Positions 1 through 64,000 of a stretch of 64,000 bases of DNA are shown piece after piece (the stretch's first letter is position 1; every line of letters starts with the position of its first letter). The notes under the pieces are model-generated. The model saw nothing but the letters and a program-made list of their open reading frames with translations, was not told the DNA's origin and did not search any database. The position numbers and the translations under genes were made by a program. The DNA is from Alphaproteobacteria bacterium. Lineage in GTDB: Bacteria; Pseudomonadota; Alphaproteobacteria; SP197. The stretch spans positions 1 to 64,000 of the forward strand of contig OZ245842.1 in assembly GCA_965228895.1 (NCBI GenBank), read 5' to 3'.

Positions 1-676
1 GTTTCACGTCGCTGCCTTCGGGCAGGCCCTTGGCGTAGGCGTCGCACCAGATGGCGTGGATGCCGAGTTTCTGCGGTGCGACGACCTCCCATTCCAGGTT
101 GTCGCCGACGACCCAGGTGGTGTCGGGCGTGCTGTCCAACTGCTCCATCAGGTGCAGGAAGACAGCGGGCTCGGGCTTGCCGATGCCGAACTCGCCCTCG
201 ATCAGGATGTGGTCGAAGCGGTGGGTGAGGTCGAAACGCTCGACCTTGGCGCGCTGGCCTTTGGCGCCGCCGTTGGTGACCAGCGCCAGACGGACATCTA
301 GCCGGCGCAGTTCGTCGATCGTCTCGATGGCGCCGGGGAAGGGTTTCATGGCGGCCTCGCGGTGATCGCTGAACGCATCGGCAATGGTATGGGCGAGCTG
401 CTGGTGGTCGAGCGCGATCGCGGCAAAGGCCTGCATGACAATCGTGCGGCGCGCCTTGCGGATGTTGTGACGCCCGACGCGGTGGCGTTCGGGATCGGAC
501 CAGAAGTTCTGAGCCTCGGCGACGACGCGGTCGTGCAGGCGGTCGTAATCGTCGATCGCTTCGTGCTCGGCGAAGCCATTGAGGACCTGGCGCCACGCAT
601 CGCCTTGCGCGCCATGGGCCGAGATGATGGTGTCATCCAGATCGAGCAGGATAGCCTTCGGCAGATGGTCGGTCAT
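1..676 (-). CDS. HAD-superfamily hydrolase (YjjG/YfnB-like), 3' end outside window
   Basis: Not in the ORF track because it runs off the edge. Manual translation from ATG at 676 gives MTDHLPKAILLDLDDTII (motif I DxD) ...LVTNG (II) ...GKPEP (III) ...VGDNLEWEV (IV). ATGA overlap with the upstream gene's stop. Confidence 0.9.
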   Translation of the reverse strand, partial: MTDHLPKAILLDLDDTIISAHGAQGDAWRQVLNGFAEHEAIDDYDRLHDRVVAEAQNFWSDPERHRVGRHNIRKARRTIVMQAFAAIALDHQQLAHTIADAFSDHREAAMKPFPGAIETIDELRRLDVRLALVTNGGAKGQRAKVERFDLTHRFDHILIEGEFGIGKPEPAVFLHLMEQLDSTPDTTWVVGDNLEWEVVAPQKLGIHAIWCDAYAKGLPEGSDVK

Positions 677-2406
677 GACGGCCTCAAGATGTCGTCGACG
701 AGGCGGGTGGCCTCGTCGAGCAAGGCGACGACGCGGTTGCGTCCCCTGACCAACTGGGTGAGTGCGAAACGCCGGTGATCGTCGTCGAGACCCTCGAGTT
801 CGCCAGCCAGGCTCAAGACCGGAAGCGGTGGGACGGCAAGCGCGGGGTCGTGATCGAAGCGCGGGCCGCGCGTGTAGTCGAGCGGTACAAGGATACGCGC
901 CAAGCGTCGGATCACGGTGTTCGTTTCGCCGGCCGCAAGGTTGCCGTTTTCGGCCGCCCGGTAGAAGTGGCCGAGCCGATCACGCAAGGTTTCCAGGGCC
1001 GCATGCGCCGGTTTGAGGTCGAGCATGTTATCGGCCGCCGTCTGGTAACTGTTGATCGTCGCCGCCATCTCGTCGACGGCGATGCGCCAGTCGAACGGCA
1101 GACGTTCAGCCGTGGCAAGGCGCAGCACGGACAGAAGATAGATCTTCATATCGGTCATCAGGATGTCGCGATCAGCGATCTCCAGCGTGTCGTTTTCCGT
1201 GTGCCAGCCGATATTGCCGCCACAGCCGCCGACCGGGTAGTAGCCTTTCTCGGCGCGCAGGTCGTCGGGCATCTTCGACGACAGCATATAGAAACTCGAA
1301 AGCCCGATATTGTTGAAGGCGTAGTCGCCGGCGCGCGGCGGGCGCACGCAGTCCGGCGTCTTGCCGGCGATCTCCTGGATGACCTCGGTCACCAGCGGTC
1401 TCGCCTCGGCCATGCAGGAGAGTTTGGTGTATTCGGTGGCCCAGCGGCAGCCCGGGCTGTCGCAATCGACCTGGGCGACGCAATGGCGGTCGAGTTCGGT
1501 GGCGAAGGCATCGGCGAACCAGGTGCTGCCCGCATAGCGGCCGGTCGAGTGGCCGGGCCACCAGGCGATCTTGACCGAGCGGCTCAGGGTGTCGCGGTGC
1601 TGCCAGAGGACACGCGCCAGCTCCAGCATGCAGGCATCGCCGGTCGCGTTATCGCCGACGCCGACATCCCAACTGTCGAGATGGCCGTGCAGCAGGACGA
1701 AACTCTCACGATCCGACCCGCCGGAAATGTCGGCGACCAGAACCTTCTGCCGAAACCAGCCTTCCTCGAGCTCGCAGGTCACCTTGGCGGCCTTGCCTTG
1801 GGCGGCGGCCTCGACCAGGGCGTCGCCGTCGGGCCGGTTGACGGCGACCACCGGGATCTTGGGTTTACGGGGCAGGTCGTCCAGGCCCGGCGCGCCCCAG
1901 ATCGTCGTGCAGGTACCCCAATGGATATCGACGCCGGGATTGATCGCGACAACGGCGGCGGCGCCGAGTTCGGCCAGCGGCGTGATGATACCGGGCAGCG
2001 CGAACCCTTCGGTCAGCACGATCTTGCCGCCGACGTCGTCCGCCGTCAGGCCGGCGGCATCGACGCCCATTTCGGAGACCGAGCGCTGGCCGCCCGCCGC
2101 CTGGGCGGGCACGTGGAGCAGGGGCGCCTTGAGTCCTTCGGGGAGGGAGCGGGAGAATGATGAGGGTTTGGCGCGGAAACGGCGGTTGCCAAGCTTGACC
2201 GAGGCCGCGCCGGGCAGGCTCAGATAAAGCTCGGGCTCGTGGACTTCGTGCGGTACGCCGAAGGCGGTGAGCCGAGCGGCGACCATGTCCATGGCCGCGT
2301 TGACGTCGTCGGGGCGTTCGCGCGGGAAGGTCGCGAAACGCTCTATGAGCGCCCAAGGTTCATCGAGGGTGAGCGTTTCGAGGATCGTTTGTTCGGTTGG
2401 GGTCAT
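673..2406 (-). CDS. M28 family Zn-peptidase/amidohydrolase with PA domain
   Basis: HGHLDSW..GVGDNATG metal-ligand motif, C-terminal WHTENDT, PA-like insert (GKIVLTEG..LGAAAVV). Start placed at MTPTEQ (2406), not the ORF-track start 2478. Confidence 0.85.
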   Translation of the reverse strand: MTPTEQTILETLTLDEPWALIERFATFPRERPDDVNAAMDMVAARLTAFGVPHEVHEPELYLSLPGAASVKLGNRRFRAKPSSFSRSLPEGLKAPLLHVPAQAAGGQRSVSEMGVDAAGLTADDVGGKIVLTEGFALPGIITPLAELGAAAVVAINPGVDIHWGTCTTIWGAPGLDDLPRKPKIPVVAVNRPDGDALVEAAAQGKAAKVTCELEEGWFRQKVLVADISGGSDRESFVLLHGHLDSWDVGVGDNATGDACMLELARVLWQHRDTLSRSVKIAWWPGHSTGRYAGSTWFADAFATELDRHCVAQVDCDSPGCRWATEYTKLSCMAEARPLVTEVIQEIAGKTPDCVRPPRAGDYAFNNIGLSSFYMLSSKMPDDLRAEKGYYPVGGCGGNIGWHTENDTLEIADRDILMTDMKIYLLSVLRLATAERLPFDWRIAVDEMAATINSYQTAADNMLDLKPAHAALETLRDRLGHFYRAAENGNLAAGETNTVIRRLARILVPLDYTRGPRFDHDPALAVPPLPVLSLAGELEGLDDDHRRFALTQLVRGRNRVVALLDEATRLVDDILRPS

Positions 2407-2557
2407 AACGCCAAGCATAGTGCCAGCGGCGGCCCAAGGGCGACCCTGCTTTGACGCCTCTGCATGGCGGTCACACACAACACGTTCCCGTGAAACCCTC
2501 GACGTCAGGCCGGTCCGACCTTATGTGATCGTCCTGAACAACCGGACGATCGGCAAC

Positions 2558-3487
2558 ATGGACGTCCTGAGCGACATTCTCGACGTGCTCCAGCTGAAGG
2601 GCACGCTCTATTTCCGCACCGCGTTCTCGCCGCCGTGGTCGGTCGCGGTGCCGGCCTATGCGAAGGCTGCGCGTTTCCACCTGGCGGTCCAGGGTCGGTG
2701 TCACGTGCGGGTCGGCGATGCCATGGATATCGTGCTCAATCCCGGCGACATGGTGCTGATCCCGAACGGGACGGCCCATGTGCTGTCTGACGGCCCCGGC
2801 GAACAGCCGGCGGCGCTGGAGGATGTGCTGGCGCGCGCCGGTTACGACGGTGACGGCGTGCTCACCTATGGCGGCGAGGCCGAACCCGGCGCCGAGACCA
2901 AACTGATTTGCGGTCATCTGAACTTCGCCGAGGGCGCCGATCATCCGCTGCTGCGCGCGTTGCCGGACGTCATCCACATCAACGCCGAACAACGCGCCCG
3001 CGCGCCGTGGCTCGACGAGGTCATGCGTTTGATGACGCGCCAGATGTTCGCGGAAACGCCCGGCATGACGGCCTCGGTGATTCGGCTTTCCGAGGCGCTT
3101 TTCATCGAGGTCGTGCGGACCGGCGCCGATCAGGCACCGGCGTTGCGCGCCATGCTGGAGGCCATGGAAGACCCGCGCATTGGCCGGGCGCTCGGCCTGA
3201 TGCACCGGGATCTCAACCAGGACTGGACGCTTGCCGGGATCGCGCGCGAGGTCGGCATGTCGCGCAGCCGGTTTGCCGAGCAGTTCCAGACCCAGATGGG
3301 TTGCGCGCCCATGACCTATCTCAGCGATCTCAGGCTGCAAAAGGCGATGAACCTTCTGACCGGCACCTCCGAACCGGTCCAGCAGGTCGCCGCCCAGGTC
3401 GGTTATCAGTCGCCTGCGGCGTTCTCCCGCGCCTTCGCCAGCCGCTACGGTACCAGTCCCAGGGACGTTCGGCGGAAAGCCGCGTAG
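2558..3487 (+). CDS. AraC family transcriptional regulator with N-terminal cupin_6 domain
   Basis: MDVLSDIL start typical of this family; C-terminal double HTH (GMSRSRF...VGYQSPAAFSRAF). Confidence 0.92.
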   Translation: MDVLSDILDVLQLKGTLYFRTAFSPPWSVAVPAYAKAARFHLAVQGRCHVRVGDAMDIVLNPGDMVLIPNGTAHVLSDGPGEQPAALEDVLARAGYDGDGVLTYGGEAEPGAETKLICGHLNFAEGADHPLLRALPDVIHINAEQRARAPWLDEVMRLMTRQMFAETPGMTASVIRLSEALFIEVVRTGADQAPALRAMLEAMEDPRIGRALGLMHRDLNQDWTLAGIAREVGMSRSRFAEQFQTQMGCAPMTYLSDLRLQKAMNLLTGTSEPVQQVAAQVGYQSPAAFSRAFASRYGTSPRDVRRKAA

Positions 3488-3633
3488 TCAGTTTCTTTGC
3501 CGATCGTCCTGAGTTCGATGCAAGAGATACCAGATATCTCATCTCTGATTGCCTAGGCGTCCTGTTCTCCCACATGCATGCCGTGACCGGCGATGGTCGC
3601 CGGCATCAAATGCAAAGCTCTAGGAGAACAGTG

Positions 3634-4137
3634 ATGACCCTCTCAAATTCCAAGCTCGCGAAACTCGCTGCCGCCGCCGCCGTGTCGACGGCGCTGTTGG
3701 GTACCATGGCGCCGGTGCAGGCGGCAGACGAGATCAATGCCGGCCCCGGTCTCTCGATCGTCGGGGCGCCGCTTGCGCTCCACGGCTACGACCCCGTTGC
3801 CTACTTTACCGATGGCGCACCGACGCTCGGAACCGACACCTATGTCAGCGTTCACGACGGCGCGGCCTATCGTTTCGCCAGTCAGGATCACCTCGACCGG
3901 TTCGAGGCCGATCCCGAACGTTACGTTCCCGCCTATGGCGGTTTCTGCGCCTATGGTGTGGCGGTTGGCGCCAAGTTCGACGGTGATCCCCGCTTGTGGC
4001 GGATCGAGGACGGCCAGCTCTATCTGAATCTGAACCAGGAAATCTACGAGACGTTCCTGGAAGACGTTCCCGGCTACATCGAAGACGCCGACGAAAACTG
4101 GCAGGAGATCGAGCACGTCGCCGTGGCCGATCTCTAA
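3634..4137 (+). CDS. Secreted YHS-domain-containing protein
   Basis: RBS AGGAGA upstream; Ala-rich signal peptide; GYDPVAYF...YRFAS...PAYGGFCAYG...LYLN motifs. Confidence 0.88.
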   Translation: MTLSNSKLAKLAAAAAVSTALLGTMAPVQAADEINAGPGLSIVGAPLALHGYDPVAYFTDGAPTLGTDTYVSVHDGAAYRFASQDHLDRFEADPERYVPAYGGFCAYGVAVGAKFDGDPRLWRIEDGQLYLNLNQEIYETFLEDVPGYIEDADENWQEIEHVAVADL

Positions 4138-4160
4138 CGATCATACGTGCGTTCCGAAAC

Positions 4161-4193
4161 CGGCGTCGGGAAGCCTTCCGCTTCCCGGCGCCG
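4161..4193. terminator. GC-rich hairpin between convergent genes, probable terminator
   Basis: CGGCGTCGGGAAG-N7-CTTCCCGGCGCCG between the stops at 4137 and 4202. Confidence 0.55.
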
Positions 4194-4201
4194 TTCGCGT
4201 T

Positions 4202-5575
4202 TCAGATCCGGTCGTGACGTTCGATCGTGAACCACGCGGCGAAAAGGGCGAGCAGCATGGTGGCACCGGTCATGAAGAAGAGGTTGGCGTAGTTGCCCGT
4301 CGCCACCAGCATGGTACTGCACAGGGCGACGCCGATGGTGCCGCCCAGCATCTGAATGGTCAGGTTGACGCCGCCGGCCTGGCCGCGATGGGTCGCCGGC
4401 ACCGCGCTCATCACCGCGCGTCGTGTCGGCACCGCCACGACCGGCATCGCCGCACCCCACACCGCGAGCGCTGCGATGATGACGGCGTGGCTGTTCGCTT
4501 CCATGCCGACACCGACAACGATCAGCGCGAGTCCCTGCACCAAGAGGCCGAGCGTGAGCGGCACCCGTGAGCCCAATCGATCGGCGGTCTTGCCGGCCAA
4601 GAGCGATGTCGCGATCGTCGGCGCCACCGCGACCAGCACAATGAGACCGGCGTCGATCGGCGAGTCATGCAGGATGTCCTGGAGATAGAGCGCCACAAAC
4701 ACAAAGACCGCGAGCTTGCTCCACTGAAAGACGAAGAAGACGAGGTTGCCGCCGGAGAACGTCGCGATGCGCAAGAGGCCGAGTTCAAACAGCGGATGGG
4801 CGCGCCGCAGTTCGACCGCGACAAAGGCGACAAGCAGCACGGTGCCGGCGGCGAAGAACGACAGCGTCGCGGCGGATTGCCAGCCCCAGGTGTCTCCCTC
4901 CATCAGGGCGACGACCAGTGCGGACAGGCCGGCGATCAGCGTAATGAGACCGGGAAAATCGATGCCCGCGCGCGGCTTCTTGTCCTGGGATTGGGCGGCC
5001 TGTTTTTCGGCTGACCAGCCGACCATGGCAAACGTGCCGACGACGGAGACGACCGGCAGGTTGATCCAGAATATCCAGCGCCATGAGATGGTTTCGGAAA
5101 AGAATCCGCCGACCAGAGGGCCCATCGACATGAAGGTCGCGCCGACCGTTGTCTGGATGCCGAGTGCCAGGCCGCGTTCCTTCAGTTCAAACGTGTGGGT
5201 GATGGCGGCCAGCGAGGTCGGAAAGATGATCGCGCCGCCGATCCCCTGGAAGGCGCGCGCGGAAATCAGCCAGGCGCCATTCGGGGCAAAGCCGGCGGCG
5301 AGTGATGCCAGTCCGAAGATCGTGACTCCGGCGAGAAAGAGATCGCGCTGACCGATCACATCACCCAACCGCCCGCCAACGGCGACAAAGCAGGTGAAGG
5401 TCAGGAAGTAGGCGTTGACGACCCAATGGGCGCCGGTCTTGGTCATGCCGAGTTCCGGCTGGATCGTGGCGAGCGCCACGCCGACCACGGTCTCGTCCAG
5501 GACGACCAGGCCCATGACGCCGCTCATGGCGGCCAATAGCCACCATTTGCGGTTCGTCTCGTTGATTGCCCCCAT
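4202..5575 (-). CDS. MFS transporter, DHA2 (EmrB/QacA-like)
   Basis: LDETVV, GGRLGDVIGQR motif A, GPLVGG motif C, WRWIFWINLP; about 14 hydrophobic segments. Confidence 0.9.
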   Translation of the reverse strand: MGAINETNRKWWLLAAMSGVMGLVVLDETVVGVALATIQPELGMTKTGAHWVVNAYFLTFTCFVAVGGRLGDVIGQRDLFLAGVTIFGLASLAAGFAPNGAWLISARAFQGIGGAIIFPTSLAAITHTFELKERGLALGIQTTVGATFMSMGPLVGGFFSETISWRWIFWINLPVVSVVGTFAMVGWSAEKQAAQSQDKKPRAGIDFPGLITLIAGLSALVVALMEGDTWGWQSAATLSFFAAGTVLLVAFVAVELRRAHPLFELGLLRIATFSGGNLVFFVFQWSKLAVFVFVALYLQDILHDSPIDAGLIVLVAVAPTIATSLLAGKTADRLGSRVPLTLGLLVQGLALIVVGVGMEANSHAVIIAALAVWGAAMPVVAVPTRRAVMSAVPATHRGQAGGVNLTIQMLGGTIGVALCSTMLVATGNYANLFFMTGATMLLALFAAWFTIERHDRI

Positions 5576-5593
5576 GCCCCCTGATCCCTTCCG

Positions 5594-6439
5594 TCAGACC
5601 GGCGGTTCGTCGACCGGGTTTGCCGCGTGTTGCAGGTAGCGGCCGGGCGTTGCACCCAGGGTGCGGCGGAACATGGTGATGAAGGCGCTCGGGCTGTCGT
5701 AGCCCAAATCGTAGGCGACGGCGGTCACGGGCTTGCCCTCGGCGAGCCGGCCGATCGCGGCGAGCAGGCGGCGGCGTTGGCGCCAGGTGCCGAAGGTCAT
5801 GCCGGTCTCCTTGACAAACAGCCGCGCCAACGTGCGCTCGCTGGCGCCGGCGGTCTTCGCCCAGGCCCTCAGGTCGCGCCCGTCGCTGGGATCGGCGATC
5901 AGCGCATCGGTCACCGTGCGCAGCCGGGGATCGGTCGGCAGCGGCAGATGCAGCGGCTCGGCATCAAGCCGGGCGAGCTCGTCGGGGATCACCGCCATCA
6001 GGCGCGCTTCCGGTCCGTCGGGCGGATAGTCCAGGCCGATTTCGATCGCACGCATGATGAGTTCGCGCAGCAGGGGCGACACGCTGACGACGCAACACGT
6101 CGTCGGCAGATCGTCGAGCACCGACGGGTCGAGATAAAGCGAGCGCATGGCGACCAGTTGCTTGGACGAGACGTCGTGCTCGGTCTCAGCCGGCACCCAG
6201 ACCGCCTGCTGCGGCGGCACCACCCAGGTGCCGTCACGGGTGCTCACCGTCATGACGCCTTCAATGGCGAACAGCAACTGGGCGCGGCGATGGCGATGCC
6301 AGCCGGTTTCATAGGGGCCGCTGTCGCGCGCGAACCCCAGCACCGGGCGCACAGGGTCGATCATCGCGCCGGGGTCAGGCTCGTTCAGGAAGCGGCTGCC
6401 GTCCCGTATCGGCTGATCTTGGTGACCGTTTTGCGTCAT
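5594..6439 (-). CDS. AraC family regulator (cupin + HTH, NimR-like)
   Basis: WHRHRRAQL cupin, ASERTLARLF, LGYDSPSAFITMF. Confidence 0.9.
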   Translation of the reverse strand: MTQNGHQDQPIRDGSRFLNEPDPGAMIDPVRPVLGFARDSGPYETGWHRHRRAQLLFAIEGVMTVSTRDGTWVVPPQQAVWVPAETEHDVSSKQLVAMRSLYLDPSVLDDLPTTCCVVSVSPLLRELIMRAIEIGLDYPPDGPEARLMAVIPDELARLDAEPLHLPLPTDPRLRTVTDALIADPSDGRDLRAWAKTAGASERTLARLFVKETGMTFGTWRQRRRLLAAIGRLAEGKPVTAVAYDLGYDSPSAFITMFRRTLGATPGRYLQHAANPVDEPPV

Positions 6440-6493
6440 CGAATGTCAGTCTATAGCAGGACGGGCATCCTGAAAATCGCTACATAGTCCCTC

Positions 6494-7729
6494 ATGCGAT
6501 TGCTCAAACCCCTTCTCCGCGACTGGCACGGCGTTCTGGACCAGGGCTGGCGCAGCCCGCAGATCCTGCTGCTGCTGTTCGCCGCTTCGCTGCCGCTCGC
6601 CTTCGAGGCCTGGGCCGTCCTGCTCAACAACTTTTCGATCGAGCAGGCGAATTTTACCGGGCGCGAGATCGGTATCCTGCAGTCGCTGCGCGAGGTGCCG
6701 GGTTTCCTCGCCTTCACCGTCGTCTTCATGCTGCTGATCTGGAAGCAGCAGACCTTCGCGGTGCTGTCGCTGGCGATCATGGGTCTGGGCGTTGCCCTGA
6801 CCGGCTTCTTCCCGACCGTGTGGGGGCTCTATTTCACGACCGTCATCATGTCGACGGGGTTTCACTATCTGGCGACCATGGAACAGGCACTCGCCATGCA
6901 GTGGACCGAGCCCAAGGAGCTGCCGGTCGTCCTGGGCCGCATGGCGGCTGCGGCATCGCTCGCCTCGCTGGTCACGTTCGGGCTCGTCTATGTGGCGCTC
7001 AGCGTCTTCGACATGGCGTTCGTCTGGGTCTACTTCATCGCCGGCATCGCCGTGATGGGCGTTGCCGTGTTCGCCTGGGTCGGCTTCCCGCACTTCCCGG
7101 CCACGTCCTATCAGAACATGACCATCATCTTGCGGAAGCGCTACTGGCTCTATTACGCGCTGGAGTTCATGTCGGGCGCGCGCCGGCAGATCTTCATGGT
7201 GTTCGCCGCCTTCATGATGGTCGAGAAATTCCACTACGACGCCGAGATGATCACGCTTCTGTTCCTGGTGAACTGCGTCATCTCGATCTGGCTTGCGCCC
7301 AAGATCGGTAACCTGATCAAACGCTGGGGCGAACGTCCGGCCCTGGTGCTGGAATATGTCGGCCTGATCGGCGTCTTCGTCGCCTACGCTTTTGTCGAGG
7401 TCGGCTGGATGGCGGCCGCGCTTTACATCATCGACCACATGTTCTTTGCGCTCGCCTTCGCGATCAAAAGCTATTTCCGCAAGATCGCCGATCCCACCGA
7501 GATCGCCTCGACCGCCGGCGTCTCGTTCACCATTAACCACATCGCCGCGGTCGGCCTACCGGCGGCGCTGGGGTTCGTCTGGCTCTACAGCCACTCCCTG
7601 GTTTTCCTGATCGGGGCCGGCCTGGCGGCGGGGTCGCTGGTGCTGGCGCTGCTCATCCCGCGCGACCCCGATTGGGGCAACGAGACGACGGTCTGGCGCA
7701 GCCGGACCGTACCGTCAGCCGCTGAGTAA
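6494..7729 (+). CDS. MFS transporter
   Basis: About 12 TM segments, LQSLREVPG and SGARRQIF motifs; divergent from the AraC gene. Confidence 0.85.
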   Translation: MRLLKPLLRDWHGVLDQGWRSPQILLLLFAASLPLAFEAWAVLLNNFSIEQANFTGREIGILQSLREVPGFLAFTVVFMLLIWKQQTFAVLSLAIMGLGVALTGFFPTVWGLYFTTVIMSTGFHYLATMEQALAMQWTEPKELPVVLGRMAAAASLASLVTFGLVYVALSVFDMAFVWVYFIAGIAVMGVAVFAWVGFPHFPATSYQNMTIILRKRYWLYYALEFMSGARRQIFMVFAAFMMVEKFHYDAEMITLLFLVNCVISIWLAPKIGNLIKRWGERPALVLEYVGLIGVFVAYAFVEVGWMAAALYIIDHMFFALAFAIKSYFRKIADPTEIASTAGVSFTINHIAAVGLPAALGFVWLYSHSLVFLIGAGLAAGSLVLALLIPRDPDWGNETTVWRSRTVPSAAE

Positions 7730-7772
7730 ATCTGCATCATTCTCCGCTCACGCGGAATCGGGGGCGTGGGCT

Positions 7773-7802
7773 GGTGATGCCAACTAAACTGGATACGCTC
7801 TA
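7773..7802 (-). repeat. Truncated/degenerate copy of the TAGAGC hairpin element
   Basis: Minus strand TAGAGCGTATCCAGTTTAGTTGGCATCAC resembles TAGAGCAGATCCCAGTTTGTTGGCATCGC at 8759; its TAG is the PhyH stop. Confidence 0.6.
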
Positions 7803-8726
7803 AGCGCTCAGGCGCACGCCCGGATCGCGGGGTGTCGGCTTCGAGTCCTCGCCTGCCTGATAGGCATAGATCGACGTATAGCCACCCGACCAGTCCGGCG
7901 GTATCGGGCACGGTTCGGGATCGTGATGCGCCCAGGTCGCCGGCTCGCCGCGCACGAACTCGCGGTAGTGATGGGAGTGCGATGACTTCGGCGAGGTATA
8001 GGGAAACGCGTCCGCCGCCGCATAGGCGTTGATCAGAAGCGGACGTCCGTTCGCTCGCGTCGTCGGTTTGGAACCGTGCACCGCGCGACTGTGGTGGATC
8101 GTGATCGATCCCTTGGGTCCGGGCAGATACGTGGCGGTGTCGGTCGCCAGCGTTGCGATATCGCTGTCGCGCAGCGCGCCGGTCCAGATGCCGCGGTCGT
8201 CGAAGTGCTCGAAGATCGGACCCTTGTGGCTGCCCGGAATGACACCCAGCGGCCCGTCCTCCATGGCGACATCGACCAGATAGGTGCCGATGGCGAGCAC
8301 GTTGTAGTTGGTGTGCGGATAGAACGGGATGTCCTGGTGCCACTTCACGTCGTCGCGGCCGTCGGACCATTTGAAGTTGAGCTTGGAGTGATTGAACGTC
8401 ACGTCAGAGCCCAGCAGGTCGGCAGCGATGTCGGCGATGATGCCGTTGGCAAAATCCCAATAGGTTTCGTCCATCGCGTCGGGCGCGGTCAAGCGGCGCA
8501 CGACAGGGTGGTCGCTGCTGTGGCCGGGTCCGATATCGATGTGATCGTCGGACGCCGTCATGATGCGGCTTCTTTCGACCATGCGGGCGGTCACCGCGTT
8601 GATCGTGTCGATTACATCGTCGGGGATAACGCTTTCGACCAGCAGATAGCCGTTCTCGAAGTAACTCTCCCGTTGGTCTTGGGTCAGCACGCGGGGTGCG
8701 CAGGCCAAAATAGCGTCGGGTGTCAT
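7800..8726 (-). CDS. Phytanoyl-CoA dioxygenase (PhyH) family Fe(II)/2OG oxygenase
   Basis: YFENGY, WHQD (HxD), IPGSH, distal VHGS and downstream Arg. Confidence 0.9.
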   Translation of the reverse strand: MTPDAILACAPRVLTQDQRESYFENGYLLVESVIPDDVIDTINAVTARMVERSRIMTASDDHIDIGPGHSSDHPVVRRLTAPDAMDETYWDFANGIIADIAADLLGSDVTFNHSKLNFKWSDGRDDVKWHQDIPFYPHTNYNVLAIGTYLVDVAMEDGPLGVIPGSHKGPIFEHFDDRGIWTGALRDSDIATLATDTATYLPGPKGSITIHHSRAVHGSKPTTRANGRPLLINAYAAADAFPYTSPKSSHSHHYREFVRGEPATWAHHDPEPCPIPPDWSGGYTSIYAYQAGEDSKPTPRDPGVRLSA

Positions 8727-8758
8727 GGCGAGCCTCTTTCAAGCACGCGGTTCCGGCA

Positions 8759-8897
8759 TAGAGCAGATCCCAGTTTGTTGGCATCGCTTCGCGATGAAAC
8801 CGAAATGGGTGAATCTGCTCTAACGCAATGATGTAGAGCGGATTCACACGACGTGATCGAACCGTCGGTGGTTCGATCACGTCGTGATCCGCTCTAG
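8759..8897. repeat. Composite palindromic element: two ~64-bp TAGAGC hairpin modules in inverted orientation
   Basis: 8759-8822 TAGAGCAGATC...GTGAATCTGCTCTA; 11-bp spacer; 8834-8897 TAGAGCGGATTCAC...GATCCGCTCTAG with a perfect 16-bp inner stem. Confidence 0.85.
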
Positions 8898-8953
8898 GAT
8901 GCGCCCAACGCCGAGCCGGCGTCCAGCGTGAATGAACTGGGGAGTTTTGGTGA

Positions 8954-9697
8954 ATGATAGGTTTTCTGGACGGCAAGTTCGCCCTGGTGACGGGCGCCGC
9001 CTCTGGCATCGGCCAGGCGATCGCGGTGGCGTTCGCGGGTGAGGGCGCGACGGTAGCGCTGGCGGATATCGGCGACACCGCCGAGACCGAACGACGGATC
9101 GCCGAAGCCGGTGGCAAGACCCTGGCGGTCCCGATGGATGTCAGCGACGAACAATCAGTCATCGATGGCGTGGCCGGCGCGGTCAAAACTTTGGGCAGTT
9201 TGGACATCTCTGTCGCCAGCGCCGGGATCGCGCTCGACGTGCCGCTGCTGGAAACGACCCGTGCCGAGTGGGACCGCGTCATCGGCATCAACCTGACCGG
9301 TGTTTTCTTCACCGGCCGCGAGTCGATCCGCGCCATGAGCGATCACGGCCAAGGCGGGCGCATCATCGTGATCTCGTCCGACCACGCGTTCTTTAGTTGG
9401 AAGGAGCGTTCAGCCTATTGTGCGTCGAAAGCCGGCGTGCTGGGCCTGGTGCGTGTCTGGGCCGAAGAGTTCGCACCCGACATTCTGGTCAACGCCATCT
9501 GCCCGGGACCGGTCGAAACGCCCTTGCTGATGGACGAGATGACGCCGGAGATCATGGCGCGCGAGACCGACATTCCGCTGCGCCGTCTCGGCCAGCCGGA
9601 CGAAATCGCCGCCGCGGCGTTGGCGCTTGCCGGCAAGGCAGGCAGCTTCACCACCGGTCAGGCCTGGGGCGTCAACGGCGGCTCCGCGATGCGGTGA
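8954..9697 (+). CDS. SDR family NAD(P)-dependent oxidoreductase
   Basis: TGAASGIG, YCASK catalytic motif, VNAICPG. Confidence 0.93.
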   Translation: MIGFLDGKFALVTGAASGIGQAIAVAFAGEGATVALADIGDTAETERRIAEAGGKTLAVPMDVSDEQSVIDGVAGAVKTLGSLDISVASAGIALDVPLLETTRAEWDRVIGINLTGVFFTGRESIRAMSDHGQGGRIIVISSDHAFFSWKERSAYCASKAGVLGLVRVWAEEFAPDILVNAICPGPVETPLLMDEMTPEIMARETDIPLRRLGQPDEIAAAALALAGKAGSFTTGQAWGVNGGSAMR

Positions 9698-9728
9698 GGG
9701 GTGTCTTTCGATGGTTGCGCCATAGCCA

Positions 9729-9791
9729 GCCCCCTCCCCCTCCCGACCACCCATGGCAGCATCCTCCGGGTGGTCGAGAGGGAGAGTGGGC
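9729..9791. repeat. CCCTCCC...GGGAGAG-type intergenic palindrome (REP-like)
   Basis: CCCTCCCGACCACCC...GGGTGGTCGAGAGGG hairpin between convergent genes; similar motifs at 31085-31240. Confidence 0.5.
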
Positions 9792-9814
9792 TGGTGCAGC
9801 AGCAGACAAGTCCC

Positions 9815-11056
9815 TCAACGATTAGCCATTTCAAGAAGCGCATCGGCCAGCACGCGGGCGCCGGCGGCGAGGTCGGCGGCGTCCGCCATCTCGGCTTCGT
9901 TGTGGCTGATGCCTTTTGCGCAGGGCACGAAGATCATGCCGGTCGGGCACAGCGGCACCATCAGCTTGGCGTCATGGTCGGCGCCGGACGACATGCGCAT
10001 GGCCGGGATGTCGAGCTCGCCGGCGATGCGTTCGATGCGGGCGATAACCGTCTCGTCGAAGTCGGCGGGCGCGCCGACATGACGTTCGTTGACCTCGACA
10101 CCGCACGGGCCTGCGTTGGCTTCACAAATCTCGCCGATGCGCGCGACCGTCGCGGCGAAATAGGCGGCATCGGGATGGCGGAAATCGATGGTGAAACGGA
10201 CCTCGCCGGGAATCGTGTTGGGTGAGCCCGGATAGGCCTGGAAGCGGCCGATGGTGAAGCGCACGGTATCGTCGGGGTCCGCCGTTTCCTTGTAGAGCGC
10301 GTCGACCATGGCCATCGCCGAGCGGAAGGCGTCGCGCCGCTGGCTGAGCGGCACGGTGCCGGCATGGCCGTCCTCGCCGGTCACGATAACCTCGAACGAG
10401 CTGCCGCCCTGGATCCCGGTGACGGCGCCGACGGTCAGGCCTTCGGCCTCCAGGCGCGGGCCCTGCTCGATATGGGTCTCGATATAGCCGGCGACGGGAA
10501 TGCCGGGTGCACGGTGTACGGCATCGGGTGTCATGGCGATGGTGCGGGCGAGGTCGTCGCGCATCACCGAGCCGTCAGGCGCGGTGTTGTCGAGGAACTC
10601 GTCGATGCCGTGTTTGCCGGAAAACACCATGCTGCCCGTGCAGCCGGGCGCATAACGGCAGCCTTCCTCGTTGGTCCAGACGACCGCTTCGATCGGACGT
10701 TTATGGTCGATGCCCGCGTCGTCGAGCGCCTCCAGCACCTCGAAGGCGGAGAGCACGCCATAGATGCCGTCGAAATTGCCGCCGGCCGGCTGGGTGTCCA
10801 GGTGGCTGCCCGACAGGATCGCCGGCGCACCAGCCTCGGTGCCGTTGCGACGGACAAAAAGATTGGCGGCGTCGTCGACATAGAGGTCGAAACCGCGCGC
10901 CGCCGCCCATCCGGCAAGCTCGGCGCGGGCCTGGCCATCCTCTTCGGTCAACGCCTGGCGGTTGACGCCGCCGCGCCCGGTCGCGCCGTATTTGGCGATC
11001 GCCATATGGCGGTCCCACAGGCGTTGCTGGTCGATGGCGCTACTGGCCCGGCTCAT
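9815..11056 (-). CDS. M20 family Zn-dependent amidohydrolase (N-carbamoyl-amino acid/allantoate amidohydrolase-like)
   Basis: GSHLDT..GGNFDG, WTNEEG, ETHIEQG, GHAGT, SGADHD, GISHN; GGGAGG RBS before MSRASS. Confidence 0.92.
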   Translation of the reverse strand: MSRASSAIDQQRLWDRHMAIAKYGATGRGGVNRQALTEEDGQARAELAGWAAARGFDLYVDDAANLFVRRNGTEAGAPAILSGSHLDTQPAGGNFDGIYGVLSAFEVLEALDDAGIDHKRPIEAVVWTNEEGCRYAPGCTGSMVFSGKHGIDEFLDNTAPDGSVMRDDLARTIAMTPDAVHRAPGIPVAGYIETHIEQGPRLEAEGLTVGAVTGIQGGSSFEVIVTGEDGHAGTVPLSQRRDAFRSAMAMVDALYKETADPDDTVRFTIGRFQAYPGSPNTIPGEVRFTIDFRHPDAAYFAATVARIGEICEANAGPCGVEVNERHVGAPADFDETVIARIERIAGELDIPAMRMSSGADHDAKLMVPLCPTGMIFVPCAKGISHNEAEMADAADLAAGARVLADALLEMANR

Positions 11057-11127
11057 ACGTGTCCTCCCGATTGACGGCACCTCACGCGATGCCATGTAAT
11101 GGAGAGCGAATATTCATGGAGGCTCTC

Positions 11128-11883
11128 ATGGCGATCAAGGCTGTTGCCGGAACGTCAACCCGTTGGTCGGAAGCCGAGTGGCAGGCGCGCCTGGATCTTG
11201 CCGCCTGTTATCGTCTAGCCGACCGCTTCGGTTTCTCCGACATCATCTGGAATCACATCACCGCGAAAATCCCCGGCAGCGAGGGTCACTTCCTGCTCAA
11301 CCGCATGGGCCTTCGCTATGACGAGATCACGGCGTCCAACCTGATCAAGGTCGATGGCGAGGGCAATGTCCTGGAAGGCCCGGACGATGTCAACGTGACC
11401 GGCTTCATCATCCATAGCGCGATCCACCACGCGCGCCCCGATCTCAACGTCATCTTCCATACCCACGCGGAAGAAGCGCTTGCCGTGACCGCGCTGCACG
11501 AAGGCCTGATGCCGCTGACCCAGGACGCGGCGATGTTATGGAAGAACGTCGCCTATCACGAATGGGAAGGCCTGTCGGTCGACATGGACGAGCGGCAGCG
11601 TCTGGCCAAGAGCCTGGGCGACAAGAAGGTCATGATCATGCGCAACCACGGCCTCATCACCTGCGGTGCGACAGCGGGCGAAGCGTTCATTCTGATGCAT
11701 TACCTGAACCGCGCCTGCAAGGTGCAGCTCCAGGCGCTCGCGACGGGCCGCAAGCTACACATGCCCGACCCCAAGGTCTGGCAGCAGGCGGCGCAGCAAT
11801 ACAGCCACTTCGAGCCCGGCGTCCATGAATGGCCAGCCCTGGTGCGTCTCTTAGACAAGGAAGACCCGTCGTACCGCGATTGA
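11128..11883 (+). CDS. Class II aldolase/adducin family protein
   Basis: RLDLAACYR, NHIT, IHSAIH, HTH, MRNHG Zn-ligand motifs; GGAGG RBS. Confidence 0.92.
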   Translation: MAIKAVAGTSTRWSEAEWQARLDLAACYRLADRFGFSDIIWNHITAKIPGSEGHFLLNRMGLRYDEITASNLIKVDGEGNVLEGPDDVNVTGFIIHSAIHHARPDLNVIFHTHAEEALAVTALHEGLMPLTQDAAMLWKNVAYHEWEGLSVDMDERQRLAKSLGDKKVMIMRNHGLITCGATAGEAFILMHYLNRACKVQLQALATGRKLHMPDPKVWQQAAQQYSHFEPGVHEWPALVRLLDKEDPSYRD

Positions 11884-11886
11884 GGA

Positions 11887-12885
11887 TCAATCCCTGAACG
11901 GCGTCAGGCGCTTGTAGTGGAGCGCCAGATAGAGCGACACTTCGATCTCGCCGACACCGGCGAGTTGGCGGATATCGTCGTCGAGCACGCGGCGCAGCTC
12001 GTCGGGTGAGACACAGGCGACTTCTGCGAAGATGTCGACCCGGCCGGTGCAAATCGTGACATAGGTGATGTGCGGCAGATCGGAAAGCGCGCCCGCGACG
12101 TCGATGACCTTGTGGCCGGACGCTACGCGAACGGCCACCCATGCCATGGTCGTATAGGCAAAGCTGATCGGGTTGACGATCGCGATGACGTTCATGACGC
12201 CGGCGGCCGTCATCTCGTTGACCCGGTTGCGTACCTGGGTCTCCGAAACGCCGAGCGTGTCGGCAATGGATTGCAACGGCGCGCGGCCGTCGTCGCTCAA
12301 GGCGCGGACGATCTGGCGGTCGGTCTCGTTCAGTTGGCGCGGGCGAACACCCGCTTCCTGTGGACTTTTGCGGCGCGCTGCGTCGAAGCGTGCGAGCTGA
12401 TAGTGCAGGGAAAGATAGGGAAAACACTCGATGGTGCGGATGCCGTCGATCGGCCCTATCTGTTGTTCGATGATGTCCTGGAGTGCCGCCATGTCGCGGC
12501 ATATGACCTCGGCGAACAGAGTATAGCGGCCGGCGGCGACGACGACGTAGTCGACCGCCTCGATGGCGACCAGGGAGAGCGCGATGTCGGAGGCCGGCAC
12601 GGCCGGGTCGGTCGTGATGCCGATCAAAGCCGCGGCGTTGTAACCCAGAGCAATCGGATTGGTGACGGCTGTTATCTGGATGACACCCCGGTCTAGAAGA
12701 TCGCGGACCCGATGTCTGACGGTCCGTTCCGCGATGCCGACTTCGCGCGCAATGTTGGCGTAGGAGCGCCGGCCGTCCTCCTGCAACAGCAGGACGATCG
12801 CGCGGTCGGTCTCGCTGAGGTCGGAAACGTGGGCCAGAAACTGACCGGCGCCGTCGCTGGGCAGGTTGAGTGCGGCGTCAGCCAT
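11887..12885 (-). CDS. Lrp/AsnC family regulator with two tandem HTH+RAM units
   Basis: Two repeats: LSETDRAIVLLLQEDGRRSY... and LNETDRQIVRALSDDGRAPL..., each followed by a RAM-like domain. Confidence 0.88.
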   Translation of the reverse strand: MADAALNLPSDGAGQFLAHVSDLSETDRAIVLLLQEDGRRSYANIAREVGIAERTVRHRVRDLLDRGVIQITAVTNPIALGYNAAALIGITTDPAVPASDIALSLVAIEAVDYVVVAAGRYTLFAEVICRDMAALQDIIEQQIGPIDGIRTIECFPYLSLHYQLARFDAARRKSPQEAGVRPRQLNETDRQIVRALSDDGRAPLQSIADTLGVSETQVRNRVNEMTAAGVMNVIAIVNPISFAYTTMAWVAVRVASGHKVIDVAGALSDLPHITYVTICTGRVDIFAEVACVSPDELRRVLDDDIRQLAGVGEIEVSLYLALHYKRLTPFRD

Positions 12886-13741
12886 CGCGAATCAGCGCGA
12901 TTGAGCGGCGGAAGAACTCGCTGTCGGCCTCCGCCAGGCGGTTCAGTTCGTCGAAATGATCGGCGTCAGGCACGCTGTAGCGGTCCATGCGGCGCGCGTC
13001 GGTGCGATACTTTTCGCAGTAGTCATCGGACTGGCGATGAAACTCCGGCGTCTCGGCGCCGCCGACCACGACAAGCTGCGGCGCATCGGTGGCCGGCGCC
13101 ATGAACATCGGACTTTCCCTGATCGCTTCCTCGACGTCCATCTGCGGTCCCTCGTTGATCGAGGTGTGGACCAGAGGCTCCAGCTCGAACAGGGCCGAAA
13201 TCGGCACACCCGCTTTCACCAAATTGGCGGGTAAGGCGCTATCGAGCGCCGGCCAGTCGGTCGCCATCATCATCGCTGTCAGATGGCCGCCGGCGGAGTG
13301 GCCCATGACGTATAGCTGGTTGCCATCGAACCCATGGGTGTCGGCTGAACCATACAGCGAGACGACCGCGCGTCTGATCTGCGGGGCAATCTCACCGAGC
13401 CGGACCGACGGGCAGAGGTTGTAGTTGAGCACGGCGACGGCGACGCCGTTCTCGAGAAACGGTTCGGCGATGAAGCTGTACATCGACTTGTCGCCGCGCT
13501 GCCAATAGCCGCCGTGGATATAGATCAGGAGGGCGCCGGTCGGTTCGCGGGCCGGGAACAGATCGAACGTCTCGCGCTCGCCGGGACCGTAGGTGAGGTC
13601 GCATCGGGCGCGGGAAGCCTTGCGGAAGGCGGCGCAGCGCGCCAGCCAGCCGGCGACCACATCGTCGAAATCGGGCCGGCGGGCCCGCAGATTGTATTGG
13701 GCTTCCAGCTCGTCGCCCGTCATGCCTCTGTAGAGCGCCAT
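12878..13741 (-). CDS. Alpha/beta hydrolase, arylformamidase (kynurenine formamidase)-like
   Basis: LEAQYN, IHGGYWQ, GHSAGG, GGAETPEF..QS, DHF; 8-bp overlap with the lrp start. Confidence 0.85.
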   Translation of the reverse strand: MALYRGMTGDELEAQYNLRARRPDFDDVVAGWLARCAAFRKASRARCDLTYGPGERETFDLFPAREPTGALLIYIHGGYWQRGDKSMYSFIAEPFLENGVAVAVLNYNLCPSVRLGEIAPQIRRAVVSLYGSADTHGFDGNQLYVMGHSAGGHLTAMMMATDWPALDSALPANLVKAGVPISALFELEPLVHTSINEGPQMDVEEAIRESPMFMAPATDAPQLVVVGGAETPEFHRQSDDYCEKYRTDARRMDRYSVPDADHFDELNRLAEADSEFFRRSIALIRDG

Positions 13742-13809
13742 GGATCCCCCAAGTCGTCTGCTGTGCAACGTCACGTTGTCATTCGCGGCTACCATTACCG
13801 TAGTTTCGG

Positions 13810-13877
13810 CGAAATCAGGCATTGACTCCAGCAAAAAATGCGAAATACGATCATCATCGTTTCGCAAGAAACGAAAT
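13810..13877 (+). promoter_or_regulatory. Candidate sigma70 promoter for the LLM gene, overlapped by phased CGAAAT sites
   Basis: TTGACT (13822-27)-N18-TACGAT (13846-51); CGAAAT at 13810, 13841, 13872; imperfect inverted repeat 13839-13866. Confidence 0.5.
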
Positions 13878-13901
13878 TCGTATGGCGCGAGGGAATAGCA
13901 C

Positions 13902-14969
13902 ATGAAAGTCGGACTGCTGCAGGAAGGCGAGTTGATGCCCGGCGTCGACTGCGCCCAGCGCTATGAGGAAATGATCGAGGAGGTCGCCATCGCCGACCGC
14001 AACGGCTTTTCCTGCTGGGGCACGTCGGAGCAGCATTTCAGCCCACCGCGCTTTGCCGTTTCCGCGCCCGAGGTGCTCTATGCGGCTGTCGCGCGCCATA
14101 CCGAAAACATCAAGCTCAGGATCATGTGCGCGGTGCTCTTGAAGTGGAACCACCCGATCCTGGTCGCCGAGCGTCTGGCGACTCTCGACATCGTCTCCAA
14201 GGGCCGCGCCGAACTGGCGACGGCGCGTTCGAACAATCTGACGACGCTGGAGGCGTTCGGCGTCGACCCGAAGGAGACGCGCACGCAATGGGCCGATTCG
14301 ATCGAGGTCATCGTCAAGGCGCTCTCCGACGACATCCTGGAGCATGACGGACCGGTCTGGAAAATCCCGCCGCGCGAGATTGTCCCGCACTGCATCCAGA
14401 AACCCTATCCGCCGATTTCGGTCGCGGCGTCCAGTTACGACAGTCATGTCAACGCCGGCGAGCGCGGCATCGGCGCGTTGTGTTTCGAGAGCTATTTCGG
14501 TTTCGACTATCTGCAGGACTGCATCGACGGTTACCGCGAGGGTCTCGCCAAGGGCACCAATATGGGACCTCGGCGCACCGAACACATGGGGCTTTATGTC
14601 GCGACGGCGTTTTGCGCGGAGACCCGCGACGAGGCGGTCAGAATCGCGCGCGACGTGGCGCTGGGTTACTACGAGTTCATCGTCAGCATCTATGCGCCGC
14701 TCGGCAAAGCGGGGTCCTATGAGTATCTCAACGAGTACATGCAGAGCGCGGTGGAGAACCTCGGCAACATCGACTTCCTGCTGACCGAAACGCCGTCGGT
14801 CATGATCGGCACGCCCGATGACTTCGTTGCCCGGCTTAAGGACCTGGAAGATCGTGGCATCGACGAGGTGTTGCTCCGGGTCGATGGCGTGCCGCATGAA
14901 GACATCAAAAAGTCGTTCGAGTTAATGGGCACGGACGTCATTCCAAAGGTAAACGGGCATGCTGGATAG
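13902..14969 (+). CDS. LLM class flavin-dependent oxidoreductase (luciferase-like monooxygenase)
   Basis: EQHF, HPILVAERLATLDIVSKGR, PCIQKPYPPI-like segment, IGTPDD. Confidence 0.92.
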   Translation: MKVGLLQEGELMPGVDCAQRYEEMIEEVAIADRNGFSCWGTSEQHFSPPRFAVSAPEVLYAAVARHTENIKLRIMCAVLLKWNHPILVAERLATLDIVSKGRAELATARSNNLTTLEAFGVDPKETRTQWADSIEVIVKALSDDILEHDGPVWKIPPREIVPHCIQKPYPPISVAASSYDSHVNAGERGIGALCFESYFGFDYLQDCIDGYREGLAKGTNMGPRRTEHMGLYVATAFCAETRDEAVRIARDVALGYYEFIVSIYAPLGKAGSYEYLNEYMQSAVENLGNIDFLLTETPSVMIGTPDDFVARLKDLEDRGIDEVLLRVDGVPHEDIKKSFELMGTDVIPKVNGHAG

Positions 14970-15098
14970 GCTGTTCTGGGCCGAGCTTGTGACACGCGAT
15001 CCACCGGTGCCCGGCACGACCATTGACCGGCGGCACCAGCCCCCGTTTTATCGTCGCCGGCAGCGATGTGCTTTGCCCGACCGCATGGAGTTTTCGTC

Positions 15099-15407
15099 AT
15101 GAAACGTGTTCTCGTCTGTTATGGTCAGCCCGACGATCCCGCGGCGTTTGACCGCCACTATCGTGATGTCCATGCGCCGTTGGTCGGCAAGATACCGCAC
15201 TTGGCGTCTTTCGAGATGAGCCGCGGCCCCGTGGTTTCGAGCGAACCGAGCGTCGACTACTATCTCGTGGCAATCCTCTCCTACGCAAACCAGGCGGATA
15301 TGGACGCCGCGATGGCATCGCCGGAAGGCGAAGCGGCGGTCGCGGACTTGGCAAATTTTGCCAGCGGTGGTGTCACCATCCTGACCGTCGAGATGGAAGA
15401 GCCTTGA
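15099..15407 (+). CDS. EthD family protein
   Basis: Y..PDDPAAFDRHYRDVHAPL...SPEG.AAVADLANFA; GGAG RBS. Confidence 0.88.
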   Translation: MKRVLVCYGQPDDPAAFDRHYRDVHAPLVGKIPHLASFEMSRGPVVSSEPSVDYYLVAILSYANQADMDAAMASPEGEAAVADLANFASGGVTILTVEMEEP

Positions 15408-15455
15408 TTGGTCGCGTGAGTTTGATCATCACACAGGCAATGAAAGAAAATTCTG

Positions 15456-15890
15456 ATGCGCCAGCAGACTATGAGCGAACGTGTCTCGTGGGCCTGGGAT
15501 AGGGCATGGAACCATGGGGATGTGGACGCGCTCGATGACGTGCTCGCGCCCACCTACCAACGGACCAGTCTTTTGGACGAGCGAACGCTCGACCGGGCCG
15601 GGATGAAGTCCGTGATCGTGACGGTGCGTGAGTCATTCCCCGACATGAAAACGACGATCGAGCGGTGTGTGGAGGCAGAAGACTCCATGGCTGTCTTGTG
15701 GAGCAGCGTCGGCACCCATCTCGGCAAGTTCGGTGACGTCCCGCCTACCGGTAAGTCGGTTGTGACCTCTGGCTCGTCGTTTTTTCGTGCGCGTGATGGG
15801 TTGATCGTCGAAGAAATCGAGACGTGGGATTCTCGAGACATTCTTACGACGCTTGGCATCCACTCGCTGCGCAGCACACGCGACGCGTAG
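15456..15890 (+). CDS. SnoaL-like ester cyclase / NTF2-fold protein
   Basis: WNHGD..ALD, FPD, GTHLG.F..VPPTGK, DGLIVE..W. Confidence 0.88.
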   Translation: MRQQTMSERVSWAWDRAWNHGDVDALDDVLAPTYQRTSLLDERTLDRAGMKSVIVTVRESFPDMKTTIERCVEAEDSMAVLWSSVGTHLGKFGDVPPTGKSVVTSGSSFFRARDGLIVEEIETWDSRDILTTLGIHSLRSTRDA

Positions 15891-15898
15891 GAAGACGC

Positions 15899-16393
15899 AT
15901 GACCACGTCCCAGCTCACGACCGATCAGGTCAAGCAGTTCCACCACAAGTTCGTTACCGGTGTCACGGCCGTCACCACCGCCGACGAGGCAGAGCCCCGT
16001 GGGCTGGTGGTCAATGCGTTTTCTAGCCTTTCTCTTGACCCGCCCATGATCATCGTCTGCGTGCAGAAGACGTCGGCGAGCTACGACTTCCTGTTCGCCC
16101 ATGATTATCTGGCCGTTAACATCCTGGCAGCCGATCAGGTTGACGTTGCCACACGATTGGCGAGCAAGGTGCCCGACAAGTTTGCGACGCTACCTTGGAC
16201 GCCCGGACCCTATGGCTCTCCGCTGCTCGAGGGGGCGGCAGCGTGGCTTGAAGCGGAGATAACCGAGCGCATCCAAGCGTCGACCCATACCATGTTCATC
16301 GCGCACGTCGTTGCCGTCGGACACGCCGATCGATCGCCATTGCTCTATGCAGCCGGCCGGTTTTACGACGGTAGCGAGCTCCATCAAGTCTGA
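15899..16393 (+). CDS. Flavin reductase family protein (HpaC/NtaB-like)
   Basis: FVTGVTAVT, SLSLDPP, AVNIL, TH, PLLY..GRF. Confidence 0.92.
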   Translation: MTTSQLTTDQVKQFHHKFVTGVTAVTTADEAEPRGLVVNAFSSLSLDPPMIIVCVQKTSASYDFLFAHDYLAVNILAADQVDVATRLASKVPDKFATLPWTPGPYGSPLLEGAAAWLEAEITERIQASTHTMFIAHVVAVGHADRSPLLYAAGRFYDGSELHQV

Positions 16394-16569
16394 GGGCGGT
16401 GTGTCGGCCTGGACCGTTGACATCGATGCGCCCTGACCGCTCGACTGTTGGCCATGCCGGGACCGGTGCCGCCTGACAGGCGGGTAGGTGCGCGGATGGA
16501 AGCTCTTGAAGGTGCAGGCAAGGACGGCGCATTCTACCGTCAGCCGTTGTAGCGGCTGGAGGCAACAAG

Positions 16570-17640
16570 ATGCCGATCACGTTCACGCCGATCCCTGAAT
16601 GCGCTGAGACCCAACCCTTCGCGTTGTGCAACGGTGCCGACCTGTCGCAAGACCTCAGCGCGCAGGACATCGAGACCATCAGGGAGGGTCTGTTGACGCA
16701 CGGCGTGTTGGTGTTTCGCGATCAAAGCGCCATGACGCCGCGCGACGAAGTTGCTTTTAACAAGGCATTCGGCTGGCACGATCCGAAAGGGGCCAATCTC
16801 TTCGGCTTCGGCGCGCCGACGACCGAACACCGTGTCAGCGGCGGTGCCCAGATTCCCGCGTGGCCCGAGGTGTCTGTGTTGGGCAACGTCAAACTCGACG
16901 ACTACCACGGTATCCACAACACGCAGCTGAAGCCGGTTCTGGGGTTCACCAATGCCGCCTGGCATGCGGACGGCCTGCACGACATGTTCGACGGGCTGCC
17001 CGAAATGACCACCATGTACAATCCCGTGGGTTGGCAGACCCGGGGCGGCGGCGCGACCTACTTCACGTCTGGCGTACGCGCGGTCGAGCGCATGGACCCC
17101 GATCTCGTCTGTGAACTCGAGCGCTGTACCGTGGCCTATGCCCGCTGCCCCAATGACGACAAGCCGGACGAGGCACGTCGCGTTGTACCCGGCACGTCAT
17201 ACATGGCGGAAGACGGGACGCGCCGTGCCGGTTTCGCCGCCGATCCGGACAACGGGTTGCGCGAGTTTCAGCTTCGGCCCGAACACGCCGACGATGGCGG
17301 CCGGCATCGCTGTATTCGGGTTCATCCCATCACCGGAGAGCGGTCGCTATACATCACGCCCGGGCGGTCGGTCTGTTTGCTGGATATCGAGACGGGCGCC
17401 ATGCGCCACGATGTCGGCGAAACGGTCGACCTGCTCGCGCAAGCGCTCAGACCCAGTGCCGGCCCTGACATCCGTTATGAGCACGTTTGGCAGGAAGGCG
17501 ACTTCGTCGCTTGGCTGAATACCCTGGTGTTGCACAGCGCGTCCGATCCATCGGAGATCGACGGTCCACGGCTTATGCACCGCGTGCGGTTGTCGACGCC
17601 GAAGACACGCTGGATCGACGGCCAGTACCTGAATCTCTAG
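16570..17640 (+). CDS. TauD/TfdA family Fe(II)/2OG dioxygenase
   Basis: HGVLVFRDQ, WHADG (HxD), GGGAT, HPITG..SLY, WQEGDFVAW.N..VLH, R.MHR. Confidence 0.85.
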   Translation: MPITFTPIPECAETQPFALCNGADLSQDLSAQDIETIREGLLTHGVLVFRDQSAMTPRDEVAFNKAFGWHDPKGANLFGFGAPTTEHRVSGGAQIPAWPEVSVLGNVKLDDYHGIHNTQLKPVLGFTNAAWHADGLHDMFDGLPEMTTMYNPVGWQTRGGGATYFTSGVRAVERMDPDLVCELERCTVAYARCPNDDKPDEARRVVPGTSYMAEDGTRRAGFAADPDNGLREFQLRPEHADDGGRHRCIRVHPITGERSLYITPGRSVCLLDIETGAMRHDVGETVDLLAQALRPSAGPDIRYEHVWQEGDFVAWLNTLVLHSASDPSEIDGPRLMHRVRLSTPKTRWIDGQYLNL

Positions 17641-17644
17641 GTGA

Positions 17645-20020
17645 TCAGCCTTCGGCTTCCCTGATCGCCCGCCACACCTTGTCCGGCGTCGCCGGCATGT
17701 CGAGTTGGTGAATGCCGAGCGGCGCCAGCGCATCGATCACGGCATTCACGACGGCGGCCGGTGCGGCGATGGTGCCGACTTCGCCAGCGCCTTTCGCGCC
17801 CAGCGGGTTGGTTGCCGTGAACGTTGGCTGCAGGTCGCTGATCAGGTCCGGCAATCGGTCGGCGCGCGGCAGTCCGTAATCCATGGGCGATCCGGTCAGC
17901 AGTTGGCCGGTGTCGGGGTCGTAGACGACCTCCTCCCACAAGGCCTGGCCGATGCCCTGGACGGCGCCGCCCTGGATCTGACCCTCGACCACCATCGGAT
18001 TGATCGCCTGGCCGACATCGTCCACGGCGACATAGCGATCCAGCCGGACGAGACCGGTCGCCGCGTCGATCTCGACCTCGGCGACGTGGACACCCATCGG
18101 CCATGTGAAATCCTTGGGATCGTAGAAACAGGCTTCTTCGAGACCCGGCTCCAGCGTGTCATGGGGAAAGTCGTCGGGCACATAGGCCTGCAGGACAACG
18201 TCGTTGAAGGCAACCTCGCGGTCGGTGCCGGCGATGTGGAAGGCGCCGTCGCGGAGCTCGATGTCGGCGGCTGACGCCTCCAGCATGTGCGCCGCGATCT
18301 GCTTGGCCTTGTCCAAGACCCGATCGGTCGCATTCAGCACCGCCGGCCCGGCAATCACCGCAGAGCGCGAGAAGAAACTGCCGAGCCCTTGCTGCACCCG
18401 ATCGGTATCGCCGAACACGACCTCGATCTGGTCGAGGCCCAGGCCCAAGCGCTCGGCGACAATCTGGGCAAACACCGTTTCGTGGCTTTGGCCATGGCTG
18501 TGGGTACCGAGAAAGAGTGTGGCCGATCCGGTCGGGTGCATGCGTAGCCGCGCGCTCTCCCAACTGCCGGTATCGATGCCGGCCCGATCGTCGCGTGCGG
18601 ACGAACAGTTGCCGCATGACGCGGCATAGGTTGCCAGGCCGAAACCGCGATAACTGCCGGCGGCGCGCGATGCCGTACGCCTTGCCTCCAGCCCACTGTG
18701 ATCAGCCAGCTCCAGGGCGCGATCGAGCAGGGCCGGCGGATCGCCGCTGTCGAAGTGCGAGCCGACCGCTGTCACATAGGGCAGGTCGCTGGGGCCCACC
18801 ATGTTCTGGCGTCTGAGATCGGCGGGGTCGCGGCCGATATCGCGCGCGGCCTGGTCAACCAGACGTTCGGTGACATAGACCGCTTCGGATCGGCCGGCAC
18901 CGCGATAGGCGTCAATCGGCACCGTGTGGGTAAAGGTCGTGTGGATCTCCGCGTGGATCGCCTCGAACCGGTAAGGGCCGGGCAGCACATAGGTCGAATA
19001 GACCGTCGGGACGGCCGAGGCGTGCTGCGACAGGTAGGCGCCCATGTTCGCGGCCGTCTCAACACGCATGGCGAGGAACCGACCGGTTTCGTCGAGCGCC
19101 AGTTCGGCATGAGTCAGATGATCGCGGCCGTGGTGATCGGCCAGAAAAGCTTCGCTGCGATCGCTGGTCCAGCGCACTGGGCGGCCCAGGCGGCGTGCCG
19201 CCCACAGGACCGTGACCTCGTCGGGATAGACGTAACATTTCATGCCGAAGCCGCCGCCGACATCGGGCGCGACAACACGCAGGTCCGTTTCCGGGATGCC
19301 GAAGACATCCGTTGCCAGCATGCGGCGCAGCTCGTGGGGCAGTTGCGTCGCGCAGACAAGCAGCAGACGCCCGTCGGACTCGACCGATCCGATCGCGATG
19401 CGCGGCTCGACCGGTGTTGGCGCAAGCCGTGTGTTGATCAGATCGAGCTTGGTGACATGGGCGGCGGTCGCGAACAGGGCATCGGTCGCGGCGCGGTCAC
19501 CGTTCGACCAGCGCAAACCGATATTGTCGGGTGCGTCCGGCCAGACGGCAGGTGCATCGGGTGCCGCGGCGGCGGCCAGGTTCGCGACCGCTGGGCGCTC
19601 GTCGAAGTCGACGTCGACCAACTCCGCGGCGTCTTTGGCCTGATCGACGGTCTCGGCGATGACGACGGCATAGGGTTCGCCGACAAACCGTACGACGTCA
19701 TCGGCAAGCGCCATATGGGGCGGCACGAACATCGGCGAGCCGTTCGCGTCGTGCAGAGTCCAGTTTATCGGGATCAATCCCAACCCGTCGGCTGCCATGT
19801 CGGCGCCGGTCAGAACCGCGACAACACCCGGTGCGGCAAGCGCGTCGTCGATCGCGTTGACCGTGACGCCGGCATGGGCATAGGGCGAGCGCAGAAAGAC
19901 CGCGTGCAACTGGCCGACGACAGGACGGTCCCCGGTATAACGCCCACGCCCGGTGATGAAACGGCGATCCTCCTTGCGTCGGACCGCCGCGCCAATGCCC
20001 TGATTGGTCACGTTCCCCAT
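17645..20020 (-). CDS. Xanthine dehydrogenase family molybdopterin-binding large subunit (CoxL form II-like)
   Basis: RKED.RF.TG.G.Y, VGGGFGMK, AYRGAGR, HGQSHET, EGQIQGG..QG, KGAGE. Confidence 0.92.
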   Translation of the reverse strand: MGNVTNQGIGAAVRRKEDRRFITGRGRYTGDRPVVGQLHAVFLRSPYAHAGVTVNAIDDALAAPGVVAVLTGADMAADGLGLIPINWTLHDANGSPMFVPPHMALADDVVRFVGEPYAVVIAETVDQAKDAAELVDVDFDERPAVANLAAAAAPDAPAVWPDAPDNIGLRWSNGDRAATDALFATAAHVTKLDLINTRLAPTPVEPRIAIGSVESDGRLLLVCATQLPHELRRMLATDVFGIPETDLRVVAPDVGGGFGMKCYVYPDEVTVLWAARRLGRPVRWTSDRSEAFLADHHGRDHLTHAELALDETGRFLAMRVETAANMGAYLSQHASAVPTVYSTYVLPGPYRFEAIHAEIHTTFTHTVPIDAYRGAGRSEAVYVTERLVDQAARDIGRDPADLRRQNMVGPSDLPYVTAVGSHFDSGDPPALLDRALELADHSGLEARRTASRAAGSYRGFGLATYAASCGNCSSARDDRAGIDTGSWESARLRMHPTGSATLFLGTHSHGQSHETVFAQIVAERLGLGLDQIEVVFGDTDRVQQGLGSFFSRSAVIAGPAVLNATDRVLDKAKQIAAHMLEASAADIELRDGAFHIAGTDREVAFNDVVLQAYVPDDFPHDTLEPGLEEACFYDPKDFTWPMGVHVAEVEIDAATGLVRLDRYVAVDDVGQAINPMVVEGQIQGGAVQGIGQALWEEVVYDPDTGQLLTGSPMDYGLPRADRLPDLISDLQPTFTATNPLGAKGAGEVGTIAAPAAVVNAVIDALAPLGIHQLDMPATPDKVWRAIREAEG

Positions 20021-20119
20021 TCCATGGGACGCAGACTAGCGTGCCCGCGTGTTCCAACGCCAGCACTGGACCGCCCGTTGCGTGACTCATAGAGTTGCCG
20101 CAGCGAGGGGAGAGGTTTC

Positions 20120-21562
20120 ATGGCGGAGCACGGTGTTGTCATCAAGGGCGGTTGGGTCATCGACGGCACCGGCCGGGATCGCTACCGCGCCGATGTGGCG
20201 ATTGACGATGATCGAATCGCGGCAGTCGGTGATCTGGGCGATGCGAACGCCGAGACCGTGATCGACGCGGCGGATCGCGTTGTTGCGCCCGGCTTCATCG
20301 ATGTCCACACCCATGACGACCGCATGCTGCGCGATGCCGGCGACATGACGCCCAAGGTCAGCCAGGGCGTGACCACCGTCGTGGCGGGCAATTGCGGTGT
20401 CAGTCTGGCGCCCTTTGTCGCGACCGAGCGGCCGATCGAACCGCTCGATCTGGTTGGCGACGAGTCGGCCTTCCGCTACCCGACCTTCGCGTCCTTCGTC
20501 GATGACCTCACGCACCAGCAACCGTCAACCAACGCGGCTCTGCTGGTCGGTCACGGCACGCTGCGGGTCTCGACCATGGACGACACGCAACGTCCGGCGA
20601 CCGACGACGAGATTGAAACGATGCGCGGCAAGGTCGGTGAGGCCATGGATTCGGGCGCGGTCGGCCTTTCCACCGGCCTTGAGTACCCGCCGGCGCGCAT
20701 GAGCGAAACGCCGGAGATCATTCGCCTGGCCGAGGTCGCGGGCCAGAAGGGCGGCATTTATGCGACCCACATGCGCAACTATGCCGAGGACGCGCGAAGC
20801 TCCATGGACGAGGCCATGCAGATCGGCCGCGAAGCCAAGCTGCCGGTGATCGTCTCGCACTTTCACTGCCACACCGATGACAACCCCGGCATCTGTTCCG
20901 AGGCGCTTCGATGGTACGAGACCGCGCGCGAGAACCAGGACGTCGTCGTCGATGCCTATCCCTATGAGGCCAGCAGCACGTCGATCCTGCCGGAGTTTGT
21001 CATGAAGCGGACGAAGGCGCTGGTGACCTGGTCGAAGCCGCACCCGGAGATGGACGGCAAGTACCTGCATGAGATCGCCGAAGAATGGGGCACCGATGTG
21101 ATAGACGCGGCCAGGCGACTGGCGCCGGGCGGCGCGATCTATTTCGGCCGTGACGAAGAGAACGTCAAACGTCTGATGACCCATCAAGGCGTCATCATCG
21201 GTTCCGACGGCATCCCGATGAACCCGCATCCCCATCCGCGTCTGTGGGGGACGTTTCCGCGCGTGCTCGGCCACTACGCGCGCGAGCTCGGTTTGATGAC
21301 CATGGAAGACGCCATCCATCGCATGACGGGAGCATCAGCCGAGCGGTTCGGCCTCACCGATCGCGGACATGTCGCCAAGGGCAGTTTTGCCGATCTTGTC
21401 GTCTTCGATCCCGCGGCGATTGCCGACACCGCGACCTTCATGGAACCGGAACAGCCGGCGGCGGGAATCGACCATGTCATCGTCAACGGCGTCCCGGTCT
21501 GGCAGGCCGGTTGCCACACCGGCGCCGGGCCCGGCCGTATCGTCGGCCAACGCCAAACCTAG
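20120..21562 (+). CDS. N-acyl-D-amino-acid deacylase (D-aminoacylase) family amidohydrolase
   Basis: PGFIDVHTHDD, GNCG, YATHMR, VSH, GSDG..HPRLWGTFPR. Confidence 0.92.
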   Translation: MAEHGVVIKGGWVIDGTGRDRYRADVAIDDDRIAAVGDLGDANAETVIDAADRVVAPGFIDVHTHDDRMLRDAGDMTPKVSQGVTTVVAGNCGVSLAPFVATERPIEPLDLVGDESAFRYPTFASFVDDLTHQQPSTNAALLVGHGTLRVSTMDDTQRPATDDEIETMRGKVGEAMDSGAVGLSTGLEYPPARMSETPEIIRLAEVAGQKGGIYATHMRNYAEDARSSMDEAMQIGREAKLPVIVSHFHCHTDDNPGICSEALRWYETARENQDVVVDAYPYEASSTSILPEFVMKRTKALVTWSKPHPEMDGKYLHEIAEEWGTDVIDAARRLAPGGAIYFGRDEENVKRLMTHQGVIIGSDGIPMNPHPHPRLWGTFPRVLGHYARELGLMTMEDAIHRMTGASAERFGLTDRGHVAKGSFADLVVFDPAAIADTATFMEPEQPAAGIDHVIVNGVPVWQAGCHTGAGPGRIVGQRQT

Positions 21563-21566
21563 TCTC

Positions 21567-22070
21567 GTGTCCGAGCAGGCGATCACACTCAAAGACGGAC
21601 GTGTGGTTCGCGTGCGCGCCGGTGTCCCAGAGGATGGTGAGGCGCTGCTTGAACTGCACCACGCCTCGATCCTCTCCTTAGGTCAGGGCTCTTACACGAG
21701 AGCGGAGCTCGACGATTGGGCATCCGGTCTGACACCGGAAGGCTATGGCGAGGCGATGACGGAAGAAGACTTTCTGGTTGCCGAGGCAGTGACAGATGGT
21801 GGGCTCGCGGGATTTGCGTCCTTCAAGTCTGACGAGATTGTCGGCTTCTACGTCCACCCGAACTGGGCGCGCTGCGGTCTTGGCAGTCTGCTGTTGCGAC
21901 ACGCCGAAGCTGCCATTGTTGCTGGCGGGCATACCTCCATTCGCATCGAGGCCAGCTTGAGCGGCCTGCCATTCTACGAAACACGCGGTTTTCAATCCGT
22001 TCGCCGCAAGCCTTACACGACACGCGGTGGGCTGGTCGTCGATATTGTCGAGATGACGAAAGACCTTTGA
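21567..22070 (+). CDS. GNAT family N-acetyltransferase
   Basis: YVHP..ARCGLGS acetyl-CoA loop, AS..G.PFYETRGF; GTG start 4 nt after the upstream stop. Confidence 0.8.
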   Translation: MSEQAITLKDGRVVRVRAGVPEDGEALLELHHASILSLGQGSYTRAELDDWASGLTPEGYGEAMTEEDFLVAEAVTDGGLAGFASFKSDEIVGFYVHPNWARCGLGSLLLRHAEAAIVAGGHTSIRIEASLSGLPFYETRGFQSVRRKPYTTRGGLVVDIVEMTKDL

Positions 22071-22079
22071 CGACGATGC

Positions 22080-23537
22080 TTAGAACGCCTTGACGTTCTT
22101 GCCGATCAATCGCTTGAGCCATGGCACCATCACCAGCAGCAACAAGCCGCTGGCGACACCGATCCAGCCATAGATGCTGAAACCGCTCTCGTAGATGTCG
22201 TTCGTCGCGACAGCCTTCGTATCCTTCGGTACGGCCGCGACGTCAGCCAACACGCCGCTCAAGTACAACCCACCTGCGGTGGCGAGGTACCAGATACCCA
22301 TGGCGAGTCCGGTCAGGTTTCGTGGCGCGAGATCGGACACCATGGCGAGCCCGACCGGCGACAACACCATCTCGCCTAACGTGAACAGGAAGAAAAATAG
22401 GATCAGCCATTCCCACGGCACCCGGTCCGTTGATGTTGCTATGCCGAGCACAAGGACGAAAAAGCATGCGCCGATGAGGAACAGACCCATGACAAACTTC
22501 AGCGGGATCGATGGATTGAGTCCACGCTTGGCAAGCCATATCCAAAGGGCAGCCAGCGGCATGCCCAACATCAGGATGAAGAGTGGGTTGAACGCCTGAA
22601 AGGCCGTCGGCGGAATGGTGAGATCAAAGATGGTTCGGTCGACGCTGCGTTCGACAAACAGCATGAACGATGAGTCGACCTCCATGTAAACGGCCCAGAA
22701 CACAATCGAAAAGGCGGAAAGGATGGCGAGTGCGATGATTCGGCGCCTGATGTTGCGGCCCTCGCGCCAGCCTTCGTAGATGAAATAGGCGAAGGCAAGG
22801 ATGCCGACCACCGCGAGCACCTCGCCGGCGGCCACGTCGTGCATCATGAAGAAGGTGGCGATTACCGCTGTCGCGACACACCCGATCAAGACCAACCCGA
22901 AAACGGGAATGCCGAAATGACGCTCTTTGAGAACCTCTGGATTCGGCGCGTGTCCGGCATCGTTGAGCCATCGCTGTCCGAAAGCGAAGGTCAGGAATGC
23001 GATCAGCTTGCCGATGCCGGCAAGACCGAAGGCCCAGTTATAGCCGACCTCTGTGGCGATCCAGCCCGCGATCAGGAAGGCGGTAAACGAGCCGACGTTG
23101 ATACCCAGATAGAAGATGGTGAAACCGCTTTCCAGGCGCGGATCGTTGTCGTCATAGAGATGGCCCAGAAGCGCGCTGGTGTTGGGTTTGAAGAAGCCGT
23201 TGCCGACAATGAGAATGCCGAGTGAGACAGGGATTAGACTTGCGTCGCCAATTGTCAGCGACAGGTATCCAGCGCTCATGATCAAGGCGCCGAGCAGGAT
23301 AGCGCTTCTGAAACCGATTAGCCGGTCTGCCAGGTAACCGCCAATCAAGGGCGTGACATAGAGGAACGACGCAAACGCACCGAACAGCAGCGTCGCCGTG
23401 TCATCCGTGACCTTGAGGTCCTGTGTCAGATAGAGCACGAAGAGGCCGGCAAGCGTATAGAAGCCGAAACGTTCCCACATCTCGGTCAAGAAGAGGACAT
23501 AGAGCCCCTTCGGCTGCTTCCGTTTCACCGCGCTCAT
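22080..23537 (-). CDS. POT/PTR family proton-dependent oligopeptide transporter
   Basis: EMWERFGFY (ExxERFxY), GGYLADR, GNGFFKPN, FYLGINVGS, GEMVLSPVG. Confidence 0.95.
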   Translation of the reverse strand: MSAVKRKQPKGLYVLFLTEMWERFGFYTLAGLFVLYLTQDLKVTDDTATLLFGAFASFLYVTPLIGGYLADRLIGFRSAILLGALIMSAGYLSLTIGDASLIPVSLGILIVGNGFFKPNTSALLGHLYDDNDPRLESGFTIFYLGINVGSFTAFLIAGWIATEVGYNWAFGLAGIGKLIAFLTFAFGQRWLNDAGHAPNPEVLKERHFGIPVFGLVLIGCVATAVIATFFMMHDVAAGEVLAVVGILAFAYFIYEGWREGRNIRRRIIALAILSAFSIVFWAVYMEVDSSFMLFVERSVDRTIFDLTIPPTAFQAFNPLFILMLGMPLAALWIWLAKRGLNPSIPLKFVMGLFLIGACFFVLVLGIATSTDRVPWEWLILFFFLFTLGEMVLSPVGLAMVSDLAPRNLTGLAMGIWYLATAGGLYLSGVLADVAAVPKDTKAVATNDIYESGFSIYGWIGVASGLLLLVMVPWLKRLIGKNVKAF

Positions 23538-23657
23538 GCCGGATGCCCCGCACTACGACCGCGACAGTATGTCGGTTCCGAAGACGGGTGGACAGCGCCA
23601 AGAGCGAAGGAAAGGAAGGCCCCGAACGGAGTCTCCCTACCTCAATCAGCCCCGGAT

Positions 23658-23797
23658 CTAGAGCGGATCATGGTTAGATGGAACCGCTTGACGGTCCCAT
23701 CTAACCATGTGAATCCGCTCATTATCAATGAGTAGAGCAGATTCACCTGTTTTGATGTCATCGCGAAGCGATTCCATCAAAACAGGATCTGCTCTAG
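23658..23797. repeat. Composite TAGAGC hairpin element, reverse orientation relative to 8759-8897
   Basis: CTAGAGCGGATC-16bp stem-GTGAATCCGCTC...TAGAGCAGATTCAC...GATCTGCTCTAG; the right CTAG contains the SBP stop. Confidence 0.85.
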
Positions 23798-25386
23798 GCA
23801 GGCCTGAAGTATCTGAGCATCTGATTCTGGCCGTCGGGGCCAAGCGCCGGCACGATGTTCTTGTTGTTGTAAATGTAGGCGTTGACGCCGTGGGTCAGGA
23901 ACAGATAAGCGCCTGACTCCTCCATCAGATCCTGCATGCGTTCGTAGATCGCCTGACGTTTCTCAGGATCGGTCTCCCGCAGGCCTTCGGTGTTGAGTTC
24001 CTCGAACTCCGTGCTGTCAAAGCGCTCCCAGTTCCAGATGCCGATCTGGCCAGGCGTGAACCATTCCGTCGCCCAACTGGGATCCGGCGCCATGGTATAG
24101 CGCATCAAGGTCAACTGGTTGGTCATCACCGATGGGCTGTCGGCGAAACCCAGCGTCCAGAACGTACCGGAATCGTGTGGCGTTACCGATACTTCCAGGC
24201 CGATTTCCGAGAGGTTCGCGGCAATGACCTGCGCCGCCGATTGGGACCACGTCACGTTCTGGGCGGCGATGTCGAGCTGGGTGCCTTCGTGGCCGCCTTC
24301 TTCGACGAGGCGTCGGGCTTCATCGAGATCCATGCCATAGAGACGCGCATCGCGATGGCCGATCAGGCCGGGCGCGATGATGCCAGTCGATGCCTCGGCC
24401 TGGCCAAAGAAGGCCGCTTCAATGACCTCGTCGACATTAACGGCAAGTTGGATCGCGCGGCGCAGATTGATGTCCTGGAGCGGACCCGGCGAACCGTCGT
24501 CCAACTGCTGATCCATGTTCATGCCGAGCCAGATATAGGCGTTCGGCGGGAACGTCAGCAAGGTCGTGTCGGCCGGCATGTCGGCTTCGATATCGGGAAT
24601 CGAGCTCGCCTCGACACGGGTGATGTCGACCTCGCCGGCTGCATAGGCGATCTCGCCCGCCTTGTCGTCCTCGATCGGGAGGACCATCAGCTCGTCGAAC
24701 GGCGCTCTTTCGAATGGCCAGTTCGGGTTCGGTTCCAGGATCATGCGCTGTTTGGGCACCCATTCGCGAATGCGGTAGGGGCCGTTATAGGCCGGCATTT
24801 CGGTGGTCCATCGTTTCTCCGGCAACGCCTCGGTTGCCGCCTTGCACACGATGTCGCCGGAACCATAGGGCAGCGAACTGTTCCAAAGCGCGGCGAACGG
24901 CTCCTTCAGATGAATCACACCGGTATAGTCGTCGATGATCTCGACTTCCTTCAGCGACTGCCAGTCGACCACATAGTCGGCCTCTAGTCCGGTGATGCCG
25001 GCGATGCGCTCAAAGGAATACTTCACGTCCTCGGTCGTCGTCTCGCCCCAGCCGTCGGACCACGGCACGCCCTTCTTGATCGTGAACTTGATGGTCAGGG
25101 GGTCGATTTCATCGATTTCCTCGGCGAACTCCAGCTCCAGTTCCCAATTGGGATCATTGGGTTTGAAATGGACCAGCCGGTTCAATGTGCAGTGCATGAT
25201 GTCGTCATCCGCACCGGATAACCGGAAGGCAGGATCCAGAACCTGAATGTCTGCATAAGTTCTGATGCGTGTCGACGTACTCTGGGCGCTGGCAGCTTGC
25301 GGCAGGCCTGCGGCGGCAACCGCGCCGGCTGCGGCACCGGTCTTCAGAACCTGGCGCCGCTCCAGGTTGAACCATTCGATTGTCAT
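23794..25386 (-). CDS. ABC transporter substrate-binding protein, family 5 (Opp/Dpp-like), Tat-exported
   Basis: ERRQVLK Tat motif, LDP, EDVKYSFER, GPY, LRRAI..A. Confidence 0.92.
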   Translation of the reverse strand: MTIEWFNLERRQVLKTGAAAGAVAAAGLPQAASAQSTSTRIRTYADIQVLDPAFRLSGADDDIMHCTLNRLVHFKPNDPNWELELEFAEEIDEIDPLTIKFTIKKGVPWSDGWGETTTEDVKYSFERIAGITGLEADYVVDWQSLKEVEIIDDYTGVIHLKEPFAALWNSSLPYGSGDIVCKAATEALPEKRWTTEMPAYNGPYRIREWVPKQRMILEPNPNWPFERAPFDELMVLPIEDDKAGEIAYAAGEVDITRVEASSIPDIEADMPADTTLLTFPPNAYIWLGMNMDQQLDDGSPGPLQDINLRRAIQLAVNVDEVIEAAFFGQAEASTGIIAPGLIGHRDARLYGMDLDEARRLVEEGGHEGTQLDIAAQNVTWSQSAAQVIAANLSEIGLEVSVTPHDSGTFWTLGFADSPSVMTNQLTLMRYTMAPDPSWATEWFTPGQIGIWNWERFDSTEFEELNTEGLRETDPEKRQAIYERMQDLMEESGAYLFLTHGVNAYIYNNKNIVPALGPDGQNQMLRYFRPA

Positions 25387-25523
25387 GGTGCTTTCCTCCC
25401 CGGTTAGGCGGTCGGGTTTTTTGTTTTTGACCGCTGAGTTGCCAATTCTATGGACAAATCGGTTGTCGCACCATGCCGAAACGTGCGGTCATGATGGGGC
25501 GGGTTCAGATAGGGAGATTTGCC

Positions 25524-27545
25524 ATGGCCAAGGTTGTCACACGGTTTGCGCGGCGGGTGCGCGAGATCGAGAACGTTTGGATCCCGATGCCTGACGGCAC
25601 CAGGCTCGCGGCGCGAATCTGGCTGCCCGACGATGCCGAGAAAAGCCCGGTGCCCGCCGTGCTGGAGTTCATCCCCTATCGCAAACGCGATTTCACGGCG
25701 ATGGGCGATGCGCTGCACCATCCCTACATGGCCGGTCATGGCTATGCGGCCGTGCGCTGCGATTTGCGCGGTAATGGCGACAGCGAAGGTCTGTTCGACG
25801 ACGAGTATTCGGCCCAGGAACTCGACGACGGCTATCACGTCGTCCAGTGGCTGGCCGAGCAGCCGTGGTGCACGGGCGCGGTCGGCATGATGGGGATCAG
25901 TTGGGGCGGCTTTAACTGCCTGCAGGTCGCGGCGCTCCAGCCGCCCGCGTTGAAGGCGATCTATTCGGTGTGTTCGACCGATGACCGTTATGCCGACGAC
26001 GTCCATTACCAGGGCGGCTGCCTGATCAGCGAAAACGTCAACTGGGGTGCGACCATGTCCAGCTTCGCCATGCGTCCGCCCGATCCCCTGATCGTCGGCG
26101 AGCGCTGGCGTGATATGTGGCGGGAACGTCTGGAGGCGGCGCCCAATCTCGTCTTGAACTGGATGAGCCACCAGCGCCGCGACGCCTTCTGGAAACACGG
26201 CTCGGTGTGCGAGGACTATGGCGCCATCAAAGCCGCGGTCTATGCGGTCGGTGGCTGGGCTGACGGTTACACCAACGCCATCTTCCGCCTGATGGCGGGG
26301 CTGACGGCACCGGCCAAGGCGCTGGTCGGGCCGTGGTCCCACGCTTATCCGTGGAAGGCCAAACCCGAACCTTCGATCGGCGGGCTGCAGGATCTCGTCC
26401 GCTGGTGGGACCATTGGCTGAAGGGCCGGGACACCGGCATGATGGACGAACCCAAACTGCGTATCTGGATGCAGGAGAGCGTGCCGCCCCGGACCTTCTA
26501 TGACGAAAGGCCGGGCCGCTGGATCGCCGAAGACGCTTGGCCAAGCGCCACCATTACGCCGCGCCGTTATCACCTCAATCCCGGCGCACTGGATACCAAG
26601 GCGAAACGCGAACAGGCGATGAGCCACCGTTCCGAGCAGATTGCCGGTGCAATTCATGCGGATTGGTGTCCCTATGGCTACGAGGCCGAAATGCCGTCCG
26701 ACCAGCGCGAGGAAGACGGCCGGTCGTTGTCGTTCGATACCCCGCCACTCGGCAGCCGGACGGAAATCCTCGGCGCGCCGGTCGTGGAGCTGGAGCTCGC
26801 ATCCGACCGTCCCCAGGCGTTTGTTTATGTGCGTCTCAATGACGTCGCGCCGGATGGCGCGTCGACGCGGGTCACCTATGGTCTGTTGAACCTGACCCAC
26901 CGCGACAGCCACGAAACACCGGCGCTGCTGGAGCCCGGCAAACGCTACCGTGTGTCCGTGCAGCTCAACGATATCGCCCATGTCTTCCCACGCGGTCATC
27001 GCGTGCGGCTGACGGTTCAGACGAACTGTTGGCCCCACGTGCTGCCGTCACCGGAACCGGTCACGCTGACCGTTTTCAGCGGCGCCAGCTCACTGGATCT
27101 GCCGGTCCGTCCCAAGCAGCCGGGCGACAAACGTCTGAAGCCGTTCGCCAAGCCGGAGACGGCAGCGCCCATGGCGGTGACCACCCATCGGCCCTATCAC
27201 CGTGCGCGGCGGATGGCCCGCGACTTCGTGTCGGGAGAGACGGCCGTCGAGATGATCAAGGATCGCGGTGAGCATATGCTGCACGACATCGGCGTGACCT
27301 ATTCGGGCGGCGGGCGCGAACGCTACACGATCGTCGATGACGACCCGCTCTCCGCGCGCGCTGAGGTCAGTTACACGATCTCGATCAAACGCGACGACGA
27401 CTACGACGTCCGGGTCGAGACCGTGTTCGCGCTTTCAGCGACCGCGACCGAGTTTGTTCTGACCAGCAGGGCCGAAGCCTTTGATCGGGGCGTCAGGACG
27501 TGGACGCGCAGTTGGGACAAGCGGGTGCCCCGGGATTTCACTTGA
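25524..27545 (+). CDS. CocE/NonD family hydrolase (S15-like peptidase/esterase)
   Basis: MPDGTRLAA, PYRKRD, DLRG.GDSEG, GISWGG, GGWADGY, GPWSH; GGGAG RBS. Confidence 0.92.
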   Translation: MAKVVTRFARRVREIENVWIPMPDGTRLAARIWLPDDAEKSPVPAVLEFIPYRKRDFTAMGDALHHPYMAGHGYAAVRCDLRGNGDSEGLFDDEYSAQELDDGYHVVQWLAEQPWCTGAVGMMGISWGGFNCLQVAALQPPALKAIYSVCSTDDRYADDVHYQGGCLISENVNWGATMSSFAMRPPDPLIVGERWRDMWRERLEAAPNLVLNWMSHQRRDAFWKHGSVCEDYGAIKAAVYAVGGWADGYTNAIFRLMAGLTAPAKALVGPWSHAYPWKAKPEPSIGGLQDLVRWWDHWLKGRDTGMMDEPKLRIWMQESVPPRTFYDERPGRWIAEDAWPSATITPRRYHLNPGALDTKAKREQAMSHRSEQIAGAIHADWCPYGYEAEMPSDQREEDGRSLSFDTPPLGSRTEILGAPVVELELASDRPQAFVYVRLNDVAPDGASTRVTYGLLNLTHRDSHETPALLEPGKRYRVSVQLNDIAHVFPRGHRVRLTVQTNCWPHVLPSPEPVTLTVFSGASSLDLPVRPKQPGDKRLKPFAKPETAAPMAVTTHRPYHRARRMARDFVSGETAVEMIKDRGEHMLHDIGVTYSGGGRERYTIVDDDPLSARAEVSYTISIKRDDDYDVRVETVFALSATATEFVLTSRAEAFDRGVRTWTRSWDKRVPRDFT

Positions 27546-27562
27546 TCTGACGGGAACGCCTG

Positions 27563-27602
27563 CTTGACGGGGCAGGGCAGGCCTGTGAGGATTTCCGACA
27601 AC
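27563..27602 (+). promoter_or_regulatory. Candidate promoter of SBP copy 1
   Basis: CTTGACG-N17-GAGGATTTCCGACAAC, conserved upstream of the paralog at 29315-29355. Confidence 0.5.
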
Positions 27603-27628
27603 TAGAACATTGTGTCGGGGAGGCACCT

Positions 27629-29221
27629 ATGACTAGAAGTCATCTATCACGCCGTCATTTGATGCAGGCAACAGCCGGTTCGGTCGCGGCGGCCAGCTTT
27701 GTCGATGGTTTGCTCGATCCGACCAGCGCCTGGGCTCAGTCGGACAAGCCGCTTCGGATCCGCACCAACCGCGCGATCGTCTCGACCGATCCCGGCTACA
27801 TGGTCGGCGGTTTCGAGATGGTGCTGCAATTCGCCTGCCTGGCGCGCCTGGCGAGTTATACGGGCGGTGACGAATGGGGCTGGAAACCCAGCGAGTTCGT
27901 CAACTCGCTGGAGCAGGTTGACGCCCAGACCATCAGCTTCGAGCTGAAGCCCGGCATCATGTGGTACGACGGCACGACCGGCGACGAGATCGGCGAGCTG
28001 GATGCCGAGGACGTCAAGTATTCGCTTGAGCGCATGAAGGAGTCGGAGTGGAAGGACAAGGCCGTTGCGCTCGACAATGTCGAGGTGACGGGCACGCATT
28101 CGGGCATCATCCATCTCAGCCAGCCGTTCGCGCCGATCTGGTACACCTGGATTTGCGACGGCACCGGCACGATCGTCTCGAAAAAGGCGGTCGAGGCGGC
28201 CGGCGGCACCTATGACGGTATCTTCAACTTCTATTGCGGCTACTATCGCGTCTCCGAATGGGTGCAGAAACAGAGCTATACGCTGGAGCCGAATCCGCAC
28301 TGGACGGGCACACCGCCAGGCATCGCCGATGTCAAGTTCATCATCATCGATGATGAGAAAACGGCGGAGATCGCCTTCGAGGCGGGCGAGATCGACATCA
28401 CCCAGATCGCGATCGACGCCATTCCACGGCTTCAGGAAGATCCGCCGGAAGACGCCGTCGTCGAGGTCTTCTCAAGCACCCAGTGGTACTGGATGGGCAT
28501 GAACACAGACCATCCGAACCTGCAGGATATCCGTGTCCGCCAAGCTATTCAGCACGCGGTCGACGTCGACACCATCATCCAGGGCGCCTGGGCAGGCGTG
28601 CCGACAAGGGCCTATGGCATTGTGCCGCCGGGCCTGATCGGTTTTCGCGAGACCGGCAAGTATGCAACACCGGATCCCGACAAGGCGCGCGAGTTGATTG
28701 CCGAGGCCGGCGCCGAGGGCACCAAGATCACGTTGAAGACGATCAACCTGGCCGATCGCATGGCGGCCGCCCAGATCATCCAGGCCAATCTTGCCGATGT
28801 TGGATTGGAAGTCGAAATCGTGCCGATGGATGCCGGCCCGTTCTGGAATCTCGGTCTGGAGACCGAAGGCGAGGACTGGAAAGATCTGGAGATGTGGATC
28901 ATGCAGTACGGCGATTCGCCCGATCCCAGCCAGATGGCCCAGTGGTACATCTCCGACCAAGTCGGCGTGTGGAACTGGGAACGCTGGTCGGATCCTGAGT
29001 TCGACGAGCTGTTCGCGGCGGGCCTTGGCGAGACCGACGAGGGCAAACGCCACGACATGTATGTCAGGATGCAGGAGATCATGGAGGACACCGGCGCCTA
29101 TGTCTGGCTGATGTTCCCGCCGCTCGGCGTCATGTACCGCGACGATCTGGAACCGGTCATGCAACCCAACGGCTCTCTGTGGTATGTCGCGGAATTCAAG
29201 TGGAAGGACGAGTCGGCTTAG
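27629..29221 (+). CDS. ABC transporter substrate-binding protein, family 5, Tat-exported (tandem copy 1)
   Basis: LSRRHLM Tat motif, EDVKYSLER, VRQAI; GGAGG RBS. Confidence 0.92.
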   Translation: MTRSHLSRRHLMQATAGSVAAASFVDGLLDPTSAWAQSDKPLRIRTNRAIVSTDPGYMVGGFEMVLQFACLARLASYTGGDEWGWKPSEFVNSLEQVDAQTISFELKPGIMWYDGTTGDEIGELDAEDVKYSLERMKESEWKDKAVALDNVEVTGTHSGIIHLSQPFAPIWYTWICDGTGTIVSKKAVEAAGGTYDGIFNFYCGYYRVSEWVQKQSYTLEPNPHWTGTPPGIADVKFIIIDDEKTAEIAFEAGEIDITQIAIDAIPRLQEDPPEDAVVEVFSSTQWYWMGMNTDHPNLQDIRVRQAIQHAVDVDTIIQGAWAGVPTRAYGIVPPGLIGFRETGKYATPDPDKARELIAEAGAEGTKITLKTINLADRMAAAQIIQANLADVGLEVEIVPMDAGPFWNLGLETEGEDWKDLEMWIMQYGDSPDPSQMAQWYISDQVGVWNWERWSDPEFDELFAAGLGETDEGKRHDMYVRMQEIMEDTGAYVWLMFPPLGVMYRDDLEPVMQPNGSLWYVAEFKWKDESA

Positions 29222-29250
29222 GCCGTCTCGACAAGCTAACGTTTTCTGGA

Positions 29251-29285
29251 GCCCCCGGCGTTTCGGCGCCGGGGGTTTCTCGTTT
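29251..29285 (+). terminator. Rho-independent terminator
   Basis: GCCCCCGGCG-TTTCGG-CGCCGGGGGT followed by TTCTCGTTT. Confidence 0.75.
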
Positions 29286-29314
29286 GTGACGTGATTTGTG
29301 AAGCAGTTTCGCAA

Positions 29315-29355
29315 CTTGACGCGCTGCCCCAAAGACTGGGAGGATTTCGGACAAC
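29315..29355 (+). promoter_or_regulatory. Candidate promoter of SBP copy 2
   Basis: CTTGACG-N18-GAGGATTTCGGACAAC. Confidence 0.5.
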
Positions 29356-29401
29356 AGTCCAGTTTTCTTGTTGCTTAAAACACAATGTCTGGGAGGCATT
29401 C

Positions 29402-30997
29402 ATGAGCAAATTGAATCTGTCACGCCGTCGTCTGATGCAGACGACGGCCGGGTCTGTCGCGGCCGCCGGTTTTGTCGACGGCCTGCTCGACCCCAAAAGC
29501 GCCTGGGCGCAGTCGTCGAAGCAGCTGAGGGTCCGTAGCAACCGCGCCATTCTGTCGACCGATCCCGGCTACATGATCGGCGGCTTCGAAATGGTCCTGC
29601 AGTACGCCTGCCTGGCGCGCCTGGCCAAGTACACCAACAGCCCGGACGAATGGGGCTGGGAACCCAGCGAGTTCGTCACGTCGCTGGAGCAGGTCGATGC
29701 CCAGACGATCACCTTCGAACTGAAGCCGGGTATCATGTGGTACAACGGCACGACCCACGAAGAGATCGGCGAGCTGAACGCCGAAGACGTCAAGTATTCG
29801 CTGGAGCGCATGCAGGAGTCCGAGTGGAAGGACAAGGCTGTTGCGCTCGACCATGTCGAGGTAACGGGCACCCATGCCGGTACCATCCATCTCAATCAGC
29901 CGTTCGCGCCGATCTGGCTGACCTGGATCTGCGACGGCACAGGCACCATCGTCTCCAAGGTCGCGGTCGAAGCGGCCGGCGGCAAGTATGACGGAATCTT
30001 CGATTTCTACTGCGGCTACTACCGCGTCAAAGAGTGGGTGCAAAAGCAGAACTACACGCTGGAGCCGAACCCGAACTGGCCGGGCACGCCGCCGGGTATT
30101 GCCGACGTCAAGTTCATCATCATCGATGACGAGAAGACGGCGGAGATCGCGTTCGAGGCCGACGAGATCGACATTACCAACATTGCCGTCGATGCCATTC
30201 CGCGACTTCTGGAAGCACCGCCGGAAGGTGGCGTGGTCAAGGCGTTCTCCGGCACCCAGTGGTACTGGATGGGCATGAACACCGACCATCCGAACCTGCA
30301 GGATATCCGTGTCCGCCAGGCCATCCAGCACGCCATCGATGTTGAGACCATCATCCAGGGTGCCTGGGCCGGTGTCGGCACGCGCGCCCATGGTATCGTG
30401 CCGCCGGGCCTGATCGGTCACCGCACCGAAGGCAAGTTCTCGACACCCGATCCCGACAAGGCGCGTGAGCTGATTGCCGAGGCCGGCGCCGAAGGCACCA
30501 AGATCACGCTGAAGACGATCAACCTGGCCGACCGCATGGCGGCCGCCCAGATCATCCAGGCAAATCTGGCCGATGTCGGTTTGGAGGTTGAGGTCGTGCC
30601 GCTGGATGCCGGTCCGTTCTGGAACCTGGGCCTGGAATCGGAAGGCGACGATTGGCAGGATCTCGAGTTGTGGATCATGTCCTATTTGGATTCGCCCGAT
30701 CCCAGTCAGATGACCCAGTGGTACATCTCCGACCAGGTCGGCGTGTGGAACTGGGAACGCTGGTCCGATCCCGAGTTCGACGAACTGTTCGCGGCGGGCC
30801 TTGGCGAGACCGACGAAGGCAAACGCCACGACATCTATGTCAGGATGCAGGAAATCATGGAGGACACCGGCGCCTACGTCTTCCTGATGTTCCCGCCGAA
30901 CGGCGTCATGTACCGCGACACACTGGATCCGGTGATCACGCCGAACGGCTATATCTGGCAGATCCAGGAGTTCAAATGGAACGATGAGTCCGCCTAG
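29402..30997 (+). CDS. ABC transporter substrate-binding protein, family 5, Tat-exported (tandem copy 2)
   Basis: LSRRRLM; colinear and highly similar to 27629-29221; GGAGG RBS. Confidence 0.92.
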   Translation: MSKLNLSRRRLMQTTAGSVAAAGFVDGLLDPKSAWAQSSKQLRVRSNRAILSTDPGYMIGGFEMVLQYACLARLAKYTNSPDEWGWEPSEFVTSLEQVDAQTITFELKPGIMWYNGTTHEEIGELNAEDVKYSLERMQESEWKDKAVALDHVEVTGTHAGTIHLNQPFAPIWLTWICDGTGTIVSKVAVEAAGGKYDGIFDFYCGYYRVKEWVQKQNYTLEPNPNWPGTPPGIADVKFIIIDDEKTAEIAFEADEIDITNIAVDAIPRLLEAPPEGGVVKAFSGTQWYWMGMNTDHPNLQDIRVRQAIQHAIDVETIIQGAWAGVGTRAHGIVPPGLIGHRTEGKFSTPDPDKARELIAEAGAEGTKITLKTINLADRMAAAQIIQANLADVGLEVEVVPLDAGPFWNLGLESEGDDWQDLELWIMSYLDSPDPSQMTQWYISDQVGVWNWERWSDPEFDELFAAGLGETDEGKRHDIYVRMQEIMEDTGAYVFLMFPPNGVMYRDTLDPVITPNGYIWQIQEFKWNDESA

Positions 30998-31017
30998 CTA
31001 AGCGGATGTCCGAACAA

Positions 31018-31051
31018 GCCCCCGGCGTTTCGGCGCCGGGGGTTCTCTTTT
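31018..31051 (+). terminator. Rho-independent terminator (same hairpin as 29251)
   Basis: GCCCCCGGCGTTTCGGCGCCGGGGGTT followed by CTCTTTT. Confidence 0.78.
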
Positions 31052-31084
31052 GGTCCGGCACCTGCTCGGGTTCCGCGACCTCAC

Positions 31085-31240
31085 CCACCCTCACCCTCCC
31101 AACGCTTCGCGTCGGGCCCCTCCCTCTCCCGAAAATTGGGAGAGGGGAAGCAGGACCGCCCCTCGCCCCCATCAGAATGGGGGAGAGGGTTGTGGAGGCT
31201 TGGACGCGCGAGCGTTCTAGCCGGAGCTGGGTGAGGGGGC
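31085..31240. repeat. REP-like composite palindromic repeat (CCCTCACCC / CCCTCTCCC-GGGAGAGGG type)
   Basis: CCCTCACCC..., CCCTCTCCC-gaaaatt-GGGAGAGGG, CCCTCGCCCCC-atcagaat-GGGGGAGAGGG, ending GGGTGAGGG; between convergent genes. Confidence 0.65.
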
Positions 31241-31292
31241 CTGCGGCATGCGCTCCAAGCTCACTGCCGTACATCGAAAATCCTGAAAGACA

Positions 31293-32144
31293 TCAGGTCT
31301 CGTCGACACCGGCGCCGTCATAGAGCGCTTCGTTTTGGGCGCCACGCACGCGGCGGTGCCACGCCATGCCGTCTTCGGAAAAGTTACGCGTGGGCGAGGG
31401 TATGTGGTGGAAGTGGCCGTAACGGTCTTCGCCGCGAACCAGCGTCGCGAAGTCCTCCTTGGCGACGATCTGGCGCACGTGGGGCGCAATGTAGTTGACG
31501 ACCAAACCGACGCGCCGCTCGTCCGTCCGGTTGGGGCCGGATGCGTGCAGCAGCTTGCCGTGATGCATTGAGGCCTGTCCGGGCTCCATCTCGACCAGCA
31601 CCGTATCGTTCTCGTCGATATCCACCTCGGCCTCCTGGCCGCGGGTCAGGAAGTTGTCGGCGTCGAAGGTGTCGCGGTGCGCCAACATCGCGCCCTCGTG
31701 CGATCCCGGCACGAAGCGCATGCAGCCATGGGCCTCGGTCACCGGTCCCAACGCGACCCAGACGGAAACCTGATCCTCGCTGTCGAGACCCCAATAGCGG
31801 AGGTCCTGGTGCCAGCTGACATAGGACGGGCTATGGGCGTCCTTGATAAAGAAGGTCGAGCCCCAGGCCAGGATGTCGGGACCCAGGATCGTCTCGACCG
31901 CATCCAGGATGCGCGGGTGGCGGACGATCTCGTCGGCGAACGGAAAGATGATATGGCCGAAGTTGAGCTGACCCTTGTTGCCGAGCTTCTCTTGCTCGAT
32001 GCGTTCCTGCAGCCCGTCGAGCTCGGCACGGTAGCCAAGCGCCTTGTCCGGACTCATGACACTGAGCGGAAAGTAGTAACCGTCCTGCTTAAAGCATGCG
32101 GCAATGTCGGCGAAGTCCGCATCGGGTGCAGTGGCCAAGGTCAT
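31293..32144 (-). CDS. Phytanoyl-CoA dioxygenase (PhyH) family Fe(II)/2OG oxygenase
   Basis: FFIK, WHQD, VPGSH, LLHASGPN..RR. Confidence 0.9.
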   Translation of the reverse strand: MTLATAPDADFADIAACFKQDGYYFPLSVMSPDKALGYRAELDGLQERIEQEKLGNKGQLNFGHIIFPFADEIVRHPRILDAVETILGPDILAWGSTFFIKDAHSPSYVSWHQDLRYWGLDSEDQVSVWVALGPVTEAHGCMRFVPGSHEGAMLAHRDTFDADNFLTRGQEAEVDIDENDTVLVEMEPGQASMHHGKLLHASGPNRTDERRVGLVVNYIAPHVRQIVAKEDFATLVRGEDRYGHFHHIPSPTRNFSEDGMAWHRRVRGAQNEALYDGAGVDET

Positions 32145-32220
32145 GTCTGGGTCTCCCGCGTCAGGCGGCCATTGAACGGCAGCGATCGTGCCGGGACAAA
32201 CGCTCTTTGTTGCCCTTTGT

Positions 32221-32237
32221 GTTAAGCTGAACTTAAC
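32221..32237. promoter_or_regulatory. LysR-type operator (T-N11-A dyad)
   Basis: GTTAAG-N5-CTTAAC between the divergent PhyH and LysR genes. Confidence 0.6.
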
Positions 32238-32270
32238 CTAAAGACGCCGATCCCTCATTTTTTGCCGTGA

Positions 32271-33173
32271 TTGGAGCCTGCCGTGCCCCACCGCCGCATC
32301 CCCTCGCTGAACTGGCTCCGCGTTTTCGAGGCGGCGGCCAGGACGGAGAATTTCACCCGCGCCGGCGAGGCGCTGAACATGAGCGCGGCGGCGGTCAGCC
32401 AGCAGATCAAGGCACTGGAGGCCCATCTCGGTACCCAATTGTTCGATCGCGGTCCGCGCAGCGTGTCGCTGACTGGCGCCGGTCAGGCCTTCCTGCCGGT
32501 GGTGCGTCAGGCGCTCCTGTCGGTCGAGACGACGGCCGCGTCGCTGTTCAGCCGCGACCGCTATGCGACGGTGACCGTCGAAGCCACGCTGGTCTTTGCG
32601 GCCTCGTGGCTGGCTGAGCACCTGCCTCGGTTCCAGGCCGCTCATCCGGCGATCCACGTGCATGTGATGGGCGCTTATCACGATGCCGGCGTCGAACACG
32701 ACGGTGTCGATCTTGCTATTGCCTATGGCGGAACATCTCAGGACGAGGCCGATAGCGACCTGCTGTTCGGCGAGCGCATCTATCCCGTCGCGCCGGCACC
32801 GGTCGCCTCGGCCATCACCGCGCCGGGCGACTTGATCGAACATCGTCTGCTAGAAATCTCGACGCACCGAACCAGCTGGTTGCGGCTTCTGGAATCAACA
32901 CCCGATATCGATCTGTCGAAGGCTGAGTTCTGCTTCACCGATACCACCGTCGTCGCACTCTCGATGGCTGCGGCCGGCCACGGCATCGGCCTGGCGCGGT
33001 CCCCGGCGACCGACTTTCTGGAGCGTCTTTGTGGCCTCGAGCGCTGCCTGCCGGGGCTCGAGGTTGAAAGCGGGCAGGCCCATTTCCTGGTATCGCGGAC
33101 CGCTGCCTCGCTGTCGCCAGCGGCGAAACAGTTCAGGTCGTGGCTGCTTGACGAGACCGCGCGCTGGCGTTGA
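32271..33173 (+). CDS. LysR family regulator (GcvA-like)
   Basis: PSLNWLRVFEAAAR..NFTRA..L..S..AVSQQIK.LE; true start may be GTG at 32283. Confidence 0.92.
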   Translation: MEPAVPHRRIPSLNWLRVFEAAARTENFTRAGEALNMSAAAVSQQIKALEAHLGTQLFDRGPRSVSLTGAGQAFLPVVRQALLSVETTAASLFSRDRYATVTVEATLVFAASWLAEHLPRFQAAHPAIHVHVMGAYHDAGVEHDGVDLAIAYGGTSQDEADSDLLFGERIYPVAPAPVASAITAPGDLIEHRLLEISTHRTSWLRLLESTPDIDLSKAEFCFTDTTVVALSMAAAGHGIGLARSPATDFLERLCGLERCLPGLEVESGQAHFLVSRTAASLSPAAKQFRSWLLDETARWR

Positions 33174-33176
33174 CGC

Positions 33177-34715
33177 CTACCACTTGGCGATCAGTTCGGT
33201 TCCGCTTTGCGGCGCGGCGGCGAAGCCCTCGTTGAGGTCATCGGCCAGTTGGTTGCGGATCGCGCGATACTTGGTGTCGTGGAAGAGGTTCCGGTGTTCG
33301 CCGGGATCGGCGCTGAGGTCGAAGAGTTCGCCCCAGTCTTCGTCGCTTGCGGGATAGAGCGTGAGGCGCCAATCGTCGGTGACGATGGAGTGATTGTAGA
33401 CGCGCTTGTCGATGCGCGGGTGGAACTCCAGATAGCGGGCGCCGCGCTCCAGTCTTTGCCCTTCGAGTACCGGACGTAGCGAGAGGCCGTCCTGAAAAAC
33501 GCCGGTGTCGTTGAGACCGGCGAGGTCGAGCGTTGTCGCCATGATATCGAGATGACTGCTCGGTGCCCGCGTCGTCTCGCCCTCGGGAATGCCCGGACCG
33601 GCCATGATGAAGCTGACCCGGTTGAGGTCGCCATAAGGTGGCGGTCCTTTATGCAGCAGGCCGTGATGGCCGAGAAACTCGCCGTGGTCCGAGGTGAAGA
33701 CGACAATGGTGTCGTCGGTCAGACCGAGGTCGTCGAGCTTGGCGAGCACGCGGCCAAAACACGCATCGATCTGCGCTTCCATACCGCGCGTCAGCGCGAT
33801 GGCGCGGGCCAGGCTTTCCGGCGAGATGTCGTCGGTGGTCGTCATGCCGCCTTGCTCGACCGCCGGCGCGTCGTTGTCGATCCAATTGGCGGCAAGGCGC
33901 TGGCTGACATAGCTTGGCATCATGTCGAGTTCGCCGGGCGTCACCGCCGGCGCAGGCATGGCGTCGGGATCGACAAGGCCGGCCCATGGTCGTGGCGGGC
34001 TAAACGGATGGTGTGGGTCGGGTGAAGAGACAAACAGCATAAAGGGCCCGCTTGTCCGCTCCAGGAAGTCGATCGCGCGGTCGGCAATCCAGGTGTTGTA
34101 GTGCAGGTCGTCCGGTACCGCCGCCGTCCAGGCCTCGTCGAGATCGGCCAGCGGACCGTCGAGTGCCGTCTCGGGCTGATAGAGCGGGATGACATCGGGG
34201 TGGTGCTCGTGCAGCCAGGCTGCGTGGTGTCCGCCTTCGGTCGCCAGCAGGGATTCGCCGATCATGAAGTCGACGGTCTGGTAACCGAAGTAGGGTCCGT
34301 TCCAATCGGCGCCATGACCGGCCTGCCAGAACGGCACGGACTCCGGAAAGCCATACGAAACATCGGCCATGATCGGCTGCAGGTGCAGCTTGCCGACCGC
34401 ATGAGTGTCATAACCGGCTTCGGCCAATTGGCCGGGCAGCGTGGGCACGCCGTCATGGATCGTGCGCCCGTTGGTCGTCATGCCGTGATGACGCGGATAG
34501 AGCCCGGTGATCATGGTGCCACGGCTGGGACAGCAGATCTGGTTGGGCGTCAGGTGATTATCGAAACGCAGACCGCGCGCCGCCAACCCGTCGATGTGGG
34601 GGGTATGGGCATGGGCGTTGCCATAGCAGCCCAGACTATCGGCACGCTGCTGGTCGGTGCAGAAGATCACAAAATTGGGTCTCACGAACAAAAGGCTATC
34701 GCTGTCGTGGCGCAC
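33177..34715 (-). CDS. Cys-type (formylglycine) sulfatase, no signal peptide
   Basis: PNFV..TDQ, CCPSR (CxPxR), GKLH, PHHPF, SDHGE..G.HG..KG, ELFDL..DP.E; start may be GTG at 34685. Confidence 0.9.
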   Translation of the reverse strand: MRHDSDSLLFVRPNFVIFCTDQQRADSLGCYGNAHAHTPHIDGLAARGLRFDNHLTPNQICCPSRGTMITGLYPRHHGMTTNGRTIHDGVPTLPGQLAEAGYDTHAVGKLHLQPIMADVSYGFPESVPFWQAGHGADWNGPYFGYQTVDFMIGESLLATEGGHHAAWLHEHHPDVIPLYQPETALDGPLADLDEAWTAAVPDDLHYNTWIADRAIDFLERTSGPFMLFVSSPDPHHPFSPPRPWAGLVDPDAMPAPAVTPGELDMMPSYVSQRLAANWIDNDAPAVEQGGMTTTDDISPESLARAIALTRGMEAQIDACFGRVLAKLDDLGLTDDTIVVFTSDHGEFLGHHGLLHKGPPPYGDLNRVSFIMAGPGIPEGETTRAPSSHLDIMATTLDLAGLNDTGVFQDGLSLRPVLEGQRLERGARYLEFHPRIDKRVYNHSIVTDDWRLTLYPASDEDWGELFDLSADPGEHRNLFHDTKYRAIRNQLADDLNEGFAAAPQSGTELIAKW

Positions 34716-34825
34716 GGCTCAAGCGATAACGAGTCTGTCGGTGTCGTTCACCCCCAGCGCATGGCCGCCGATTGCACATGATCCAGATCAATTCGCTGCT
34801 ACGCCGACGGTCCTAGCCTGATGTC

Positions 34826-36079
34826 ATGGGCAAGGGTGCGGGGATCATAGCTGCAATTGCGTTGGCTCTGCTGAGCATGCCGGCCGCCTCGTATGCGGAT
34901 GACGGTGAGGACTGGCGCAACCTCTACCGTGACGCGGTGCCGGTGCTGGATGTCCGCTACCGCTTCGAGTTTGTCGACCAGGCCGGATTTCCCAACAACG
35001 CCGAAGCCAACACGATCCGGACGCGGGCGGGTTTTGAGACCGGCTATGTCTATGGACTCGGCTTGGTCGCCGACGGTGAGTGGAACCAGGTTATCGGCGG
35101 TGAGCGGTTCAACGACACGATCAACGGCAAGACCCAGTTTCCGGTTGTCGCCGACCCTGAAGACCTGCAGATCAATCAGCTCTACCTCATCGCCGACAAC
35201 ACGATCGCGGACACGGTCCTGAAGCTCGGGCGCCAGCGGATCATCTGGGACAACGCACGGTTCGTCGGCAATGTCGGCTTCCGGCAGAACGAGCAGACGT
35301 TCGATGCCTTCCGCGGCAGCGTGTTTGTGCTCGACGACCTGGTGGTTGAGTACGTTTATTTCGACGAGGTCCACCGCATCTTCGGGCGGGACTCACCGGT
35401 TGGCAGTCTGGAACTCAGCAGTCATGGGTTCCGGGGTCAGTATACCGGGCTTGAGGCAGTAGCGATCACGCCCTTTGTCCTGTTGCTCGATTACGATGCG
35501 TCCGCCCAGGCCGGTCTCGACAGCCAGACCTATGGCGTGCTGGCGCAAGGCAGCCATGACCTGGACCAGGATTGGGGCCTCACTTACTTGGCCTCGCTCG
35601 CCTATCAGGCCGACTATGCCGACAACCCTGCCGGTTTCGGCCTGTGGTACTACCACGTGGCGCCGGGCCTCACCTATGACGGCGCCCGGTTCACAATCGG
35701 TTACGAGGTGTTGTCGGGCAACGGCACCAGCGCCTTTCAGACGCCCCTGGCGACACTGCACAAGTTCAACGGTTTGACCGACCGCTTCTTGACGACGCCG
35801 GCGAACGGTCTGCGCGACCTCTACGTGGCTGCCTCAAGTCCCTTGCCGGGCGACGGCCTGTTTTCCGGACTCAGTGTCGCCGGCGCCTACCACCAGTTTT
35901 GGGCTGAAGACAAGGGCACGCATTATGGCTCGGAATGGGACGCCGGGATCTTCAAGACGTTCGACCTGGATGGCAACGCGATCAAGCTGGGCGCCCAGTA
36001 TGCCGCCTATAGTGCCGACAATTTTTCCGTCGACACCGACAAGCTATGGCTGACGGTCCAGTTTCAACTCGGCCCCTAG
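34826..36079 (+). CDS. Outer-membrane beta-barrel protein, alginate export (AlgE)-like family
   Basis: Signal peptide, RYRFE.VDQ, GRQRI, FVGNVGFRQNEQTFD, FQTPLATLHKFNG, amphipathic C-terminal strand. Confidence 0.8.
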   Translation: MGKGAGIIAAIALALLSMPAASYADDGEDWRNLYRDAVPVLDVRYRFEFVDQAGFPNNAEANTIRTRAGFETGYVYGLGLVADGEWNQVIGGERFNDTINGKTQFPVVADPEDLQINQLYLIADNTIADTVLKLGRQRIIWDNARFVGNVGFRQNEQTFDAFRGSVFVLDDLVVEYVYFDEVHRIFGRDSPVGSLELSSHGFRGQYTGLEAVAITPFVLLLDYDASAQAGLDSQTYGVLAQGSHDLDQDWGLTYLASLAYQADYADNPAGFGLWYYHVAPGLTYDGARFTIGYEVLSGNGTSAFQTPLATLHKFNGLTDRFLTTPANGLRDLYVAASSPLPGDGLFSGLSVAGAYHQFWAEDKGTHYGSEWDAGIFKTFDLDGNAIKLGAQYAAYSADNFSVDTDKLWLTVQFQLGP

Positions 36080-36209
36080 AGCCAACCCCGTCTTGTTCGG
36101 GTTTCTCGGCGTATCCGCCTGCGATCCCATCGACATCCATAAGATGGAGTCGATTCTCCCATCGTGACGGCATCGCATAGCGATACAATCGAACTGGGAT
36201 CTGCTCTAG
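36076..36209. repeat. Degenerate composite TAGAGC element
   Basis: CTAGAGC...GCTCTAG ends; minus strand CTAGAGCAGATCCCAGTTCGATTGTATCGCTATGCGATG matches the module at 8759; left TAG is the porin stop. Confidence 0.7.
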
Positions 36210-36218
36210 CATCGCGCC

Positions 36219-36995
36219 ATGACGGAGCAACCCAAGGGCGTCTGGCTCGAAGATCTCACCTGGCCTGAGGTCAAGTCGCGGTTCGACGTGGGCCAGGTGG
36301 TCGTCGTGCCGGTCGGTGCGATTGCCAAGGAGCACGGTCCCCATCTGCCGATGAAAACCGATTGGCTGCTGGCCAGTGACCTTGCCCGCCGGGTAGCGGC
36401 GATACTGCCCGTCCTTATCGCGCCGGTGATCCCCTTCGGCTACTACCCGGCTTTCCGCCACTATCCCGGCAGCCAGCACTTAAGGCCCGAGACGTTCGCC
36501 GCGTTGGTGACCGATCTCCTGTCCGGCCTGATCGCGCAGGGTGCGCGCCACATCGCACTGATCAACACCGGCATCCCGACCCAGGCCATTTTGCACACGG
36601 TGGTGCGCGAACTCTACGAGACCGCCGGCGTTCGCGTTGCGGTTGCCGATATCGCCCGCATGGGTTCGGCCGCCGCGCACTTGATGGAACACGACGTCGA
36701 CGGTCATGCGGACGAGGAAGAAACGTCGATGATCCTGACCATCGCGCCGGCGCTCGTGCGGATGGATCAGGCGCGGCGTGACGACGGCAACATGCGCGAG
36801 GCGCCCGACACGGTTTTCTTTCGCCCGCAGATCTTCCGTGACGACCCCGACGGCGGTATCGACCACAGCGAAACCGGTGCGAGGGGTGATGCGACATTGG
36901 CGACCGTCGAAAAAGGCGAGGCGGCGCTTCAGGCCATGGCCGACGAACTTGTCGACGGGTTGCGTGCCCTTTACCCCGAACACCTGACGTCATAG
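36219..36995 (+). CDS. Creatininase / creatinine amidohydrolase family protein
   Basis: PVGA..KEHGPHLP..TD, YPGS, GHADEEETS, GD.TLAT.EKG. Confidence 0.88.
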   Translation: MTEQPKGVWLEDLTWPEVKSRFDVGQVVVVPVGAIAKEHGPHLPMKTDWLLASDLARRVAAILPVLIAPVIPFGYYPAFRHYPGSQHLRPETFAALVTDLLSGLIAQGARHIALINTGIPTQAILHTVVRELYETAGVRVAVADIARMGSAAAHLMEHDVDGHADEEETSMILTIAPALVRMDQARRDDGNMREAPDTVFFRPQIFRDDPDGGIDHSETGARGDATLATVEKGEAALQAMADELVDGLRALYPEHLTS

Positions 36996-37003
36996 GACAC
37001 AGC

Positions 37004-38566
37004 ATGGATCAACGACGTGCCGGCAACCTCGGCTACTTCAGTCACGAGGCTGCCCTGAAGTTTCCCGATAAGATTGCGATGATCGATCTGACCCGCGACG
37101 AACCGCGCGAGGTCACCTATCGCGAGCTGGAGGAACGGCTCGACCGGTTCGCATCGCTGACGCAGACCATGGGTCTAAAGCCAGGCGACCGGCTTGCCAT
37201 GTGCGTCGGCAACCGGTTCGAGTTCATCGAGATCATGTATGGCGCCATGCGCGCCGGCGTCGTGCCGGTGACGCTCAACACCAAGCTCGGTGCCGACGTT
37301 CTCGAGTTTACGGTCAAGGACAGCGATGCCGTCGCGGCAATCGTCGAGCCCCGGTCAAACCGCTTTGTCGTCGACGTTGTTGAGCAAGCGGGCCTGAAGC
37401 CGCTGATCGCCTTCGATCCCGTACCCGCCGGTTGGCAGCCATACGAAGATTTGTTGATGGCCGAACCGGCGTCCTTCGAACCGCCGGACTTGTCCGGCGA
37501 TCACCCGTCGTTCCAGCCCTACACATCCGGCTCGACAGGCCGGCCCAAGGGCGTGGTGTTGACCCATGCGGGCCAGCTCTGGGGCATCCACGTGTTCCAG
37601 AAGTTCTGGCCGGAGAAGATCGACAACCGGGCGCTCGCCGCGGTGCCGATGTATCACAAGAACGCCATGGCCGGCGCCTTCAAGCCGCTGCTGCATGTCG
37701 GCGGATCCGTCGTCATCCTGGAGAACTTCGAACCCAAACGGTTCCTGAAGGCGCTCAGCGACTACCGCTGCACGAACACAGGCGGCGTGCCCGCCGTCTA
37801 TACATCCCTGCTTCAGGAAAAGGACCTTATCGCCAGCCTGGACTGGTCGGCGCTCAAAGGTCTCTCGGTCGGCTCGGCGCCGGTGCCGCCGGAGCTGTTG
37901 CACCAGATCGAATCAGCGTTCGGCGTGCGTTGCATTGAGACCTATGGCCTGACCGAAGGCGGTCCGGTGCCGATTGCCGCGCCCGCCGACGGATCACCCA
38001 TGCCGCCGGGCAGTTGCGGCAAGGTATTGCCGGAAGGCGAGGTCAAGCTGGTCGGCGCCGACGGCAAGGACGACGAGAACTACGGCGAACTCTGGGTCAA
38101 GAACCCCGGCGTCACGCCCGGCTACTACAAGCGCCCGGACGTGAACGCCGACAAGATCGTCGACGGCTGGCTCAAGACCGGCGATCTGTTCCGCAAGGAT
38201 GACGACGGGTTCTATTTCTTCATGGGGCGCACCGACGATATGTTCAATTGCGGCGGCGAGAACATCTATCCCAAGGAAGTCGAGAACCTGCTGCTGGCCC
38301 ATCCGGAGATCACCGAGGCATCCGTCGTGCCGCTGACCCACAAGGTCAAGGGCGAGGCGCCGGTCGCTTTCGTGACGGTAACGCCCGACAGCCAACTCGA
38401 TGAACAGGCGATCAAGACCTATTGCCTGAAGAACGGCCCCGCCTATGCCCATCCCCGCCACGTCGCCGTGGTCGACGAAATGCCGTTGAACGGACCTGGA
38501 AAGATCGACCGGCTGGTCGTGCAGAAACAGGCGCGCGAGACATTCGGTGAGGTCATCGGCGGCTGA
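37004..38566 (+). CDS. AMP-binding acyl-CoA synthetase (class I adenylate-forming enzyme)
   Basis: YTSGSTGRPKG, YGLTE, TGD, GR.DDM..GGENIYP.EVE, GKI. Confidence 0.93.
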   Translation: MDQRRAGNLGYFSHEAALKFPDKIAMIDLTRDEPREVTYRELEERLDRFASLTQTMGLKPGDRLAMCVGNRFEFIEIMYGAMRAGVVPVTLNTKLGADVLEFTVKDSDAVAAIVEPRSNRFVVDVVEQAGLKPLIAFDPVPAGWQPYEDLLMAEPASFEPPDLSGDHPSFQPYTSGSTGRPKGVVLTHAGQLWGIHVFQKFWPEKIDNRALAAVPMYHKNAMAGAFKPLLHVGGSVVILENFEPKRFLKALSDYRCTNTGGVPAVYTSLLQEKDLIASLDWSALKGLSVGSAPVPPELLHQIESAFGVRCIETYGLTEGGPVPIAAPADGSPMPPGSCGKVLPEGEVKLVGADGKDDENYGELWVKNPGVTPGYYKRPDVNADKIVDGWLKTGDLFRKDDDGFYFFMGRTDDMFNCGGENIYPKEVENLLLAHPEITEASVVPLTHKVKGEAPVAFVTVTPDSQLDEQAIKTYCLKNGPAYAHPRHVAVVDEMPLNGPGKIDRLVVQKQARETFGEVIGG

Positions 38567-39408
38567 TGCCTCTACCCTGGCTTGATCACGTCGCTGTCGC
38601 GACCGACGATCTGGATCGTGCCGCCGCGGCCTACCGCCGTCTTGGATTCAAGCTGACATCGCGCTCAAGCCACAGCGGCGATGACGGACCGTGGGGCACC
38701 GGCAACCACTGTGCGATGTTTCGCGACGGCTATTTCGAGCTGATCGGTATCACCGATCCCACGCTCTATCACGATCATCTGAAGGCTGCGCTCGCACGCT
38801 ATACCGGCCTTCATCTGGTGGCGCTGGGCACCGATGACAGCGAGCGTGCGTATCGCGAGACGGTGTCGCGCGGCGCAATGATCGACGAGCCTTATGCGAT
38901 CGCGCGCCAAGTACCGTTTGGCGCCAGCACGCGGGAGGGCCGGTTTCGCATCACGCAAGTCGATCCCACCTGGTTTACCGAAGCCGATTTCTTCTATTGC
39001 CAGCACGACACGCCGGATGTCCTGTGGCAGCCCGACCTGCTTGATCACCCTAACGGCGCCACGGGGCTGGCAGGTGTCACCCTTGCCTGCGCCGACCCCG
39101 AGGAGACGGCGCAGCGCATCGCAGCCGTCTCCGGGGTAACAGGCACGACAAGTCATGACGGCTATCGTTTTGTGCTGTCGCGCGGCGTGATCGATGTCGT
39201 GTCCGCTGAAGGAGTCAGGTCGGCGTTCGCGGGGATCACGCCACCGGTCTTGCCGTGGGTGGCGGCGGTGACGTTCACCGTGGCGGACCTGCAACGAAGT
39301 CGCGATTTGTTCGTAAAGGCGGGGATAGACGTTGTCGAGACGGACGATGGCCGTCAGTGGATCGGCCTTGACGATGCCGATGGCGCTATCCTGGTTTTCC
39401 AGGCCTAA
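38566..39408 (+). CDS. VOC (glyoxalase_3) family protein
   Basis: LDHVAV..DLD.A..YRRLGF, GTGN, YFEL, HPNGA; TGATG overlap with the upstream stop. Confidence 0.88.
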   Translation: MPLPWLDHVAVATDDLDRAAAAYRRLGFKLTSRSSHSGDDGPWGTGNHCAMFRDGYFELIGITDPTLYHDHLKAALARYTGLHLVALGTDDSERAYRETVSRGAMIDEPYAIARQVPFGASTREGRFRITQVDPTWFTEADFFYCQHDTPDVLWQPDLLDHPNGATGLAGVTLACADPEETAQRIAAVSGVTGTTSHDGYRFVLSRGVIDVVSAEGVRSAFAGITPPVLPWVAAVTFTVADLQRSRDLFVKAGIDVVETDDGRQWIGLDDADGAILVFQA

Positions 39409-39417
39409 CGGTTGCGA

Positions 39418-39840
39418 TTAGCCTGCGGCTGTCGCATAGGTGCCGCGCCCGACCGCGCAGAGGCGGCCCCTGGCATCGGTTACCTCAATGTCGGCGACAC
39501 CAATGGTGCGGCCGGCCTTGACCGTGCGCGCGACGATCGTCAGGTCGCCGTCGCCGGCCATGCGCAGGAAGTCGACGCGCAGGTCGATTGTCGGAAAACC
39601 CAGCTTGTCGGTCTTAATGGCGAGCGCGAAGTCGCCGGCGATGTCGATCACGCTGGCGAGGACACCGCCGTGATAGCCTTCTTCGTGCGCGGTGCGCTTG
39701 TAGCCCTGCTTGAACGGCAGACGAAACGTGACCTCGCCCTTGGCGACGTCCCAGGTGTCGAGCTCCATGGCGAGAAACTCATTGAACGGCCCGCGCTGCC
39801 AGCCGCGCCATAACCTCTCCACATCGATCTTGCCGGTCAT
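39418..39840 (-). CDS. PaaI family hotdog thioesterase
   Basis: HGGVLASVID, TIDLRVDFLR, GRT. Confidence 0.9.
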   Translation of the reverse strand: MTGKIDVERLWRGWQRGPFNEFLAMELDTWDVAKGEVTFRLPFKQGYKRTAHEEGYHGGVLASVIDIAGDFALAIKTDKLGFPTIDLRVDFLRMAGDGDLTIVARTVKAGRTIGVADIEVTDARGRLCAVGRGTYATAAG

Positions 39841-40814
39841 GGGTTCAGCACCACCTTGCCGAAGACCTCGCGCGATTCCAGTTTGGTTTCGGCAGCCTGG
39901 ATCTCGCTCAACGGGAAGATGGAGTCGATCACCGGTTCGATCTCACCCGATGCGACCTTGTTCAAGAGCCAGATAATGCCCTCATCGGTCCAGCCGTTGG
40001 CGCCGAGGATGCGCAGCTCGCGGGTCCAGATATAGCGGATGTCGGTTGCCGGATCGAAGCCGGCCGAAGCGCCGCATGTCACCACGCGCCCGTCCTGGGC
40101 CATGGCGCGCAGCGCCGGGACCCAGGTCCGCCCACCGATATAGTTGACGCAGACATTGACCCCCTTTTTGCCGGAGATCGTCCAGGCCTCTCTGCTGAAG
40201 TCCACCTCGGCCGTGTTGATCACATGGTCGGCGCCGAGCGCGGTGAGTTTTTCGAGATTGTCTTTCGACGACGATGTGCAGATGGTGCGGGCGCCGATCG
40301 CCTTGGCGATCTGCAGGCAGCCGGTGCCGACGCCGCCGGCCGCGCCCAGGATCAAGACCAATTCGCCTTCTTTGACGTGGGCGCGGTCGAACATGATGCG
40401 GTGCGCTGTCCCATAGCCGACCGGCAGCGCGGCCGCCTGTTCGAACGTGACGTCATCGGGTAACGCAATAACCTGGGAGTCCGGTGCTTTGGCGAGTTCG
40501 GCCAGACCGCCCTGGCAATCCTCGCCCATCATGCCGTCGCGCCCGAACGGATTGAAGACGATGCGGTCGCCGGGCTTGCAGCGGGTGACGTCGTCGCCGA
40601 CCGCTTCGACGACGCCGGCCAGGTCGCCACCGGAGATAAACGGGGTCTCGATGGGAAAACCCGGCATGCCGCGGCGCACTTCCAGGTCAAGGTAGTTGAG
40701 GGCACAGGCCTTGACCCGCATCAGCACCTCGTCGGCGCCGACCTCAGGGTCCGGCCAGTCGCGGTAGTTGAGGTTCTCGACCGATCCCTGCTCTTCGATG
40801 ACGGCTGCCTTCAC
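39837..40814 (-). CDS. MDR superfamily (quinone oxidoreductase-like) NAD(P)H oxidoreductase
   Basis: ALNYLD, G.D.AG.V, GAAGGVG, FGKVVL; lacks the ADH structural Zn cysteine cluster. Confidence 0.9.
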   Translation of the reverse strand: MKAAVIEEQGSVENLNYRDWPDPEVGADEVLMRVKACALNYLDLEVRRGMPGFPIETPFISGGDLAGVVEAVGDDVTRCKPGDRIVFNPFGRDGMMGEDCQGGLAELAKAPDSQVIALPDDVTFEQAAALPVGYGTAHRIMFDRAHVKEGELVLILGAAGGVGTGCLQIAKAIGARTICTSSSKDNLEKLTALGADHVINTAEVDFSREAWTISGKKGVNVCVNYIGGRTWVPALRAMAQDGRVVTCGASAGFDPATDIRYIWTRELRILGANGWTDEGIIWLLNKVASGEIEPVIDSIFPLSEIQAAETKLESREVFGKVVLNP

Positions 40815-40826
40815 GGGTACCTACTC

Positions 40827-41327
40827 CTAAACCGGTTTGTCGGGCAGCGCGTGCCATTCGTCCCAGCCGATGTCGCGGCCGGGATAGGCGACGCTCTTGA
40901 ACGGCCAGGACGTGGCGACCCAGTCTTTGCCCCATTGGAAGAGCTCGCTATCGAATCCCCGTGCTGCCGCGCTGGCGCGTACCCAGGTGCTGAGCTGGGC
41001 TTCGTAGCCTTGCTTCAGACAGGGAAAGACATAGAGGCTGCCGAGTTCTTCGGACTCGTCGAGCGCGTGAACGCCATAGGAGCATGAGCTTCTCAGATTG
41101 AACTCCATGGTGCACCAGCAGACATCGATCAGCGCGTCCTCAATCGTGGTGCCTTCCGGCCAGGTTTCGCCGGGGCCGAACGTGCCCTTCAGATGATCGA
41201 CGCTCGACATATAGGCATCGAAATCCTTGGCCAGATCGGCGGGGCCCAGAATGCGCAGGCGAAACCTGTCGGCTTCGACAGTCTCGGGCGGGTCAAAGTC
41301 GTCGGGCAGCCAGATGCGGTGTTTCAT
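40827..41327 (-). CDS. GNAT-like (RimJ/RimL-type) protein
   Basis: LRIL...DFDAYMSS..HL, WVRAS, WPF..VAYPGR; family recognised by overall pattern only. Confidence 0.6.
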   Translation of the reverse strand: MKHRIWLPDDFDPPETVEADRFRLRILGPADLAKDFDAYMSSVDHLKGTFGPGETWPEGTTIEDALIDVCWCTMEFNLRSSCSYGVHALDESEELGSLYVFPCLKQGYEAQLSTWVRASAAARGFDSELFQWGKDWVATSWPFKSVAYPGRDIGWDEWHALPDKPV

Positions 41328-41384
41328 GATGCCTTGTGGTTTACGCGTGGCAGGGCCGCACTGTTACGCGAAATGGGGTCGGTA

Positions 41385-41420
41385 ACAAGATGGGGCGCGG
41401 AACCTATGGCCCGCGCCCCC
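41385..41420 (-). terminator. Probable terminator after the polyamine SBP
   Basis: GGGGCGCGG-N10-CCGCGCCCC followed by ATCTTGTT on the minus strand. Confidence 0.55.
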
Positions 41421-41442
41421 AGTGGTTCGGACTGACCGTTCT

Positions 41443-42573
41443 CTAGAAACCGGCTTTGATTTCCTCAAACAGCTCGGTGTAACGCTCTTCGACTTGCGGA
41501 TCGGACGGTTCGAAAAAGATGCCGATTTCAAACAGCGATTCCGGGCTGGTCCAGCCCAGTTCTTCCAGCAACTGTTGATCGGCGATCTCGAACGCCTTGG
41601 CGTTGGAGTGACCGTAGTAGTAGTTCTCGATCAGCCACTTGCCGGACTCGGCATCGAGCCAGGCATCGATCAGCTCGTGCTGCAGGTCGACGTCGCCTTC
41701 GCCGCCGGCAATACGCACCATGCCGCACATCCATGTCCAGATGCCTTCCTTCGGGTTGGCATAGGCGACGGGAACGCCCTGGTCTTTGAGGTTTTTCAGC
41801 GCGGCGTTCCAGGCATAGGCGACCACGACCTCACCGGACGCGATGGCCTGTTCGGCTTCCGACTGATCGTCCCAATAGAAGCGCACGAGCTCGCGCTGCT
41901 TGCGTAAGAGGTCGGCAATCGGTCCTTCGAGCTCTTCTTGCGACGGTGCGAACATGTCGAACCCCAGGATCTGGGCTGCCGCCCAGGCGTTGGCCGATCC
42001 GTTGCGCGCACCGATGCGGCCCTTGTAGCGCTCGTCGAACAGCATCTCCCAGGACTCCTCGCCTTCGTAGAGGTCTGTCCGGTAGATGATCGAGCTGTTG
42101 CCCCAATCCATCGGCACAAAATAGACGTCGCCGTCATAGCTGATGCCGCGGGTGTCGCGCATGCGTTGGAAGACGTTGTCCCAGTTGTTGATCTTCGAGG
42201 TATCGATCGGCTGCACAATGCCCGCATCGGTCCAGCGATCCATGTCTTCGACGCACGGATGGGCGACATCCGGGGTAAAGCCGGCCCGCATCTTCTGCAG
42301 GCCTTCCTCGGAGCCGGCAAAGATCGAGTAAGCGGGTTCGCCATGGGCCGTGACATAGGTCTGGAACAGCTCCGGGATATCGTAGCCCGACCAGGTGAAA
42401 TAGGTGATTTCGCTGCCGCGTCCGTCATTGGCGCGCGCGCTTTGCCCCATCGGCAGTGAGACTGTCGCCAGGCCGGCTGCGGCAAAGGCCGTGTTTATCT
42501 CGCGCCGCGAGACCTCGCCGCGCAAGAGGCGTTTATGAAACCTGTCGACATCGAACTTGCGTTTAACGTGCAT
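41443..42573 (-). CDS. ABC substrate-binding protein, PotD/PotF (polyamine)-like
   Basis: TWSGY, P.DWG, PKEG..W; twin-Arg-like SRRE leader; GGAGG RBS. Confidence 0.88.
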   Translation of the reverse strand: MHVKRKFDVDRFHKRLLRGEVSRREINTAFAAAGLATVSLPMGQSARANDGRGSEITYFTWSGYDIPELFQTYVTAHGEPAYSIFAGSEEGLQKMRAGFTPDVAHPCVEDMDRWTDAGIVQPIDTSKINNWDNVFQRMRDTRGISYDGDVYFVPMDWGNSSIIYRTDLYEGEESWEMLFDERYKGRIGARNGSANAWAAAQILGFDMFAPSQEELEGPIADLLRKQRELVRFYWDDQSEAEQAIASGEVVVAYAWNAALKNLKDQGVPVAYANPKEGIWTWMCGMVRIAGGEGDVDLQHELIDAWLDAESGKWLIENYYYGHSNAKAFEIADQQLLEELGWTSPESLFEIGIFFEPSDPQVEERYTELFEEIKAGF

Positions 42574-42703
42574 CCTCCGGGTCCTCCCTGGCGTCATGCG
42601 CCTATTGGATTGGCGGCCGTCAGCAGTCGACTGACAGCCATCAACCAGAGGTTACGCTTGACGGGGGTCTATCGACAAGACGAAGTGCCCGCGTTGATTG
42701 TAT

Positions 42704-43879
42704 CTAGAGCCGGTCCAGGACCCCCTCGGCCATGGCAATGACCTCCGGCAAATAGGTCTCATCGCTGGCGTGGCTGGTCTCCAGAACGCTGAAGAAAGCG
42801 AACACGGCCTCCTTGTCCGGGTCGGCCATAAGGTATTGCCCGCCATAGCCGCCGTGGCCGATGAACGTACCGTTCGTATAGACCTGATTGCGGTAGCGCT
42901 GGCCTTCGCGCGGACCGGCGAGCCAGGTGCCGCCTGCTTGTCGCGTGGACTCAATGAAGGCGCTGTCGCCGACCGGCTCGCCGTGAACGCCCAGACCACC
43001 GCGTGCGAAAACGAGCCCGTAGCGCGCGAGATCGCGCAATGTCAGGGAGCCGCCGCCGCTCAGAACCGGTACGAAGTCACAATCCAGTGACATGTGAAAG
43101 GCGCGCTCCAGACCCGCGCCGTTGGCGATGTCGACGAGGTAGGACTTGAGGTCGCGGCCACTCACAACTTCGGCAATCCAGGCGGCGACGTCGGAGTTGG
43201 TCGACTTGTAATGGGTGATGTTATCGGGATTGGTTGTGCCGTCGTCGACCAGCTTGCAAACGAAGTCGCGCAGGCTCTGTTCGGGTTCGCCCGGCGGCGG
43301 CAGGCGCCAGCCAAGCGTGATCTCCTCGCGGCCATAACCGATCCGTTCGCCCGGTCCCGGCGGTGGGTCATAGGGCGCGGTGTAGTCTTCGTCGAAATTG
43401 TTCATAACGTTCATGTCCAAAACCTGCTGGACCGTCGCGCCGCGATAGCCGCTGCCGATCTCTGGCAGGTAGGTTTCGACCTTGGCCTCCAGATCGACCA
43501 GACCCCCGGCGACCAGGCGTCCGAAGATCAGGTTCAAGGTCGTCTTGGATATCGACTGAATGCTGTGCGGCGTGTCCGGGCCAAAGTCCCGGGCATAGCG
43601 TTCGAACAGGATGTCTCGCCCTTGCACCACGATCATGGCGTCGAACATGGATGTCGTGGTCAACCGCCTGACCTCCGGCATGTCGCCGATGTGCCGGTCG
43701 ATACGCTTTTGCAACGGCAGCACGTGGCTGGACCGCACACTGAACCCGTAGCGGTTCAGCCAGTGGATGTTGCGAAAGCCCCAGCGCCGGACTTCCGGCT
43801 GGTTCCACGCGTTCAGATTGTTATCGCCGACGACCAGATGAGGATTTGGGATGAGATGGGAGGAGATGTCCATCGCCAT
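42704..43879 (-). CDS. Serine hydrolase, beta-lactamase fold (6-aminohexanoate-dimer hydrolase NylB-like)
   Basis: HSIQSISK (SxxK), YLPE..SGY.GATVQQVLDM, YKSTN, GYGGQ. Confidence 0.85.
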   Translation of the reverse strand: MAMDISSHLIPNPHLVVGDNNLNAWNQPEVRRWGFRNIHWLNRYGFSVRSSHVLPLQKRIDRHIGDMPEVRRLTTTSMFDAMIVVQGRDILFERYARDFGPDTPHSIQSISKTTLNLIFGRLVAGGLVDLEAKVETYLPEIGSGYRGATVQQVLDMNVMNNFDEDYTAPYDPPPGPGERIGYGREEITLGWRLPPPGEPEQSLRDFVCKLVDDGTTNPDNITHYKSTNSDVAAWIAEVVSGRDLKSYLVDIANGAGLERAFHMSLDCDFVPVLSGGGSLTLRDLARYGLVFARGGLGVHGEPVGDSAFIESTRQAGGTWLAGPREGQRYRNQVYTNGTFIGHGGYGGQYLMADPDKEAVFAFFSVLETSHASDETYLPEVIAMAEGVLDRL

Positions 43880-43955
43880 GATTTCCGACTCGCCAATTGG
43901 GTTAGTGGTTGTGGGCTAGCGGTGGTTTAGCAGGTGAATGCGCTATTGCCCGGCC

Positions 43956-43990
43956 AAAAAAAGAGGCGCGGCGATCGCTCGCCGCGCCCC
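43956..43990 (-). terminator. Rho-independent terminator
   Basis: Minus strand GGCGCGGCGA-GCGA-TCGCCGCGCC followed by TCTTTTTTT. Confidence 0.85.
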
Positions 43991-44013
43991 TGACGGATGC
44001 CCTCTTGATAAAA

Positions 44014-45138
44014 CTAGAGGCCGACCTGGATATCCTCCCAAAGCTGAAGCTGCTTGGCGTCCTGCTCAGGATCGGGCGTGATAAAGAAGGTCGTGCCCGC
44101 CATCAACGCCTCGGGGTCGTCGTAACCGAGTGCGATGACAACCTCAGGATCGGCCAGTTTAAACGAGTTCTGGTTGCCGTGGCCGTAGCCATAGGCCTCG
44201 ATCAGGAACTTGCCGGCCTCCGGCGCAAGCCAGGCGTCGATGAAGTCGTAGGCCATCTGATCGTCGCCTTCGCCGCTACTCATACGCACCAGGCCACAGG
44301 CCCAGCCGAACGCGCCTTCCTTGGGCGCTGCAAAAGCAACAGGGATACCTTCCTCGGTCAGGTTGACCAAGGCCTCGTTCCAGGCGTAACCGGCGACGCA
44401 TTCGCCGCTGGCAATGGCCTGTTCCATGTCGGTCTGGCTCTCCCAGTAGAAGCGCACCAGCGGACGCTGTGCACGTGCCATGTCGCCGGCCTCGGCCAAC
44501 TGTTCGTCGGTCGGATTGAAAACGTCATAGCCCAGGATCTTGAGCGCGATGGAGAGGTTGACATAGGTGCCGCGTGCACAGATGCGGCCGGCATACCGTT
44601 CGTCGAACAGCATGTTCCAGGTCTCTTCGCCCTCGTAGATGTCGGTGCGGTAGATGATCGACGACAGGCCGAAATCGGTGATGACCATATAGAGGTCACC
44701 GTCGATCGCCGCGCCGTTCATGGTCTGCAGGGACGGGAATACATCCGGCCAGTACTGCAGCCGTGACGTGTCGATCGGCGACAGAATGCCGGCATTGTGC
44801 CACTTCTGCACGTTGTCAATGCAGGGATGCGACAGGTCCGGTGAGAAACCGGCGCGGATCTTCTGCAAGCCGTCTTCGGCGGAGGCGAAAACTGACCAGT
44901 TCGGTGATTCGCCGTACTCATCAATGAACTCTTGATGCAGTTCCGGTACTTCATAGCCGGACCAGGTGAAGTAGTTGATCATGTCGCCGGGGGCAGCTTG
45001 GGCGCCGGTCGTCATGGAGTTCGTCACCGGAACGATGCCGGCCGCCGCTGCGGCGCCCATGAAGGTCCGGCGGTTGATACGGCCGTGGATCAGGTCGTTC
45101 TGAAGCTTCTCCACATTGGGTTTGCGAAGGAAATGCAT
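44014..45138 (-). CDS. ABC substrate-binding protein, PotD/PotF-like, Tat-exported
   Basis: INRRTFM Tat motif, TWSGY, PKEG; paralogous to 41443-42573; GGAGAG RBS. Confidence 0.88.
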   Translation of the reverse strand: MHFLRKPNVEKLQNDLIHGRINRRTFMGAAAAAGIVPVTNSMTTGAQAAPGDMINYFTWSGYEVPELHQEFIDEYGESPNWSVFASAEDGLQKIRAGFSPDLSHPCIDNVQKWHNAGILSPIDTSRLQYWPDVFPSLQTMNGAAIDGDLYMVITDFGLSSIIYRTDIYEGEETWNMLFDERYAGRICARGTYVNLSIALKILGYDVFNPTDEQLAEAGDMARAQRPLVRFYWESQTDMEQAIASGECVAGYAWNEALVNLTEEGIPVAFAAPKEGAFGWACGLVRMSSGEGDDQMAYDFIDAWLAPEAGKFLIEAYGYGHGNQNSFKLADPEVVIALGYDDPEALMAGTTFFITPDPEQDAKQLQLWEDIQVGL

Positions 45139-45378
45139 GAATGGCTCTCCAAGATCGTGTTTGCCTCGTTTGGGCCGATTGCCCTTGTTTTTTTGCCGTC
45201 TCATAAGTGGCGGCGGTGAGTGGACGACTCGGCGTAGCGACATCTTAGGACAGATTTTCGGCATGTCGTCAGGTCAAACCCGACAATTCTGACGAATCGT
45301 GGCAAGAATTAGCCGGACAGCATCAAAGACGCGTGTTCCCGGCCAGTTTGTGCGGTGTTTGGTTGATCGACCTAATCT

Positions 45379-45723
45379 TTAGGTTGAACCGCCGGCGCAC
45401 CGGACGCAGGCGGCGGCTGCCGGATCCAACTCAAGCCGTTTTGGCGCGATTTCTTCACCACAGGAAACACAATAGCCGTATTCGCCCGCTTCCAGCCGCG
45501 CCATCGCCTCGTCGATGCGGCGAAGCTCGGCCTTGCGCCGGCCCGCCTGGGCTTCGGCCATTGCCTGGACCTGCAGCGCGTCCATGCGCGACAGTCGGCC
45601 GACGCTCTGCTGATCCAGCTCGACCGGCGCCCGGTCGCCGGCCGTCGCCGCCTCATCGGCCAGCAATTCGGCGTGGCGGGCCTCCAGTTTCTGGCGCAGG
45701 CCATCGATTTTCATGTCATTCAT
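45379..45723 (-). CDS. TraR/DksA family C4 zinc-finger protein
   Basis: LDQQSVGRLSRMDA coiled coil, YGYCVSCGEEI..RL..P....CVRC. Confidence 0.9.
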   Translation of the reverse strand: MNDMKIDGLRQKLEARHAELLADEAATAGDRAPVELDQQSVGRLSRMDALQVQAMAEAQAGRRKAELRRIDEAMARLEAGEYGYCVSCGEEIAPKRLELDPAAAACVRCAGGST

Positions 45724-45804
45724 GACGCGGTATGATGCGCCGGATGCGGGTCCGGGGGCAAAGAGATTGCGGCGCGGCTCGCACACCACAGGAAGGGGAA
45801 TTGA

Positions 45805-46197
45805 ATGTCTGATCCATCGACCCAGTCCGGCGACAATCTGCCGACCAAGAAGCCCGATGACACGGGCATGCCGCTCATCATCTACATTCTCTATCTTGCC
45901 GCCTTTGTTGTCGGCATTACGGCGCTGATCGGCGTCATCATGGCCTATGTGCAGAAAGGAAATTCGTCGGCTTTCATCGAAAGCCACTATCAGTTTCAGA
46001 TCCGCACGTTTTGGATGTCACTTGTCGGTTGGATCATCGGCATAGCACTGACATTCGTCTTTATCGGTATCATCGTGCTTATCCTGGTTGCCATCTGGTA
46101 CATCATCCGATGCGTCAAGGGCATCATGTGGCTCCAGAACGGTGAAGCGGTGCCCGATCCAGAATCCTGGATGTTCGGAACGGCCAAATCGACATAG
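45805..46197 (+). CDS. Small membrane protein (DUF4870-like)
   Basis: IYILY..GVIMAY..SHY.FQIRTFW..RCVKG; three hydrophobic segments. Confidence 0.8.
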   Translation: MSDPSTQSGDNLPTKKPDDTGMPLIIYILYLAAFVVGITALIGVIMAYVQKGNSSAFIESHYQFQIRTFWMSLVGWIIGIALTFVFIGIIVLILVAIWYIIRCVKGIMWLQNGEAVPDPESWMFGTAKST

Positions 46198-46213
46198 GGC
46201 ACATTCACATTTC

Positions 46214-47566
46214 ATGACCAACAACCCTTTTGCCGGCTGCCGCCATGCTGACGATGTGGCGGCAGCCCTGGAGGCAAACGGCATTCGCGCCGTCCATATC
46301 GGAATCTTTGACGTCGACGCGCGCTTCCGCGTCAAGCGTGTGGACACCGCGAAGTTCCTGAAGCTGCTTAGATCGGGTTACGAGTTCTGCAAGGTGCTCT
46401 ATCAGTGGGACACCGCGGAACTGCCCTATGGCCAGGGTTCGTGGGCCGACGTGCCGGCGCCGATCGATCCGGCGAGTGGCCGGCTGTTTCCGTTCGCCGA
46501 CGGCGAGGCGGTGTTCGTTGCCGAGTTCACCGAAGAGATTGGCGAGCTGGCGCCGCGTAATCTTCTCCGGCGCCAGCTTGATCGCGCCGCGGACATGGGT
46601 TTCTCGGTCAAGGCCGGCTTCGAATACGAGTACTTCATCCTCGACGAAACGCCGGCCAGCGTGCGCGAGAAAGGTTACCGCGACCTCACGTCCTGGCAGC
46701 CGGGCAACAGCACCTATTCGCTGGTGCCCTCGATCGAGACCGACTTTGTCGCCGGCCTGGAAGCGGTTATGGCCGATCTCGACGTGCATTTCGATGCCTT
46801 CCATACCGAACAGGGCCCGGGTTGTCTGGAAACGGCGCTGAAGGCCGGCGAAGGCATGCGTGCGGCCGATGCGGCGGCGTTCTTCAAGGCCTACACCAAG
46901 GCTTACTGTCAGCGCCAAGGCCTGATGGCGACGTTCATGGCCAAGTGGTCGAACGCGACGAACGGCCAGTCCGGCCACATGCACATTTCGATGCAGGATG
47001 AGGCCGGCGCGCCCGTCTTCCACGATGCCGACGAGCCGGAGGGGCTGAGCCAGACCATGCGTCATTTTGTCGGCGGGCTGGTGCGTTTGCTGCCCGAGAC
47101 GCTGGCCATGTGCAGCCACACGGTCAACGCCTATCGGCGCATGATACCCGGCATCTGGGCACCGCTGACGGCGACATGGGGCGTACAGAACCGCACCTGC
47201 GCCTTTCGCATTATCAATCCGGAACCGGACGCGACGCGTGTCGAGTTCCGTGTGCCCGCCGCTGACGCCAACCCGCATCTGACGCTCACCCAGTGTCTGG
47301 GCGCCGGTCTATGGGGTATCGAAAACCGCATCGAACCGCCGCCGCCGACCGATGATGAGGCAACGGTCGACGATGCGCCCGCTGACCAGCGGTTGCCGCG
47401 CAACCTGTTGGAAGCAGCCGAACGGTTGGACCAATCGGCAACCGCGCGCGAGGTCTTTGGCGACGCCTTTGTCACCAATTTCGCGCGCACGCGGCGATGG
47501 GAAGACGATGTCTTCCGCCGCCATGTCAGCGACCTCGATACCGCCCGCTATCTCGACGTCTTTTAG
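46214..47566 (+). CDS. Glutamine synthetase-like protein (gamma-glutamyl-amine ligase type)
   Basis: GFEYE, HTE.GPG.LE, ATFMAK, GQSGHMH.S, NAYRR, NRT, RVEFR.P.ADANP. Confidence 0.9.
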   Translation: MTNNPFAGCRHADDVAAALEANGIRAVHIGIFDVDARFRVKRVDTAKFLKLLRSGYEFCKVLYQWDTAELPYGQGSWADVPAPIDPASGRLFPFADGEAVFVAEFTEEIGELAPRNLLRRQLDRAADMGFSVKAGFEYEYFILDETPASVREKGYRDLTSWQPGNSTYSLVPSIETDFVAGLEAVMADLDVHFDAFHTEQGPGCLETALKAGEGMRAADAAAFFKAYTKAYCQRQGLMATFMAKWSNATNGQSGHMHISMQDEAGAPVFHDADEPEGLSQTMRHFVGGLVRLLPETLAMCSHTVNAYRRMIPGIWAPLTATWGVQNRTCAFRIINPEPDATRVEFRVPAADANPHLTLTQCLGAGLWGIENRIEPPPPTDDEATVDDAPADQRLPRNLLEAAERLDQSATAREVFGDAFVTNFARTRRWEDDVFRRHVSDLDTARYLDVF

Positions 47567-47586
47567 ACGACCGAAAGAAAACGCGC

Positions 47587-48810
47587 TCAGCCGTTGTTGA
47601 CGGTGAAGAGCTCTTGGTCCGTGTCGACGCCGCGCAAGTGATGACGGCCGACGCTTTTGAGCGACCGGCCGCAGCGCTCGCTGGCCAACGCAAAACTGGG
47701 CGAGGTGAGCAGCGCGTAACCCAGTTTGTCGCACAGACCTTCGATGCGGCTTGCCTCGTTCACCGCAGGCCCGATCACCGTGAAGTCCAGCCGGTCGACC
47801 GTGCCGACATTGCCGTAGAGCACATCGCCCAGATGCAGCGCGACATCCAGCATCATCGGCTTGCCCGTGTCCGGTTCCTCTATCGATGCCACCGCGGTGA
47901 TTGCCTCATCGGCCGCATCCAGTGCGCCCTGGCAAAGGTCGTCGTCATTGCGACCCTGGCGATCGAAGACGGCGAGCACGCCGTCGCCCATGAACTTCAA
48001 GACCTCGCCGCCGCGCCGTGTAACCGGCTCGACCATGGCATCGAAGCAGGCATTCAGAAGGCTTGCGACCGCCTCCGTCGGCAAACGATCGGACAAGGTC
48101 GTGAAGCCGCGCAGATCGGCAAACAGGATTGCCGCGGGAATGGTGCGAAACGTGCCGCGACGGAACGCGCCGTCAAGTATGCGCTGTCCGGCGTCGTGGC
48201 CGACATAGGTCTCCAAGAGGTTCATTGATATCTGATGGCCGAGCGTGGATTTGACCGCGAGCGCCAGGCGCGGCATCAGGCGTTCCAATATCTCGACTTC
48301 GCTATCGAGAAAGCCGCCATCGCGATCGGTCAACCACGTCGACACCATGCCGCTTCGATAATCGAATTCACTGCCGCGTCCGAAACCGATCAACCGCGCC
48401 AAATACTCGGTCGCACCGAGGTCACGAAACTCCTCGAACAAGGGAAAGGCGAGCCCATCATTGCCTTGATCAAGGCGCGTGCGCTGGGTGCGCTGGTCGT
48501 TGTTTTCGACCAGGCTGCGTATCGGGCTTTTCTGCCAGCCATCAAGATTTTGATCGGCAAACGCGTTGGCGTTGACGTCGATGCCGCTGTCGCGACGCCA
48601 GATATGGGTGACCGAGTCGATGACCGGGTGCATCGTGCGTGTCGAGACATTGGCGCGTAGCAGCCGAAAGCCGATGCGATCGTTCAACTGCTCGCAAACG
48701 CCCGCCAGCATAGTGCCAATGGGCATCTGCTTCAGGCCACAATCGATCAGCCAGTCGCTGACCGGTTGAAGACGCGGGTCGGCAAAAGCCGGGTACTCGG
48801 GCGGCGGCAC
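47587..48810 (-). CDS. Class III adenylate/guanylate cyclase with N-terminal sensory (GAF-like) region
   Basis: ADLRGFT, KFMGDG, DFTVIGPAVNEASR (catalytic set present, ATP-type Lys). Confidence 0.9.
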   Translation of the reverse strand: MPPPEYPAFADPRLQPVSDWLIDCGLKQMPIGTMLAGVCEQLNDRIGFRLLRANVSTRTMHPVIDSVTHIWRRDSGIDVNANAFADQNLDGWQKSPIRSLVENNDQRTQRTRLDQGNDGLAFPLFEEFRDLGATEYLARLIGFGRGSEFDYRSGMVSTWLTDRDGGFLDSEVEILERLMPRLALAVKSTLGHQISMNLLETYVGHDAGQRILDGAFRRGTFRTIPAAILFADLRGFTTLSDRLPTEAVASLLNACFDAMVEPVTRRGGEVLKFMGDGVLAVFDRQGRNDDDLCQGALDAADEAITAVASIEEPDTGKPMMLDVALHLGDVLYGNVGTVDRLDFTVIGPAVNEASRIEGLCDKLGYALLTSPSFALASERCGRSLKSVGRHHLRGVDTDQELFTVNNG

Positions 48811-48824
48811 GGATGCCGACAGCG

Positions 48825-49346
48825 TCAGATCACTTCGATGCTGGTCGCCAGCGGGCCACGATCGCCCATTCTCGACTCGACCCTTACACGCTGACGCGGC
48901 TGCAGCATTGGAATGCCCGCATGCTCCAAGACGCGCGCGGAAACGAACACATCACGGCTACCGTCGTCTGGCGTAATGAATCCGAAACCCTTCTGCATGT
49001 CGAAGAACTTCACCATGCCTTCGACCGTCGTTGCCGGCCCAAAGTCCTGTGGTTCGTGACGCCGAGGCGGCGGCGCCTGATCCTCCGTCGCGGTCGATAA
49101 ATCGATGCTGTAGATCTCGGCCACTTGCAGGCCGCGCTGGCCCTCGGTCACTTCGCAAACCACGGTCGCACCGTTCGGCAGGGAACGCTCACCCAGTCGC
49201 TCGACAACAGAGATATGCAGAAACGCATCGGATGTGCCGTCCGACAACTGCACAAATCCAAAACCCTTGGTTGGATTAAACCACTTGACGGTCGCCGATA
49301 CGCCGGCCTGGCCGCCACCGTACCGGCCCTCTAACTCATCTGACAT
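48825..49346 (-). CDS. Cold-shock protein with two CSD domains
   Basis: VKWFN..KGFGF..DAFLH and VKFFD..KGFGF..DVFV; AAGGAG RBS. Confidence 0.93.
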   Translation of the reverse strand: MSDELEGRYGGGQAGVSATVKWFNPTKGFGFVQLSDGTSDAFLHISVVERLGERSLPNGATVVCEVTEGQRGLQVAEIYSIDLSTATEDQAPPPRRHEPQDFGPATTVEGMVKFFDMQKGFGFITPDDGSRDVFVSARVLEHAGIPMLQPRQRVRVESRMGDRGPLATSIEVI

Positions 49347-49683
49347 CAGCTCACAGCTCCTTCCATCCCCTCGGGAAATCGCTGCAACGAAATGGTCGCC
49401 GAGGAGACGGCTCTCTTACAACGATATCCCCGCACGAACTCGCGCGGCGGCGATCGGTTCGTGACGAAGATCAAGAGCGGCATCTGGCCATTCGAACTCT
49501 TTTTGCCACCCTGACATAAGTATCCTGCACGAATTCTGCGCCCGGCGGCAAACGGATTCGCCACAGGAAAACCGGCGCTAAAATTGGGTCAGTGCGGCTG
49601 TGGCGTTTGCGCCCGGAGCGTCTAAACTGCTGCACCGCATATTAAAACCGCGCCTTGAGGCGCGTGAGTCGAAAGGGGAATCG

Positions 49684-50616
49684 ATGAAACACACGATCCA
49701 TAGTCACCATAGTCATTTCGGCTGGGACAACAGCAATGCGCCGGTTTTGACCATTGCGCCGGGTGATGAGGTCGCGTTTGACACGGTCGATTCTTCCGGC
49801 GGTCAGTTGTCGCCCGACTCCACTGTCGACGACATCGCGGCGCTCGATTTCGGCAAGATCAATCCGGTGACCGGTCCGGTGATCATCGATGGCGCCGAAC
49901 CGGGCGATGCTCTCAAGATTACGTTACTGGATTTCACACCGTCGGGATGGGGTTGGACGGCGCTGATTCCAGGCTTCGGATTGTTGGCCGATCAGTTCGA
50001 AGAACCGGCGCTGCATATTTGGACGTACGAAGCCGATAGCCTGAAGCCCGCCGCCTATGGCCCGGGCGGACGGGTGCCGCTGAAACCGTTCGCCGGCACG
50101 ATCGGTTTGGCGCCTGCCGAAGCCGGTCTGCACAGCATCGTGCCGCCGCGCCGCATGGGCGGCAACATGGATATCCGCGACATGTGCGTGGGCACCGAAC
50201 TCTATCTGCCGGTCGAGGTTGTCGGCGCCATGTTCTCGATCGGCGATACGCATGCCGCGCAAGGTGACGGCGAGGTGTGTGGTACCGCGATCGAAAGCCA
50301 GATGGCCGTCGCCTGCAAGTTCGAGCTGGAGAAAGGCGCCAACCTCGCGTTCCCGCGCTACACCACCGCCGGACCGGTCAGCCGCCATTTCGACGAAAAG
50401 GGTTACGAGGTGACAACCGGTGTCGGGCCCGACTTGATGCAAGGCGCCAAGGACGCGGTTGCCGGCATGATCGACCTGTTGACCGCACGTCACGGCATGG
50501 CGCCGGAAGAAGCCTACATGCTGGCCAGCGTGTGCGGTGACTTACGCATCAGCGAAATCGTCGACATGCCCAACTGGCTTGTGTCGTTCTATTTCCCGCG
50601 TGTCGTGCTGGACTAG
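49684..50616 (+). CDS. Acetamidase/formamidase family protein
   Basis: NPVTGP...GAEPGD, GGNMD, GDTHA.QGDGEVCGTAIE, EAYML.S. Confidence 0.93.
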   Translation: MKHTIHSHHSHFGWDNSNAPVLTIAPGDEVAFDTVDSSGGQLSPDSTVDDIAALDFGKINPVTGPVIIDGAEPGDALKITLLDFTPSGWGWTALIPGFGLLADQFEEPALHIWTYEADSLKPAAYGPGGRVPLKPFAGTIGLAPAEAGLHSIVPPRRMGGNMDIRDMCVGTELYLPVEVVGAMFSIGDTHAAQGDGEVCGTAIESQMAVACKFELEKGANLAFPRYTTAGPVSRHFDEKGYEVTTGVGPDLMQGAKDAVAGMIDLLTARHGMAPEEAYMLASVCGDLRISEIVDMPNWLVSFYFPRVVLD

Positions 50617-50766
50617 GATCGAGGACCGACAAACTCTCGGTACCAATCGGCGATAGCCGTTCCTATCGCATCAGGACTGATCTTCTTGAACAAAGTGGCT
50701 GCCGGTCACTGTGACCTCGTGCTGATTTGGCCAGGTGCGGCAGAACGTCCGCTGGCGCCCGGTTGT

Positions 50767-51900
50767 CTAGGCGGCGCTCTCGCGCATGATGGCCGCGGCC
50801 GATGGTGCGGAACCTGGTTTGTCGGGTGTGTAGCCGGCGGCCGGGTCGTGCCGTGTGCGCCATGCCTGGCTGTCCTGGACGAAGGACGGCGCTTGAAGCA
50901 GCACATGATCGCGCCGCCGCTCGACTGCATCGGGGTCGATGGTTGCGGTCGCCAGCAACCTGCCGAAACTGGCGATCGCCTTCAGCTTACTGCTCAGGCT
51001 CCGCATCGCTTCGGGACGCGACGCAACGATACGGCGCGTGATGGCTTCGAAGTCCTCGGCTTCGCGGCCCGTCAGATCCTGCACCACGGTGCTGGGCGCA
51101 TGGACGGCAAAAGCGCCGCGCCGGTACTCCTCGGCATAGAGGCGCAGCTGTGTCGGCATTGCCTCCGGGAATCCCTGCACCTTCAACGCCTTCAGCAGCA
51201 TGGAGTCGGGGATGTCGCGATACCTGACCGTCCGATCCAGAACTTTGCCCATAACGGCGGCTATCTCGTTGGGCGACAGAAGTGTCGGGCCGGTCGGGCG
51301 ATAGGTCTTGCCGGCGTGGGTCGCCGGGTCGACGAGTGCGGCAACCGACACGGCTGCGATATCGTCATTGGACGGCGGCGCGTTTTTCTTTTCGTCACCG
51401 TTACCAAGCGGCATGGGCAAAACGCCCAATTGCGCGATCGCCTGCAGGGGCATGAAGTAGTTGTCGGCGAACCAACCGACGTTGTTGATTGTCAGGGAGG
51501 TGTCCGGCAACAGCTTGAGGATTTCCTCGTTGAACCAAACTTCGCGCGTCATCATCGACGGGTGGTCGGCGTCGGAGAGCCACTGGCCGAGCATGACAAT
51601 GTGCTCAAGCCGGGCTTCATGAGCGGCGATCGCAAAGACAGTTCCGAAATGAAGACCGTTCGGTGCTGTCGGGGCACAGTGATAGGCGCGTTGCACACCA
51701 CGCATCGCCCACCGCATGTCGGCGAGCGAAAACTGGTCGCCGACGACGACATCGGCGCCGGCAGCGCGCAGCAGACTGGCGCGATGGTCGTCGCGACGGA
51801 CTAACGCGCGGACCGGATAACCTTTCTCCAAGAGCTGGTATGTCGTTGGAAGCCCGGTCTTGCCGGCCGCGCTGGTCACCAGGATCGTCGGTTTCACCAT
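50767..51900 (-). CDS. NmrA-like NAD(P)H-binding protein (atypical SDR)
   Basis: ILVTSAAGKTG, VRALVR, DIAAV, GKTY..TGP; GGAG RBS. Confidence 0.85.
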   Translation of the reverse strand: MVKPTILVTSAAGKTGLPTTYQLLEKGYPVRALVRRDDHRASLLRAAGADVVVGDQFSLADMRWAMRGVQRAYHCAPTAPNGLHFGTVFAIAAHEARLEHIVMLGQWLSDADHPSMMTREVWFNEEILKLLPDTSLTINNVGWFADNYFMPLQAIAQLGVLPMPLGNGDEKKNAPPSNDDIAAVSVAALVDPATHAGKTYRPTGPTLLSPNEIAAVMGKVLDRTVRYRDIPDSMLLKALKVQGFPEAMPTQLRLYAEEYRRGAFAVHAPSTVVQDLTGREAEDFEAITRRIVASRPEAMRSLSSKLKAIASFGRLLATATIDPDAVERRRDHVLLQAPSFVQDSQAWRTRHDPAAGYTPDKPGSAPSAAAIMRESAA

Positions 51901-51917
51901 GATGAATCTCCATTCAT

Positions 51918-51937
51918 GTATCTGTATATGCAGGTAA
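51918..51937. promoter_or_regulatory. Imperfect palindrome, candidate MarR operator
   Basis: GTATCTGTATATGCAGGTAA, 17/20 match to the perfect palindrome at 52426. Confidence 0.65.
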
Positions 51938-51950
51938 TTAGCGAAATGAG

Positions 51951-52409
51951 CTAATCTGTTCCGTCCAAAGCTTGTTCGATTGTCCGCAGCTGCTGCGCCA
52001 TGTCCCGCCAGTGGTCTTTCCCAAGGGCGTCGACAACACTTCGTTGCGCCTTGGACCACAGGGGGACCGCTTTGTCGTAGGCCCGTTTGCCGGCGCCGGT
52101 CAGGCGAACATTTCTGACCCGCGCATCATCGTTGGCGATGTTTTCGACGAGACCCCGGCGGACCAGGACCTCCAGGTTGCGCGTCAGGGTGGTGCCATCG
52201 ATCGCCAGCTCCTCGGAGAGGTCACCTATGTTGGTCTCGCCCAGCCAATCGAGCGCGCCCAACAGGGTAAACTGCGTGTTGCGAAGGCCACTGGGCTTTA
52301 GGGCGTCGTCATAGGCACGCGCCGCGACACGGGCCGCACGGCGCAGCCGGTAGCTGACACAATCTATGGGCTGAAGCCCGTCGAGGGACGCAAGTCGGGT
52401 GGCTGTCAT
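51951..52409 (-). CDS. MarR family transcriptional regulator
   Basis: C....LRRAAR...YD..L...GL..TQF, D.TTLTRNL..L, DARVR.V.LT. Confidence 0.92.
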   Translation of the reverse strand: MTATRLASLDGLQPIDCVSYRLRRAARVAARAYDDALKPSGLRNTQFTLLGALDWLGETNIGDLSEELAIDGTTLTRNLEVLVRRGLVENIANDDARVRNVRLTGAGKRAYDKAVPLWSKAQRSVVDALGKDHWRDMAQQLRTIEQALDGTD

Positions 52410-52425
52410 CGCACGATGTCCGAAT

Positions 52426-52445
52426 TTACCTGTATATACAGGTAA
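52426..52445. promoter_or_regulatory. Perfect 20-bp palindrome, candidate MarR autoregulatory operator
   Basis: TTACCTGTATATACAGGTAA just upstream of the marR start. Confidence 0.7.
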
Positions 52446-52485
52446 TGATCCATCAAGAGGATGTCAAGACTGCCGCACAAGCAAT

Positions 52486-54024
52486 TCAGTCGGCGGCCCC
52501 GCCTTCTTCCTTGCGCTCGGCGATGAAGGCGTCGAGTTCCTCGAGGACGGCCGGGTCGAGCGGCGGCTCTTCGTATTCAGCGAGGAGCTGTTTCCAGATC
52601 TGGTGGGCGCGGGTCTGGGCGTCCGGCGAACCGGCTTCGCGCCAGCTCTCATAGTTGCGCCAGTCCGACAGGATGGGATTGTAGAACGCGGTCTCGTAGC
52701 GATCGAGCGTGTGCTGGGTGCCGAAGAAATGACCGCCGGGCCCGACATCGCGCATCGCCTCGATGCCGATGGTGTCGTCAGAGATCTCGATCGGGTTCAG
52801 CATCTCCGCCATGCCCTGAATCATCTCCGCATCCAGGATCAGTTTTTCGAAACTCGCCACCAGCCCGCCTTCGAGCCAGCCCGCACCCTGATAGAGCAGG
52901 TTCGCCTGGCCGGTGACCGCCGCCCATAACGACATCTCCGACTCATAGGCCGCCTGCGCATCCACCGTGTTAGACGCGTTGACGTTGGACGTGCGGTAGG
53001 GAATGGCGTAGCGGCGCGCGAGCTGGCAGCCGGCCAGGACCGCCTTGGCGTATTCCGGCGTGCCGAAGGCCGGCGCGCCCGACTTCATGTCGACGTTCGA
53101 CGTAAAGCCGCCATAGATCACCGGCGTGCCCGGCCGGATGCACTGGGCGATGGTCATGACGCCGAGCGCTTCGGCGTTTTGCTGGGCAAGCGCGCCGGCG
53201 ATGGTCGCCGGGCTCATGGCGCCGGCGAGCGTGAACGGCGTGATCGTCACCGGCTGGCCGCAGCGGACATAAGCCGTCATGCCCTCGGCCATCGGGATAT
53301 CGAACCTGAGCGGCGAGTTGGTGTTGATGATCGTGATTGCCGCCGGTTTTTCGGCCAGCGTCTCGCGATCGCATTGCAGCGCGATGCAGGTCGCCTCGAT
53401 GGCGTCTTCGGCGCGCTCGGCACCAAGCGCATAACCCTGCCACGTCTTGTCGGTCAGCGTGATCATGGCGCGGTACATGTCCAGGTGGCGTGTCGCCGCC
53501 GGCAGATCCTGCGGCTCGACTGCGCCGCCGCCGTCCTGGTGCACGATGTTCAGGCTCTGCAGGACACGGGTGAAGTTGCACATGTCCTCGAAGTTGCCGA
53601 TGCGCCGGCCGCCTTCCAGATCGCTGACATAGGGCGGTCCGCCGACGCCGGTGACGACCATGCGGTTGCCGCCCAGCGTCACGTTGTGGTCGGGGTTGCG
53701 CGCGTGCAGCGTGAACTCTGACGGCGCCAGTGCGATCTTTTCTTCGATCATGTCGCGGCTGAACTTGACGAGCTCGCTCGTGACGTCAGCGCCTTCGCGC
53801 GTCAGCATGTCGCGCGTCGGCGCGTGCAGCACCTCCATGCCGATCGATTCAAGAATGGTCAGCGAGGCCTGGTGCAGACGTTCGACCTGTTCGTCATGCA
53901 GGATATCGAACGGGCGATAGGGATTGACGATCTCACGCCATGGCAGTTGATGGATCGTGCCGGCCTTGCGTTCGGACCCGCCCGCGCCGCGCCGTCCGCG
54001 TCGTCCCGATCGTTCGCGTGCCAT
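52486..54024 (-). CDS. Trimethylamine methyltransferase (MttB) family protein, non-pyrrolysine
   Basis: NTNSPL, PFTLAGAMSP, DMKSGAPAFGTPE, DAQAAYES, AGWLEGGL, VGPGGHF; no internal TAG. Confidence 0.92.
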   Translation of the reverse strand: MARERSGRRGRRGAGGSERKAGTIHQLPWREIVNPYRPFDILHDEQVERLHQASLTILESIGMEVLHAPTRDMLTREGADVTSELVKFSRDMIEEKIALAPSEFTLHARNPDHNVTLGGNRMVVTGVGGPPYVSDLEGGRRIGNFEDMCNFTRVLQSLNIVHQDGGGAVEPQDLPAATRHLDMYRAMITLTDKTWQGYALGAERAEDAIEATCIALQCDRETLAEKPAAITIINTNSPLRFDIPMAEGMTAYVRCGQPVTITPFTLAGAMSPATIAGALAQQNAEALGVMTIAQCIRPGTPVIYGGFTSNVDMKSGAPAFGTPEYAKAVLAGCQLARRYAIPYRTSNVNASNTVDAQAAYESEMSLWAAVTGQANLLYQGAGWLEGGLVASFEKLILDAEMIQGMAEMLNPIEISDDTIGIEAMRDVGPGGHFFGTQHTLDRYETAFYNPILSDWRNYESWREAGSPDAQTRAHQIWKQLLAEYEEPPLDPAVLEELDAFIAERKEEGGAAD

Positions 54025-54237
54025 CGTCTAAGTTACTGAGAGTCTATTCATTGATCGAAGCTTTGATGCGACACATTACGATGTCGACGGCTGGAGTATC
54101 TCTCGATGCCGCCATTACCTCCCGTACGTTGCAGAATAGCTTGCGACGGTCTTGTCTGTCTCAAGGAAAGCTCGCTATGCCGTGGACGTCACGAATTCGT
54201 TGCTATTTTGATGGAAGAATCTGCTGATCGATCAAAA

Positions 54238-55566
54238 TTAACCCGTCGCCAGATAGAGCGGCCACTCGCCTGGGACACCCTTCAGACTTTGGGTGCCCGC
54301 CGGACGCATGTCGAACCCTGAACCGATCGTCAGGTCCTTGACGGTGCCGGATGTCAGGATTCCGCCGGGTGGCGCGTGCGAAAGAATTCGAGCGGCGATG
54401 TGAACGGCCAATCCGCCAAGGTCCGATCCTCGCCGCTCGCATTCGCCGGTGTGGATGCCGGCTCTGATCTGCATGTCCAAACCCGCCACATCTCTGTGAA
54501 TGGCGGCAGCGCATCGAATGGCACGTGACGGACCTGCAAAGGCGGTGATGAAACCATCACCTGTCGTGTTGATGGTCTGGCCGTCAAAATCGGACACCCG
54601 GCACCGTACAATCTCGTCGTGCTGATCCAACAAGGCTCGCCACTTGCTGTCGCCGATGGTCGCCGCGCGTTCGGTCGAGCCAACAATATCGGTCATCAAA
54701 ACGGTAAGGAGTACCCGGTCTGCCGAGCCGCCCTCGCGCTGTCCGGTCAAGAACTCCTCGATCTCGCCGACCATCAGATCTTGATCGCCGTACCACGGTA
54801 AGTGATCGGCGCCGGGTACTATCTTCAGCGTCGCATTCGGAATTCGGTCAGCGATGTACCGGGCTTCGTCGGCAGCGCTCCAGGCGTCCTTCTCCCGGTT
54901 GATGACCAGTGTCGGGCAACTGATCGTCGGCAAAACCGCGCGGATATCGGTCTGTCCGTTGAGGCGCGTGATCAATTCGGCGGTTTTTGGACTTGCCGCT
55001 GAGCGGAGATAGGCGCCCCACCAAGCCCTCGCCGCGTCGTTGTCGACCATACTGGGCGCGGCCTCGCTCAGATCCAAAGGCTTGCCCCAATTGTCGCGTA
55101 AGTGGGCGATGAATTGCTCCCGCTCCTCGTCATTGATTTGCCACGGATAATCCGGCGCCCAACCGCCGCGCGCAAACGTGCCGCTGAGAACAAGTCCTAG
55201 GGTACGTTCGGGATAGGTGGCGGCAAACAGCGCGGACATATGGCCGCCTTCGGAGACGCCGAAAATGGCCGCTTTGTCGGACTTCACAGCATCCAGAACC
55301 GCGACGATATCTTCGGTGCGTTGCTCGAGGGTCGGGAAACCGACATCTCTTTCAGAAAGCCCGGTGCCGCGCTTGTCGAAGAAGATCAACCTGCTGAAGC
55401 GGCCCAGCTTGGTCAGAAAGTCAGCGTAATGAGGGCTTTCCCAAGCATATTCGATGTTCGTCAACCAGCCTTGCGCATAAACCAGATCGATCGGACCGTC
55501 GCCAACGACCTGGTAGGCAATCGAGATATCACCAGCACTTGTGTATTGGGTTGCCGGTTTTGCCAT
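54238..55566 (-). CDS. Alpha/beta hydrolase-class III cyclase fusion (LipJ/Rv1900c-like)
   Basis: IAYQV.GDGP.D, FDKRGTGLS, GVSEGG, DH; then TDIVGST, TGDG, GIHTGE, GLAVHIAAR, LKGVPGEW. Confidence 0.9.
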   Translation of the reverse strand: MAKPATQYTSAGDISIAYQVVGDGPIDLVYAQGWLTNIEYAWESPHYADFLTKLGRFSRLIFFDKRGTGLSERDVGFPTLEQRTEDIVAVLDAVKSDKAAIFGVSEGGHMSALFAATYPERTLGLVLSGTFARGGWAPDYPWQINDEEREQFIAHLRDNWGKPLDLSEAAPSMVDNDAARAWWGAYLRSAASPKTAELITRLNGQTDIRAVLPTISCPTLVINREKDAWSAADEARYIADRIPNATLKIVPGADHLPWYGDQDLMVGEIEEFLTGQREGGSADRVLLTVLMTDIVGSTERAATIGDSKWRALLDQHDEIVRCRVSDFDGQTINTTGDGFITAFAGPSRAIRCAAAIHRDVAGLDMQIRAGIHTGECERRGSDLGGLAVHIAARILSHAPPGGILTSGTVKDLTIGSGFDMRPAGTQSLKGVPGEWPLYLATG

Positions 55567-55798
55567 TTCTCACTTTCCGACTTCAGCGAGACTGAGCTGA
55601 ACCATCGGGCTGGTAGCTTAAGTTTTGACAGAGTAAATCAGTCGGTTCAACAGCCCTCTGCGAGTTACAGGCTAATCCATCATACCAACGACCGTTCGGG
55701 GTGAGACAGCGACCTTGAGCTGACGGATACGAGCATTCGCTCCGGCATGGTGTTTGGCCACAAATAGGACGACGTCGGGATGCCACCGTCCGCCATGG

Positions 55799-56419
55799 TC
55801 AGTTCAACCCGTGCTGTTGCATCAGGGCAGCGATCTTCGGGCGCGCCGAAATGCGTTCGACCAGGGCGCCGACTTTGGGGTTCTCCTTCATCATGCGCGG
55901 GGCGTCATAGTGAAAGTTGGCTTGCAGCCAGAACAGAATGTCGGCCGCCGTAAACTGCTCGCCAAGCAACCAGGGGCCGTCGCCCATCTGGGTTTCGATC
56001 TCCGACCAGATCTTATCGGCGCGCTGCATCGCATTCGCCCGCACCTCGGCGATACCGGCCTCGGACTCGGCGTACCAGTCGGCGTGGTACTCCTGGGCTA
56101 CCAAGGGATGCACCATGGAGCCCAGATAGACCAGCCACTGATAGTAGGCGGCACGCGTGGGATCACCGACCGGCGGCGCCAGATTGGCGTCAGCGTGTTT
56201 ATCGGCCAGATGCATGGCAATCGCCGAACCTTCGTAGAGCACGAGGTCGTCGTCGACCAGGGTCGGCACCAGACCGTCGGGCCTGAGCGCCAGGTAGTCG
56301 GGATCGGTCACCGCGCCGTCTTCGGTCAGGGTGATGAGGTCATAGGGCGCGCCGATCTCGTCGAGCATCGCCTGGGGTACCATCGACATGGTGAAGGTCT
56401 TTCCATAAAGCGTATACAC
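55799..56419 (-). CDS. Glutathione S-transferase family protein
   Basis: YL...P.G.VPTL, E.SAI..HLAD, WLLGEQFTAADI; GTG start with GGAGG RBS. Confidence 0.9.
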   Translation of the reverse strand: MYTLYGKTFTMSMVPQAMLDEIGAPYDLITLTEDGAVTDPDYLALRPDGLVPTLVDDDLVLYEGSAIAMHLADKHADANLAPPVGDPTRAAYYQWLVYLGSMVHPLVAQEYHADWYAESEAGIAEVRANAMQRADKIWSEIETQMGDGPWLLGEQFTAADILFWLQANFHYDAPRMMKENPKVGALVERISARPKIAALMQQHGLN

Positions 56420-56544
56420 GTGCGTTTTCCTCCGGCTGTCCGATCCCATGCCAAGGTTTCCGTCTTAGCCTGCCCGCCCGCCTTGCGGTAGCCCGTTCGG
56501 CCCGGCCTCGTCGTAAACGAGACTGCACCAGCAATTCTTGGTGT

Positions 56545-57660
56545 CTAGCCGCGAAGGGTGAAACCGCGCACCGCTGCTTCGTCAATCTCGATACCCAGGC
56601 CTGGCGCCATAGGCACCGCGATCATGCCGTCCGCATCGGGGCGTGGCGGGTTGCGTGAAATGGCGTCGCGGATGGGGTTGTGGTTGCCGGGGGTCTCGCA
56701 GAGATCGATGGTGTCGACAGTGGCCAGGAAGTGCAGCGAGGCCGCGAGATTGATATCGAGGACGTAGTGGTGGTTGACGATGGCGATGCCCTGCCTGTTG
56801 GCTGCCGCGGCAATCTCCATCGCCGGTGTCAGGCCGACTTGGGTCAATTCGATCTGCAGGACGTCGACGGCGTGCGCGTCGATCAGCCGATTGAGCTCAC
56901 CGGCCGTCGCGGCCATTTCGCCGGCGGTGATCTTCAGATCGCTTTCCCGGCGCAGGCGCGCGTATCCCCCGACGTCATAGGCCCGCAGGGATTCCTCGAA
57001 CCAATAGATGTCATAGGGCGCGAACCGTCGGGTCCGCTCGAGCGCCGTGTCGACATCCCAATACATGCCGCAGTCGATCAAGAGTTTGATGTCGGGACCG
57101 ATTGCCTGGCGCAACGCCCGGACGACCGCTTCGTCATCGTCGGCGCCGTTGCCTTTTGGCAGCCAGCCGAACTTGACCGCCTTGAAGCCGCGCTCGACCA
57201 GTGCACTGGCAAAGCCTGCCGTCTCGTCGAGACTTTCGCCCACGGTATGGGTGGCGTAGCAGGCAACGCGGTTGCGCCGCGCGCCGCCCAACAATGCGTG
57301 GACCGGCTTGCCGCTCGCCTTGCCCTTGATATCCCACAGTGCCAGATCGATGGCCGCCATGGCATGCATGGCAACGCCGTCGCGGCCGAGCAGGATGGTG
57401 CCTTCGGCCATGCGGTGCCACAGAGCCTCGGTGTCCAGCGCATCCTCACCGATCAGAAGGGCTTTCAGGCCGCTGCGCCGGTCACTGGTGTAGCCGGCCT
57501 CGATGATCATTCGAATGATGTCAGGCGCGGTAAACGCCTCACCCCAACCAGTGATGCCCTCGTCGGTCTCGACCTTCACCAAGAGATGCCCGCCGGATGC
57601 GGCGACCGAGCGACCGTCGTTGGCGCGAAGAATAAAGGTCGTCACGTCGGTGATATGCAT
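56545..57660 (-). CDS. Mandelate racemase/muconate lactonizing enzyme (enolase superfamily)
   Basis: TDEGITGWGE, AIDLALWDIKGK..PV..LLGG, KAVK, D/E/E metal ligands (LIDC, WFEE, AGE), PGLG. Confidence 0.92.
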   Translation of the reverse strand: MHITDVTTFILRANDGRSVAASGGHLLVKVETDEGITGWGEAFTAPDIIRMIIEAGYTSDRRSGLKALLIGEDALDTEALWHRMAEGTILLGRDGVAMHAMAAIDLALWDIKGKASGKPVHALLGGARRNRVACYATHTVGESLDETAGFASALVERGFKAVKFGWLPKGNGADDDEAVVRALRQAIGPDIKLLIDCGMYWDVDTALERTRRFAPYDIYWFEESLRAYDVGGYARLRRESDLKITAGEMAATAGELNRLIDAHAVDVLQIELTQVGLTPAMEIAAAANRQGIAIVNHHYVLDINLAASLHFLATVDTIDLCETPGNHNPIRDAISRNPPRPDADGMIAVPMAPGLGIEIDEAAVRGFTLRG

Positions 57661-57774
57661 GGTCGGTCTTTTCCCCGGTTCGCGCCGGGCATAGTGGTGT
57701 GCCCAGAGGGGCGCAGGCAAGGTGCTTGCGCACAAGGCGATGACGGCTAGTCTCCGACCAAACGGAGGAACGCC

Positions 57775-58677
57775 ATGCCCCAGATCGATGCCAACGGCAT
57801 CTCGCTTTACGTCGAAACCCACGGTGACCCGGACGGCACGCCGCTCATGCTGGTGCGCGGTCTGGGCAGCCAGATTGTGCATTGGCCGCGCGCCTTCATA
57901 GACGGTTTCGTCGACAACGGTTTTTTCGTCATGACCCACGATAACCGCGACGCCGGCCTGAGCCAGTCGTTCGATGACTGGGGAACAATCGACGAAGCCG
58001 ATGTGCAGCGCCGGCTCGACGCCGGCGAGCCACTCGACCTGCCCTATACGCTGGAGGACATGGCGGCCGATGCCATCGGCGTGCTCGACCACTTCAAGAC
58101 CGCGCGTGCGCATGTGGTCGGGATCTCCATGGGCGGCATGATCGCCCAGCTCACAGCCGTTCACTATCCCGACCGGCTGATCTCCATGACCTCGATCATG
58201 TCGTCATCCGGCAACCCGGCAATTCCGCTCGGCACGCCGGAGGCGCGTGCACTTTTGCTGGAGCAGCCGGACGATGCGAACGACCGCGACAGCGTGATCG
58301 CCTTCACGTTGAAAGCCGACCGCGTGTGGGGCAGTCCCGGCTATCCGTTCGACGAAGCCGAGCGCGCTGATCTGATCGGGCGTGCCTACGACCGATGTTG
58401 GACGCCGGAAGGGGTCAAGCGGCAATGGGCGGCTGCGCGCGGCAACGGCAGCCGGGTCGAACGGCTGAAGACCATCACTGTGCCGAGCCTTGTCATCCAC
58501 GGCCTCGACGACAGTCTGGTTCAAGCCGAACACGGCCGTGATACCGCCGCCCATATTCCTGATGCCGAGCTGGTCGAGATAGCGGGCATGGGTCACGATC
58601 TTGAAGGCGATCTGTCACCGATCATTGTCGAGCATGTCACGCGCCACGCGCGTGCCGCCGAGGCGGCGGCGCCCTAG
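57775..58677 (+). CDS. Alpha/beta fold hydrolase
   Basis: DNRDAGLS, GISMGG, IHG.DD.L, GMGH; GGAGG RBS. Confidence 0.92.
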   Translation: MPQIDANGISLYVETHGDPDGTPLMLVRGLGSQIVHWPRAFIDGFVDNGFFVMTHDNRDAGLSQSFDDWGTIDEADVQRRLDAGEPLDLPYTLEDMAADAIGVLDHFKTARAHVVGISMGGMIAQLTAVHYPDRLISMTSIMSSSGNPAIPLGTPEARALLLEQPDDANDRDSVIAFTLKADRVWGSPGYPFDEAERADLIGRAYDRCWTPEGVKRQWAAARGNGSRVERLKTITVPSLVIHGLDDSLVQAEHGRDTAAHIPDAELVEIAGMGHDLEGDLSPIIVEHVTRHARAAEAAAP

Positions 58678-58911
58678 GGCCAGGACCAGGTTGAGCCACG
58701 CGATGAGATCACGTTGTTCGTCGCTCGCTGGGTCGTCGCCGGGGTCGACCGCGGCCGGGCCGTTCCCGAATAGCCGGTCTTTACTTCAAGCTTTGGTCTC
58801 GTCCGCACACGGCGCGTCATCGCGCAACGACCGCCTATTCAGTAGAAGTCAGCACCGGGCGCCGATGCGTCCCATCCATGTCCAAGAACCGAACGAGGAC
58901 ATGTTCGATCC

Positions 58912-60390
58912 CTAATAGTCATCTCCGTTCAGACTCTTGATAACCGACGCCTGCCATTCCTCCAGGTTGCCCAGTAACCTCGAGGCGATTTCCTCCCTTT
59001 CCTCAACCAGGTTGGTTGTTTCCAGGGGATCTTCCTCCAGATTGTACAACTCCATGTTCGGTTCACGGGGCCACACAACATCATACCAAGCCGACTGCTC
59101 TATTCTGTGTAACTTCCATGGCCAATCCAAAATCGCAGCGTGGCCTTCAAAAAAGTCTTCTTCATATTTTTTTTGGATGACGCCCGCATCGAGGTACAGG
59201 AAGTCTTCCAAGTTCTCGCTCACATTATTGTCTCTCGCCACCGACATGATCTCGTCGCTGTTCATTCGGATTCCTGGAACGTCGTAGAACTTCCAGAACT
59301 TTAGCGAGGGCGGCGAGCCGGCGTTTTGATGATTTATGCTGTCCAGCAGCGAGATGCCGTCCAAGGGGCGAGACTGGGGGTATGCAATATCTGCGGCATC
59401 AAGAAGTGTCGGCAAAACATCTGATGTGCTAGCGGGGGTTTCAATGACTTGTGGATGTGGGAATCCTTTTGGCCATTCAAGTACGGATGGGACCCTTATG
59501 CCCCCCTCATAGATGCTTCCTTTGCTCTCCCGGCCTCCGTTCAATCCGATGTCGGGCAGTCCGCCATTATCTCCAAGATACCAAACAATCGTGTTCTCCT
59601 TTAGCGAGCTATCTTCAAGATAGGCGCGCAATGTTCCGACCGTCCTGTCTATCGCTGTTGTTTCTGCATAAAAATTCGCCACGTCATCGGGGAACTCTGA
59701 ATACAAGAGTCTATCCTCGTCTTTGGCAAGATGCGGCTTATGCGGATTTCCAAACCAAATGGCGATGAAAAACGGCTCATCTTTTTCCTCTCGGCTTTCT
59801 AAGAAATCGATGGCCAGATCAACAATGATTTCCGAGCCTTCTCCATTGGTTTCCACGACTTCGCCTTTGTGGCTAAGCAGCGGAGAAAAGTCGAAAAAGT
59901 TGGGTGCTGAAATCCACTCCTGGAATCCAGACGCGCCCGGATTAACGGGACTCTCTGACAACACCGATCCGACGTGCCACTTTCCGAAGTGAGCGGTCGT
60001 GTACCCGTGCTCGCTCAATACTTCGGGGAGCGTAAGTTCTTGGGGTCTAAGGGAGTGACCCCAGGTAAAAGCGCCCATACGGTTCGGATGCCGGCCCGTT
60101 AACAGACTTGCTCTTGTTGGGGTGCAGACATGTCCGGCGGCATAAAACCGATCAAAACGCACGCCTTCAGATGCCATCACATCCAGGTTTGGAGTCTGCA
60201 ATACCGGATGGCCGTTGTACCCAACATCGCCCCACCCCTGATCATCGGACAAGAGCACAATGATGTTGGGTCTCTCGGAAAACTCGTCAGCATTGAGTGA
60301 ATTCACGCATGACAAAAGTACGAGGACAAATACCACTCGTGCCGAGTTTCGGATCAAGAATGACGACATTCTTAACATCGCGCGCTCCAT
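58912..60390 (-). CDS. Exported Cys-type arylsulfatase-like enzyme, low GC
   Basis: Signal peptide, PNII...DD.GWGD, CTPTRASLLTGR, GKWH, PH.PH, DNG, KG.IYEGG.RVP, ELYNL..DP.E. Confidence 0.9.
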   Translation of the reverse strand: MERAMLRMSSFLIRNSARVVFVLVLLSCVNSLNADEFSERPNIIVLLSDDQGWGDVGYNGHPVLQTPNLDVMASEGVRFDRFYAAGHVCTPTRASLLTGRHPNRMGAFTWGHSLRPQELTLPEVLSEHGYTTAHFGKWHVGSVLSESPVNPGASGFQEWISAPNFFDFSPLLSHKGEVVETNGEGSEIIVDLAIDFLESREEKDEPFFIAIWFGNPHKPHLAKDEDRLLYSEFPDDVANFYAETTAIDRTVGTLRAYLEDSSLKENTIVWYLGDNGGLPDIGLNGGRESKGSIYEGGIRVPSVLEWPKGFPHPQVIETPASTSDVLPTLLDAADIAYPQSRPLDGISLLDSINHQNAGSPPSLKFWKFYDVPGIRMNSDEIMSVARDNNVSENLEDFLYLDAGVIQKKYEEDFFEGHAAILDWPWKLHRIEQSAWYDVVWPREPNMELYNLEEDPLETTNLVEEREEIASRLLGNLEEWQASVIKSLNGDDY

Positions 60391-60821
60391 TAGGGGGAGT
60401 TATCGAACTGCCTGACAGATAACAATCTACAATTGAATGTAGACTGTGGCTTGCAGGCAAAGCAAGATCGTTGCGGCGATACACGCAACCCTTGACCGCC
60501 TCTCTACGGGTTTGTTGAAACTCGAAGGCGACTTTCTTGCTTTCATGGCAGCATATGCGCGAGCGCCGTCATGACAGCGCGGGGACGGAATCCAAGGCGG
60601 GGTACCTAAATCCGTGCCCGGACGGCCCACCGTGGCCTCCTGACGCCTTCGCTAGAGCCTTTGCCGCTCTCTCGCTGCGTGAACATGACCCGTTCTCGGC
60701 TCCAAGACCTGCGGCTCAGCACCTCGCGGACAGGAGGATGGAGGGCGACCAACATGCCCAATTGTCTAGAGTGGTCCGCCCTGTCGGCGAAGCGGCAGTG
60801 GCGCGCGAGAGGAGTCGCCGG

Positions 60822-61727
60822 CTAGCTGGCCTTCGCCTCGGCCACCACCCAATCACGAAAGGCGCGAACATTCGCGCGCTCCAGCGCGGCCGGCAGGCAA
60901 ACGAAATGCACCTTGAAGTCGAGCGGCAGGCTGATGTCGAACGGGCGGACGAGCCGGCCCGCGGTCATGTCGTCGCCCGCCGTTGAGTCGGTTGCCAGCG
61001 CAACGCCGCGGCCCATGATGGCGGCCTCAACAACCAGGCCGGCGCTATCAAAGTGAGGCCCGCGCTTGGCGTCGACATTGGTGACGCCGGCGGCTCTAAG
61101 CCACATTTCCCAATCCAGCGCCGGCCCGCCAACTGCCCAGCTGTCGTCGTGCAGCAACGTGTGGTGTTTTAGGTCGCCGGGCTCGTGAAGCGGGTGATCG
61201 CCGGTCAAGAACGCGGGGCTGCACACCGGAAAGAGATCGCTCTCCAGTAGAACCTCGGCGTGAAGTCCCGGGTAAGGACCGCGGCCATAACGCAAAGCCA
61301 CGTCGACTCCATCCTTGGCGAAGTCGACCACCAGGTTGTTGGCGGAGATGTGCACATCGATCTCAGGATGAGCGTCCTGAAATCTACTGAGACGCGGTAA
61401 CAGCCACTTGGCTGCCACCGAAGGCGAAGCGCTCAAGATGAGCGCATGAGGGTCGTCGTCGGCGCCTAAACGCGTCATCGCGCGGTCAAGCGCGGCAAAG
61501 CCCTCGCTGACATCGGGCAGGATAAGGCGCCCGGCATCGGACAGGGTGAGGTTGCGGTTGTTGCGGATGAACAGCTGGCAATCCCACCGTTCCTCCAGCC
61601 CTTTGATCTGATGGCTGATCGCTGCCGGGGTGACGTGGAGTTCTTGCGCTGCCTTGCTGAAGCTCAGATGGCGCGCTGCCGCCTCAAACGCCCTGAGCGC
61701 GTTCAGCGGCAGTTGGGCAATCGTCAT
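60822..61727 (-). CDS. LysR family regulator (GcvA-like)
   Basis: LPLNALRAFEAAARHLSF..AA.EL.VT.AAISHQIK.LE, WLLPRL..F...HP. Confidence 0.93.
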   Translation of the reverse strand: MTIAQLPLNALRAFEAAARHLSFSKAAQELHVTPAAISHQIKGLEERWDCQLFIRNNRNLTLSDAGRLILPDVSEGFAALDRAMTRLGADDDPHALILSASPSVAAKWLLPRLSRFQDAHPEIDVHISANNLVVDFAKDGVDVALRYGRGPYPGLHAEVLLESDLFPVCSPAFLTGDHPLHEPGDLKHHTLLHDDSWAVGGPALDWEMWLRAAGVTNVDAKRGPHFDSAGLVVEAAIMGRGVALATDSTAGDDMTAGRLVRPFDISLPLDFKVHFVCLPAALERANVRAFRDWVVAEAKAS

Positions 61728-61743
61728 GACAATCCTGACCGCG

Positions 61744-61785
61744 TTAGATTTCCTAAAGCATAGGCTGAGAACAAATCGTTCGTCC
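61744..61785 (+). promoter_or_regulatory. LysR operator (T-N11-A) plus downstream site
   Basis: TTAGATTTCCTAA-N9-TGAGAACAAATCGTT. Confidence 0.6.
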
Positions 61786-61859
61786 AAGCTGCTCAAGAAC
61801 CCTATTTCTGGTGACGAGCGCCGACGCCGCGGCATCTTGACCGGAAAAGGAAAAATAAC

Positions 61860-62228
61860 ATGGATACGTCATTGGATCGAGATCTGTTGCGTCACGTTTC
61901 AGGTCCGGCCCCCCTGGGCGGCGAGCCGGTTTTGCGTTACGACGGTCCACGCCCAAGCGGTCAGCGATTTGGCGTTGGTCCGCGGATTGCGGATCTGGCG
62001 CGGCGTCTGTGGCGCGCCATCCGGGTTGCCCAGGAAACCAGGGCGACGGCGCGAGCGCTAGCGGTTCTCGACAACCGGGCCCTCAGCGATATCGGCGTTA
62101 GCCGAGGCTCGATTCCCGCGGTCGCGCAACAGGCGGCCTCAGCCCATCTGGCGGTCGCAGGCTTGGCGTGGACATCGGCTGGCAGCGCGCGTGCGGAGAA
62201 CGACAACCGGGCGCATCGCGCCGCGTAG
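61860..62228 (+). CDS. DUF1127 domain-containing protein
   Basis: T.RAL..LD.RALSDIGVSR..I core; divergent from the LysR; AAGGA RBS. Confidence 0.85.
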   Translation: MDTSLDRDLLRHVSGPAPLGGEPVLRYDGPRPSGQRFGVGPRIADLARRLWRAIRVAQETRATARALAVLDNRALSDIGVSRGSIPAVAQQAASAHLAVAGLAWTSAGSARAENDNRAHRAA

Positions 62229-62242
62229 GGCTGGTCGAGCCA

Positions 62243-62306
62243 CTAGAGCGGGTCGTGGTCAGGTGGAACCGCGCCGGTTCCACCTGACCACGTGAACTTG
62301 CTCTAG
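62243..62306. repeat. Single 64-bp TAGAGC hairpin module
   Basis: CTAGAGCGGGTC-GTGGTCAGGTGGAACC-GCGCC-GGTTCCACCTGACCAC-GTGAACTTGCTCTAG; right CTAG contains the LysR stop. Confidence 0.85.
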
Positions 62307-63211
62307 ATGGCCAAGGCGTCGCTTGCGGCCTCGGCTTCGTTCATCAACCAGCTTCGAAATGCCGCGACTTTGGGTTTGCGTAGCGCGCCCTTGGGGTAGA
62401 CGAGATAGTGCGACAGGTTCTCGTCGGTCAGGTCGCCAAACGGCATGACCAGGCGGCCGTCATCAAGATCGTCCTGAACGATGACACGGCTGCCCAGCGC
62501 GACACCCAGACCGGCCGCCGCCGCTTCGAGCGCCTGATCGTGGGTGTCGAAGAAAAGCCCTTTCTTGCTGTCGACGCCTTTGACGTGGAGCGCGGTCAGC
62601 CAGAAGCGCCAGTCCTCGTCGTCGCCGTCATGCAGCAATGAAAAGTTGCGCAGATCCTCCGGGCGCTCCAGGGGCGTTTCGCCGCGCATCATCGATGGGC
62701 TGCAGACCGCGACATAACGATCCTCGAACAGCTTGTCACATTCCAGATCGCTCCACTGGCCTTTGCCGTAACGAATGCCGAGATCGACGTCCTCGCGGGC
62801 GAAGTCGACGCTGCGCTCGGTCGTGGCAATGCGCACCTCGATGTCGGGATGAGCTTTCTGAAAACTGCCAAGGCGAGGAATGAACCAGCGCACGGCGAAG
62901 GTCGGCAGCATGGTGACCGACAGCGGGCCATGGGCCTCATGGTTCTGCACGAGATCGGTGCCGTCGGCGATCAGGTCAAAGGCTTGGCGCAAGAACGGCA
63001 GATAGAGCTCACCTTCATCGGTTAGCCAAAGACCGCGGCCGTGGCGCTCGAACAAACGAAGCTGAAGCCGGTCCTCAAGCGCCTTGACCTGATGGCTGAC
63101 GGCGGCCTGCGTGACGCTCAGTTCCTCGGCGGCGCGGGTAAAGCTCTGATGGCGTGCGGCGGCCTCGAAGGCGCGCAACGCGTTCAGGGGCGGCAGTTTT
63201 CGAGCGGTCAT
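62303..63211 (-). CDS. LysR family regulator (GcvA-like)
   Basis: RKLPPLNALRAFEAAARHQSFTRAAEELSVTQAAVSHQVK.LE. Confidence 0.93.
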   Translation of the reverse strand: MTARKLPPLNALRAFEAAARHQSFTRAAEELSVTQAAVSHQVKALEDRLQLRLFERHGRGLWLTDEGELYLPFLRQAFDLIADGTDLVQNHEAHGPLSVTMLPTFAVRWFIPRLGSFQKAHPDIEVRIATTERSVDFAREDVDLGIRYGKGQWSDLECDKLFEDRYVAVCSPSMMRGETPLERPEDLRNFSLLHDGDDEDWRFWLTALHVKGVDSKKGLFFDTHDQALEAAAAGLGVALGSRVIVQDDLDDGRLVMPFGDLTDENLSHYLVYPKGALRKPKVAAFRSWLMNEAEAASDALAI

Positions 63212-63218
63212 GGTCGAA

Positions 63219-63260
63219 TAAGATTTCCTAATGTCTCCTGTGAGCAGATGTCGTTTGCCG
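63219..63260 (+). promoter_or_regulatory. LysR operator (T-N11-A) plus downstream site
   Basis: TAAGATTTCCTAA-N9-TGAGCAGATGTCGTT, same architecture as 61744. Confidence 0.6.
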
Positions 63261-63361
63261 CGGCGCCGCTGTCAACCTATTTTTCCCATCAGACAAGAGA
63301 TCGAGCCGGCTCACCCGGCCGCCGCAGCCGCCGCGAAGGCAGCGTTTTGATAAGGAGAAGT

Positions 63362-63499
63362 ATGATGGTTATCCGCAACAACACAACCAAACAGCGTATC
63401 AATGAGGCCGGCCGCGACCAGCGCCGCGTCAAGATCAGCAACCAGACCATGTCGCCCTTCGGTGGTGTGTTCAACGCGCTGAGGCCTCTGATCCAATAA
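63362..63499 (+). CDS. Hypothetical 45-aa small protein
   Basis: Strong RBS TAAGGAG at 63351-63357; MMVIRNNTTKQRINEAGRDQRRVKISNQTMSPFGGVFNALRPLIQ*; divergent from the LysR. Confidence 0.55.
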   Translation: MMVIRNNTTKQRINEAGRDQRRVKISNQTMSPFGGVFNALRPLIQ

Positions 63500-63729
63500 G
63501 CCATAGGGCCCCCGACCGGGGCGGGCGCGGATTGCGGCGGCGGCCGCCCGAACCGGTCAAGGCCTTGCAAGGGCGGGATTGTCAGAAATGGCAATCCCGC
63601 CTTTTCTTTGCGCGGTTCGATGTCCGCCCATCCGGTCACCACGCGAACCAATTCAAACAAGGCCGGATCTGATTTAGGTTGGTCGGGTTCCACGCTTACC
63701 AACACGACGCCGGACCGGGGGCGCCTTCG

Positions 63730-64000
63730 TTGACGGTCAAGACACCAAAAGGGCCTGCCGTCCTCGGATCGAGCCGGGTGTGGCCGGCGACGTTGTTCGC
63801 ACTGGCCCTGGGCAGTCTTGGGGGCGCGGTGTTCTGGCGTCTCGACCTGCCGCTGGCCTGGATGCTGGGCGCCATGGTGATCGTGACCATTGCCGCCCTG
63901 GTCCGTGCGCCAGTCCATCTGCCGCTTAGCCTGCGCACGGCCATGATGGCGGTGCTCGGTGTCATGCTGGGCAGTTCGTTCTCGCCCGAGATTCTGGGCA
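63730..64000 (+). CDS. Membrane AbrB family protein, 5' part only
   Basis: Manual translation ...ALGSLGGAVFWRLDLPLAWMLGAM...MAVLGVMLGSSFSPE; the P..W.LG.M and G..LG..F motifs are typical; start (TTG 63730) uncertain. Confidence 0.8.
   Translation, partial: MTVKTPKGPAVLGSSRVWPATLFALALGSLGGAVFWRLDLPLAWMLGAMVIVTIAALVRAPVHLPLSLRTAMMAVLGVMLGSSFSPEILG

Follow-up and report, generated by a model that had tools for sequence, protein, structure and literature searches.

The hairpin modules dispersed through the window (the whole 64,000-nucleotide stretch of DNA that was analysed) belong to a large family that is probably a small mobile element, its general type having been described before. Our preferred reading, to which we assign a probability of roughly 0.55, is that the modules are halves of a non-coding, non-autonomous, TA/CTAG-targeting mobile element. 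The original prediction had taken a 64-bp module as the unit; the actual unit is a heterodimer of ~139 bp, in which two different hairpins in inverted orientation are separated by a conserved, A/T-rich 11-nt linker and flanked by C...G.

Hairpin modules in the window

All five loci named in the original prediction were present, and the 16-nt arms quoted there were correct as read, with 6 and 3 differences between copies and pairing of 16/16, 15/16, and 16/16. The motif TAGAGCRGATY, with up to one mismatch, occurs 13 times in the window against 2.3 ± 1.7 expected, a count reached in 0 of 100 shuffles. A covariance model search recognised six modules at four loci and returned no further window match at E<0.5; the window also holds one clear remnant. 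Five modules are well preserved; they fold at −30 to −50 kcal/mol (z −6.1 to −9.8; equally stable shuffles, 0/200) and score 64 to 80 bits (E 1e-19 to 1e-24) in a model whose training set of 98 family members includes these same five.

Dimer 1 occupies the spacer of a divergent gene pair, one PhyH-like and the other encoding a short-chain dehydrogenase. Its left half is an A-type module with an ATCGC-TTC-GCGAT cap (8759..8822, plus strand; −30.3 kcal/mol, z −6.1; 63.8 bits), followed by the 11-nt linker ACGCAATGATG (8823..8833, plus strand; family consensus ACTnTTTGATG) and a G-type right half (8834..8896, minus strand; −47.5 kcal/mol, z −9.4; 72.1 bits). A pair of GANTC sites, GAATC at 8811 and GATTC at 8841, brackets the linker (8811..8845). 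Dimer 2 consists of a G-type left half (23659..23722, plus strand; −41.0 kcal/mol, z −9.1; 70 bits) with a damaged 3′ terminus, GCTCAT replacing GCTCTA; a linker (23723..23732, plus strand) of 10 nt as read, the model placing the module end 2 nt further; and an A-type right half (23733..23796, minus strand; −36.9 kcal/mol, z −9.0; 79.8 bits). GANTC sites at 23711 and 23740 are placed as in dimer 1, with an additional cap site at 23770, and the terminal TAG of the A-type module (23794-23796, minus strand) is the stop codon of an SBP_bac_5 gene (23794-25386).

A solo G-type module (62244..62305, plus strand; −49.6 kcal/mol, z −9.8; 66.7 bits) retains the C...G flanks, has lost its GANTC site, and ends a LysR-family gene (62303-63211) with its terminal TAG (62303-62305, minus strand). 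The predicted decayed pair stood in its right half, an A-type module (36145..36208, minus strand; z −1.9) detected at 31.7 bits (E 5e-8) in the model search of the window, but not in its left, a possible G-type half (36077..36144, plus strand) whose marginal score was reached by 10 of 300 shuffles and to which the model gave no match; the first TAG of this stretch (36077-36079) is the stop codon of an ORF at 34826-36079. The predicted remnant (7775..7802, plus strand) indeed corresponds to the final 28 nt of an A-type module in reverse orientation, of the kind at 8759 (score 36 versus 15.3 ± 3.2; 0/300 shuffles), and its TAG (7800-7802, minus strand) terminates the PhyH-like gene (7800-8726). 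The window's copies are older, with A-type modules 0.74 identical. No Rfam family matched the window at its gathering score, and around dimer 2 only sub-threshold noise was seen (at most 18 bits, where the cut-off is 100).

A dispersed family of covarying heterodimers

The original prediction of a dispersed family with further copies was borne out: the same termini occur in at least 116 stretches, with about 50 assemblies among the matches listed. Among those matches, 67 of the 94 canonical modules having enough flank are joined by a second half, with outer terminal inverted repeats (TAGAGCrGATC / GATCyGCTCTA, up to two mismatches). Dimer length is 137 to 140 bp in 64 of the 67 dimers listed; a C precedes the element in 52 of them and a G follows it in 56, bases that may be element sequence instead of target. 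The pairs in the window are thus the standard unit of the family and not neighbours by chance. The layout reads C|TA-GAGCrGATC-hairpin-GTGAATCyGCTC-TA, linker, TA-GAGCrGATTCAC-hairpin-GATCyGCTC-TA|G, with modules of 61 to 65 nt; the A-type half usually carries a GGAATCGC...GCGATCC cap and the G-type half lacks it. The TA at pattern-matched ends follows from the search pattern; at partner-half ends, which the pattern does not fix, T-A occupies pair 1 in 42/65 and A-T pair 2 in 55/65. No coding capacity was found in the element.

Conservation is confined to the termini, the linker, and three GANTC sites; the stems covary. In the stem region outside the search pattern, 86% of cells pair, compared to 25 to 42% in slid controls; in helix 2, both sides have changed in 11 of 12 pairs, and the observed covariation score was reached by 0 of 500 shuffles. 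Even terminal pair 5 of the pattern-free partner halves is variously G-C (40), T-A (18), or C-G (5 of 65). Structure rather than sequence is therefore maintained, as originally proposed, and the larger alignment supports this with strong covariation.

Hosts among the matches listed are mostly Kiloniellales/Rhodospirillales-type bacteria, marine alphaproteobacteria, with no Rhizobiaceae or Brucellaceae labels; culturable, non-pathogenic ones include Pelagibius litoralis, Denitrobaculum tricleocarpae, and Thalassobaculum litoreum. Elements are dispersed between housekeeping genes, and similarity of the listed loci to the window is confined to the elements. Each genome has its own homogeneous variant: identity over the inner 39 nt is 0.89 within genomes (99 pairs) versus 0.52 between them (673 pairs), the within-genome value being inflated since the pattern demanded perfect termini and so favoured young copies. 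At two loci from different genomes (L012 and L074) with recA and alaS flanks in common, the dimer sits at different points of the spacer, showing independent insertions. This was the only orthologous locus pair among the listed stretches, and no empty site that would reveal a TA duplication was seen.

Proposed mobility, stop codons, and alternative explanations

Where a coding-like frame abuts the outer terminus, TAG is in frame in 28 of 38 cases, the other two frames accounting for 1 and 9. By our own count among the matches listed, the terminal TAG doubles as the gene's stop codon at 19 of 51 abutting 3′ ends, and at three loci (L009, L034, and L060) a dimer is wedged between two convergent genes and supplies both stops. 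In the mechanism we propose, a transposase supplied in trans would recognise the conserved termini and insert the element at TA, preferably within CTAG, a habit of the IS630 family and, within the IS5 family, of the IS427 group. Since G is the first base of the element after TA, a copy landing in a stop codon's TA would restore TAG and spare the upstream gene, which would explain why the termini are so often stop codons. Hairpin or cruciform formation would be needed for propagation, so that only lineages keeping the pairing would spread, and the GANTC sites of the inner termini, together with the IHF-like linker, may act as a gate on this reaction or aid it.

Like MITEs, the elements are small, non-coding, and present in many dispersed copies. 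Their termini are, however, conserved across many bacterial families and longer-lived than usual for a MITE, which a domesticated partner fits better. The window encodes no recognisable transposase, in agreement with the original prediction (10 ORFs by Pfam and 47 by NCBIfam, none of them such an enzyme). The transposase or RAYT flanked by the same ends that it had proposed to look for was found neither in the window nor among 226 scanned flank ORFs (229 called), which include one DDE_Tnp_1_4 and two IS3-type integrase cores and none of the IS630, IS5, or Y1 type. Separately, an IS630-family copy in Brucella anthropi pOANT01 starts TAAAGCGTGTC, like the element terminus at 8 of 11 positions, which we regard as a lead only.

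Next in standing, though unlikely, is a REP/REPIN-like system whose HUH tyrosine transposase, single-copy and of RAYT or IS200/IS605 type, would work on hairpins in single-stranded DNA and duplicate no target; C|TAGAGC would then correspond to the GT(A/G)G head. BIMEs of E. coli have a RIP/IHF association. As in BIME-1/RIP and BIME-2, two different palindromic units form inverted doublets around a short, IHF-like linker and, in the tandem array at L053, alternate in orientation (BIMEs in PMC2817692). The family also keeps structure while sequence drifts, its termini are conserved over great phylogenetic distance, and some REPs in Table 1 of PMC2817692 have heads that run on into AGC or GAGCGGATTCA, much like the element terminus. 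In the available portion of that paper, however, REPs are imperfect palindromes of 20 to 40 nt whose GT(A/G)G head stays unpaired and which are tied to a RAYT, whereas the modules here are 64 nt and fully paired to their ends, the TAGAGC head pairing with the far end. Of 103 modules among the matches listed, 81 have a C directly before TAG and only 6 have a G. No RAYT or other Y1 transposase was found in the window or the 226 flank ORFs, and the authors of PMC2817692 (2010), in the same portion, found no RAYT beyond the gamma and beta classes. A DDE enzyme accounts better for the CTAG flanks and for the L053 junctions, which have one TA in common.

Less probable still is a cis-acting host element that selection, not transposition, maintains for some cellular function, such as a CcrM/GANTC-dependent or IHF-bound chromosomal site or a 3′-UTR hairpin that stabilises or processes mRNA. 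In its favour, 63 distinct dimers hold 168 GANTC (CcrM) sites compared to 33.7 in shuffles, about three per dimer at fixed positions, one of them created by the 3-nt asymmetry (GATC versus GTGAATC); in the pattern-free part, at least one site occurs in 33 of 49 A-type versus 5 of 47 G-type modules. Linkers match the IHF consensus with at most one mismatch in 19/63 dimers against 1.4 expected, 17 of the 19 in one register. Co-transcription must also be common, since many copies start at a stop codon. Against a host element, the spacers holding elements are tandem (27), convergent (12), and divergent (9) in about chance proportions, so there is no 3′-end preference, and neither a T-run terminator nor a promoter-like site was found around dimer 2. 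RNA from either strand folds with the same stability (sense minus antisense on average −1.2 ± 3.8 kcal/mol, n=27); this absence of strand bias also fails to favour the structured-RNA role suggested originally. Genome-specific homogeneous variants and independent insertions, moreover, require copying and movement. A cellular role and mobility are compatible with each other. Chance palindromes or an assembly artefact, for which only the weak left half at 36077-36144 counts, are refuted by the motif excess, folding z scores, family scan, covariation, and model scores.

Relation to known repeats and significance

For the mobile element that we favour, the closest description in print, compared by description only, is that of the CcrM-associated intergenic repeats (CIR) of Caulobacter, Brucella, and other alphaproteobacteria (Chen and Shapiro 2003, via the review PMC2229807). 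As described in the available part of that review, CIR are ~110 bp, with two long inverted repeats that fold independently around a linker, conserved GANTC sites (one of them close to an arm's terminal loop), TA at the ends, and neither an open reading frame nor an identified transposase. The element shares the alphaproteobacterial, intergenic setting, the size class of about 100 to 140 bp, the two independently folding arms and linker, the conserved GANTC with one near a terminal loop, the lack of an ORF, and the TA termini, which at pattern-matched ends follow from the pattern. It differs in length (about 139 bp), in its Kiloniellales/Rhodospirillales-type hosts, and in its stop-codon sharing and CTAG flanks, which do not appear in that part of PMC2229807. 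The covariance model gave no match in 50 kb of a Caulobacterales plasmid.

RIME1/RIME2 of Rhizobium, with a two-palindrome layout, and Bru-RS1/Bru-RS2 of Brucella are by description also alphaproteobacterial intergenic palindromic mosaics, of about 100 to 120 bp. Bru-RS1 is given in the accessible text of PMC3163539 as a 103-bp palindromic repeat and a site of insertion, at YTAR, of the TA-duplicating IS711. Plasmid sequence of S. meliloti, B. anthropi, and P. zucineum, 450 kb in total, gave no match to the model; the 300 kb of pSymB and 100 kb of pOANT01 included there lack any short dispersed repeats, so their silence tells little.

Correia elements (CREE/NEMIS) of Neisseria, according to the available parts of PMC2649163 and PMC2229807, target TA, measure 104 to 157 bp, have hairpin-forming ends and, in the long form, an IHF site in the middle, and have no known transposase. 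The element resembles them in these respects, with TA as its probable target and an IHF-like centre, and in our own comparison its inner terminus TAGAGCGGATTCAC agrees at 12 of 14 positions with the pattern TATAG[CT]GGATTAAC given in that part of PMC2649163. Correia elements are, in contrast, betaproteobacterial, and their 26-bp repeats pair across the element, while here each half forms its own hairpin. Their core is conserved; the interior here is variable, unrelated, and covarying, with no similarity beyond the 14 nt and no 26-bp Correia repeat at both ends.

A broader reading, which we hold only as a long shot, is that the element, CIR/Bru-RS/RIME, Correia elements, and the CTAGAGCG...CGCTCTAG hairpins of one Oxalobacteraceae genome (L113) are branches of one old superfamily. 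Its members may share a TA-[G/T]AG[C/T]GGAT terminus and be moved by one transposase lineage. In the alphaproteobacterial branch, movement may be gated by the cell-cycle methylase CcrM through GANTC sites in the transposase-binding ends, and the element may be shaped to land in stop codons without harming the gene. Dam control of IS10 and IS50 offers a parallel.

For annotation, these elements define the stop codons of many genes and are open to being mistaken for small RNAs; several copies in draft assemblies (L011, L025, L046, and L051 among them) sit at a contig end or no more than about 140 bases from one. CIR, RIME, and Bru-RS have been known for decades with no enzyme or function tied to them. 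The present family offers a clean, deep data set of about 50 genomes, with genome-specific variants and strong covariation, and testable features in its CTAG/TA flanks, its termini doubling as stop codons, and its methylation sites, which fall precisely within the conserved ends.

The hairpin dimer as the standard unit

The hairpin skeleton that the original prediction placed at five loci of the window was found at each of them. TAGAGCRGATY, one mismatch being allowed, occurs 13 times in this 62% G+C sequence, against an expected 2.3 ± 1.7, and none of 100 shuffles reached that count. A covariance model (R1) was trained on 98 family members, including five modules of the window. Searched against the window, it returned six modules, at 23733-23796 (79.8 bits), 8834-8896 (72.1), 23659-23724 (70.0), 62244-62305 (66.7), 8759-8822 (63.8), and 36145-36208 (31.7), and no other at E < 0.5. 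Folding energies of the five well-preserved modules run from −30.3 to −49.6 kcal/mol (z-scores, −6.1 to −9.8). The differing arms that had been described, with 6 and 3 changes and pairing of 16/16, 15/16, and 16/16, are legible in the window sequence, and the remnant at 7775-7802 proved to be a genuine fragment, matching the last 28 nt of a reversed module of the 8759 type (0 of 300 shuffles scored equally). In the proposed decayed pair (36077-36208), the right half, at 36145-36208, is borne out by its R1 score, while the left half is marginal only (10 of 300 shuffles).

The choice of the ~64-bp module as the unit had to be revised, as the inverted pairs at 8759-8896 and 23659-23796 represent the standard dimer of the family. 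Among 124 distinct pattern matches in the window and the listed loci, the GATC/GTGAATC asymmetry is kept in 103. The GTGAATC side is nearly always flanked by an 11-nt A/T-rich stretch and then another TAGA... terminus, and an inverted second half was recognizable for 67 of the 94 asymmetric modules with enough flank. These dimers measure 137 to 140 bp in 64 of 67 cases and are flanked by C on the left (52/67) and G on the right (56/67). In 46 of 63 distinct dimers, exactly one half, here termed A-type as opposed to the uncapped G-type, carries the GGAATCGC...GCGATCC cap; with the capped half placed first, the linker consensus reads ACTnTTTGATG. Solo modules, such as that at 62244-62305, keep the C...G flanks and would be the leftover expected from deletion between directly repeated dimer termini. 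One locus (L053:1729-2064) holds an array of five alternating modules (reversed A-type, G-type, linker, and so on) with a period of ~136 bp, whose junctions alternate between the 11-nt linker and a single shared TA (GCTC-TA-GATC), an arrangement that resembles BIME-2 clusters. Symmetric perfect palindromes of 61 nt, from which the three extra bases and their GANTC site are gone, were also seen (L033:2001-2061, L050:1104-1164, L066:2001-2061, and L107:301-361).

Covariation was gauged in a 98-sequence alignment by counting pairs and comparing the counts with shuffled and slid controls. Immediately inside the termini lies a 12-pair helix, one pair of which is fixed by the search pattern; both-side changes were found in 11 of the 12, and 85.9% of cells pair. 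Over the whole 26-pair structure, the proportion was 89.1%, compared to 25 to 42% when the partner column was slid by 1 to 3 positions, and the observed covariation score was reached by none of 500 shuffles. Structure is therefore kept over sequence, as originally proposed. The R/Y pair of the terminus (n = 124) is A-T in 60 cases, G-C in 59, A-C in 4, and G-T in 1. In the partner halves, whose termini are not fixed by the pattern (n = 65), terminal pair 5 is G-C in 40, T-A in 18, and C-G in 5, and pair 7 is G-C in 32, A-T in 21, and C-G in 8. Invariant are TAGA-C--AT at the base, the three extra bases, the linker, and the cap.

Other genes of the window include three paralogues for family-5 solute-binding proteins (23794-25386, 27629-29221, and 29291-30997), the latter two sharing stretches (repeat families D1 and D2) that are 78 to 88% identical at the nucleotide level. 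An MttB-superfamily methyltransferase gene (52489-54024, minus strand) scored 311 bits, below the cut-off of 525 set for the pyrrolysine trimethylamine enzyme; its product is probably a non-pyrrolysine relative of the kind common among marine alphaproteobacteria. A 173-aa reading frame (48828-49346, minus strand) encodes two tandem cold-shock domains, with two stretches matching CspE/CspA models.

Hosts and relatives of the dimer

A scan of 185,579 species genomes with the pattern TAGAGCRGATY-N36-48-RATCYGCTCTA, in which perfect termini were demanded and which gives a lower bound on host range, returned at least 116 stretches, with ~57 assemblies among the matches listed. Four of these assemblies (Lysobacter, Roseburia, an Oxalobacteraceae metagenome-assembled genome [MAG], and Noviherbaspirillum) were set aside as carrying unrelated or different palindromes. 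The remaining hosts among the matches listed are Pelagibius, Denitrobaculum, Kiloniellaceae, Thalassobaculum/Thalassobaculaceae, Aquibaculum, Reyranellaceae, and MAGs labelled Rhodospirillales, Rhodospirillaceae, or Alphaproteobacteria, together with one MAG each of Hyphomicrobiales, Rhodobacterales, Azospirillaceae, and Acetobacteraceae; no Rhizobiaceae, Brucellaceae, or Rhizobiales label appears there, an absence that carries no evidential weight. Carriers include two Pelagibius chromosomes (NZ_OZ247495.1 and NZ_OZ245757.1), a Thalassobaculaceae chromosome (OZ001190.1), and the culturable, non-pathogenic P. litoralis DSM 21314, D. tricleocarpae R148, and T. litoreum DSM 18839. Similarity between the listed loci and the window is confined to the elements, none of these loci belonging to the genome of the window, and the closest copies among the matches listed (86 to 90% over 139 bp) are in MAG JANQGO01. 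The window itself probably derives from a marine member of this alphaproteobacterial group. Two betaproteobacterial MAGs carry hairpins of different sequence with the form (C)TAGAGCG...CGCTCTA(G), at L113:300-470 in Noviherbaspirillum, where two lie inside 170 bp, and at L109:301-366 in Oxalobacteraceae; the terminus may be shared by repeats far outside the dimer family.

BLAST of the dimer at 8759-8896 against PLSDB plasmids gave no match, and positions 1 to 25000 of the window matched plasmids in one 107-bp gene fragment. R1 was also run on stretches of S. meliloti pSymB (300 kb), B. anthropi pOANT01 (100 kb), and a P. zucineum plasmid (50 kb) and found no member. Its sole match in the pSymB stretch was a lone 20-nt palindrome, TAGAGCGGA..TCCGCTGTA, at a weak 14.8 bits (L121:25674-25693; pSymB 325674-325693). 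As that stretch held no short dispersed repeats of any sort, the null result is uninformative on RIME; the originally proposed likeness of the ends to RIME1 and Bru-RS1 stays a putative one.

Insertion next to genes and the proposed mover

Four genes of the window end in the element's own TAG (7800-7802, 23794-23796, 36077-36079, and 62303-62305). A coding-like frame abuts 38 of 141 outer termini, with the TAG in frame in 28 and the other two frames accounting for 1 and 9. Where 600 nt or more of flank is available (97 ends), a gene ends at distance 0 in 14 cases and at 1 to 10 nt in 1, and the stop is shared with the element at 19 of the 51 gene 3' ends adjoining one. At three loci (L009, L034, and L060), a single dimer gives the stops of both convergent neighbors. 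Insertion at TA by an element starting with G would turn a TAA or TAG stop into TAG and leave the protein unchanged; alternatively, the sharing may reflect selection among insertions that truncate genes by a few codons. The spacers that hold an element are tandem in 27 cases, convergent in 12, and divergent in 9, about the distribution expected by chance, and the elements are therefore no 3'-end signals as such.

Modules of the same type show an identity of 0.89 over their inner 39 nt when taken from one genome (99 pairs) and of 0.52 when taken from different genomes (673 pairs), a contrast somewhat inflated because the perfect-termini requirement favors young copies. An all-against-all locus comparison for orthologous sites yielded one pair, L012 and L074, which have recA and alaS flanks in common (76 to 80% identity). 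One dimer (L012:2001-2139) adjoins the recA stop codon and supplies it, and the other (L074:2001-2140) lies ~100 bp further on, past a terminator-like hairpin (~2188-2222). Since their positions differ within the same spacer, the two are independent insertions. No empty site was seen among the listed loci, this sole orthologous pair being filled twice.

The most probable reading, to which we assign a probability of about 0.55, is that the family is a non-autonomous transposable element, on whose conserved ends an enzyme would act in trans and whose spread would require hairpin formation. A TA-duplicating DDE enzyme is suggested as the putative mover by three features: the C-TA...TA-G flanks, the junctions with a shared TA, and the pattern of stop codons. 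CTAG is the target of IS630; members of the IS427 group of IS5 have ends that begin with GAG and generate a TA duplication at YTAR. For IS711, the description in PMC3163539 gives a YTAR target and TA duplication. An IS630-family copy on B. anthropi pOANT01 begins TAAAGCGTGTC, 8 of 11 positions being like the element terminus, which is a lead and no more. Flanking genes are ordinary housekeeping genes (argG, murJ, infC, rpsD, carA, and gatB). Pfam searches of 150 plus 76 of the 229 coding-like flank reading frames (the second batch at E ≤ 1e−15 only; three duplicate L068 frames omitted) found as transposase-like only two IS3-type integrase cores (L076:1128-1934 and L065:3670-3960) and one DDE_Tnp_1_4 (L010:3-599), none bounded by element termini as far as the flanks extend.

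The main rival, a single-strand system of the REP/RAYT kind, is less likely. Our modules fall outside the REP definition in their size and paired head, but some published REPs tabulated in PMC2817692 (Table 1) have heads followed by AGC or GAGCGGATTCA, which counts in favor of this reading. A purely cellular role without movement appears less likely still, as it would leave the genome-specific variants unexplained.

Motifs in the ends and place among known repeats

With the three extra bases, GATC becomes GATTC (GAATC on the opposite strand), a GANTC site; the CcrM methylase acts on GANTC. A total of 168 such sites occur in the 63 distinct dimers, compared to 33.7 ± 5.3 in shuffles, and they occupy three fixed places, one in each inner terminus and one in the A-type cap. 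Outside the stretches set by the pattern, at least one GANTC is present in 33 of 49 modules of the A-type and in 5 of 47 of the G-type. Within the window's elements, GANTC reaches 14.9 per kb, versus 1.86 per kb for the window overall. If one mismatch is allowed, the IHF consensus WATCAANNNNTTR is matched at the center of 19 of 63 dimers (1.4 expected), 17 of the 19 in one register. The CcrM and IHF-like sites are both motif matches and stand as putative. A gene for a YccV-like hemimethylated-DNA-binding protein (L057:3246-3635, minus strand) lies 1.1 kb from an element, probably by coincidence.

For 27 elements following a co-directional gene, folding showed no strand bias (sense favored in 15, antisense in 10; mean difference, −1.2 ± 3.8 kcal/mol), and a consensus scan around the dimer at 23659-23796 found neither a T-run terminator nor a sigma-70-like promoter. 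Nothing favors a strand-specific RNA role, and the results are consistent with a structure formed by the DNA, as a cruciform or a single strand, or with an effect of the RNA in either direction. Rfam gave no match over the whole window at the gathering score. At relaxed E-values around the same dimer, it gave only microRNA-like hairpin noise and a match to the Brucella sRNA CI153 at 23591-23733 (minus strand; 14.3 bits, with the cut-off at 137; E = 0.29), which is probably due to chance; the alignment covers the G-type hairpin, and CI153 might overlap some Brucella palindromic repeat.

The best published match, compared by description, is CIR (Chen and Shapiro 2003, as summarized in the review PMC2229807), all of whose descriptive features are found here. 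According to that summary, CIR is ~110 bp long, lacks an ORF, and consists of two arms that fold independently and a linker; its termini are TA, and it has conserved GANTC, one site of which is close to a loop. Its hosts are Caulobacter, Brucella, and other alphaproteobacteria. Correia elements, as described, share TA targeting, size, and a central IHF site with the dimer, and the pattern quoted from PMC2649163 agrees at 12 of 14 terminal bases, but the architecture differs. BIME-1/RIP and BIME-2 share the mosaic logic. Within the literature collection searched, the four 14-nt termini turned up in no relevant paper, one unrelated primer being the only match.

Overall, we conclude that the family is real, well-defined, and abundant, and that it is no new kind of system. 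It is probably an undescribed member, in bacteria of the Kiloniellales/Rhodospirillales type, of the known alphaproteobacterial palindromic mosaic repeats. The details of note are its CTAG/TA ends, the termini that serve as stop codons, and the CcrM sites, as motif matches, within the conserved ends.
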